From NCBI GenBank assembly GCA_003971905.1, contig RSEE01000174.1, positions 1-51,490 on the forward strand: 51,490 nucleotides of DNA. The letters are read 5' to 3'. Below are positions 1 to 51,490 of this stretch, in pieces. The notes beneath the pieces are model-generated. The model did no database searches. It had not been told where the DNA came from and saw only the letters and a list, made by a program, of their open reading frames with translations. The position numbers and the translations under genes are program-made. Source of the stretch: Moniliella sp. 'wahieum' (Eukaryota). Numbering within the stretch: the first letter of the stretch is position 1; each line of letters starts with the position of its first letter.

Positions 1-660
1 GAGAGAGTTATGCCGAGGCGATAGCGAGCTACCCGAAGGGGAGAGAGTTATGCCGAGGCGATAGCGAGCTACCCGAAGGGGAGAGAGTTATGCCGAGGCG
101 ATAGCGAGCTACCGAAGGGGAGAGAGTTATGCCGAGGCGATAGCGAGCTACCGAAGGGGAGAGAGTTATGCCGAGGCGATAGCGAGCTACCCGAAGGGGA
201 GAGAGTTATGCCGAGGCGATAGCGAGCTACCCGAAGGGAGAGAGTTTGCCGAGGCGATAGCGAGCTACCCGAAGGGGAGAGAGTTATGCCGAGGCGATAG
301 CGATACCGAGGGGAGAGAGTTATGCCGAGGCGATAGCGAGCTACCCGAAGGGGAGAGAGTTATGCCGAGGCGATAGCGAGCTACCCGAAGGGAGAGAGTT
401 ATGCCGAGGCGATAGCGAGCTACCCGAGGGGAGAGAGTATGCCGAGGCGATAGCGAGCTACCCGAAGGGAGAGAGTTATGCCGAGGCGATAGCGAGCTAC
501 CCGAAGGGAGAGAGTTATGCCGAGGCGATAGCGAGCTACCCGAAGGGGAGAGAGTTATGCCGAGGCGATTAGCGAGCTACCCGAAGGGGGAGAGAGTTAT
601 GCCGAGGCGATAGCTCGCTACCCGAAGGGGAGAGAGTTATGCCGAGGCGATAGCTCGCTA
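1..660. repeat. Tandem array of a 40-bp unit GAGAGAGTTATGCCGAGGCGATAGCGAGCTACCCGAAGGG, about 17 copies, running off the window start
   Basis: Directly visible. Units start at 1, 41, 81 and so on. Small indels occur mostly in homopolymers. The last two copies read TAGCTCGCTA instead of TAGCGAGCTA. Confidence 0.98.
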
Positions 661-726
661 TAAAATCGTCCGCTCTATGCAGCATATGCCCTCCGTTTTC
701 CCATCCGACGCCCCGTTCAAAAGTTA

Positions 727-793
727 CACCACCCCACCCTAACCCTCACCCCCCTCACCACCCCACCCTAACCCTCACCCCCTCACCCACCAC
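727..793 (+). repeat. C-rich tract with degenerate telomere-like CCCTAA/CCCTCA motifs, itself a ~29-bp tandem duplication
   Basis: caccaccccaccctaaccctcacccccct occurs twice. It has two perfect CCCTAA and several CCCTCA/CCCCAC, with the C-strand on +. Confidence 0.55.
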
Positions 794-889
794 CATGCCT
801 GACAACCCCCCGACACACCAAGACCAGGCGTCGCATCACAGTGAGAGTGGTAGGGTGGATAGCTACAGCCTTGGGCTACTCAAACTAAC

Positions 890-2653
890 TCACTCCGTGG
901 TCTTCCAGTCAAAAGTTGTCTCAACCCTGAATGGGGGGTGGGCATGCCCTTGTAAGTACCCCCTCCAGATTTACCGAGGGATCACAGTCGGGTACTTGTT
1001 CAGGCCTTGTAGTCCCGTAAGCCCCGACTCAACGTCAAAGTTTATGGAGAGAGGAGGATGCGTCCGACGGCGTGTCGGTCAATGCGTGGATGTGCCGATG
1101 AGACGGGTGGAGGTGTTGACGCCAAAAACAAGCACATCCTCATATTGTGTCCAGAGATCCTGCGCTGACTGATTTCCCCCTACCCCAAGGGGAAGGGGGA
1201 AGGGTGAGAGCCAACGCTCCCTCGGTCGAACCCGCATTCACCACATTGAGGGAAAGAGACGAGTTGGAGTAGGTCCCTCACGACGCCGACGATCGAATTG
1301 TTGTACATCAACTGGATGATGTCATCAGTCTCAAGAATATTGAGCTGAAACCCAAACGGTAGACCGAGTTGTGCTGTAAGGCTGTCCGACCAAGCGGTCA
1401 GCTGCCACGGAGATGTTTTGGAAAAGGCGATGCTGAAATCATTAATCGTAATCGACTTGATCGGGTTAATGGGCTTGGTCTGGAGAGGCGCGTTGATTTC
1501 CAAGGCTTTAACCCCCTGAGCGAGCCACGAGATCTGCTCCCCATCCTCCAACGTCGCCGAGACACCTTTGGCTACTATGGGGACGAGGTCGCCATTGATA
1601 TACTTGGTGAACAGATCGCCAATCAGATCGAGCTCGGTCTGGTTAGTGTTATGGGGTAACAGGCGACCGACGAGAAGGATAGTGTTATGCCCCGAGGTGA
1701 CGTTGATCGGGTCTGAAGTGGTGCTAGGCCCAATATAAAGACCTGATAGTACAAATCCAACTCGAGGTACCCTAGCTGCACCGAGAAAGGCGACGGGTTG
1801 ACCAAGGTTGCAAGCGCCTGGAGCGTGATGCGCCCAGAGGGTCGTTCCCTGGCAACTGAAAGTCGAGCAGCTGCACGTCATGAAAATTGTCGAACCCATT
1901 AAACTGGACATGCTTCCGAAACTGGTAGTTCTTGTACGTCGGCAAAACCCAGCACCTCAATATGAGTGTTTTGCACACCAACTTCCACGTAAACCGTGGC
2001 TGAGTAACGAGGAACTCGATAAACATCCTAAAACCATCGCCATCGGTTATAGCGAAGTTGGTCGTCTGAATCACCTTTCCATGGCCGCTAGCAACACTTA
2101 CGCGTCCCAGAGGGAAGGTGCCCAAGTGCAGCTCTTTCATCTCCGGGGGAGCAGTATCCAATAGACATCCAGCGGGGCGCGGAAATAGATCGAGGCAGGG
2201 AAAATGCCGGCCTTGAGGGTCTGTGTGGCAATGCGGTCAGATTACGCCTACTATAGGGCAGAAGAAAACGAATGGGAACCGTAACGTACCCGCCCATATA
2301 ATGAGGGAAAACGAAAGTATTGGTAAGCGAGGTCAAGTTGGCCTGTTCAATATCATTTGGACACATTGAGCGTGTGGTCTCCGATGGCCCAGAAAACAGG
2401 GACAAGAGCGATGGCCAAAGCGACCACGGCAATTGGAGGGAAAAACACGACCAGGCAGAACCGAAGTTTTTGCTGAGGAACTTCTTTTGGTAAGGTGACC
2501 ACGCGCAGCCAAGTAACCAATCGGTTCTCCGACACGATACATTTTTGTCTCGGTAGTGGGGGGCGTGAGCGGAGCGGCCGGATGACGACGGCGTAGGAGC
2601 GGCGATGCGTCCTCATGCGCTGTCGCGCGAGCGATCTCTGACTCATATGGCAT
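890..2653 (-). CDS. DUF3712/Tag1-like type II membrane protein, frameshifted and possibly C-terminally truncated
   Basis: ATG at 2653 (MPYESE). TM segment CLVVFFPPIAVVALAIALVPVFWAIG, then family-typical segments FIEFLVTQPRFTWKL, DVQLLDFQLPGNDP, LFTKYING, WLAQGVKALEI, LGLPFGFQLNI and INFDVESGLTGLQGL. Intron GTACGT..CTGAC..CACAG at about 2289-2222. Confidence 0.75.
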
Positions 2654-5038
2654 TGTGTTTGCCAAAAATGCGGTCACAGCGTCGCAGGTGGCGATGGATG
2701 CCTCTGATGACCAGCGCCTAGCGGTAAGCAATGTACGGTGCTCAAGCCTGGCAGCTGGATCCGAAAAGCAAGGAAGAGAAGGCTCGATGACGGGATGGAG
2801 TTGCTAGGAGCCTGTGGTGCTGGCCTGTTGAGATGTGGGATGGAGTGTGGTATCGACACACACAGTAATCCGGATTGCGAGGCATTTTTCTTCCGTCTCT
2901 ATCCCGTAGTGCCATGATCGACATGATCTGATCAACCTCCCTCGGGCTCCTTCGGCTGTGTCCCAAAGGGGTCTTCTGGGCAAGTCATATAATGGTTAAG
3001 CTCAAAACCAATCCCCCAAGTCGCAACCGTTGACAGGGGGTCTGATTCACGCGCTGACTTACATATTATGGGAGTGCGAGGCGAGACGCACCGGCAGAAT
3101 AAACGTTAAACGTGTTAAACGTTAAACGTTGATGCATGATGCATGATGGCTGCGTCCGAGCAGCGCAGCAGCGCACTCGTGATGTGGAATGGTACCGGCA
3201 CGGCGCTGCTCTGCGCCGCCCTTTCTGAGACATCACTCACGTCTCGTGCCCTTCCCGCCGGCACTATCAGTATACGCCACAACCTCTTCGTCCTGCCCTC
3301 AGGCAGGCCTCGTACACCATGCCCCAACGTGATGCATGTACATACTGTGCCTTCGTACTATCAACGTTCAACAAAGACTCTGTTGTGACGATGTGACGAT
3401 GCACGAGAACGGGGGCGGCCGAGCATCGGTACCTATATGTTACAGCACACGCATGGAAGCATCTCACACTGGTGCCGTAGTTGCTGGGGGGGTATATAGG
3501 GTCACATGTCACAGGCCTGTCATCCTCGTGGCGAGGGACATGCAGCGCAGGCTGGATAGCCTCTTTTTAGTGGTTGCAGCAGACTGTTGTCGGGACACCC
3601 AATAAAAAAGAAGGCCAAGCGACCGAGCGGAGAAGCAAGAGCCAACAGGCGAGTGTATACTAGTAGATGATTGATCTGTCTTCGAAGCAATGCACCGTTG
3701 CCCTTCTCGGCCGTCGTCAGTGGTTGGCGCTTGGTGTTACATGTTACATGTTACGAGCGGCGGCGGATCCGAGAGGGTCCGATCAAGATAAGGCCCGCCT
3801 GCTCTGCACATGCCCAGTAAAGCGTACTCTGCAGTCCAACCAAGTGTATTGATGGTTGGTTAAATTAGGTACGGTGGCACGAGGCGCATCCGCGCGACAA
3901 TAGTCGCCCCCGCCCATGTCCCAAGTCAGATGACCCAAATAAAAGGCCACCACGCTTCCTGTATCTTTGCGATTCGATGACTGTCGCCTCCGCTTCAGCG
4001 TCCTTTTCCTCTCTCAGTCGCACCTGCGGCGACCAACCCCTGTTTTGATGTGTCTTCCGTTCAACACCCCTTCTTGCTTCCGTTTCCCTTTCTTTTCATC
4101 TAGCCATCCCCGGGATGGTTGAAGGGGATCCTTTGCTCACCATCAATATTCACCCTCGTCCTCTCCGGCCTATCCTGTCCAACCCCTTCCCGTTTCCCAG
4201 CCAATTGATCAAATCAGTACAATTGCAGCCTCCTCTCCTCTTCGCTCCCATCACCTCTTCCGACCTTATCCTCCAGCTCTCCTTCCTTCCAGTCGCTCGA
4301 GCCCCCCTTCAGCTGCATCGATTCCCAGTCTCTGTCCGGTCTCAGTTTAGGCGGTATTTGCCCGCCAATTGTCCTCCCGTCCCTAAGTCCCGGAGGGTTA
4401 GACACATTCCTAACGCAGCCTTGCCACACGTGCACCGGCCCCACCATCGGCCGCTCCGCGTCCCTAGCTCCGCTCGGATCCACGAACATGCCCAAGCTCG
4501 AAACTGCCGTGAGTCGTCCTTCCGTCTCTAGGGAATGTATCTCACAACGCTGGGTGAGCCCCCTGGGGGGCCCGGCCGTGTTTGTTCGAACCAACAGCGT
4601 CGGCGCACCATTCGAGCTGGGTGGATCTGAGGATGAGTGGTGGCTCATCGTTCCCCAGGCAGTCCTCTTTCAGACGCGCACAGGTAGAGGGCAAGGCGGT
4701 GCACAGTGATGGAGAACGTGCGTGTGACGCTGGACGAGTTGGTGGTGGTAGCGGTTTGGTCTATTCGGTGGCGGCCGAGCCAATGAGACGGTGCAGCCCA
4801 CGCATGCATCGGTGCAAGTAATAAATAAAAGTTTAAACGTTTCAGCCAGCGGCGGTTGTTGCGCTGGCCTGGCGACGGATAACCGGTTACGGTAACCGGT
4901 AACCCCCATCCCAACCTGCCTGGCTCTGCCCAAGATCTGTTGTCTCGATTCTCAGCCTCCATTTCCCCTTCGGGTGCCTTCCCGCGCCTCACCTGCCATC
5001 CCCCGGCCCTCCACTGACCCTCTCTTCTGTGCCTTAAC

Positions 5039-5080
5039 ATCCCATCCCATCCCATCCCATCCCATCCCATCCCATCCCAT
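5039..5080. repeat. (ATCCC)n microsatellite, about 8 copies
   Basis: Directly visible immediately before the ATG at 5085. Confidence 0.97.
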
Positions 5081-5084
5081 TCCA

Positions 5085-6769
5085 ATGCCGCCCTTCCTCA
5101 TTCTGACCTGGTCTTGCAACAGCCGCTTGCCCCTCACCGCGTCGCTCTCCCCTATCATTACCCCCATCTCAACGCTCATCACGGTCATTCCGAGTTGCCC
5201 GTGTGCAAGTACAACATGGTGCTCTGTCTGATTTTTGCGTCCACGCTTGCGCACGCCGATGACAAATGTTGGTTCAACCTTGTGTCAGGCGTCTCCAAGC
5301 TTGTGCGGCCATGTCCAAGCATGCGCCCGCCATTTCCAAGTCTGTCCTTTCCATGTGCTTGTGTCTTTTTCACCAACCGCAACGTAGCGGCCTGCTTTCC
5401 CTATAGCATTCTCAAAGTGAATTGGTACCCACCGCTGAACACCACATATATGCATATCAACCCCTTGCCCCAAGACATACATCTAGATCTCCCCCAATTT
5501 GATTCGCCCGACCCACCCCAGGGCTACTTTTCTGCCACAAGCGTCATGACCTGGGCGTTTGCCTATGCCCTGCACCGCCTTGCTCGTGCACACCCGCTTT
5601 TCTATGCCGGCGACCTACGCCGCTGGTGGAAAGTGTCCAATGTGGCTGATTCGCATGACCCCCACGCCCGCCAACTCGCCCGCTACCGGCTGTTCCCACG
5701 TGGTACCTGTGCTTGCTACTGGTTGTCTTTGCCTTGCCATCCCCATGGTGCACGTGTACCACACCTCGGTACCGGTTTGGTCCATTGTGCTTGCCCTCGC
5801 GCTGGCTGCAATCTTCATTGTTCCAGTGGGCATTGTGGCGGGCCGGACGTCGGTGGAGTTGACGTGTGTGGAGCACTTGGCGACGTTGATTGCTAGTGCT
5901 TCGCTGCCTGGGCACACGACCATCCTTCCGCTCTTTCAGCTATGCTGCGCGGGGACCATCCAACAGGCGATGCTTACTGTGGCTGCTCCAAACTGGCAGT
6001 CTACTTTAAGATCCCACCACGGCTTACTTTCTATGTAATTGTGTGCTCCCAGTTGATATGCTCGGTGTTGCAGTGTGGAATCTGGGTAGGTTGGAGTTCC
6101 GATTCGCTGACGATCACTGAGGAAGCCAAACCGAGGGTTGTATGGTTGTACGATCCCGTATATTGGACTGGCGTTGGGCTTCACAAGAACGGCTTCCTGC
6201 ACCAATACAAGTGGACTCTGTACTTTTTTCTTATTGGCACAGTCGCCCCACTGCTCTTGTACCTTGCCGGACGCATGGCCCCTCACTTGAATCACTTGGT
6301 CACCTCCGCTCGATCCATTGGCCGCTCTTCTTTGGGGGTGTATCGCAAGCCACAATTTTTGCTGCGGTTTGCTGGACCGCCTGGTTTTTCTGGGGGGCTG
6401 TCACTCACCTACTTTTCTCCGTCGTCGGCACTTGAATTATGGATTGCGTACGCCCACTACTCTCTTCCTTTTGTATTGTTCCAAGGATGAATGTGGCTAA
6501 CGCTCTTCTCTAACAAAATCTCTGGATTGGTTGTTGACAGGATGAATTACATTCTTTCTGCCGCCGCTTCTGTGGGATGTTCGCTTTGTGCAGCCATCAT
6601 CACTGCCATGGAGTATCCTACAGAGGGTACTGACACCCGCTTTACCCGCTTCCTCAATCACTTCAGCAAACTTGGGCCCCAGAACGACTACGGAGATACC
6701 AAGGAAAAAGTTCTGGTCTGGCACGACACGTTTTTTCCCAACAGGAACGCGCCTTCCACCACGTCTTAG
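5085..6769 (+). CDS. OPT-family oligopeptide transporter; only the C-terminal half is recognisable (divergent or partial)
   Basis: Stitched motifs DPHARQLARYRLFP(W)WY, VPVWSIVLALALAAIFIVPVGIVAG, LIASASLPGH, KLAVYFKIPPRLTF and NYILSAA match OPT signatures (DIHARLM, KLGHYMKIPPR, NYVLSAALD). Confidence 0.8.
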
Positions 6770-7384
6770 TTGTCCCTATGCAAATTCAGCCGGAGTCTGT
6801 CGACAGATCTCAGCGTCAACGACGTAATCCTTTCCCCCCTGCCTTTTTTCTACCTGCCCGTCAAATCACGATGGCGTCAGAGGTGTCCAGCCAGACCCCC
6901 TGGTCCTGCCTCTTTCCACACACACCCCACCACCATCCCTCGCCACCGTTCCACCATAGTAAGTGCAACAGGTCCAGGCAATGCTCGTGCGAGCACCTCT
7001 CGCGGACCCAGCAGTATCGCAGGTCCAGTTCACACCCGCACGTGAACAACAAGCTAATAGGTTGTCAGGCAGCCGAAATGGACGAGCTGTACGTGGACGA
7101 ACCCCCCCCCCGCACCAATCTGGCATCGCCCCCCGCCTGCATCCTGACGGTCCCTGAGAGACACGGCATATCACGGTGAAAGCGCGCAGGCAAATGATCC
7201 AGAAAAGATGTCGGTCAAGATCCCACAAACGACGCACAAAGTCACGCCAGTGCCACCGGGTAAGAATTGTCGAATCCATTAGCATGTCGGCTTGACTGCA
7301 CGTTTTGCTGATGGTGGTCAAGAGTCCACCGCTCTCGGCGCCTCCCCCACTAGATCCACCATCAACAGTGCCTTATCCAACATC

Positions 7385-7660
7385 ATCCAGAGGCGGGCAA
7401 CGCTCAGCATAAGCTATTTGAATGATGAGGTGCGTTGAGCCAAACCTCTAAACCAACTACTAACAAATAACACATCGTTCAGATCCCGGAGAGCATGCAC
7501 GCATCCGCGCAACAGGCAACGAAACGATCCAGAGGGGGTAACGCTCAACAAAGCCTATTTGAATGAGGTGCGTTAACCCAAACCCCTAAACATCTACTAA
7601 CAAATAACACGTCGTTCAATTGCTAGAGAGCATGCACCGTATCGATCGAGGCAACGGAAG
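7385..7660 (+). repeat. ~142-bp tandem duplication, each copy containing an intron-like segment
   Basis: Copies start at 7385 and 7527 (atccagagg..aacgctca..ctatttgaatga). Each has GTGCGT, CTACTAAC and a 3' AG (7430-7482 and 7568-7626). Confidence 0.85.
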
Positions 7661-8588
7661 GCGCCAATTGCAGCCTTTCAGGCTGATTTCGTGCGTCATA
7701 AGTTTCCAGTCTACTTTCGCATCCTTTCTCACCAAAAGAGTTCACTGTCGCCAATAAGGAGCGCATCCGAATCCTAGTACGTACTGGCCCCGCCTTTTCA
7801 CGCGTTGCTCTCCTCGCAATATGGCCACAATAACTCACTTCACTGATTCGCATCAAAAGCGCTTCTGTTGCTTCACACCGAACGACATTGACTTCCGGAT
7901 GGAAATGGGACGTGTGTCTTACAACATCACAACTTACCCATCTGCCCTGTGCACCCTCTTGCTCTACCGGAATCTGAACGACAGCAAGCGCTGCAATGAC
8001 ATTTCAGTGCCATCACTGTCTCTTTGTCCGATCATAAGTACGTCGCCACCCCGTTGTCGTCCAGCAGGTCATCTGACTTTTTTCGCTCATCTCGCCTCGC
8101 AAGCTATCTACTGGACTGGACGAGTGCATGGGAGAATTTCGAGGACATTGCGGACACGCATCTCTCTGCAAGGTAACCCTGAAATTTGTATTACCGCCTG
8201 GTGTGCGACCCGTGCACAACTCACCCACCTCCGTCACATCGCAGTAACCCGGGCACAAATAACAGATGAGGAGGATGCACGGGACAACGAAGGCACTGCA
8301 GTCAACCTCTTTGACACAGAGGGCACAGATGGGCGGGACGACGACCGCACAGACGACTTTGAGACTGAAGAGTGATTTGGCGCATATACATTCTAAAGAC
8401 TTCTCAATGGTAAGCCCCCAAGTCCATATTGACGTCGCAATGCAAAAAAGTACCCTCGAAGACGATTGCACAGCATTCGATGGTGCTAGAATGAGTAGTA
8501 GTATAAAATGTAATAACCCAGGGAGAGCGAGCATAGGAGGATCAGATTCGTCAGATACGTCGCCCCCATGGACACGTCAACGACGCTT

Positions 8589-8680
8589 CTGACGTTCAAG
8601 GGGGTGACGTCGGCGACATATCTGACGTTCAAGGGGATGACGTCGAGGACGTATCTGACCTGCAGGAGGGTGACGTCGCA
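8589..8680. repeat. 33-bp tandem repeat, about 3 copies, rich in TGACGT motifs
   Basis: ctgacgttcaagggggtgacgtcggcgacatat / ctgacgttcaaggggatgacgtcgaggacgtat / ctgacctgcaggagggtgacgtcg. Confidence 0.85.
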
Positions 8681-9005
8681 GGCGAAGCTGCCAAGCGTTG
8701 CGGCACAATTTCATCCGATGGCACGTCCTCGTGTCACATGTCACATGCCACATGTCGTCATGCATCATGCATCATGCATCATGCATCATGCATCATGCAT
8801 CATGGGCTTAGTTGAGACAAGAAGCCACACTCTTTGTGTTGTAAAAATAGAGATCATGCACATCATGTCGTAACCGTCCTGTAACAGCACACAGCACTGC
8901 GACATGTGCCTAGCGCGTAGCACCAGTCATTCCAAGTACAAATACACCACGATTTCCACTACCAAGTGTCCATCTCTCCCCCCCTGTACCAGCATAAGCA
9001 CACTG

Positions 9006-10414
9006 ATGTCCATCTCTTCTGCTCGGCTCTCCACTTCCCTAATCCACATCGACAATCCTGCTCACGCGCCTCACCCACCTCATGGACCCAGTGTGGGCGC
9101 CCCGGTGGCCCGCCTCTTGTCACCTCCACCACTTCGCGCACCGCACCCATCCACCGAGCTGGGTGCGCGCCTGGCGTACGAGGACGTGGACTGGCACGGC
9201 GCGAGATCGACGTGTACTCGCGGTACGACAATGAAACGCGTCACCGAGCCGAGCAAGTGCTGGGGCGGCTGCACGGCCCCGACAGCCATGCTCTTCTCTA
9301 CGCTTCGGGGCTCGCATCTGTCAAGCTGCCATCGCCCATTTCAGTCCCTCTGTGGTGGCCATTCGCAAGGGATACCCTGGTGTGCATGGTGCACTAAAGA
9401 TCTACGCTGGGCCTGCCCCTCCCTGAGCGTCATCGATCCTCGATAGTCCATACCCCACTGTTTCCGACGACCAAACTGGTCCCATCCCAGGCACTGACAG
9501 TTCCGTGGTGGCCTGCTCGTCTGGGTTGAGACGCCGCTCAACCCCACAGGGGAGGCACGCGACATCCAGGGCTACGCGAATAAGGTTCGTTTATCCCTGT
9601 CCATTTCACCCCGCGTCGCGTTCTTTGTACTACTGAGGCTTTCTCTGTGGACTGACATTTGCAACGCACTATGCCGGGGTTTTCAGGCTCACAAGGCAGG
9701 AGGCTATTGTCGTTGATTCCACCTTTGCACCACCTCCCTTGCAGAACCCTTTTGCGCAGGACGCTGATATGGTGATGCACAGTGCATCAAAGTACTTGGG
9801 CGGTCACTCGGACTGTCTGATTGGCGCCCTCGTAACCCGCTCTCAACCCGTCTGGAACGCTCTCTTTGAAGACCGAATCGACATGGGTGGTGTGCCGGGG
9901 AACCTCGAATCCTACCTGCTCTTGCGCTCGTTGCGTACACTCCCTGTCCGACTACGGCAACAGGCCGCATCGGCACAAGAGTTGGCCCAGTGGTTGTATT
10001 CTCTCACCCCACAAGGTGCGAGCAAGCTGGCTACTGAGGACAAAGCTCTGGGCCATGGCAAGGTCGTGGATTGGGTGTTCCATGCTTCGCTCCAGCCCTG
10101 GACGGAGACCACGACGCCCTTTGGCCGCCCGCTTGAATCCCTGGGTTTGACCCTTCTCAAGGCCAGATCCAAGCTGGCCATTCGCCTGCTTCTCCATCCA
10201 CTGCACCAAGCGCAGCGTGGCTGATAACCTCGCATTTACCACCGAATTCTTCACCCCTGCCACATCGCTGGGCGGCGTGGAGTCGCTGATGGAACAACGC
10301 GTCGTTGTCAACCCCAGCGAAGACTGGGGGGTGGTACGTGTGTCGGTCGGGCTAGAGGCCGTGGAGGACCTCAAGGAAGACTTGCGCAAATCTTTCCTCA
10401 AGTTGCTCCAGTGA
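9006..10414 (+). CDS. Cys/Met metabolism PLP-dependent enzyme (cystathionine gamma-synthase/lyase-like)
   Basis: Motifs VYSRY, LLYASGLAS, VWVETPLNPTG, VVDSTFAPPPLQNPF, PLP-lysine motif MHSASKYLGGHSD, LLLRSLRTL, ATSLGGVESLMEQR and VRVSVGLEAVEDLKEDL. Intron 9585-9686. Confidence 0.93.
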
Positions 10415-12052
10415 GGGCCTCTCAGCACACCCCCGGTCTGCATTGCGCAAGCATCGAGAGGAGTGGAGTCCCAATAGTCTTGCAAGGTCGAGACTATTAG
10501 TGAAAAATGAACACCGCTTTGAACCCATCTATATTTTGCGTTTGAGCATTGAGATTAAGAAGGGGCCTGGAGCATTTGGAGGATCAGGCATGGAGGTGGG
10601 CCACACGCTGCGGGACTCAGGCACGAACGAGGCGAAGGCCGCGTACCGGAAGGGGTGCACGAAGAACCGCAACGCTTTTGGAACCTGGGATAAGGAGCTG
10701 CTTCATCAACAGCTGCTGGGAAGAAGCAGAGTGCGACAAGAACGCCAAGTACCAAAGAGGCAACCAAGAACCGTTTTTCCTTGGTTATGATGAAGCGTGG
10801 GTACTTTGCCACCAAGACGGCGAGCAAGATATTCGCCGTGTAGGAAAGGGAGGTGAACTCCAGCATGGCACGTCAGGCAGGGGCGATGAGTAATTGCCAG
10901 CCTGAAATTGGTTTCAATCACTTACGTCTAGGGCTGTTGAGCATTTCCATCCTTCCCGCCACTTCGTTCCCACGCCGTTTCTCTTAACTGGGAGTCAAGC
11001 GGGTTTGTCGCTCTGCATTGCCTCAACCCCTCCAACAACAATGTCTTCCCTTCTCAATTGCATCATCCCAGGCGGTTTGTGTGCGAGCAAAGGGCACAAG
11101 ATGGGCGACACCCGGACATGCCGAACGTCAGCTTACTCATCGGCTGAACGCATAATATACAGTGCTTGGAGTAAGTCCCCACTACTACCTCGCTTGTATA
11201 TTATGTCACTAGATTATACCCATATGAAGACAGGATGCGCTTTATGGGATGCACGGCTGTCCTATCTATTACGTTGCGAAACCACAGCCTTGAAAACAGG
11301 TTAGGCGACTACGCCGGACAATAGGTCGGGATCAGACCAACTTGGTCACCGTTTGATCACCAAGTTACTAGCTGGTCCCTGTCTTGTTCTAGACCCTGTT
11401 CTCCTCCTTTGGCAAAATGCTCCCCATCTTCCTCCGTGTGGCTCAGCACTCAGCTCGCATGCTCTTTCTTATCCAAGGCATACACTCGATGAATATGTTC
11501 CTCATCCTTTCCCCCATCTCCATCACCTGTTGTTACAATCACTGTCGTTTGACAATGATGCTCCCTCGGCAATGCGAGCGGTCCCCACTATTCGAGCACT
11601 AGTTCACGGTGATAGTCTGTCAACAAACAGCGACCGGGGGCAGGAGGTGCGGCCCGCGCCGCATCCCCGACCACCTACATAACCATTGCCAAGATTTGGT
11701 TGAGTGAGTTGAGTGCATGAGCATTTTGCTGCGGTGCCTCATTTCCACACGAGACAAGTATCGGTCGCGTAGATCGCGTAGATCGCGAGGTATTAGTATT
11801 AGGGCCGCTCGCTTTTCCCTCTTCATCTTGATGGATCGACTGCCGGATAATCTTAGAGATGGCAGTGGAATGGTCTGCACAGGTGGGAACGCCGCCTTGG
11901 AAAGTGGTCGAGAGGATATGGGCAACGGTGCTTTGCCATTTAGTCCTCCATCCTCGCTGCCAACAAAGCGGCTTAACTGTACTTCGGTTGGTGCTGTACT
12001 CAACGGCGTCACGTGATGCGTCAGGGGCCTGATTAAATTAGTGGATGCGTCC

Positions 12053-13988
12053 TGTTGCCACGTCACGCGTCACCGGTCACCCACCCCCTGCCTTGCCTGA
12101 TTAGTAGACCCCAGAGTTGCACGCACGCCAGCAGGCTGTGTGTCCCTGTCCCGCTGCGCGTACTGTCCTCGTCGCCACCACCTCTTTTCCCCCTTCCCAT
12201 CCTCCTCGCTCACCCCAATTTGATTACGACTCGCTGATCGTCAGTGTGGTTTAGAGACCAGGTGTCCCCAGCCCAGAGCCTTCACGTGTCGCCACAGATC
12301 TAACGAGGTGGGCGTTTTCTCGCGTACACTCCCTTCTTCCACGCTCCCCCCCCACTCTCACACACCACTCTATTTTCCTTTTCCCAAGATGGTCAACAAC
12401 GAAGTTCATCTATGGAACACCTGCGACAGGGACTATCTCGAGAAGGTCCTTGCCCAGAACCACATCGCCCCGCGCTCATCCACCCAAAGCAAGGGCGACA
12501 GCGCGGCCCAGCTGGCCGAAACCAAACCTCTCGTGGAATGCACCTTACCACAGCCTGTTCCGCCCCACTTGAAGTTGATCGCGACTTAGCGGCGGCAGTC
12601 GCCCCAGCCCCCGCAGTTGCCCGGCCCCGACCAACGTCGACGAGCAAGGCCTTCTGCGAGTGTATCGCAAATTTCTCCTGACACCAGAGGCGGTTTCGAA
12701 AGACCAGCAGCGCGAATGGCACGAAAATGGCTATGATGATGAAGCCCTGGAGAGGTTCAAGAACGAGCCTCTCCCGACCTGGTCGGGGGGAAGCATGCGA
12801 CCTCGCTCAGGTTATGTACGATTTTGAAAAACGTCTCGAGCGGCGAAAGGTCTCTCACGCGTCAGTCACAAGTTTCGTCATCGCTCTCGCCGTCTTCAAG
12901 GGGCCCAAGGGCAACCTCGCAGAAATGGCCTGCGTAGAGCCCCTGGCCCAGTGTTGGACAAACTTGAAGCGAGCTCTCATCACGTATGTTGGGCCGGATC
13001 AGGCACTCGAGCGCTGCATCATCGACCTCACGCGAGGCAACCATTATGCTTCACTTGCCCGGGGAGAACTGATTGACCACGTTGTAAGAGACGGCGTGTT
13101 ACTAGGCTCTGACTCGTACCCATCATCTTGGACAACTTGTATCAACAGGTGCCTACCTGGCTGCGCGCCGCCTAGTTGGCGTCTGGGAGTCCACGCACGA
13201 TTGGCGCAAGATCATTAATGCTCTGCGGGCGCAGACTTCAGCGGCCGGGCAGCAAGACGAGCCCTGGCGCAACCGCACGCGCACCTCCAGGTCCTCAGCG
13301 CCGAACACGGCAAGCGCTCCACGCTCCACTGGCAATGCACGCCGCAGCCGGGCAGCCAAACGGCGCGGCCGTTAAGAGCGGTTGGTCACCGCTCTCATGG
13401 CCCAGCTGCGCGACGGAGGCCACCTCCGCGATCCTTTGCCGTCCCCTGAATCGTCCTTCCATCCAAAGACACTTGTGACATGCAAGCACCCACAGGAATT
13501 GGGATGCACATGTATGCGGAATGGGTTCATGCCGGTTCGGTGGATGGTACTCCGGAGAAGCATATCCTAATTATGGTGGATGAAGCGACACAGTTCGTTG
13601 TCTGCTGCGCCGGCCCTTCGCAAACGGCCAAAAAAGCAGCGGTGCTCATGCAAGACCGCTGGATCCGTCTATACGCCCCCCCAAAATCGTCACGACCAAA
13701 AACGACCCCAGCATTCGTAGCGCAATCATGTCACGCTTTCTGATGTTGCAAGGGTGCGAGGAGTCACACTCCAGCCGCGACTACACCCCCCAAGGCTACT
13801 CTAGAGTCGCCGCGCATAGGTCAATCTCCGGTTCCGCTCTTGTACTGCCCTCTTCGCCACCACCTCTTCTTCCCCTTACCTCCCGCTTGCCGCATTAACC
13901 GAATTACTTTGATTACACCAGTGGTTAATTGGTCTGTGCTTTAGAGACGATGTGTCTCCTAGGTACGAGCCTTTTACGCGTCGCTGCA
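12053..13988 (+). mobile_element. Small degenerate LTR-like element: diverged direct repeats flanking a Gag-like region and an rve integrase-like core, with no recognisable PR/RT/RH
   Basis: Best repeat match is 12160-12296 vs 13842-13988. Gag-like segment WTNLKRALITYVGP. Integrase-like HILIMVDEATQFVV..SQTAKKAAVLMQDRWIRLYAPPK[fs]IVTTKND..YTPQG at about 13490-13800. Confidence 0.65.
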
Positions 13989-14309
13989 ACTCTCGTAGCA
14001 CACAAGCATAGTGTGGTTCGTCATATGTTCCCTCTCATGTGTCCCGCAGGTTGAGCCGGAGCCAGCCATCGTCGTGTCTCTCAGGGCACCACCACAATGA
14101 GGAATTTCTCCGCGTTCGTCTCACACTAATACGCTGCTTTTTTCGCATCGAGTGCATCAGCTGAGGTAGCGAGATGGATTGAGGATATAGATTGTCACTT
14201 GATGATACACACTCCCTACAGTTTGTAACGACCGCAGCCAAGACCCCACGAGCCGGCATCAGGCGCTCACGGCCGATCGGCATACGGCGGGCAGCGGGCA
14301 TTCCACTGG

Positions 14310-17300
14310 AAAAGAATCTTCTCCACTCATGCGCGGGATGTGCGCATCGTTTTGGCCGGGGCTACCCGCTGTAAGAATTGAGTTTCATGGCATTGTGGTA
14401 GTAGCGAGAGAGAGCCAGAAGGAACCTTATCCATGACGCGGACTTTCAGTAGTGCTTGCTCTTCTTTAGGACTCCATCTGATTCTGCCGACTACAGCGCA
14501 TCGAGTTCGTGACACTGCCGGTCACAGCTTTAGCGGCTATCCGGAGCACCTGGAACCCTTTTCAACTGGTCCGACAACCTACGTACGCCGCTCCTATCTC
14601 GGAGGGTCTAAGCTGCGGTCTTTGCACGCAGACAGCCACCCAAACCAGAGGGTCTCTGCCGCGCCTCTACGCCCGCTCGATTCAACCAGGATCTGAGGGA
14701 GGACCTAACGTACGAGGCTCCGATTGGCCTGTCCAAGGGTTTACACCCCTAAACTACAGGGGTGGGCCCCACCTCGGAACTCCCTCCAGGACAGTTTCCT
14801 TGCACGACAGCAACATCTTCCCGGATTTCGTCTTCATATACGATTGGCTCGGGGGTATTGCTAAGTTCGACCGTCGAACGCCAATGCACGCCGAATTTGG
14901 CCCACAAGGTTCGAGCGGCTACGTCCGAGTTGTGGTATGTCACCCTGGTCCTGCGCGGCTTGCCGTTTTCTAACCCACGTAGCGACCAGGAGTACCTTCG
15001 TCCTTTGAAACCGGAACGAGGAGTGACTTTCTGATCGCACACCTCTGGATTTGGGAGATCTCCCACTGGACTAGTGGCAGGTGCTCAGGCGGCGGACGCG
15101 GGGCGGTATCGTCCACCTCGTCAAGCGGAAGAACGGGACGAGGAAGCAAACGATCAGGGCTCGGGGCAGAGTTCTCAACTGGCTCTGCTTGAATGCGGAT
15201 CTCGGCCGGCGTTTCGGTTACCTCCCCCAAGCCCGGTGCATCGGTAGTCGGGGGCGCGACAGCCGCCGTATCGTCTGCATCTCGTCTGACCCGTCGGGCT
15301 CACGTGGCTCCCCCACACCCCGAACTATCCTTCAGCAACGGCATGACAAGAGTGTCGGCGGGAGTGGAAACGGATGCGGTATGGGAAACGGATGCGGTAT
15401 GGGAAACGGATGCGGTATGGGAAACGGATGCGGTATGGGAAACGGATGTATCCACAGAACTAGAAATACCCATGCAGGCACTACTGCACTTGGTTGTGTC
15501 GAGGCGCGAAGGAGCGATTCAGCTCCGCCCACCACCCATTCGGTGGCGAAGACGGCGACGAGCAGCCGTCCACAGGCTCGCTGGTCAGGTCGATCATGTC
15601 GGTAGCAACAGGAGTATGGGCGACTGTAGGGAAAGTAGTAGGGGAAGCAGCAGGGGAAGTGGAAGCAGCAGGGGAAGCAGAAGCAGAACTAGAAGTGGAA
15701 GTGGAAGTAGAAGTGGATTCGTCGGCCGAAACCCAAATAGGGGAAAGAGGTCCCGCACTCGCTTGCATTGTGACTGGTGGCAGTACGGGGGGGTTGGGGG
15801 ACGCGCGTGGCGTGGGGGGGTGGGAGGTTGTGGGCGGCGCCACAGACGAATTGGGCGCGGGCGGGAACGTCCCTCGTTCCTCCTTTCCCCTTGCACCCCC
15901 ACATCCACTCCCACTTCCTCTTGCGCTTGCGCTTGCGCTTGCGCTTGCGCTTGCGCTTGCGCTTGCTCTTGCACGCACACCCGCCTGCGCTTGATCAGGA
16001 AGCGCCGAGCGCCCAGCGGCACCACGCGATGGGAGGTACTGCCCCCCGCCGAGTGCGAGTCCTGGGCAGCGGCGCGGGCTTGGAGTGTGGCATGCAGTAT
16101 CTTGCACGCCGCGTGGTCGGCCTGGTCAGAAAAGAGGAAACAGACGGTCAGGGCTCGAGGTTGGATTTGCATACAGGCACAACACGGGGGCAGGGAGGAG
16201 GGGTTAAGCGCACGCCGTAGCTCAAGGGAAAACGCACCCATCCGAACCAGGAAACCTCGAGTCGACGCAACAGCTCCCTTGACGCGAGCTGGCGCACTTC
16301 GTCTGTCGATAGGCCCGCGATCAAGCTCTGGCCAGCGTGCGGATACAGCGGGGTACCTCCTTGCTCGTGACCGCTCGGTCAGGGCAAGAGAGCGCGTGCC
16401 AGTGGACGAGGCGTAGACACCACTGGGTGGGTCGACTGGCGCCCCCTGAGGGCAGGTCGGGCGGCCTGTCACCGGTTCCTCCACCATCAACAGCAAAAAG
16501 GGGCAGCCGGGCGTAACGCAAGTGAACGTGTGCTGCAGCGGGTTGGCGGGCGTTGGTGGTTTACCGTGTCCGGTGCCAATGTGTACGACCGGGAGGAAGT
16601 GTCCGAGGGTTGGAGGCACCACAACTTGCCGGGATGGTGGATGAAGAGCGTCGAGGCAACATAGGCCAAGGCCGCTTCGTAACTGTCAAACCGGCGATCC
16701 GTGAGCCACGCAAAGTCTGGCGCCGGTGCCATAGGCTCGGTACCGCGCTCGGGCGCGGCGTGGGGCAGCGGGAGCGGCATCATCGCCGACTGCATGTCGG
16801 CGGCGACAGCACGCCGTTTCGGGCGCTGCGGAGCACATTCGTTGCGCAGGTGTATGGATTCTGGAGACAGAAGCCGCACGGCCCGGGAGAAGAAGGAGGT
16901 CAGTGGGCGCGAATGGGGATGGAGGAGGACACGCACGGTCCAGGTCAAGGGGTGTTGGAGCACGAGTGTGGGCGTCATGTGCAGCAGCGTGTGGTCATCG
17001 AGGCGGGCGAGCGCGGCTAACACCTCCTCGCGCCACCCAGCGCGGCGCGCCGCTGGCCAGTGCGGGCAGGCAGGGGCAGGCGTCGGCGTGCGCAGTGTAG
17101 GTGCGAATGGACCACCCGCGGGCGGGGGTCGTCGGTGGCGGCAGGTGGCGGATGGGCGGCGGGGCGATGTGAGGGAGGACGAGGAGGAGGAAGGGGCAGT
17201 CGTGGATGCGGCAGCTAAAGGCGGTCTGGATGGGGCCGACGTGGGCGGAAGGTTGGTAGAAAGGGCCCAGGCCGGTGCGGGAGTGCGTCGGGTGGCGCTT

Positions 17301-17660
17301 TGGCAGTGGCGTGGGTGCAGATTTGCCGTTGGGGGCGTTGGGGGAGCTCCGACGCATCCTCCGGCGCATCCTCCGGCACAACCGCCCACTCGCCCTTCTC
17401 CGACGAGGCGGAGGTCGCCTCCGGCGCAGAAGACGACGCGGACGCTGCGGCCCACTCGAGGTTCAACTCGGCAAAGCTGGCCAGATGCGGGGGCGACGAG
17501 CGGAGCCACGCAATCTTGTTGGCGGCAAACTGCTGCTGCACCACCCTCCCCACCGCCATCTCCCGCGTCGGGTTACACCGTCCCATCCGAAGTCCACGTC
17601 CACGCCACCTCCATCGCCGTCGCCGTCGCCGTCGCCATCGCCATCGCCATCGCCATCGCC
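14310..17660 (-). CDS. Putative DNA-binding protein with two WRKY/FAR1(MULE)-like zinc fingers, low-complexity linkers and a possible C-terminal Myb/SANT domain; boundaries approximate and may be two genes
   Basis: FSCRIHDCPFLLLV..WSIRTYTAHADAC (about 17230-17065) and FDSYEAALAYV..FTCVTPGCPFLLLM..[fs]WCLRLVHWHALSC (about 16690-16385). RWSPKEEQALLKVR..RTSRA at about 14480-14330. Confidence 0.5.
15365..15448. repeat. 18-bp minisatellite TGGGAAACGGATGCGGTA, about 4.6 copies, inside the putative CDS
   Basis: Directly visible. The unit length is a multiple of 3. Confidence 0.95.
15920..15966. repeat. (CTTGCG)n hexanucleotide repeat, about 7 copies
   Basis: Directly visible; encodes QA or AS repeats on the minus strand. 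Confidence 0.95.
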
Positions 17661-18299
17661 AGGAGACAAGCAACGGCAGCGGACACGAGACAGCAAGCAC
17701 CGCTCGGGAGGCACGCATCACGTGACGTGTCATACGGCGGTCGCGTGTCACATGTCAGAGACTGGGGTCCGTGCGCCGATGGCAAATGTCAAAATACTGC
17801 CAAGCGGCAGCAGAGCAAGCCCCAATTGACTCTCCTGTCCTGCCGCCTTCTGCTCCGACACCGATTCCACCATCTCGTACGCTTCCCGGGGTCCCTGTCG
17901 CAGTGAGGGTCAAATAGCGTGGCATACCCGACCGGGTTCCGATGGCTGGAGGAGAGACTTTGCTTTTCTCCCCCCACGCACGTGTAACCCATCATTGCGC
18001 TCCTGGCCCAAAGATTGATTGGTGAGTCTCCTTCGTCTCTTTGTGGTTCTCTGTGATGGATGTGATGATTCTGGAGCTGACTGCGCTGATTGCCTATCAA
18101 AGGTTCATCCGGCTTAGAGTATGTTCGCGTTGTGGTGTACGGGTTTTGTCACAGTCGGGCTATGGCGGGAGACCATCAGAATTGGACTAGGCCAAGGGGT
18201 TGTAGCAATCGTTCGTGGGGAAGAAGCAAGAACAGAGGACATGGTGCGAAGTAGAAGAACAGAAGAAACAGGGAAGAGCGAGATTGACCGCGAATCAGA

Positions 18300-20070
18300 G
18301 GCAAGCCAACCGGTTCTTGATCGTAACCGAGTTGAGCGCACGATAGTCCACGAACAGGCGCTACGAGCCGTCTATCTTTTTAACAGACAGGACGCCCGCG
18401 CCGAAGGGAGACTTGGATCGGACGGATGAAGCCTGAAGCCAGGTTCTCCTCGAGCCACTGGGACAGGGCCTGGATTTCGCCCGTCGACAAGGGGTAGAGG
18501 CAAATCAAGATGGGGGCGGCGCCGGGGACAAGGTCGATGTCGTGGTCGGCGGCACGATGGGCGGGGAGCGTCTTAGCCCCTGACTTGGAAAAGGCGCTAA
18601 GGAAGGAGTGGTAGCGGGGAGGGACCGTCTGGCAGACGTGCTCCAGGTACTCGGGTGTGTCAAACTCGTCGGGAAACATTGGCTCGGGACCAACAGCGAC
18701 TGCGACGGACGAGACGGCCAGCTCGGGCTCAGGGGAAAATGCGACGTTTACCATGGCCTCGGGTTCCCTAACCACCTCGAGCTCAAACTGCCCAGAGAGA
18801 AGGTCAATAGGCGGTCCAGACCGAGAAGGCAGGGAGGGACCCGGACCAGAGGGCGCCGAGGAGGGGGTGAAGGAAAGAGGCTGGTACCGTGCGACGGGGG
18901 CGGGGCGAAGTGGGTAAGCGAGGGAGGAGGGGACGGGCCGGGAGGGAACCGAGAGGGAAAAGGAATCGAGTTGACAGAGGGGGACGAGATGGAGATAGAT
19001 GGGGACGTGGACTTGGGCCGGGGTCCGGGCTGGTGCTGGTGTGTGGTCTTGGTCTTGGTTTGGTCTTGGGCTGGTCTTGGTGCTTGGGCTGGTCTGGGTA
19101 CTTGACATGGGGCATGGGCTGGGGGCGGGCTGGGGCTGGGCCACCACCCCAGACAAAAATCGCGGCGGGGCCGAGGAGGCGGCGGGGAGACTTGGACGTG
19201 GGGCATCGGCAATGAGGTGGTCACGGGAGCACTAAAAGCACGCACCTTGAGCGAGGCGCTCGGTGCGTCGGGCCGCCGCTTCGGCGGTGGCGGTGGCTGC
19301 GCTGAGGACCATGCGCTCGGCCTCGGGCGTCGAGGGCCGAACCAATGATTGCTACCCGATCCCGGGGAGATTGCGATACCATGAGCGCCCAGCGATTGCG
19401 ATTGGCCGATGTCAACGGCCGCTGTGCGCAGTTGTTCGAAATGATCCGTCGCAAGTGAGCCGACTCGTTCAAACCATAGAGAAAGTTCCAGTAGCGTTCC
19501 TCATCGAGACGCGTTGGGGTTCCAGCGACGCAGCAGAACCATGAACGTAGCGGAATAGTCCATCGCAGATCCCGTCTGCCGAAGACGACGAAAACTCCTC
19601 AACGCCTTTTGCGCCGGGTTGAGGTCGCCCCACTGCTCCAGGAAAGCTGCACGAAACGCAGGACAAGACTGAAGGGCGGGCGTGATGCGCGCCTCCAGAG
19701 GAAGGGGCACCTCCGAACCGAATTGCTCCACCCAAGTGAGAGCCTCCCCTGCAGCAGGCCCTTGAAGCGGCAGATCCACGCCGCCGCGCCCATGTGCGTG
19801 AGGGCGACGCGCGCGTGAATCTCGAAGGAGGTGACCATGTGCTGGGCCTGGACCCGGTCACGAGAGTTGGGATTCGCACCGGACGACGGGCGGAAACGAG
19901 CGGGCTCGAACATCTTTGGCTCTTCGGACGCCTTGTTCGGGATGGCAGTCAGATTACCGTAAAGCCCAGGAGCGGGAGCGGGGGCGGGGGTTATGGTGCG
20001 AAGTGGAAGAAAAGGGAAGGGGAGAGACGCTCGAGACGAAAAAATTGAAAATGGGAGCGAGATCAGTCAA
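18300..20070 (-). mobile_element. Decayed Ty3/gypsy LTR retrotransposon fragment (Gag, zinc knuckle, RT N-terminus)
   Basis: Gag: LLQG[fs]EALTWVEQF..FRAAFLEQWGDLNPAQKALRSFRRLRQTGSAMDYSATF. Broken knuckle GACF..DHLIAD near 19230. RT start PPRYHSFLSAFSK..LPAHRAADHDIDLVPG..LYPLS..WLEENLASGFIRP[fs]SKSPFGAGVLSVKKIDGS*RLFVDYRALNSVTIKNR, which ends abruptly at about 18300. Confidence 0.92.
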
Positions 20071-20600
20071 ACTATGACAGTGTTGTACGACGGATGGGTT
20101 TAGTGGGTTGTCAAGAAGCGCTTGGTGGCTGTGCTCCAGTCCCATCAGTAGAACGCGTACGTGCATCGCGGAGACGCGGCAAAAGAGGGAGAGCGAACGT
20201 TGGAGCCGGGATCCCCGATCCATGTGTCACCGGGATAACCCCGACTGGCGGGGTCAGGGTAGCATTTGGGCTTGAGCTGGTCGCTTCACGCGGTGGGCTG
20301 GTTAGGGGGGGTTGAGGCATGAAGTTGGTGGGATATAACGAGCACAACGGCATCCTTTGTTTGTCCCCTTTCCTCCACCTTTAGCTTCAATGGCCCTTTC
20401 ACTGGCTAGTGACTCCTGACTCATTAACACGGCTTCGTGCCATCTCGACTTTGCTTCCCTCTCTGCCCCTCGTCTCGACTCCCGTCGGTGCTTCTCTCGG
20501 CCATAGACTGTATTGCCGCCAGTCCAACTGCCTGGCCCACCGCAACAGACGACCGACTACACTATCTCCCCTACATCGGCCTGAAAAGGCAATTAGAAGG

Positions 20601-20715
20601 GGAGAGCGGCCGAGAGAGCGGCCCAGAAAGCGGCCGAGAGACAGCGGCCAAAAAAAGCGGCCGAGAGACAGCAGCGGCCAAGAAAGCGGCGCAGGGCGGC
20701 CGGGAGCGGCCGGGA
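20601..20715. repeat. Imperfect ~12-bp repeat with AGCGGCC core, about 7 copies
   Basis: gagagcggccgagagagcggcccagaaagcggccgagagacagcggccaaaaaaagcggcc; can be read as RAAERAAQKAAER. Confidence 0.75.
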
Positions 20716-21549
20716 GGGCCGAGGGAGCGGCGCAACAGGCGGCGCCGCCTTGTGGGGTCGGCGCACGCGCCCAGCCGCTCTGCCGCTGCGCTGCTCTGCG
20801 CCACAGTGCCGAATGGGTTCTACCGACGAGGCACGGGGGCAGCGGGCGCTCACCGCCCGTTGCGCCCTCCCGCGCCGGAGATACCGACGGGACGGGTGAC
20901 GGTGACCATCAACCATTGATCACTGATCAACTATCACCCCTGAGGCCTGAGGCCTGAGGCCAGGCTCGTGAGCAGTGGGAGTACACGCGAGTACGCCCGC
21001 TGCGAGTTGCCAGCTGCCGGGAGCACAACCGGGTGACCGCCCCCAGATGGTGGCGACCCATCGCCCCTCCCCACACGAGGCCGGCGGCAAAGCAGGCTAT
21101 ACAGGTGCCCTGCCCTAGATACTTGAACGCACCAAGTCCGACCGCATGCCTTGTACCGGATGCCGGTAGCCACAGCACCGACTAATCGACAGTCGGTCAG
21201 CAGCAGATCGAAGCCATGTATCAAAACTTCTACAGCTCGCGCCTATCTGCCCTCGCTGCCTCCATCGCGTATCCACGTTGTCCAGCACGCCATCACCCAC
21301 CACCTGAAACCACAGATCAGATCATCACCGGCTGCCGAGATGCCAGCACACCGCATAACCTTTTCGCCCCGTCGCCCACTAGTTTCCACCCGCCGCAACC
21401 GCACCTCCCCACGATCGCGTTCTGGCAGCTATAATAGCTAGCACACACGCCACTCCTCTCTCCCTGCTCCCCCACCATCTCTCCTATCCCTAGGCCGTCA
21501 CCCCCAGCGTCTCGCCGTTCCCGCCTCCCCCCGCCGCTGTCAGCCCTCC

Positions 21550-23745
21550 ATGTTTGCTGCGCCTGAACAGGCGGCCTCTGCCGCCCACCGCACAATACGA
21601 AACCCCACCCTCTCACCGACACCACCACCACCACCACCAACAACAATGCCACCAACGACGACAACGATGCTCACTTTGGCATCCCGCCCCAGTCTTGGAC
21701 GAGCTGGACGGGGTGACCGTGATTTGATCCGTGTCGCCTCTCGTCGCGGGGAGCTAAGCTCGATTCGGTCTCATGACACCATTGCGCCCCTGGGCGGGGA
21801 AGCTGAGAAGGAGCATCAGGGCCTGTCTCCGTCCAAGGCCCAGCTCGACAAGATCCCTAACGCCGACGTGGAGGCCCAGTCCAACGGATCGAACTTGGAC
21901 CTACGCCCCTTTGCGTCGCAAGAGGACAAAGAACAAGTGATCGTTCATTGGGAGTCGTCCGACGACCCTGAAAACCCGCGGAACTGGGGCATGATCTATC
22001 GGTGCGTCGCTGACTCTGATGGCACACCTCCTCCCTTCTCCCCCTGGCCTAGCTTCAATAGCGGAAACTGAGTGCTGACCCCTTCTGGTGGATCAACTAG
22101 CTGTATATCACTGCGCTCGTTGGTATTCTCGTTTTCAACTCAACGTTTGTGTCCACCATCCCGCAGGGTACCATGGACCAAATCATCCAAAAGTTCCATG
22201 TCTCGAGGGAGGTGGGAACACTTGTCATCTCGGGCGTATCGCGTATCGTTGCCGTGCGTCCGGTTGCCGCTTGGCCGGGTACTGTGTGAACCCCGGACAA
22301 TTGACCCGGACAATGACCACTGCCTGTTTCATCGTATGATGCCGCCCAGATCTACGTCGCAGGATATGCTTGGGCCATTGATCTGGGCACCGCTTACAGA
22401 GAGAGTTGGCGATACCCCCCACTGTTATGGCCCTCGTTGGCTTTGTCGCCTTCAATGTGGGTTGCGCTCTCTCGAAAAATATTGGGTCGCTGCTCGTGTT
22501 CGATTCTGACGGGCGTGTTTGGCGCCTGCCCGTTGACCACAGCGGGCGCAATATATTCGACTTGTGGGAACCTGAGGTACGTTGTTCTGCCTTGAGCAGT
22601 GAAGGGATGGAACTGACACTATTTGGTTTTGGTTTTGGTTTTGGTTTGGTTTGGTTTGGGGTGTTGTTTTCGATGGCAGTCACGCGGCTACGCCATGGTT
22701 TCCTTCTCGCTCGCACCTCTGCTGGACCAGCATGGGGCCATTGTTTCCGGAGCGATCCAGGTGACTGGTACGCTGTGGCGCTGGTCGTTTTACGTGTCGA
22801 TCATGTTTAGCGGTGCGATGCTGGTGATTACGGCGTTGACGCTTCGAGAGACGTACGCGCCGGCCCTACTGGCTCGTAAGGCGCAGCGTTCCGCAAGACC
22901 TATTCGGACCAACGCTACATGGCTCCGCTCGAGCTCATCGAGTTTAAACCGAGGGACTTTGCCTACCAACTGCTGCTCAAGCCATGGTCATGATGGCTTT
23001 GGAGCCCATGCTTCTCTCGGTTTCCATCTTCCTCGCCTACGGTATGTCCTCCTCTCCCGTCCCGTCCCGCTGTACACGTTGCGTGTGTTTTGGGTTTGGG
23101 GGGGCCGCCGTAACAAATTTACTGACCCGTGGGACAATTCGCCACTCAACAAAGGCTATGGACTCTTGTACCTTTGTTTGAGTTTTACTCGACGTACCAT
23201 ACCATCTATGGTCTCAATGCGCTCCAAGAAGGATTGACCTTCTTACCCTTTTCACAGGCACACGCTCTGCATTATTTGGTATGCCGCCATCACTTTGCCC
23301 CGATACAATCGCAAGCTCGCAGCGGCTCAGGCAAGGGAGAGAAACAAGTTACCACGGAAGATCGCTTGTCGATTTGTAAAGTATGCGGTCCGGCGTTGGC
23401 CATCAGTTCTTTGGTTTGGTTGGCGAGTTATAAGGGGCGACGCTGTGGGCGCCGCTGTTGAGTGGCTGCTGTGCATTGGGATGGGGTGTGTGCGCTGTTT
23501 CTGTCCTTGACCACGTACGTGGTGGAGGCGTACCAGGCCAATGCGGCCTCGGGCTTGGCTGCCCAAACCGTCTTGCGGTCGGTACGGGCGCTGGCTTGCC
23601 CCTCGTCGCCAGGCCATGCTGTCCAACATGGGTGCCATTGGGCTTCCTCCCTCCTCGCCTTTCTCGCATCCTCATGACACCCATCCGTTTGTACTCGAAC
23701 GCTGGGGGCCCCAGTTACGTGCCAAGTCGCGTTTTGCCTTTGATC
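21550..23745 (+). CDS. MFS transporter, DHA1 multidrug-type, with several introns
   Basis: VHWESSDDPENPRNW, GPLIWAPLTE, FNVGCALSKNIGSLLV, WRWSFYV, LRETYAPALLARKA, MALEPMLLSVSIFLA, YVVEAYQANAASGLAAQTVLRS and WGPQLRAKSRFA. The start could instead be the ATG near 21646. Confidence 0.93.
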
Positions 23746-25168
23746 CATCCATCCCTCCCTCCCTCACTCTCTCCATCTATTCATCTATCTCATCGGTGCT
23801 CGGATCGGGTTCCCTTTGTTTTCTTGCGGGTCTCTGGAGGTCTTGCTAGGCGTCTTCTCTGTAACACGTAACACAACTGTGCTCCACCGTACATTCCATT
23901 CATGTTGATCTTGTGTTCATCCCTTTAGCTTCATTGTGATGATCGATGAGCCCTGGAGTCCTGATGGTCCTCTAGGGTGATGCAATCGCATAGTGGTGGT
24001 GGTGGGTGTGACAAGCAGCAATGCCTACAGAGGAACCTCAAGTACCGAGTCGCATCAATGTAACAGCGGGGCGGAAGAGGGCTGGGTGGGTACGTTCGAA
24101 CTGCGGTGCAATATGCAGGGTCCAAGGCACCTCCCCCACCCTACTCATTGCATCCTGGTGCGTCCTAATTGCCATAACGTGTACCTCCACGAGCGACTGG
24201 TTTCCAACCCGGAGGAACAACCTCCAGCTTTATCTCTCTTTAAGCTTTGTTGTGTATACAAAGAATCCTTAGTCCCGCCTGGGCCGCCGACAGTCCATTG
24301 GCCATGCAGATCAAGTCCGCTGCTTCGAAAGTAGGTGCGTTTCTGGCCACTCTACACACAGATTACCGTAACATCAACTGCGCTGCATCGAGGTCGCCTC
24401 CTTGTACAGGAAACTACAGTCGAGTTAAGTTGCGAATCCAAGTCACTTTCTTGTGCGTGCAGGCTCTTTTCCAGCTGGCGCGAGAGCTGGTGATTGGGCT
24501 TGGCGTTACACGGCAGATACAGATGCCGTATGACACTGTAAAGCCTGTCAAACTCATGATGCATGATGCATGTGATGTCATCATGTCATATATCATATGC
24601 ACATGTCACATGTCAGCCTGACAGCTCAGTCCCGCCACCTCCATCGGCACCGACTACTACCACCAGACGCGCGTGGTGATGGATGATGGGTTGTGTCTCG
24701 TTTAAGGTAAAAAGATGGAACAGTGGTTTGGCTGTTCCCACGACTGCATTGGATCCGCCTTTAAGCTTTTCACCCCAGCGACCTTGGCAACAGTCGGATA
24801 TGCCGTCAGGATAACCTTGTGTTTTCAAATAAGATCAAGAGAGGATCCAAAGGTGATCGATGATCTGAGATGCAGAGAAAGCGAAAGAAAGGTGCGCTAT
24901 TGTAGCGAGGCGTACAGAAACAGGGCTATGGTACAAACACGGCTGGGGTCAAGGCCTACTCACGTCGCCCATCCTGCCGCCCCCCGCCCCCCCGCCACCG
25001 TTAATAAAAAGCACCCGTGCCCGCCGTTCAGATCCTGATCAAACCCACCTCCTCCCTCCCTTCCCCTGTTGCATATACCCACACAGAGAAGCGTGGTCTC
25101 TCTACGCAAGCCTCTTTTAACCGATCCGTTCCATTCCTCCTGCCACCCTGACAGTCAGCACAAACCTG

Positions 25169-26585
25169 ATGAACCTGCTCCCGTTCGAATCAGTTCCCCT
25201 TCAGGGGCTTGCCCAATTCGTCCTGGGTCTGGCGATGCCGTGCCTACGGTTGATTTCGGGCTTGGCCCAAACGGCACCCCGATCGGGGTCCGTTGAACAA
25301 GAATCCCTTGGCCCAAACGGCAGCCGGCTGGGGCCTCCGTTGAACAAGAAGCCCGTCGCATTCGAGAGAGACTCGGAAAGCGTTTGCCAAAAGTCTCCGA
25401 ATATGGACCCCACGGCCTGGTCCAAAATCTCAATAATGTGGGACAACCCTCCGAAATCAAGGCGGCCGAGGCGGCTCATCAGCAGCAGCAGCAGCGGGAG
25501 TGGATGTTACGGCATCTTCCGAATCCCTATCCCACAACGGAAGAAAAGATGGAGTTTACGAAGGGCCCGCATTCCACGGCCCCGAACAACTTTCAACGTA
25601 CAAACGGAGGCGATGAGACGGGATTGGAAGGTGGAGCATTGAACAGACTGCACAGTCACGGGAAGAAGCCCGCCACATCGATCGAGTCGGTTGACATTTG
25701 GTTCAGAAACAGCCGCACACGGTCGAGCTGGACCAAATTTTTCGACGCTTATGCTCAAAAGGATTTGGAGATATGGACCGCATCATCACTCAATGCTGGC
25801 TGATCCAGACCTTGCCTCGAATGTAGAAGTGGTGATGACGCTCTGAAGGGTGTTCGCAAAGAACACTGTGGGGCCTTCAACGCATCCATTGACACGATGC
25901 CTTGGGGTTCCAAGCGCAGAAAGACAGCATCCGGAAATTCGGCGTCGGCCAAGTCCACTCATCGGGGGAACGAAGTGGTGGATGGATCATCGACCGCACG
26001 CAAGTGCTCACTGACTTTCGAGCCATGGTGCGATACATCGCCATGCCCAAGGACGAACACGTTCGCGATTGGGTTGATAAAGTAGCGAAAAATGGCACGG
26101 GAGATGATCCTGGCTCGCATTTAGGATTCCAATGCGAGGAGAATCGGGCCATGTGCCGGATTGGATGCTCACGTCCTCCGCCCCCAGACTGTCTTTCGAA
26201 CCGTTGCAACCTCGTACGTCTCTCTCTTTAATTGTTATTGAACACCAACAGGTCATTGACATTTTCTTGTAGTCCCTACTTCAACAGAGCCCCCCACATT
26301 GACTGACGGACCGACTCGTCAACATCGAACCTTAGCAGTACCACTTTGACTCCTGCGGTTCAGTGCTCTCATTCCAGTGGGGGCTCAAATGTGGCGGCGA
26401 ATGCTACGCCTGGGGATTTCGGGTGGTCAACCCAGTCCGTGAGCCAAATTCGCACTTACCAAGAACTTGGATCTTCCTCCGGCGGACTTTGGAAAGTTTG
26501 CGCTATGATCGACGGATTGGCCGAGCGAGGTGGAGCGGAGAGGTTCATTCTGACATTTTTTCCGAAAGAATTAGATATCAACTGA
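25169..26585 (+). CDS. TALE-class HD1 homeodomain protein resembling smut mating-type bE
   Basis: WMLRHLPNPYPTTEEK..(insert)..SVDIWFRNSRTRSSWTKFFDAYAQKD resembles, from recall, bE NPYPT..WFINARRRSGW. Downstream FRAMVRYIAMPKDEHVRDWVDKV resembles bE W..MISWIKYGVKEKVGDWV. Probable intron about 26214-26272; 3' end uncertain. Confidence 0.8.
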
Positions 26586-28334
26586 TTTGGGGGATGAACT
26601 CTACCCCGCGTCCCTTTAAGAGGACTTGTTTCTCAGAGCGGGATTTTGACTACCATATATCCTCGCTCGCCTTCCGGTGGCGCAGAGTCGCATCCCTTTC
26701 TATGAATATCTCTCAATGATCTGTTCGACAACAAGTTTTCCATTTCTGCCCTCATCATCACCACCACCGGGGAGATCCATCTGGCTACTGGCCAGCATTC
26801 TCCCACTGATTTTGACGCGCCGTACCAGGCATGGGCATTTACTCTGTCCTTATCTAGTGCCCAGCACCGAGAAAGGAGCCACGTATATGTCCGTGCTTTC
26901 AACACGCTTCCCCACTGCGTTCACGGATCTCTTTATCTTCGCGCATGTTGGGGTTGATGGCCATGCTTTCCTTTTCATATCCATTTTACCATAACCGGTG
27001 GCACAACTGTTCGAAGGTGTGCAGCAACTGCTATGGGTTTCTTTCGGAAAAGTCTCACGGATTCCGACAAGAATATCAACAAATATGTTTTTCATATACT
27101 TCTTAAGATCCAATCAATAACAAATCATTTTATATATCGTGTGCTTCTGAATAGGTGTGTGAACGACTTATATGGACCCATATATCATGCCAGGGAGGAT
27201 CGCCGAGAAAGTGCATGTATAGTGTTGAATGTTGATGTATTAGGAACCAAAGAAGTGATGGGAGTTGAGAAGCAAAGGTTTATACCATGTTTTGTCCTTC
27301 CCTAACACACTGGTGGTTTTTTTAATTTGCCTAGTTGGTCTGGGCATTCTTATAGGCACTAGAGTGCCATCGATCCGACGGCCTGGTTTGGGTGTTAATG
27401 GGCCCGTTCCATCGTCCTCCGTCTGCTGTTCCTATTATTGGTCCAAAAACTTGTTGCAAAAACGTCCCCTCTTTGTCGGCCTCGCTCCTACTCCATGTGT
27501 AGAGTGTGAGCACTGAAAAACGTCGTATGGGATTCATAAACTTTTACGACTATCCGAGACGTGCGAGCTCGGAAGGAAGGAAAAGCCGGCCCACGTGCTG
27601 AGACCTGGGGTCTGATGGCCCTCGAGGGTAATCGAATCACACTGGTGGTGGTGGTGATCTAATAACCAGCCACAACCAGCAACGCCTGCAGAGGATTATC
27701 AAGCAGCGAGTCACCATCAGGGGGCTAAGCTGCAGGACAAGGAGGAGGAAACAGGAGAGGGAAAACAACGGAACTCCCAGGCCTGAAGAGGAAACTCAAG
27801 GGACATTGGCCAGAGTACGAGCCACCGATGGCTAACATCACTTGTGACTCAGGGTCCGCGTGGTCCTAGAACGGATGTTGCCTATATATAGGAGGTAACA
27901 TTACAACCTAAGCTTGGGACGAAGAATCGCGGCGCCTAACCGGCCTCCAAATCCGGCGTGGTAGCTTGCTGGTGCAAAAGCCATTTAGGAAACCATAGGA
28001 ACCGCCTGCAGGTGTATATTGAGACTGAGGCCTGTCGTTCCAATAACGCACGCCGTCGTAGCGTGATGGGTCTTGGTGGGCTCAGGTGCTCGCACCATGT
28101 GGGGTACTTGAATTGGTGAAACCTGTCCCTGAATAGAGCGGCACCGGACCCGGCTGAGGTAATGGCCCCGGTTGTGCCTCCGGCACTAGTGCGGTGTCGG
28201 CAATCATTAATCCAAGCACCCCGGCGGAATGGGTTGGGCTAAAGTTTTGCCTTTCACGTCCCCAACGCTTCGTTGGGTACGACGTCGTTGACGTGCGTAC
28301 ACGTCGGCGGCCTCCTTCCGGCGTCACGGCCACC

Positions 28335-30200
28335 ATGACGGCGTCCGTGCTGGCCAAGGAGGCCCTCCAAGCCGCTGCTACCGATCCAGCGCGGCTGCTC
28401 CTCCCCCTCGTGCCCCCCGCCACGGGATGCTCCCGCCCGCCCCCAGCGGTGGCAGGTTGCCAGCACAGCAGCGGACGCCTTGGCGCCGCCGCTGAACCTC
28501 CTTCGGGCGGCCAACTCTCGGCGGCTCGGACGGCGTTCCGTACTTCCGATGGTGTGGTCTGGACCGCGCGCTCCACACCTTTCCTGCTGCCTGGCCGCGC
28601 ATTGCCCACCGGCACCACCCTGCAGGCCATCCCATCCCGCCCCCGGGTCTGTCCAAGACGATGCGGCGGCGGCGTGGGAAGAGATGGTGCCACAAGTGAT
28701 TGATTGCTTCGGTCTGCAACGTTCTGATGACGGAGGAGTACAGTAATCAAGTGATCCAGGAGCGCAATCACAACTCAAGAGCGACAGCTTTGGTCTGTGT
28801 CGAGCGCATTGTACCAGACCAGCCAGGCGGTGTGGAGCAGCCAGGTGCCCAGATGTTACCCTCGTCATGGCCCATGCCAATGGGCTCCAAAGGAGGTGAG
28901 TCCCTCTCCCCCCTTTCTCCTGAAATGCAAGCACGGGTAAACTAATCAGGATTCATCCCGAGCAGACGTTTGAACCATTCCTAGCTGCCCTGCTGGCCAG
29001 GCTTCCGTCTGACATTGTTGTTGATGATATTTGGTCCTTGATGGGATCGACATGGGCGAATCTGCCTCGCTCAATCGGCATGGCATTGGGGCTGGACGTA
29101 CGTTGCTCTTTCATTTCCTCTTCGTACCTTGAGACTGTTCGTGCGGGGCAAAGAAGAAATACTGACCTAGACACCTTTTCTCAGTCAACGTTGGCCCGAT
29201 TGACCAGAGATCTGATTCAGTTGATCAAACACTACTTCCCGCCTCCCGTCCTGGTCGGAGGGTAGGGGACGTCTTCCGCGTGCCGAGGATGACGCCCAGC
29301 CCGTTCGCGTCATCCTGATCGGACACAGCTTGGGAGCATGTCTTTCTGCCATAGTAGCCAATACGCACCTGAGCTGATCGACACGCTCATGCTTGACCCA
29401 CCTCTGCCCCACCCCCTGTCTTCTCCGTCGAGGGTCTTTCACCGGTACTTGGACCAGATGGGTCAGAGGTGCCCCGCGGAGGGTAGTTTTTGGGAATCAC
29501 CTCTTTGTATGTGAATGAGCCGCGCGGGCTAGCATAACGGTGCGCAGACGGGACACTTGGCCTTCCCTTGCGGCAGCCCGAGATTCGCTGACCCAATCGT
29601 CGTTCTACGGGAGTTGGGATGCCACGGTACGGGACTTGTTTGTGGAGCATGCGTTGGTTCCTCTCCCCAGGGCGGATGGGAGCATTCCGGGCGATGGCAA
29701 GACCCGATGCGCCAGTGGGACTCAGTACAGCCAAGTACTCGGAAGCTTCTGTTTTGCCGCCATCTGGAGCGGCATGGGCCATTTCCTTGCTCTCTTTTCG
29801 GGTTCCTTTGCCCACTACTGGGAACGCTATGCTCCCCCGGCAAATCGTAAGGGTCGTACCTTCACCGCTTTTGCGACCCGAGTACCAGCTGTACGCTTGA
29901 CCATGCCGTACTACCAGCGCATGCGCCTTGTTATGGTAACGCCGATGCAGTTCCCGTGTCGGAACAACGGAGGGAGGGGGGGAACGGCTACGATCCCAGC
30001 TGATGCGCACAAGGTGCCGAGTGCCGACCCAGTACATTCCGGATGGGAGGAACTGCGGGCACGCTTCCATATCAAAGGAGAAGCCGCTGTGTTGCTGATT
30101 CGGGCCACATGTTGCCGCAGATGCAGCGGACAATGTGGCAAGTGTCGTCGCCGGTTGGATAGCTGAGACGGTCAGCGAGAAACAAACTGTTTCATCTTTA
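28335..30200 (+). CDS. Alpha/beta hydrolase (Abhydrolase_6-like), with introns
   Basis: FPAAWPR, VTLVMAHANG, TFEPFLAALL, DDIWS, RDLIQLIKHY, nucleophile elbow VILIGHSLGA and RRRDTWPSLAAARDSLTQSSFYGSWDATVRDLFVEHAL. Confidence 0.85.
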
Positions 30201-30790
30201 AGTTGCGCACATTCTATCTCTTTTTTGTTGCAACTGAACTTACTGGCCTGTTTACGGGCCAATATGTGGACCTTTTGATGTATTCACGAAAACTGGATGC
30301 CCATCACTGTATGAGTACGCCGGGGAAGGGCAAGCACATGATTCTTTTTGCCATGCTGTGGTCCCCCATCACCTTCAATATAACTTGCACCGTATGCGGT
30401 GGCAACCATCACATAGGTGGCAGGTTGCGCTGGGGTATATGAGCCCGCCGAAACGTGATAAACCACGCACAGACTGTCAGCGTTGAGCAGAGGCCTGGCG
30501 GTGGGGCGCGTCTCATGGGAACTCTATCAGATCAAGCCCATATAAACAGCTGTTTCATCAAAGGCATGTTGGGTGCGTCCATCAAGTGCTACCATGCTAG
30601 AGTGTTTTTCGTTTTCCGCTTCCTACTAGACCCTCAATGCGATATCAATACAGCTTTGCTTCCAATGGAGATCGATTGGGGAACAGGTGTATGGTTCGAG
30701 CCACAAATGGAGAGGCCATCATCTAGAGAAGGCGTCCCTAGCGGCAATACAACGAAAGCCAAAAAAGGGGGCACAATCACATGGATTAGC

Positions 30791-31156
30791 TTACTGAAGG
30801 CCGGCCTCGCTAAAGGCTTGCTGCTCAGCGTGGCGTGGCCTTCTCTTGTCGACAAAGTCCAGACCTTTGGTCTCCACAACGCGGGTCAGACCAGCCGAGA
30901 CAAGCCCGGCAAGAATCTGCTTGGCTGGGCGTGGTCGGCCGGCTCACCGTCTTGGCCTGTGGTCGTGTAGGCCTGAGAGCCTCGTAGCCAACTGCGCACC
31001 CCAGCACCTGGTGACTAAAATAGGGACGGTTGTGTGAGAAAAATGGGAAGGGACCAAGAGTACTCGGCAGAGAGAAGAAGCAGGACGTACGAAAGCTTGG
31101 CCTTGTGGCTCTCGAGCCATCGTAGCTCTGGGAGTGTTGTAGTTGTCGAGACCCAT
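30791..31156 (-). CDS. CipC-like / DUF3759 small protein; not visible as one ORF in the track
   Basis: CCACCATGG start at 31156. ESHKAKLS | intron 31090-31015 (GTACGT..TAG) | HQVLG..VGYEA..EPADHA..KQILAGLVSAGLTRVVETKGLDFVDK..RHAEQQAFSEAGLQ*. HKAKLSH and ETKGLDFVDK are family-typical. Confidence 0.85.
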
Positions 31157-31258
31157 GGTGGATGGTTGATGAGAGCGTGGGTGTGAGGTGGGAGAGCGGG
31201 AGGAGGGAAGGCGATGGGGTGGTGGGAGAAAGAAGGCAGAGGGGGGGGGGGGGGGCGA

Positions 31259-31268
31259 TATATATATG
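31259..31268 (-). promoter_or_regulatory. TATA-like box of the CipC-like gene, followed by a pyrimidine-rich tract
   Basis: TATATATA about 100 bp upstream of the ATG, then a poly-C/CT-rich leader on the minus strand. Confidence 0.55.
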
Positions 31269-34200
31269 CTGTTTTCGCTATAGAGATCAGTTCCATGGCA
31301 GTTTTGTTACGAGCAATAGAAAGAGGGGGAGTTGAGGGTGTGCACGGACACAGTGGATCAGTACTGAGACAGTCGCGTTCTGCAGCTGCTCTCGTCGCAG
31401 CAGAGTCGCAGCAGAGTCGCTCCGGGCACGTGGCTGTGTGGGAACTAGAAGTGCGAGAGAAGGGAACTAGCATATAGGAATAGCGATGTTCGCCCAGACC
31501 ATTTTCGGTGTCCCTCCCACCCATCCGCGCAGCCCTCAGAAATGTCCGCACAGCAATACGAATGTGCTGGTACAATTGTTGTAACCAACAACAACGGGCG
31601 AAGGATATATTATCGTCCCTTGGCTGTTGGTGTGCACAACAGACACCCTCCCGACTGCCCCCCTGCAGCGCTGCTGCAACACCCGCGGACTTTGGGTTGG
31701 CCACTCTGCTTCTCTCTCGCTCCACCGGCCACCCGCACCGCCAGGGGCAGATTTCTCACGTCTAAAGTCTAAAGGCCCAGGCCGGGGGCAACATACCACT
31801 GTGGTGTTTTGCACACAGCGTGATCGCGTGGTTTCAGGTTTGTGCCTGGGGGGCAGCTCTCGGACCAGGCAGCTGATGCGCTGACGGGTCCTTGTGTCGT
31901 CCTCGGCTCTCCCCGGTGTGGCTCTGCTGGGCCCTGCTCCGCCCACTCGGCCGACCGCAGCAGCACACAGCTCCGCAGTCCAGTGTCGTACCTAAGCGTG
32001 TGTTGCTCGTGTTGGTCTGTGGCGCACCGCAGCCAGCCGGAGGGCGGTCACGCGTGACTATATATAGGCTTCAAGGGTGACATTACGCGTCACAAAGCAA
32101 AACGCCCGAGAGGATATACAGCGCATCGATTACATGTTACACGATGACGCCATCCGTCCTACTTTCCTCTTTCCAGTCTTGTATATCTAGCGCGAGCTTG
32201 GCTGGTCGCAGCACACGCAAGATGCACAGGTCGGTTGGGCGTAGCGTTCCCTGTCCCAGCCTAAGCTCTGTCAATGATAAGGACGCAATAAGAGAGCGAA
32301 AGACGGGCTGTGCCATTTCAGCGAGAGATAATCCCCCGATATGAGGAGGATACGATGTGGCCGCTAAAGCTTCATGGTGAGGGCTAGGGAGTCCAAATAT
32401 TCACAGGTGCTATAGGCAAGACAGATGCGCAGAGAATGCGAATCCAGGATGCGGAGTAGCGTCGCAGCCGCCAAAGCGTCACCAGCGGTGGCGAGGGGGT
32501 GATGAGTAGAAAGAGGGAAAGTCTCGCCAGGTGCCAGTTGTTCCAACTGCAAACCAGGCTGCGGCACGGGGGACGGTAGAAGAGGACACTCCCCCCTCCT
32601 GAAGAGCGGGGCTGAGAAGCTAGATACTGATGAAAACCCAGAGGATGGGTATAGAGATCCTAGGATGATGAGGGCTTTTGTGGCACTGGCAACTTACGGC
32701 AATCGGGGGGTGGTGGGTGTGTATGCCTCGAGCCACACCTTGTGTATATACAGGGGCCATAGTGCCATATGGCGCGGGATACTTGTATGTCGCATGTCGG
32801 TAGTCAAATTGGGCAAAAGATTGATAGCAAAAAAGGGGGGCTGTAGCGCGAAAGAGGATGAGATTGATGACAGAGAGAGTCCAACAGTATATGGCTGCAG
32901 TGGAGTAATGATCAAGGCTACTCACATCGCCCACGTTGCCGCCAGCAGTGGCTACGCCACTGTTAATAAAGTACCGTGCCACCGTCCCAGATCCTGAGAC
33001 CAAACCCCACCAACGTACCCCCACCCACCCCCTCCACTGCTGCTCACGACAGAGAGAAATCGTCTCTTCCGAAGCCCATATTGCACAGCCGCCTCGCTCT
33101 TCCGAAGCCATATTGCACAACCGCTTTCCATTCCCAGGCCGCAACATTCAGCATGAACCCGAATAATGAGCCCAGTTCCTTCCTATCCCCGTCAGGACCA
33201 TGCCAAGTTGGTCCTGCGTCTGGCGCTGCCGTGGCTGAAATTTCTCCGGGCTTGGCGGAGACGGCGGCACTCCTGCGGTCTCCAGGAAGAAAAAGACAGT
33301 CAGATTCGAGCCAGGCTCGGAAACCGTTGCCACAAGTCTCTGGAGAACGACTCAACGCCCTGGTCGAAGAGCTCTTGAAGGTGGACAAACTTCAGAAACC
33401 GAAGCAGCAGAAAGGGTCGTCAGCTTAGGCGGCAGCGGCAGTATGTTACTGCACTCCACGATGAACCCTTTCCCACGAAAGGAAATGATGGAGATGATGC
33501 GCAGGGCCCGGATTTGTGCCCAACAATGAGGACATGAGTGCCAGCCAAAATCCAAGATCCCTTTGATGCTTTTACGTATCGGGCCACCATGCCAATAACT
33601 TCTGCATACGTTCTCGTGGTGGCAGTCTTCTTCTCGTCGTTCTTCTACTCACTTGCTCTTCGACTTCCACGGTTACTAAAGCGGTACCCTATTTTCCCGT
33701 CGCCACTGCATAACTGCAGTTAGGGCGTCGCTGGGGAACCGGGATCATCGACCATTATGATTCATCTATAACGCGAACGACATCAGTACAAGCGGAAGGA
33801 GGGCGTGAGAGGAATCAGAGGGGGAGCACGTCTGCGCAATGCATGTGTCTCCTGAAGAGCGATGGGTGTGTGTTTTCACTACAGATGACGTCGATGTCGT
33901 CTCGAATATATGTATATCTCTCAGATCTTCCTCAGAACCACTTAAGTATGTAGGCACGTAACTCTCGTATAATTATCTGTTGGAATTTGTCTTTCTTTTT
34001 ATTACTGGTCTCGGCCCGTTCGTTCTATCTCGCATTAATTCGAGTAAATAAGCATCAACTCCCTCTTTCGTATTAGTAAGAACCAAACCATTTACTGGCA
34101 CCGTCGCCGCTTCTTGGAACGAGTCGAGCAAGTACGTGATCTTTCCCGTCCGGCAGTCGATGGCTCCAACGGCATACATCTCATCCCCCTCTCTTCCCTC

Positions 34201-34849
34201 ATCATTCTTTCTCATTCCGTTGGTCCCTCTCATCTCGCCTCTCTTCATATCACCGCGCGCTACACAGCATCAAATTAAATGATGATGAACCTTCGCTTCA
34301 AAGAAGGTGGAGATGCGTTGTAGACGGTATAATTGAAGCGTCGTATACGATATCGTAGTATAAGCTTCTGAGTATTGTATTGTCAAGAGAATGGAAAAGG
34401 TAGGTAGGCTATCGCCATACCGGAACCAAAAATAGAAAAAGAACAAAAAGAGGGCAACAGGGCGTACTGTGGCCTTGGCACCTGGGTGGACCAGTGGTAG
34501 GCCGGCTGGGCGCGATCCCCAGATTCAGCACTGCCAGACGCAACGCGGACTGGGTAAATACGAAACGCAGTATGCCTAGGGGACGACGCGTATCCGAGAG
34601 AGGCAGATGAAACGAGGCTGAGGTCGTTCTGTAGACAGAAGAGGCCGTGAGGCGTGACGCGCCCTAGTAGTATATGCACCGAAAAAAAGAAACTCCGTCG
34701 CCATCCCGACATGCCCTTGGCTTCTTTCCTTCCCGCTTGCCCCGACAGAGACCCTCAAATAGGTGGGGCGCGACCCGAGGCATCGTTCCACAGGAAGAAG
34801 CAACCAGAGCGGAGCAGAGAACAGAAAGAGACGGAAAGAGAAGCTCACA

Positions 34850-35678
34850 TCGCTAGGACATCGTGGCGTGTTGCTGCTTGTTTTTTTCTGTGAATGATCT
34901 TCTTGGCGTGCAATCATGGCTAGCGTGGTTACAAAAGACGGTATCCACATAGGGGGGGGTACTGTATGACAAACGAAGGCAGAGTTAGTAAGGACGAGGG
35001 GTGGTGGAAAGGAGAGCCGGAGAGAAGGAGAGCCGGAGAGGAGAAGTGGGGAAGGAGGACGAACCAGTTACGACAGCTCGGTTGCCAAAGACAGGTTCTT
35101 GGATCGATGCAACCGTGCCGTGGGGCTAGGAACTCCCACAGACCCGAAAAGTGGTGTCGGTGCGTGCAGTTTGTACGTTTGTGTGGGGGGCGGGGCCGAG
35201 GAGGAAAAAGAAGAAGAGGGGGAGGCGCCAGCGGGACACTGGGCCCAGTTACGAAAGGTAACGCTCATGTCGCGCGAATTGAAAAGGGTAAAGTAAGGTC
35301 GGCTCAGTTCGCAGAGCACATCCCGTGCGGGGATCCGACAGGACCCAGTTACCCTCGATCCCGGCCAGACTGGCCTTGCTCTGGCGCGCTGTGAGCAGGG
35401 GCGCGTGGGTGCGCGTGTCTTGCACCAGGTACTCGCCCGCGCGGAACACAGCCGTGTACTCGTGCGACACGCTCTTCCACTGCAGCACGGGGGTGCGCGT
35501 GGCCTGGTCTGTGGCATAGAGCTTGGAGGAAAACGCCATCTTGCCCGAAAGCTTGATGCGCTGCGGCTCGCGGTGCTGCGCCCAGGCGGGGAAGAGGCCG
35601 ATGGGGGTGGGGTGAGAGCGCGACGCGAACTTGGGATAGGCGGGGGGCGAGGCAGGATTTGGCGTCGGGACGAGGCAT
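34850..35678 (-). CDS. LURP-one-related / Tubby C-terminal-like protein
   Basis: PIGLFPAWAQHREPQRIKLSGKMAFSSKLYATD..PVL, YLVQDTRTHAPLLTAR, ELSRPYFTLFNSRDMSVTFRN, and after an intron VPPYVD..TLAMIAR. The layout is typical of fungal LOR proteins. Confidence 0.6.
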
Positions 35679-35721
35679 GATGCACGATGGGGGTCGGATG
35701 GGAGTCGGATGTGATGGGAAT

Positions 35722-35778
35722 GGATGGGATGGATGGGCTGGATGGGATGGATGGGCTGGATGGGATGGATGGGATGGG
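35722..35778. repeat. GGAT/GGGAT compound microsatellite
   Basis: Directly visible in the presumed 5' leader of the LOR gene. Confidence 0.9.
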
Positions 35779-37241
35779 CTCTATATAAACAAGAGGAGCA
35801 AAAGTAAGGACAACAGGAACAAGCAGGAACAACAGGAGTACGTAGCGGCTAGGAGGAGCGACGGCCGGTGATGTCACCGGTGAGCTGTTCGCTCTGCGTC
35901 TCCATGACGTCAGGTATGACGGGAGTCCGACGGCCCACGTGGGTTAGTAGCAACGCTGCGTGGGCAGCTGTTGCGTCGTGGACTTCGCGCCCGCAACGCG
36001 CTCGGCGGGTGTCGTGGGCAGCAGACCAGGCGATACGAGCGGTAGCGAATGGAGTGGTGGTGCGGAGGGGATGGAGTGGTGGTCGCCCCACAGGAGGGAC
36101 AAAGAGAAGGACCGCAAGGGGGAGGTCGCGCGCATGCGCGAGCTGCCCGCTGCGCCCCCAGTGCATATGGGGCGCACTGCGCCAGCCTGGGCAAGCGATC
36201 TATCTACGTCACACACAGCCTGTCGCTAGTGCAGTTCCACTCATGCATCATGCACCATGCATCATGCATCATGCATCATGGCACCTTCAAGCTTCAAGCT
36301 TCACGCGTCACGCGTCACGCGTCACGAGCCCCTGTTGGCGAACCCTGTGCAGTGACGCCATGCTGGATACACGAGCCGAAGTATACGCTGTATGACCGTG
36401 ACAAGCGCGTGACATGTGACAGCCAATCAGAACAGACACAGAGGGTGAACCAGGTTCTCGAGCAGCACCTTCGTTGCTACCTGTGGACGCGCAGCAGTCT
36501 AACTGCGTTGATCTTCTCTAGGCCGTAGCTCGGAAGACGCGTGTCGCACCCAGATGCGGTATCGGACCTACGCTGCGGAGATCAGCATCGCACCGAGGTC
36601 GTGCTTTCAGTTGGTCAACGGGTTTTTGGTCCGTCGCGGGGGCGGTACTTACCCGATGCCTCTTGGTTCCCTCTTGTTTCCTCCCACGAAGAATGGTCTT
36701 GCCATTTCCCCGTCTCTGACAGCACCTTGGTCTCCCGTCTAGCCCCGACTGTTTCATCCAAGAGAATCCGGCTACATGCTTGGTGTCAGTAATTCACCCT
36801 TCTCGAACGTCACCATTCCACAGCCGTCAATAGACGCCACGTGTGAGTGGGGGGAGGTAGAACACAGATCAGATTTCCAAAAGACATCATATACAAAGGC
36901 AACATTTTCTTCACGGGTACACTAATCATCGGTACATACATTCTTGGCAAACCTTTACGCTTTCGCCCACACACCATTCAGGTGCCATGTGTGCGGGGAG
37001 AGAGGTCAACAAGACACCAGTCGTCCCTTGGGGAATTCGCACATCCCGATACACGAGCCCACACGTGCACAGTACAAAGCAAGAAACCGAACGGGAGTGC
37101 AAGGCCCGATCTCTTGTCTTGCTTCCTCGATTGGCGGGGTCTCGCACCACTAAGGGAGACCTTATTGTGGCACGTTTCCCTCGGCATCAGGTCGCGTCGG
37201 ATCGTACAGGTTAATACCCTCGTGTTCTCACAGGAGCAGGG

Positions 37242-38931
37242 TCACTCCCCACCGCGATTCCTTCTTACGTTGCACATCCGATTTAGTGTGGGTGGAACGC
37301 CAGGTTGGCCAGAGCGCGTTGCGCATCTCGGACGCTGAGCGCGAGCTTGCTCGGCAGCCTCCAGAATCTCCACTTCCTCCTGTGCACATGCAATCGCTTC
37401 CCGAAGCAGAGCCAGTCTCTCCTGCACAGCCGACGGTCGGCTCGGCGGGATCGTAGGGCAGAAGCACAAACGGGATCCTGAAATGGGGGATGAGCGGTAT
37501 TGATGTCAATCGCCAAGGGAGAGACGCAGTTGTGCTTGGAGTCGGACGGGATGGGCTGAACGGGATCCGGATCCAAGGGAGGGGGCGGGACCGGCACAAC
37601 GGGTTGGCCATTGATACTCACAATCCGTCTTGATCTACTACTTCGGTGGCCGACCTGAGACGAGGAGCTCCCCCACGTTCTTTGGGGGTCCGCATCCGCT
37701 CTGTCGTGTGCGCCGGGTTGTAGTTGGGGAAGAGTGTGGCGAGCGTGGGATACCGTTCCCGCGTCTGCCCCTCCTGGGGAGGGAGGATCAATGTAGGCGG
37801 GCGCCGGGGGTGCTTGAACAGCGCGCGAGGTATACCCCCCCGGTCCAGCACCGTGGGGGAGGTAGGAATGTCAGGACGTGCTTCGCCCGAGGGGGAAGGT
37901 ATAGGCAAACTTGTCTTCCTCTGCGAGGGGGAACAACGGGGCTGACAAGTGAGATCTTGCGGGCCCCTCCAGTTTGCCTACGGGTAGGTGGAAAGCCCGA
38001 GGTGCGCGAAGAAAGTGGTCGTGGACGCGCGAGGATGGAACCGGTAGAGTGGCGATTGGGCTGGGCCGAAACAAATTGGGGAAAGCTGATCGAACCTTCT
38101 CCTTCAAGATCTTGCTCAGACAGAGCTGAGAAAAAGCTGTTGTTCCCAACCGTGGAGGTTTCCCAGTCATTCCTTCCCAAGGACGAATCCGTCCGATCCG
38201 ACACGCACACTGACATTGGCACGGACTCGAATTCTGACACTGTTGCTGACTCGGAAGCAGAACGGTAAACCCCTGAAGCGGAGGTCTTTCCCATCCCCCT
38301 ACTCGAAAGAGAAACAAGATCCGTCGTGCTCGTACCATGAGGTGGGGGGATCCAGGGTGAGGTCCAGTAGGTACGGCGAAGGCAAGGTAGCTTGAACGGT
38401 AGGTGCAGGAACAGGCTCTGGGGATGGGATGCGATCAGGGTCCCATCCAGAGCCATCATCCCGCCCAGGACAGGACGAGTCGAACGTGCCCAGGCTTGCC
38501 GATCGTGGGCCACAGACTCGGAGGGGATTGCAACAGACCACGACGGTCTGTTCCGGTGGGAGGCAGTGGAAGATGAGTTGACCCTGTTGGTCCGGCTGTT
38601 CCGTCCCGCTAGACACGGCCAGATCTTCCTCCTCGCCGTTCTGACTTAACGAACAGAAACTTTGTTCCAACCGAAGCATCTGGGCCGCTTCCGGGTTGCC
38701 CCCGTCTTCATCCTCCTCGTCATAGTCCACTGCATCGAAAGGGGAGAGGGCCGACCAGCGGGTCTGCCTCAGATGGGGTGTTGATGGCATGCACACCGAG
38801 GGGGGACAAGCGGAGCGGATGGTGATCCAGCGCCCCAGACAGGAGAGTCGGCGCCTGGGGCACGCACGGAGCAAGGCAGCAGTGCCATGATGGCATACTG
38901 CCCTCTGCGCCCCACTGGGCATGGTGCTCAT
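37242..38931 (-). CDS. Hypothetical Ser/Pro-rich protein with a C-terminal helical segment
   Basis: Overlapping long minus ORFs (283, 241, 96, 127 aa) chain by frameshifts. Acidic tract DYDEEDED and terminal ERLALLREAIACAQEEVEILEAAEQ. No family recognised. Confidence 0.5.
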
Positions 38932-39544
38932 GCGGCTGATTGGGTGGAGTCGGGTTGGAGTGGTGGACGTACGCGCCCCCCACGCGGGAGATGGTGATGG
39001 GGGGGTGAGAGGCGGTACAATACTAATACGCAAAAGCAGGCCCCCTTGGCTGCGCCACGAGAGACCAAAGGGGGACAGAGAGGAGGGGCAGTGGTGGTGG
39101 GGGCGACGAGGGGCGGGCGCAACTTGCCGGAGCGATTGGATGTGCTCCATGGGCAGGCAGTGTGCGGGTGGATAATGGGTGCGCCTGTCTATCTATCTAT
39201 CTATCTACCTACTGCTGGGATCTGTGTGCCTCCCCCGCACTCTCCTTTTCCGGCAAGAGTAGCAAGTGTGCCCAGCGCGACGCATCATGCATCAGGCATC
39301 ATGCATCGCCCATCCTGCTCCAGTGGTCGAAGTGTGGTTCCGCCTCGGGGCGGAATAGGCGCGGCACTGCTTACCTCACGCCCGCCACGCCCCCCCTAAT
39401 GGCTGCTGCTGCCGTGGATTGTGGTTGGGCGTGCCATCACCACCGCCACCGTTTCTGCTGTTGCTGCTTGCGTGTTGCCTGCCTGTGCCTGCCCCCGCAG
39501 TGTGCCTACTGTCTCCGTCTCTTGGTTCCTTGGCAGCGTCCCCA

Positions 39545-41558
<2,014 letters not shown>

Positions 41559-42119
41559 AAATGTGCTTGCTGTGGATGGATATCTGTGTAGTTGAGAAAT
41601 ACGATATGCTTCAGGTAGGACACTACTACTTCAATATGACATGAACATGAGGAGAGCGCCTGCCAGCAGGTAAGATGAGGGCGGGGGAGGGGGGCTGTAG
41701 ATGAGGCGGTTTTAAAGGCAGCTGCATGATCATGATGGTAACCGCTGTGCGAGCGGGGACGAGCTATTTCCTATCTACTAGCTATGCGAGCTCGCATGTA
41801 TGCAGGAAAGCAGGAAAGCGTACTATGAGGGTGCGAGCCAGGTTGGATGCGTTTGTGCATGCAGTGCGATCCAATTTGATGTCCACAGAAAACCAATACG
41901 CGACTGGGAATATGCTGCAACAGGACAGGCGACTCGTGCGGGAGCAAGGCGAGCAGAGGAGCCAGGTGCCGAGCAGAACCCGGCTTTTGCGATGAAGAAT
42001 GAGCGTGAGGGAGCAGGAGGAAAGTAAGAGGGGCAGCAAGTGTGAACCAGGCCACGGCGAGTATGGTATGGGAGGAGGATGAGGATGAAGGGGGGGGGGG
42101 AGGGGGGAAGTGATGACGT

Positions 42120-43197
42120 CTAGTTGTCAAACGTCATCTTCTTGCCCCCACTACGGCCGCCAAACCCACCCCGTCCACCGCCACGGCCGCCAAACCCACC
42201 GCGGCCCGCACCACGTCCACGCCCGCCAAACCCGCCGCGGCCACCGCCGTTGCCCCCTCGCGGTTACGGGAGGAGCATAGTCCAAGCGAATGGGACGACC
42301 CTTGATGTCGGCGCCGTTGAGAGGGCGAGCGCTGCCGTTGCCTCGTCGACCGAGCCAAACTCAACGTAAGCAAAGCCCTTGGGCTTGCCCGAGTTCATGT
42401 CGGTCGGCAAGCGGACGCTGGCTACCGAGCCGTGCTGGCCAAACGCGTCGCGCAGGTCACTCTCCTCGGCGGACCAGGCCAAGCCACCAACAAAGAGGGT
42501 GGCAGAAGGGTCGGAGGCAGGACGGCGGTTGTCGCGCTTCTCGCGCGGCTGGGCGGGGTCACGCGGAGCACGTTGGGTGGCAAAGTCGACTCGGATCGCA
42601 CGACCGTCCACCTCGTGACCTTGCATCGTCTCTACCGCCTTCTTGGCCTCGGCAGCCGAGGAAAACTCAACGTAGCCAAAGCCGCGAGAACGGTGCGAGT
42701 CGCGGTCCATCTGCACCCGCGCCGCCTTGACCGTGCCCACGTCGGCAAAGATCCGCCCAAGCCACTCGTCATCCACGTTCCACGACAGCTGGCCAACAAA
42801 GATGTTGGCCGGCTCGGCATCGGCATCGGTAGCTGCGTTGGTAGCGGGTGAGTCGTGCTCAGTGACCTTGGCGTCGTCTTGTTGCTGCTCTCCTCCTCCG
42901 CCTTGTCCTCCGCCTTGCGCTTCTTGGACTCGGACTCGGACTCGGAAACCGACGCGTCCGAGGCAGTCTCGGCCGACTCCTCCGAAGCAGGCGAGCAACT
43001 TGGTCTCCTCCTCCGATACGTCGCTGGCCTCCTTGTCAGCTCGGAGGGGGCCTCGGTCTTGCTCTTCTTGCTCTTCTTGCTGGCCTTGTCGGTCTTCTTG
43101 TCGGCCTTGGCCTTCTTGTCGGCCTTCTTGGCAGCCTTCTTGAGGGCCTTGTCGTCCTGGACCGGGTGGCGGTGGCGGTAACGTCCTTCTTGCCCAT
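42120..43197 (-). CDS. NSR1: Nucleolin-like nucleolar protein (Nsr1/Gar2)
   Basis: K-rich and S/D/E-rich N-terminus, two RRMs (IFVGQLSWNVD..RSRGFGYVEF and LFVGGLAW..KPKGFAYVEF), RGG/GGFGG tail ending GKKMTFDN*. Confidence 0.96.
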
Positions 43198-43268
43198 GAT
43201 GGTTCTCGAGCGAAATGGAAAGGTGGGGTGGAGGTGAGCAGCAGGGACAGCCGTGAGGCCGCGCGTGG

Positions 43269-43490
43269 TTTATATGCGGGTGCAAGGGCCATCCAACAGG
43301 CCCGCAGGAAAAAATTAGGATCGGTTCAACTCGAAACTTTGACCTCTTGTTGCGGGGGGGGTGCAAGTTGCAATGTTTCCATGCGGATGGAATTGAAATT
43401 GAGATAACCCCACAAAAGAGGCCCGCTGCGCCGCACTCATAGAAGGGCCGGCTTGAAGCTTGACGATCAACGCCTAAGGATGGAGATGAG
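43269..43490 (-). promoter_or_regulatory. NSR1 promoter with TATAAA, an RRPE-like A-tract and a PAC-like motif
   Basis: TATAAA on the minus strand at 43269-43274; GAAAAAATT at 43308-43316; GAGATGAG at 43483-43490. These are short motifs, and the RRPE/PAC assignment is by analogy to yeast. Confidence 0.4.
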
Positions 43491-44386
43491 CGGATGGAGC
43501 GAGCCCCTCGCATGTGCTTTCTGGAGCTGTGTGTGGCCAGGCGCGGGGTGTGGTCTGTGCGAAGGGGCTGGCCCGCAGCGGCCGAGATGCCGCTGGCGAG
43601 CGCCGACAAAAAACAGAAAAAGAGCCCCCCGTCAGGAGGAGCACAGGCGCACGCCGACGGGCATCAGGGCAGGCAGCCGCACGTGACCAGCAGGTAACCC
43701 AATGGTTACTCGAGGGAGAGGGCACGGGGAGAATGCATCATGCTCGGGCGAATGCTCCGGCTGCGGCAGGGCTGCAGGGGACGATCAGAGGGGGTGCTGT
43801 GCATCTGCTCACACACGGGCGCCGCCCTCCCACGGCCCATGGCAGCTGGACCGCGTCGATCGCTGCGAGGGAGCCGGCAGGCGGTAGGAGCGCATCAGCT
43901 CAGCAGCCGCACCGTGACAGTGGCGCCGTGCTGCCCCTGCCGGCTGGCTGCATGCATGCCCCCCAGCGGAGCAGGTCCGACGCCCACCACCGCCAATTGT
44001 ATAAGCGAGCGGCCAACATCGGCTATATCGAGCAGGCAAGCAAGCGGCCGCAGCATTCTGCCGTCCCCGACGCAGGGGGGGCGGGGTTGGGGGGGCGCGG
44101 TGCAGGCGCAGGCGCAGGCACACGCTCAGGTACAGGTACAGTGGCCCACACCACCCGCCGCACGCACAGCACAGCACACAGCCGCCGCGCGCACTCGACT
44201 GCATACGCTCTGGTTGTGTTGTACAGCGCCATGAACAGAACAGAGGTGCATCCCCTCCGCTGCGCCTTATAACCCCTGCACCTGCCGGCCCCCTTCGGTT
44301 CCCCCCACCCCTCCCCCCTCCTCCCACAGCACGACCTTCTTTCCCCGCCTCACTCCTTCTGGCCCGCCCCAACCGCTCCTCCTCTC

Positions 44387-47300
44387 ATGCTGCTCCCTCA
44401 CCCCCTCCTCCGCGCCGGCGCCCTCGCCCTCGCCCTCGGCCTCAGTGCTGCTCCTCCCCTCCTCGCCGTTCCCATCCAGGGCCAGGTCCGTGCCCCGCCC
44501 GGCGCTGCCCTCCTCTACCCGGCCAAGCAGGCACGCGCCCCTCGCCCGGCGACGACGACTACACTGCTCCCCGCGTCGGCGGCATCAAACCCCCCAATGG
44601 CTACATTGCTCGCAGCGACGACATCAGGAACGCCGTTCCAGGTGGTGATGATGACAAGCCCAGCGTTAGCTACCTTTCACGAGCGAAGATCTGCACGACG
44701 CTGTCTCAGACGGTAGTGACTCTGACGATTCTATGGCGATTCTTCGTTTACAAACGCAGCGAAGATCTGAGGAACGCTGTACCGGAGGAGGTGACGACGA
44801 CTCCTATGGCGATTCCTTCCTTGAAAAACGCAGCGAAGATCTGGACTACACTGTACCGCGCATCGGCGGTCTTAAGCCGTCCAATGGCTACATCGTCCGC
44901 TCTCCGGACCCATCCAGGGCCCCTCGTCGGAGGTGACTCGCCCGCGATGGGCTTTGTCACACGCCAAATTGTCGACCCCAGATCTACAACGAGTCCAACT
45001 TTCCCGTTGCCGACAAGGAGTTCAACCTCACCGTTACCCGCGACTGGTATGCCCCAGGTACGTATCACTATATGCACTCCTTTTCCTTCTCCTTTACGTT
45101 CTTCTTCGCCTTCTACCCCTTATTCCAGTGTGGAGGCGATGTTTCTGACTCGGGAGATTGCGCATACACAGACGGCTATGGACGCATTCACTATCTGATC
45201 AATGGCCAATACCCCGGACCTCTTCTCATGTGGGACGAGAACGATTGGGTAAAGGTCCAAGTGACCAACAACTGCAGCAACCCGTTCACGATGCACTGGC
45301 ATGGCATCTGGCAAGTCGGCACTCCCCATGGACGGTGTGCCGGCGTCAACCAGTGGAACATCCCGTCGGCGAGACATACGTCTACTACTTCCAGCTGCTG
45401 AAGCAACACGGCGCCTACTGGGCACACCCACACTCAAGTACGTTTCTCTCTCTCCTAGAGTCTCGATCGCCACATCCTCTCTGTGCTGCCTCGCTTTGGT
45501 TCCTCCTCCTTCCCCTCCCCCCCAAAAAGAAAAGCATCACTAACTCCCGTTTGGTTTTCTTGATTAACCACGGCAGGGCTACTACTCTGATGGTCTGCGT
45601 CTGCCCATTTACATTCGTCCCAAGGCCGGTACCAAGAAGCCATGGTCTCTCATTTCAAACAACAGCAACGACATTGCCGCGATGGAAGCAGCTGAGCAAA
45701 ACTTTGGCCTCAACTGGCGTACCGACGAATGCATGTGACGCCGAGAGATGGAGCTCAACGTACATGCCACGGGTGTCCCGCCTGCATGCATGGACGCACT
45801 CCTGACCAATGGCGGGGCCGTCAGTTTCGCTTTAAAACTGGACCGCTGTCGCCCAGCCGGTGGAATCGATCCTGTACAACGCCAACAAGGACATCAACAA
45901 CGGCTGGTCGTCCAAGGGATGCATTTCGCTCGTCAAGGCCAAGCCTGGCTTTGACTCGGTCAAAGTCTTTGACCAATACTATGGCGGAAAGTGCCAAAAC
46001 ACGACGGCTCCCATCACTGTGTACAATGCCGGTGCGGCGCTCAAGGCCGGACGGAGGTACTTCAACCTGCAGGTGATTGAAGCTACGACCAATTGGTTTG
46101 ACGGATTCAGTGTCGACACCACAACGTTTGGCTCGTCGCCGTCGACGACAATATGTGATTCCCAATTGATTCAATTTGCTCAGCTCACCATCGGAAGCCG
46201 GCTAAGCTTCATGATTGAGCTCGACAAGAGCAAGGCCTACAAGGACTGGCCCATCCGCTTTACGGGTGTGCGTGCGTTGCAGCAATCGAAGGTTACGCCC
46301 TCTTGTCCTACAATGAGACGGCTGGCGACACGGTGGACTTCAGTGTGGACGAGGGCTTCAAGCACTTGACTGACCGGGTCAACGCCTCCGTCACATTGGG
46401 TGGTCTGGTCAACAAGACGGCACTGGAATGGGTTCAGGCAGAGGACGAACCGTTTGACCTGGAGTGGAAGGTGCCTCAACGTCCAATGTTACCCTGCATG
46501 CATTTGCGGCACAGAACTCGCTCAACGTGTGGCAGGTGGCTGAACAGCCGTTGAGCACGGTCAAGGCAGACAGCATTCAGCCAGTCATGTTCCAACTGCT
46601 TAACAACGGTGGCGATATCTCCAAGATCAACACGACCATGCTTCCTCTCAGCCCCAAGATCCCGATGGGCGCCGTGGTCGATATCGTGATTCACAACCCA
46701 GCTCTCTCCATTGTCGGCAAGAGTAACAGTCCGCACCCGTTCCATCTCCACGGCCACAAGTTCTGGGTCATCAAGGCTGCCACGGGTCCCTTCACCTACG
46801 ATACGGTGGCTGATGCGATGAAGGGTGGACTCAACTTTTCCTTGGTCAACCCTCCGTTCCGTGACGGGTTTGATGTGACGAATGACGGGCTATGCTATCA
46901 TCCGCTACATTGCGGGTGTGGCCCCAACCTCCTTCACTGCCACATTGGTACGTCTCCCCCCCTCCCCCCCTATTGTGTTCCCACTCTTGGTTCGCTCGTT
47001 TTACTGACACTTTCTCATTTCTGCACACAGACACCACTTGGTCCAGGGGATGGCCTCTGTCTTGCTTGAAGGCTTGGACCAAATCCCTCAAGGTGCCTTT
47101 GCGGCAAAATATACGGACAAGCCCAACAACTGGCGCGAGACGAACCAGGAGCCTGTCCCGATCGAGCTGGACAAGAGCTGGAACACGGCCATCGTTAACG
47201 ACCTGATCTACCCCCACTGTCAACCCAAGCAACCCTTGGGGCGACCTCGTGTGGAAGGCCAGTCGGCCCAAAGCCTGGCGTCCAAGGTCTGTGTCGCTCA

Positions 47301-47431
47301 ACCACTCGGCCATCTCGGCTCTGTCGGTCGCCTCAAACGGCCAAGCCGACAACCCACCGGAGTACACGTACATCAACCCCATTGCCGCCCGCAACACGAT
47401 GTGCAAGGCCGCGACCAAGTTGGCGGTGTAA
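44387..47431 (+). CDS. Secreted multicopper oxidase (laccase-like, AA1) with a repeat-containing N-terminal pro-region
   Basis: Signal peptide, INGQYPGP, HWHG, YWAHPH, PHPFHLHGHKF, NPPFRD and LLHCHI|D(T)HLVQGM (Met axial ligand after one frameshift correction). Introns start near 45058, 45438 and 46948. Confidence 0.96.
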
Positions 47432-48393
47432 AGCAAGGTATATGCTGTCTATGTCTCTTCTTCCGCCAATTCCCCTCCCCTTCTCGCTCTTTCCAAGGGA
47501 GACTACATTCTCCTGTCATGTTCCCACCCCTTTTGTCCTGCTTTCCTTCTCTCTACGTGTTCCATGTTTGATAACACTTTTTCTTCCAATCGGCTCTTGC
47601 ACATTCTATCGTTGGTGCCTCGTCATCGTCATGTGCAGGATGCGATGATGCGATGGAACGGTGAAGCGCATGACGCTGTCGTTTTGGTGGGATGGGGATG
47701 GGGGGTGAGGGTTGCATTTCAGTTCCTCTTGCATCCAATCCGTCCCTATCAAGGGGCATATCATGCTTGCCTGCTCCCTCCCTTTCCCCTACGCCCACCC
47801 CCAGGCCCACCCCCACCCTAACGTTGTTTTTTCGCCCACCCCATTATGTTCATTTTTTCCATCTCACTGTTGGGGGCGTTGCACAGACTAGCATATATGG
47901 TGGTCTGCTGCGGCCTTCCTGGCTGTTGAGCTTATGAATTGTTTCTTCTTTCGTCTTGGTGGGACGGATTTGGACAGAGATAGAAGTAGAAGGCAGGTCT
48001 TGATCTTTTGGAAAGGGGGGAAGCGCGCCCCCCATCCGCGCTGCGGGCTAGAATGCGTGGTTAACAGCCAGCGGAGAAGCAGATGCTAAGCGCTTCCCTT
48101 AGTACTATAGCCCATGGGTACTAGTAAGGCCAGTAAGTGTGCTATACTTGTTGCATCGGCTCACTTGCTTTGGCTGGCGTCTTACCCTTCTGGCGTGAGC
48201 GCCCATTCCGGATGATTGCTGCGTGCCAACCCAGGCCCACTATGGCGCTACACAGGGCAAAAGAAGAAGAGCAAACGAAAGAAAAAGTCCGTACAGTAAC
48301 TACTTGTCCTTGTAGGCCAACCTCCTAGCCTCGGGCGCACTTCTGATCGCCCATCGAGCTCACCCCAGCGCACAATACTACTAGTAGCCAGTT

Positions 48394-50252
48394 TCACGCA
48401 CCAGCCCACCCACACCGCTTGCGAACCAGCCTTCGTTCTTTTAGTACAGGTTCGGCTTGGAAGCCTCTTCCTCCCACGCCCCGTCGTAGTTGGCCGTAAA
48501 GAGGAACGGGAGAAGCAAGTAGCACAGCGCGACTGCGCCGCAGGAGCCGCCCAAGAGGGAGCGTGCCATGGTCTTGTGTTGGGCGTGGCGAATTTATGCA
48601 ACCCAGTCGAGTTGGTATGGTTGGTGTGGTTGTGATGGATGTGGTGTGCTTGTCTCCTGGGTTGGTCACATTAGTAAGCCAGGGATTGCGTTGGTGCAGC
48701 CCGTCCCAAAAGAGTCGCTGGAGGGACATGTTGGCGGTGTACATGCCGTAGTCCTGGTGGGTCATGTTGGCAATAAAGTCGGCGGTATGTGTGGGCGGGA
48801 AACCACCTGGGAAATCGTTGCCGAGAGACATGATAAACTTGGAGCCACGGTCCAAATGGTTAAAACCTTGCCACATTGCCGGCGCGGCTGTCACGCCAGC
48901 TCCAACGTCCATCAAGGCCAAGCCGTAACCTACTGTGCGGTTGCGGTACCGGTCCGCGACCAAGCTTCCGTTTTGTGCTACCACGTCGCGTCGCGCATAC
49001 GACGGCACTTTGGTCGTGTTTTGGTGGATCCCATATGGCCATTGGTCGTACGTGTCGGCGGCTGAGGAGTTGGTGTTGGGACGTTGGGAGGTAAGGTAAG
49101 CCCAGCTACCGGGGTTGCCAATCCAAAAGCGGACATTGGGATCGTACGCCTTGGTCTTTTTCAGCACGGCGTATCGTTGTGCACCTTGTCCTCCGAGGGA
49201 ATGGCCAGCGACAACGACTTGGTTCAGCATGGGAAAGGTAGTGTTGAGAAACAACTGGTCCAGCAGTTGGTCCATGGCCAAAAAGGAGCTGATCGAATGC
49301 TTCATCACAGGGTTCTTGTTCGACCCACCCTGTTGCCAATACGAGTTGTTGAAACACAGGTACTGAGGCTTGCATGCGCCCGCTTGCAGATCTTGCATGT
49401 TGAGAAACACGGGCGCTACAATTCCCACACTGGCATTGGTCAACTTCCAGTCGGCCCAGGGCTGGATCCCTTTCCCACCCTGGATCACAGGATGTTGCGT
49501 GCGTTCAGCATGAAGTTGGCGTAGTTCCATACATCTCGCGGCTGGACCGGCAGAATTCAAGTAAGCAAGCAAAAAGCGAGCATTATGTACTTGTGGTCAG
49601 CCACCCCCTCCCCCTTTTAAGCAACACCGAAGCATACGGTACGTACTTTGCCTGGAAGGACGACGATGAACCGTTCCACGGTCGCGGGGTTATCGACGGC
49701 CATGTAATACGGAAAGATAGCCGACTCGTTGTTGAACCGGTTTCGAGACGCGGAAGGTATCATTAAATGTGAACCCTTGAATCTGGGGCAGTTGCTGCCA
49801 CCCTCCCTGCTCGGACCCATTGACATTAGGATCAGCCGTGACGGGAATCATGTTGTTCCAAGGGTACTGTTGGCCATCACTACCAATCAGCTGGCCAGGC
49901 ACGTTGGCCAGGTTCCCATTCGCACCCGTCTGAACTCCTGGAATGTTATCGGCAGCCTGGGCGGCCTGGACATAGTTGCCCTGCAGCGCGTCCTGCACCG
50001 CCGGAGCTTGGTTGGCGTCCGTGGGCGTAAACGCCTGCGATCCCTGGCGCCGGTCGAGCGGAGCGCGGGCGGACAGCTGAAACCCATCTTTTTTCCCACT
50101 CCATGGGAGGAGACAGACGCAGACGCAGACACAACAGAGGGAGTGAACGTGACCACCAGCAGAGTGGCAGCCGCAGACAAAAGGAGGGTAAGCGCGCGGG
50201 CGGCGCTGATGTTGGCCCGCCGCGGGGATGGTTGTGGGTGGTGCACAAGCAT
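48394..50252 (-). CDS. Secreted or membrane-anchored alpha/beta-hydrolase-fold protein
   Basis: N-terminal hydrophobic segment, FIVVLPGK|intron, WQQGG, ISSFLAMDQLL..FPMLNQVVVAGHSLGGQGAQRYA, WIGNPGSWAYL, YDQWPYG, THQDY and a frameshifted C-terminal TM segment. Confidence 0.85.
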
Positions 50253-51334
50253 ATCACAAAGGGAGGGGAGAAGACCCGCAAGGGTGATGGTGGTGGTGTG
50301 GTGGTGGTGGTGGGAATGGCAGTGGTGGTGATGGCGTTTTTTCGTCGCGTGGCAGCCCCGAGAGAGAAAAAGCGGGAGGCGCAGACGTGCTGATCTGGGT
50401 GGCAATGGGCGTGCCAGTTGTCAGTTGTCAGTCGTCCGTAAGTACGAAGTGGTCGCTGTCTGGGCTACCTTACTGCGTGGCGGGCCAAACCCAATGGGAT
50501 GTGGAGCGAGCACCGAGCGTCGCAAGCGATCCCACGCTGAGCCGTGCGGGCGAGCAGACGTGCACACTGCCCCCGTAGCTACGCGTAGCTACGCCCCCCA
50601 CCTGCTCGCACGCTCGCTCGCACAACCACTCCCCCCGTGCCTGCTTCTTGCACAAGCACGCTCTGCCTCGTCCCGGCTCCTGCAGCGGCAGTACACTGTG
50701 CCCGTGCGTCTGCTGGGCTGTAGTCATCCATCACCGATCGTCAGCCGCCGATCTCCGCTCGCCCTTGAAGCTTGACGCTTGAAGCTCGAAGCTGACGCTT
50801 GAAGCTCGAAGCTTGACGCTTTGTTACGCCACAGGCCGTAGGATGCAACTGCGACGGCGCAGTGCTTCTGCCCCCTTGCGCCGTTTGTAGGCTAATTGTT
50901 AAAGGGCTCCGCGCTCCACATGCACTGGACTGAGTTATGGATTGGCCAATGATTAATGATGGCTGATCCTCTGGCCGACTGATCGCTCCGACGCTCCAAC
51001 GCTCCGATCTCAGACGGCCTCATTAATCATCAACAACCACCACTGCAGCGCAGGAAATGTGGGAGGAAGCTGGTCTGGATAATACTAGGATTGGCGCGCG
51101 CACATCTGCAGCGATGCCACCATTGCCGCTTTCCAACTCATGGCTCCATCTGAGGACTCGGTACTCGCTACTGAGACTCAGTACTCAATCCTCAGTTGAA
51201 CGTTGATAATCATTGCCCATTTCGGTCCCGGGTACCGGTTGAACCCTCCCTGAAGGTTGAAGGTTGAAGCTCGAAGACCGGACAGGACTGGTGGATGCCA
51301 GGGTGGCAGGCGACGGCAAGGCACGCACGCATAC

Positions 51335-51363
51335 AGGTAGGTAGGTAGGTAGGTAGGTAGGTA
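51335..51363. repeat. (AGGT)n microsatellite, about 7 copies
   Basis: Directly visible. Confidence 0.97.
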
Positions 51364-51490
51364 GTAAGATAAGACACTACGATGACAACCCCCGCCCCGG
51401 CCAAGCCCGTAACGCATAACCTTGCTTGCAAACGTGGGGAAAGAACCAAAAACGAAGCGAAACGAAACGAAGCCAAGCCAAGCGCATGTT

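Follow-up and report, generated by a model that had tools for sequence, protein, structure and literature searches.

The window analysed here, 51,490 nucleotides of nuclear fungal DNA, opens inside a tandem array of a 40-bp unit, and a degenerate telomere-like tract lies a short distance inward of that array, facing outwards. With a probability that we put at roughly 55%, the array is a real subtelomeric (telomere-associated) minisatellite in a basidiomycete related to Tilletiaria. It would then be located distal to an old, degenerate TTAGGG-type tract, and a noisy long-read contig would stop inside it.

A 40-bp tandem array at the start of the window

The unit is repeated head-to-tail on the + strand over bases 1-660. 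The first unit starts at base 1, sixteen units are complete and unit 17 is cut after 31 bp, leaving a clean inner boundary at base 660. The preliminary description had placed a 40-bp array at the end of the sequence, and the array is indeed real and begins with the first base of the window. Tandem Repeats Finder called bases 1-654 as a single array (period 40, 16.6 copies, 95% matches, 4% indels) with a score of 1185, while the runner-up array in the window scored only 166. When the 40-mer was searched with up to 3 mismatches, 12 occurrences were found, all on the + strand and all within positions 1-629 of the window, against 0 in 100 shuffled controls. The 118-bp higher-order period that Tandem Repeats Finder also reported is a by-product of the indels of the array.

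Each unit contains 16 G, 8 C, 11 A and 5 T. The preliminary description had given the same numbers of G and C, and it had remarked that the + strand is G-rich, a polarity opposite to that of a canonical left telomere; this is correct, as the strand that reads outwards is C-rich. A telomerase-made long repeat was rejected on this polarity and on the 40-bp length; to our knowledge, the known yeast telomerase repeats are all shorter than 40 bp. Formation of a G-quadruplex was set aside as well, each unit having one single run of at least three Gs (read off the sequence), and so was a coding role for the array, in which open frames exist solely through the stop-free unit.

In a unit-by-unit alignment, 5 of the 17 copies are perfect, and the departures from the unit comprise 12 deletion and 2 insertion events, nearly all differences between units being 1-bp indels, as well as 4 substituted bases. 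Ten of the 14 indel events, counted from these alignments, sit in the CCCGAAGGG(G) stretch, which comprises the main single-base runs of the unit. The substitutions are confined to the innermost units 16 and 17 (590-660, + strand), both adjoining unique DNA, where a change of GA to TC turns TAGC-GA-GCTA into TAGC-TC-GCTA. This amounts to an exact reverse complementation of the 10-bp palindrome, with its centre inverted, and the change is the one real variant of the array. An evolving array would be expected to show such a variant shared by its two innermost units, which an adapter concatemer would not. The GAGAGAG run of the unit bears what we take to be only a faint resemblance to a sequencing-adapter stem.

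Indel noise and the searches for the unit elsewhere

The essential poly(A) polymerase gene of the window (PAP1, 39560-41533, + strand) matches its Tilletiaria homologue over the full length, and it is out of frame over stretches of ~240 bases while its length remains unchanged with respect to that homologue. Similarly, a cystathionine gamma-synthase-like gene (9074-10411, + strand) leaves the frame and returns to it, again with no change of length relative to its homologues. Frame errors without a change of length are the signature of an unpolished long-read assembly, and since both genes carry errors of a similar kind, the indels of the array are probably long-read noise too. With an assembly that carries ~2 indel errors per kb, readings of the window that are based on open reading frames are therefore unreliable.

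The 14 indel events in 660 bp of array represent a density ~10 times that of the genes. Where a contig tip is covered by fewer reads, a high indel density is to be expected, and here it suggests very low read support, as would be the case if the array were a technical artefact, that is, the end of a chimeric or concatemeric read, or an amplification product, retained at the contig tip from one or a few reads. The lack of any independent copy of the sequence in metagenome, prokaryote, viral, plasmid and phage collections or in the full-text literature points in the same direction: contigs of metagenomes, prokaryote genomes and viruses did not contain a single exact match to a 29-mer of the unit, no public sequencing run was listed for bases 1-1500, and four 18-mers of the unit were absent from the full-text literature. 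On the other hand, a blastn search of bases 1-200 against plasmid and phage records gave no match, which argues against an artefact, as do the clean inner boundary and the variant that the two edge units have in common. We consider an artefact very improbable.

A search of Rfam yielded nothing at gathering scores and, with relaxed scores on bases 1-1300, one chance-level snoRNA match (E 0.13). No tRNA was found.

A telomere-like tract next to the array

A unique spacer of 66 bp (661-726), with no similarity to the unit, separates the array from a tract at 727-794 (- strand) made of 2.4 copies of a 29-bp unit. Read outwards, on the - strand, this tract is a string of TGAGGG, TTAGGG and TGGGG, the first two of these being especially abundant. 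The sequence CCCTAACCCT occurs in only two copies in the window, at 737 and 766, both of them in the tract. Over bases 733-802, 36 of 70 positions of the outward strand are covered by TTAGGG-like hexamers, while at most 12 are covered anywhere else in the window on either strand. The tract, ~70 bp inside the array, is the sole telomere-like one in the 51 kb, and its orientation is that required of a telomere at a left chromosome end. We read 727-794, from its sequence, as a worn remnant of a canonical telomere, and the case for a present or former chromosome end near the start of the window rests mainly on this tract. The preliminary description had left a choice between a telomeric cap, a subtelomeric satellite and an assembly break in an interstitial satellite. 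The tract, which it had not mentioned, favours the second of these, and the cap and the interstitial satellite rank below it.

Base 1 is presumably the end of a contig, as a randomly placed cut would seldom land in an array of 0.66 kb, and this end would be near that of a chromosome. No canonical copy of (CCCTAA)n is present at the start of the window; this absence, together with the fact that the evidence comes from one end of one sequence, speaks against a subtelomeric array, and a true (TTAGGG)n cap is assumed to lie beyond the assembled part. In the subtelomeres of Saccharomyces cerevisiae, an X element, an internal telomere tract and a Y' element follow one another, and by analogy the array may have been added outside a former telomere. 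Slippage during replication, unequal exchange between sister chromatids or break-induced copying at the chromosome end could have multiplied its 40-bp unit and kept the copies alike. The edge units would escape such homogenisation, and we propose that this is why only units 16 and 17 differ.

Alternatively, the array could be an interstitial minisatellite within a chromosome, possibly where an ancient fusion left a telomere relic behind, the contig breaking on a long or variable array. The stop of the contig in the array without a telomere cap is compatible with this, and apart from the tract nothing ties the window to a chromosome end: a Pfam scan of 225 of the 228 open reading frames of at least 100 aa (the 3 inside the array being excluded) returned matches among which there is no telomere-linked helicase or other subtelomere marker. 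If the array were internal, however, the outward-facing tract 70 bp away, the sole telomere-like one of the window, would be a coincidence. Moreover, an array of 0.66 kb should not break a long-read assembly. The latter point also weighs against a subtelomeric minisatellite, since an assembler of long reads should be able to read through it, and the stop of the contig in the array must require a much longer array, failed coverage or the end of a molecule. Altogether, we hold an internal position to be unlikely.

The origin of the unit was also sought in the window. Its best local scores against the flank were 23 and 17, compared with 19.3 +/- 2.5 in shuffled flanks, and those against the rest of the window were 25-26, none of them significant. 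Derivation of the unit from neighbouring DNA was set aside for this reason, and the lack of similarity to flank or window is a further point against the subtelomeric reading. The same Pfam matches of the 225 open reading frames contain no transposase or reverse transcriptase, and a transposon end was set aside on that account.

Phylogenetic position of the host

The Pfam matches of the window include DUF3712, a piece of an OPT transporter, a Cys/Met PLP enzyme, poly(A) polymerase, an RRM protein and a multicopper oxidase. Among named poly(A) polymerases, the nearest comes from Tilletiaria anomala, with 74% over the N-terminal domain, compared with 68-69% for Microstromatales species. A 21-row PAP1 tree joins the window to Tilletiaria anomala with support of 99/96, and it sets Sympodiomycopsis and Parajaminaea apart in a distinct Microstromatales clade (98/98). 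The organism would therefore belong with Tilletiaria anomala and outside Microstromatales, a placement that is indicative only, as it is derived from a single gene and a noisy query.

Comparison with non-canonical chromosome ends

Short repeats made by telomerase were, until June 2026, believed to be present at all fungal chromosome ends. Brejova et al. (2026, PMC13234504) describe four Microstromatales yeasts that are devoid of TERT, Tpp1 and any TTAGGG-like DNA, and whose chromosomes end in arrays of unique 41-178-bp motifs, 1.6-21.6 kb long. These arrays are mostly specific to one end, are BAL-31-sensitive, and are accompanied by circles and by TERRA-like RNA from the G-rich strand. Microstromatales are, in that account, the one fungal group known to cap its chromosomes with such arrays, and beyond this article and its preprint we found no other report in the literature of such ends in basidiomycetes.

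The array of the window resembles these ends in several respects. Here too, a unique motif of moderate length is repeated in tandem at the tip of a nuclear sequence; the host is likewise a yeast-like member of Ustilaginomycotina, and the 40-bp unit adjoins the published range, the smallest Microstromatales unit being 41 bp. Our unit shows no similarity to other known motifs, and dissimilarity between species is reported for theirs as well (PMC13234504). These likenesses raise the possibility that the array is itself the physical end of the chromosome, a true non-canonical telomere kept by recombination (ALT-like), which would have arisen independently in the Tilletiaria-related lineage over a TTAGGG remnant. 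That the sequence opens directly with the array, and not with a CCCTAA cap, is in keeping with this, and so is the telomere relic just inside the array, which fits the scenario of old repeats capped by a new motif that is discussed for proximal and distal repeats in PMC13234504.

Several differences, however, argue against a true cap. The PAP1 tree places the organism outside the order, and for its nearest named relative, Tilletiaria anomala, the article of Brejova et al. (PMC13234504) reports canonical repeats, Est2 and Tpp1, that is, telomerase, which conversely favours a subtelomeric minisatellite, in whose case the host would be a telomerase-positive fungus. The outward strand is C-rich here (C16, G8), whereas the Microstromatales motifs are G-rich outwards, with transcripts from the G-rich strand; in their motif list, in which motifs are given in the outward direction, all rows examined start with GG or GGG (PMC13234504). 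TTAGGG-like DNA persists 70 bp from the array here, but its erasure is described as complete there. The assembled array measures 0.66 kb, compared with 1.6-21.6 kb in the published cases. Four 14-mers of the unit had 0 occurrences in the supplement of PMC13234504, and the motif is absent from Table S4. A true cap thus seems decidedly unlikely to us.

The subtelomeric minisatellite that we prefer finds a parallel in telomere-associated repeats of telomerase-positive fungi. One of these, UTASa of Ustilago (Mycosarcoma) maydis, is mentioned in the discussion of PMC13234504. As in UTASa and the X-Y' ends of yeast, the repeats are found on the distal side of an internal telomere-like tract that has the same orientation, and recombination at chromosome ends is expected to expand the repeats. 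Those elements, though, are kb-sized and often helicase-encoding, whereas here the repeat is a 40-bp non-coding minisatellite. Telomeric tandem repeats of the linear mitochondrial DNA of Tetrahymena and the composite telomeres of Meloidogyne, both named in the same discussion (PMC13234504), also consist of tandem repeats tens of bases long that are not made by telomerase; they belong to other genomes and organisms and have no sequence relation to our unit, the terminal position of which is putative.

The significance of the array depends on which of these readings holds. As a subtelomeric minisatellite, the more likely case, it would be an ordinary feature, useful as a marker of the chromosome end and of a spot in the assembly where reads are needed. 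As the physical end, it would mean that non-canonical telomeres maintained by recombination arose a second time in Ustilaginomycotina, independently and outside Microstromatales, here with reversed strand polarity and with mini-hairpin motifs on the 5'-ending strand. The case would have been caught early, while an eroded TTAGGG tract is still present 70 bp beneath. A relative outside Microstromatales with an array atop a worn telomere tract would then show how the switch begins.

Mini-hairpin motifs of the unit

The preliminary description had pointed to three palindromes in the unit, GCC-GA-GGC, TAGC-GA-GCTA and CCC-GAA-GGG, and all three are present exactly as given. At least three short hairpins with any loop were obtained in 4.0% of 20,000 dinucleotide shuffles of the unit, and three hairpins with GA or GAA loops in 0.01% of 20,000, although the latter pattern was defined post hoc from the data. 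Folding of the DNA under a nearest-neighbour model was no better than that of shuffled sequences for one unit (z = +0.81) or for two units (z = -0.36 on the + strand and +1.28 on the - strand), the full span of z being -0.88 to +1.28; since the model includes neither 2-nt loops nor the sheared G-A fold, nor any bonus for mini-hairpins, it is unable to settle the question of the hairpins.

According to the review PMC13037366, the class of mini-hairpins is defined as GCGNAGC or GCGNNAGC, with CC-GG stems accepted; CCGAAGG is named there as a mini-hairpin of the ssiA origin signal, and GCGATAGC is tabulated as a mini-hairpin variant with a Tm of 71 C (Table 1). Both are found in every unit, in unit 1 at 33-39 (CCGAAGG, the core of CCC-GAA-GGG) and at 18-25 (GCGATAGC, which the preliminary description had overlooked), and only on the + strand, so that each unit has two motifs that fit the class by sequence on its G-rich strand and none on the other. 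The earlier statement on established mini-hairpins consequently applies to CCC-GAA-GGG, but not to GCC-GA-GGC and TAGC-GA-GCTA, which fall outside the class (PMC13037366) because they have no loop base between G and A. GCGATAGC overlaps these two GA-centred palindromes, and its predicted fold would compete with them; the folds of the unit are in all cases predicted ones.

At least two motifs of the class were found in 2.5% of 50,000 dinucleotide shuffles of the unit, and the rest of the window has 0.06 such motifs per 40 bp per strand. Judged by sequence, the enrichment of the unit in mini-hairpin motifs is modest and is no proof of function. The pair of motifs on the G-rich strand of each unit may promote slippage and loop inversion, a contribution that is dispensable for the explanation of the array as a subtelomeric minisatellite.

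Other features of the window

The first genes inside the array encode a DUF3712 protein (1183-2803, - strand) and an OPT oligopeptide transporter (4900-7200, + strand). Both appear only as pieces in several frames, from either pseudogenization or assembly noise. Further inside, the open reading frame at 25297-25800 (+ strand) matches the first half of a TALE/KN homeodomain (Pfam PF05920, E 5e-7) and, on this similarity, may belong to a mating-type homeodomain gene; among 36 nearby open reading frames, none was recognized as its partner.

The window also contains short repeats of other kinds. Perfect or near-perfect arrays of 7-bp units are located at 8758-8804, 36241-36280 and 36301-36326, with TCATGCA in 6.7 and 5.7 copies and TCACGCG in 3.7 copies, and both units follow the pattern T-N-A plus a 4-bp palindrome. 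In addition, a perfect 18-bp repeat (GGAAACGGATGCGGTATG) is present in 4.6 copies at 15366-15448, within a long GC-rich open frame.

What the first reader, a model, noticed from the sequence alone, without database searches (positions are those of the whole stretch)
3100..51276. 7-bp arrays with a fixed TNA frame and interchangeable palindromic cores upstream of most genes
Seen: intergenic heptamer runs follow TNA + self-complementary 4-mer, i.e. an A-N4-T palindrome plus one spacer base, and the core often switches without losing phase. Examples: 3100-3148 (TAAACGT)n into (TGATGCA)2; 3737-3754 TTACATG; 4880-4904 TAACCGG; 8734-8804 TCACATG then (TCATGCA)6; 12063-12080 TCACGCG-TCACCGG; 17747 TCACATG; 20941-20961 (TGAGGCC)3; 24557-24615 TGATGCA, TCATATA, TCACATG; 36241-36326; 39285-39306; 43454 TGAAGCT; 50766-50821 TGAAGCT/TGACGCT; 51251-51276. 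Eight different palindromic cores are used, typically about 100-700 bp upstream of a start codon, and I did not see such runs inside CDSs. Inference: slippage alone does not explain a shared grammar across different sequences. Candidates are a dimeric factor reading spaced TCA/TGA half-sites, a chromatin-organising or modification signal, or palindrome-templated repeat conversion.
Basis: partly seen in the sequence, partly recalled or inferred. Interest (0 to 1): 0.78.

Follow-up and report, generated by a model that had tools for sequence, protein, structure and literature searches.

The report
Hairpin-repair scars building seven-base arrays
The 7-base repeats between the genes of this smut-related fungus are real, but they look like repair scars left again and again at T-any-A sites, most likely by a cut-and-paste jumping gene, and not like a promoter code.

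Summary
The arrays are real and occur across the genome. In 800 kb sampled from 8 contigs, 40% of TNA-N4-TNA words have a palindromic core, against 5-6% in three control frames. All 16 palindromic cores rank first among 256.

Comparing the assembly's ~93%-identical haplotypes shows how they arise. A non-palindromic site cd-TNA-ab gains a copy of up to 7 bases plus the two inverted bases b'a' (+7, sometimes +8 or +9). The core is copied from the flank, which explains both core diversity and core switching in phase.

This matches a 7-bp target duplication followed by hairpin (P-nucleotide) repair, as after excision of a flank-hairpin DNA transposon. Scars avoid coding DNA and are about twice as dense between divergent as between convergent genes. 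They are no better conserved than their surroundings, which argues against protein-binding sites.

I did not identify the enzyme. I found only two EnSpm-type transposase loci, and no resident element in 1.05 Mb. This scan has already reported the same grammar and reading from many other windows of this genome. It has also noted decayed EnSpm-like elements with a 7-bp duplication, which I did not check. Verdict: new variant of a known kind.

The parts
3100..3148 (.). Compound array: ACGT-core units with one 9-bp (+2) step at 3107-3115, then TGCA-core units
3735..3754 (.). CATG-core array at the end of an LTR (3749-4580); three other copies of the LTR (C3, C5, C79) lack it
4891..4904 (.). CCGG-core scar/array
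8732..8804 (.). CATG-core run (8732-8747) and TGCA-core array (8758-8804), 3 bases out of phase, upstream of a Cys/Met PLP-enzyme gene
12061..12081 (.). Two successive 7-bp gains at one TCA inside an LTR: CGCG core from the left flank, CCGG core from the right flank; the C1 copy of the LTR lacks both
17746..17757 (.). Single CATG-core scar
20939..20961 (.). GGCC-core array about 600 bp upstream of the MFS transporter gene
24555..24615 (.). Cluster of TGCA-, CATG- and TATA-core scars, including an 8-bp form at 24576
36241..36326 (.). TGCA array (36241-36280), then AGCT switching to CGCG in phase (36285-36326)
39282..39307 (.). TGCA-core run with one non-palindromic unit, in the divergent spacer before the poly(A) polymerase gene
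43452..43463 (.). AGCT-core scar in the divergent spacer between the RRM (nucleolin-like) gene and the multicopper oxidase gene
50764..50821 (.). Degenerate AGCT/CGCT array with a 20-bp higher-order repeat
51251..51276 (.). TNA-framed run with a mostly non-palindromic core (AGGT, then AGCT)
2913..2928 (+).
3361..3513 (.).
23938..24865 (.).
32130..32141 (.).
36410..36421 (.).
50948..51206 (.).

Best explanation
Each unit is a repair scar. SHOWN: (1) the target is any cd-T-N-A-ab, with N mostly C or G; (2) the event leaves the 7-mer, then the inverted copy b'a' of its last two bases, then a second copy of the 7-mer missing 2, 1 or 0 of its first bases (+7, +8, +9), and the mirror image occurs equally; (3) a later event at the same TNA adds another unit, templated by whichever flank is used, so cores repeat or switch while the TNA phase is kept. 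INFERRED: the duplication is the 7-bp target-site duplication of a cut-and-paste DNA transposon, probably of the EnSpm/CACTA-Transib (CMCT) clade. On excision it seals the host ends into hairpins. These are opened two bases from the tip and joined, most often through the T of the symmetric TNA, which gives the dominant +7. A few long-active elements hopping repeatedly, with a preference for open promoter DNA and with loss of frameshifting scars from genes, would give the observed distribution. Slippage may lengthen arrays afterwards.
For: Haplotype indels peak at 7 bp: 77, against 38 at 6 bp and 23 at 8 bp. Of 52 clean 7-bp indels, 12 need two inverted bases and 4 need one; all 16 are at TNA. 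13 are plain copies and 23 fit no exact model, many by one mismatch. By a more lenient test, a TNA scar overlaps 35 of 52 7-bp, 2 of 10 8-bp and 4 of 9 9-bp indels, and none in three control frames. Spectrum in 800 kb, written (inverted bases, retained flank bases): (2,0)=319, (2,1)=28, (2,2)=52, (2,3)=1; control frames give 6-14, 0-3, 1-4 and 0-1. So the duplicated unit stops at 7 bp, symmetric about N. One inverted base from each end: 14, against 1-3. T before N: 891, against 73, 35 and 23; no excess when the third base is not A. Single elements are asymmetric: 84 and 68 extend two bases on one side only, 25 on both, of 544. Three three-way comparisons, judged by eye, show gain in one copy only; the window LTR arrays at 3735 and 12061 are absent from other copies. 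Loci per kb: coding 0.03, multi-copy repeats 0.12, convergent 0.92, tandem 1.37, divergent 2.01. Flank hairpins and footprints are described for hAT, Transib, RAG and MULE (PMC5499845, passages). Two Transposase_21 loci are in the genome.
Against: I saw no resident inverted-repeat element with a 7-bp TNA duplication in 1.05 Mb. The large haplotype insertions whose ends could be read were LTRs or solo LTRs; several were not classified. This is odd if about 50,000 scars (609 loci in 800 kb, extrapolated) each needed an insertion. Described fungal EnSpm and Plavaka elements make 2-3-bp duplications (PMC12730594, PMC12810828; passages). hAT7 makes 7-bp duplications, but PF05699 was not found (uninformative control), and Ac/Ds palindromes centre on an extra base, unlike these. 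Plain 7-bp duplications without inverted bases are not enriched (72, against 128-174 in controls). The scars are far more uniform than Ac/Ds footprints in yeast or plants. Direction is polarised for only a few events. 23 of 52 clean 7-bp indels fit no exact model. Resident EnSpm-like copies with such a duplication are known to me only from unchecked earlier notes.
Confidence: 0.62

Rival explanations
1. The scar is the same, but no insertion occurs. A host or domesticated enzyme (for example an EnSpm-derived nuclease, or a topoisomerase or recombinase) makes a 7-nt staggered break at TNA. The ends are filled, one is sealed into a hairpin and reopened, and end joining gives the +7/+8/+9 products. 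It would act as a promoter-focused mutator.
For: No resident element in 1.05 Mb against about 600 scars per 800 kb. Only two Transposase_21 loci, with open frames of 351 and 251 aa, in an assembly that holds about four copies of most genes. The product is very uniform, and events are recent enough to differ between haplotypes.
Against: I know of no enzyme (recalled, not searched) that makes 7-nt staggered cuts plus zero-loop hairpins without insertion. Earlier notes describe decayed elements with exactly this duplication (unchecked).
Confidence: 0.2
2. Replication template switching: the nascent strand copies 2-3 bases backwards, then re-primes at the T of TNA.
For: It gives the dominant +7 product in one step, using the T as microhomology. 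Words with an inverted spacer also carry palindromic cores 4-7 times more often than expected.
Against: Empty sites offer no pairing for a fold-back with no loop. It does not explain the sharp 7-bp limit, the +8 and +9 forms, the both-end forms, or the lack of any effect in ANT, CNG and GNC frames.
Confidence: 0.08
3. The arrays are selected binding sites or chromatin signals for a dimeric factor reading spaced TCA/TGA half-sites.
For: There is a 5' bias: about 2 loci/kb within 300 bp of a 5' end, against 0.3-0.5/kb within 300 bp of a 3' end. The spacer is mostly C or G.
Against: All 16 palindromic cores are enriched and non-palindromic ones are not, which independent half-site reading cannot give. 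Cores follow the flank. Elements turn over faster than local DNA: gaps of 5 bases or more in 87 of 331 (26%), against 297 of 5393 (6%). Later co-option of single scars is not excluded.
Confidence: 0.06
4. Assembly or base-calling artefact, or ordinary slippage.
For: The assembly is rich in small indel errors (1806 one-base gaps between haplotypes). 13 of 52 clean 7-bp indels are plain copies.
Against: 148 of 331 elements are identical in both haplotypes. Scars avoid coding DNA and show point decay. Slippage cannot make the inverted bases.
Confidence: 0.04

Closest known systems
Excision footprints with P nucleotides of flank-hairpin transposases: hAT (Ac/Ds, Hermes), Transib, RAG, MULE Muta1 (PMC5499845 and PMC5873905; passages read)
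   Same: Target duplication retained; short palindromic addition templated by the flank; one or two dominant products; short P arms as for Ds in Candida albicans.
   Different: Here the palindrome is even-centred, with no extra tip base, whereas Ac/Ds palindromes centre on the complement of the base next to the element. The target is a symmetric 7-mer with a strict T-N-A centre. Scars occur at about 0.76 per kb genome-wide and stack into arrays.
hAT7 of rust fungi (PMC12730594; passages)
   Same: Basidiomycete DNA transposons with 7-bp target duplications in a hairpin-forming superfamily.
   Different: No hAT dimerisation domain was found in this genome (weak control). No TNA target or footprint is described in the passages seen. 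hAT-type palindrome geometry is not seen here.
Fungal EnSpm/CACTA and Plavaka (CMCT clade), e.g. CNEST of Cryptococcus (PMC12730594, PMC12810828; passages)
   Same: Transposase_21 loci are present in this genome. The clade includes Transib, which forms flank hairpins.
   Different: Described duplications are 2-3 bp, not 7. The passages searched mention no footprints.
The '10-bp repeats' of Ustilago maydis, suggested to be transposon footprints (as cited in PMC4081816; passages)
   Same: Numerous tiny intergenic repeats in a smut genome, read as scars of past transposition.
   Different: Their sequence and rule are not given in the passages I saw, and the primary paper is not held, so identity with this grammar could not be tested.

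Membership tests
Flank-hairpin transposon excision footprints | Direct target duplication of fixed maximal length | tested here: met
   Duplicated unit up to 7 bp: (2,2)=52, (2,3)=1
Flank-hairpin transposon excision footprints | Palindromic (P) bases templated by the flank end | tested here: met
   12 two-base and 4 one-base cases among 52 clean 7-bp haplotype indels, all at TNA
Flank-hairpin transposon excision footprints | Either or both ends can donate P bases | tested here: met
   Mirror forms 84 and 68 of 544; both-end form 14 against 1-3
Flank-hairpin transposon excision footprints | Resident elements flanked by the same target duplication | tested here: inconclusive
   None in 1.05 Mb of 69.5 Mb; reported elsewhere in the genome by unchecked notes
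Flank-hairpin transposon excision footprints | Scar observed to arise by excision of an element | not testable with these tools
   Needs lineages or a reporter assay
hAT / hAT7 | 7-bp target duplication (hAT7) | tested here: met
   PMC12730594 passage
hAT / hAT7 | P arms centred on the complement of the base bordering the element | tested here: not met
   The first inserted base is b', not the complement of the next base (0.20-0.24, chance level); Ac/Ds rule from PMC5873905
hAT / hAT7 | hAT transposase (PF05699) in the genome | tested here: inconclusive
   0 matches, but the control genomes gave none either
EnSpm/CACTA (CMCT clade) | Tnp2-type transposase (PF02992) | tested here: met
   C17:557095-557541 over cut-off, C34:514908-515195 under it; link to the scars not shown
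EnSpm/CACTA (CMCT clade) | 2-3-bp target duplication | tested here: not met
   Scars imply 7 bp, against 2-3 bp
EnSpm/CACTA (CMCT clade) | CAC..GTG termini on the responsible element | not tested
   The DNA around the transposase loci was not examined; one pattern count (412 against 238) is confounded by the scars themselves
MULE, Plavaka, KDZ | Transposase domain in the genome (PF10551, PF18759, PF18758) | tested here: inconclusive
   0 matches each; the control rang only for MULE
Slippage microsatellites | Added unit is a direct copy of adjacent DNA, with no target rule | tested here: not met
   16 of 52 clean 7-bp indels need inverted bases; 286 of 298 palindrome+1 heptamer tandems have A..T outer pairs
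Transcription-factor site arrays | Fixed motif conserved above background | tested here: not met
   16 cores are used; 45% identical between haplotypes against 52% for local DNA

The most novel reading that the evidence does not exclude
A so far undescribed hairpin-forming transposase lineage with a 7-bp NN-TNA-NN target, or a domesticated form of it, acts as a standing promoter-biased mutator. It has written about 50,000 scars into this genome, supplies most of the clean 7-9-bp differences between haplotypes, seeds microsatellites and palindromic hexamers next to genes, and also operates at low level in mushroom-class fungi.
Probability: 0.3. Interest if true: 0.82.

Novelty: new variant of a known kind. 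Interest (0 to 1): 0.62.

Why it matters
It would be a genome in which the main source of mid-sized indels is one rule-bound enzymatic scar: a scar overlaps 41 of 71 clean 7-9-bp haplotype indels. It would also show a route to tandem repeats that does not start with slippage. The scars record target choice, duplication length and hairpin-opening position for an element that has almost vanished. Each event writes a palindromic hexamer beside promoters, which is raw material for regulatory change. It also gives a testable rule for the small repeats long proposed to be footprints in smut genomes.

Tried and rejected
General palindrome or cruciform selection around TNA was rejected. Isolated 7-bp pseudo-palindromes extend no more often than chance (584 of 2184), so the excess lies only in the periodic forms. 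Periods 5, 9 and 11 show no comparable class.

Search for resident inverted-repeat elements in 1.05 Mb: only chance or array-derived hits (the middle's output was cut). Repeat families were mostly LTRs, plus one ~120-bp inverted-repeat family with apparently 2-bp duplications.

Pfam hAT, MULE, Plavaka and KDZ: no match.

No RNA holder was listed, so positions rest on a self-trained HMM. That HMM missed some window genes and may avoid scars by construction.

The more distant (~76-81%) gene copies in the assembly and the DNA around the two transposase loci were not examined.

Paper searches that found no description of this grammar: (listings only; two searches returned 0 papers). PMC4824034 (term search) had no footprint passage. 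Most subscription papers, including the primary U. maydis/U. hordei comparison, are not held. Supplements were not opened; those of PMC12730594 (hAT7 sequences and duplications) may bear on the target rule.
Full report
SETTING. The window is a whole 51-kb contig (C174) of a 69.5-Mb, 223-contig assembly. Its poly(A) polymerase is closest to Ustilaginomycotina: among named hits the highest identity is Tilletiaria at 73%, and two unnamed relatives reach 88-90%. The assembly holds several copies of most regions: pairs at about 93% identity and more distant pairs at about 76-81%. It has many small indel errors. I analysed 800 kb from 8 contigs plus 200 kb of partner haplotypes, about 1.4% of the genome.

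OBSERVATION. All listed runs are present. In the window, 14 of 29 perfect period-7 tandems are a 6-bp palindrome plus one base, all with A..T outside. The 12-mer TNAab-b'a'-TNAab occurs 60 times, against 0.1 expected. One three-unit word occurs 487 times genome-wide, overlapping hits included, against 0 for its reversed control. In 800 kb, 298 of 523 perfect heptamer tandems are palindrome+1, and 286 of these have A..T outside. Among TNA-N4-TNA words, 1890 of 4698 (both strands) have a palindromic core, against 184 of 3240, 566 of 9318 and 526 of 10918 in the ANT, CNG and GNC frames. The 16 palindromes take ranks 1-16 of 256.

ANATOMY. The smallest element is lopsided. Of 544 single elements, 84 extend two bases only to the right, 68 only to the left and 25 to both. 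Both T and A are required; N is C or G in 241 of 312 oriented sites. There is no general excess of palindromes around TNA outside the periodic form.

HOW THEY ARISE. Across 194 kb of aligned haplotypes, indel lengths peak at 7 (77, against 38 at 6 and 23 at 8). Of 52 indels with clean flanks, 12 are a 5-base direct copy plus two inverted bases and 4 are a 6-base copy plus one inverted base, all at TNA, with non-palindromic empty sites. 13 are plain copies, mostly inside arrays. 23 fit no exact model, and many of these look like decayed scars. The genome sample shows a family of products: two inverted bases followed by 0, 1, 2 or 3 retained flank bases occur 319, 28, 52 and 1 times (controls 6-14, 0-3, 1-4, 0-1), and one inverted base from each end occurs 14 times (controls 1-3). 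The duplicated unit is therefore at most 7 bp, symmetric about N. Plain 7-bp duplications are not enriched.

DIRECTION. It was polarised only by a few repeat comparisons, judged by eye: three three-way cases show gain in one copy. In the window, the LTR at 12054 carries two extra heptamers that the C1 copy lacks, one templated from each flank of the same TCA. The array at 3735 is absent from three other copies of its LTR. A 7-fold genome-wide excess of the filled form also needs net gain (inference).

POSITION. With a self-trained coding model (unvalidated, missed some window genes), the 609 loci fall at 0.03/kb in coding DNA (11 in 363 kb), 0.12 in multi-copy repeats, 0.92 between convergent genes, 1.37 between tandem genes and 2.01 between divergent genes. 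Density is about 2/kb within 300 bp of 5' ends, against 0.3-0.5/kb near 3' ends. The promoter bias is thus real but only 2- to 5-fold. Elements are not conserved above local DNA: identical in 148 of 331, against 2812 of 5393. Substitutions in ungapped elements are 0.026 per site, against 0.036 locally, but that figure is biased down because elements were defined as intact in one haplotype.

MECHANISM. A 7-bp duplication with inverted bases starting exactly at its edge is what insertion followed by excision through flank hairpins leaves. This pathway is described for hAT, Transib, RAG and the MULE Muta1 (PMC5499845, passages). Short P arms with one or two dominant products are described for Ds in Candida (PMC5873905, passages). 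Opening two bases from the tip matches what I recall of Artemis (recalled, no call). Ac/Ds palindromes centre on an extra base, and these do not. That points away from hAT, although hAT7 of rusts makes 7-bp duplications (PMC12730594, passages), and towards RAG/Transib-like geometry.

THE MISSING ENZYME. The only transposase family I detected is Transposase_21 (EnSpm/CACTA), at two loci; hAT, MULE, Plavaka and KDZ gave none. Described fungal EnSpm elements make 2-3-bp duplications, so membership fails on that feature. I found no resident element with the predicted duplication in my sample. That is the main weakness, and it keeps a domesticated or host cutter alive as a rival.

OTHER GENOMES. 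Scars with other cores numbered 16 in 463 kb, against 19 over three control frames, so most of these loci lack the grammar. A group of 18 loci picked afterwards by shared contig-name prefix had 7 in 91 kb, against 0-2 in 10 simulations and 0, 0 and 1 in control frames. The other 62 long loci had 8, against 0-6. One locus of the group encodes a protein closest to Thelephora, an agaricomycete. This is a post hoc, weak hint that the same scar exists at a tenth of the density in mushroom-class fungi.

PRIOR WORK. I reached the footprint reading before opening the scan's notes (notes). The notes show that the same grammar and reading were reported from many other windows of this genome. They also report decayed ~5-kb EnSpm-like elements with a 7-bp NN-TNA-NN duplication, which I could check only as far as the Pfam hit. 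In print I found only the suggestion that 10-bp repeats of U. maydis are footprints (PMC4081816, passages). Searches showed no description of this rule, but the library lacks most subscription papers.

VERDICT. This is a real and sharply defined mutational signature. It works like a hairpin-type excision footprint, its enzyme is not identified, and it is not a promoter code. New variant of a known kind; interest 0.62.

Noticed in passing
window 25169-25800 (+) and 33153-33500 (+): Two related, frameshifted genes; the first has a homeodomain-like helix (WFRNSR) resembling HD1/bE mating-type proteins (recognised from recall). The upstream regions of the two are also similar.
   Followed up: partly
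window 1-660 and 727-794: 40-bp tandem array followed by degenerate telomere-like repeats; already noted by the scan (e1-7835206).
   Followed up: no
G000 contig pairs C3/C79, C1/C25, C8/C23, C14/C19, C21/C36, C13/C30: The assembly holds about four copies of many regions (pairs at ~93%, between pairs ~76-81%), as in a double hybrid or polyploid. Genes of this window match others at only 67-80%, with no ~93% partner.
   Followed up: partly
C5:338840-338958 and 342822-342942 (L024, L025); two copies on C79: ~120-bp inverted-repeat (MITE-like) family with CAT..ATG ends and apparently 2-bp duplications in 3 of 4 copies, read by eye. It does not fit the 7-bp rule.
   Followed up: partly
C1:232016 region (L004): A scar sits where other copies read CGA in place of TGA, so a C-to-T change seems to have created the target first.
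   Followed up: no
L101, L112, L139, L143, L157: Metagenome contigs, at least one agaricomycete-like, carry TNA scars with several cores, including a mixed-core array in L112.
   Followed up: partly
window 18146-20084, 3749-4580, 12054-12298, 27595-27839: LTR-retrotransposon remnants and solo LTRs of multi-copy families; multi-copy repeats are nearly free of scars (0.12-0.16/kb).
   Followed up: partly
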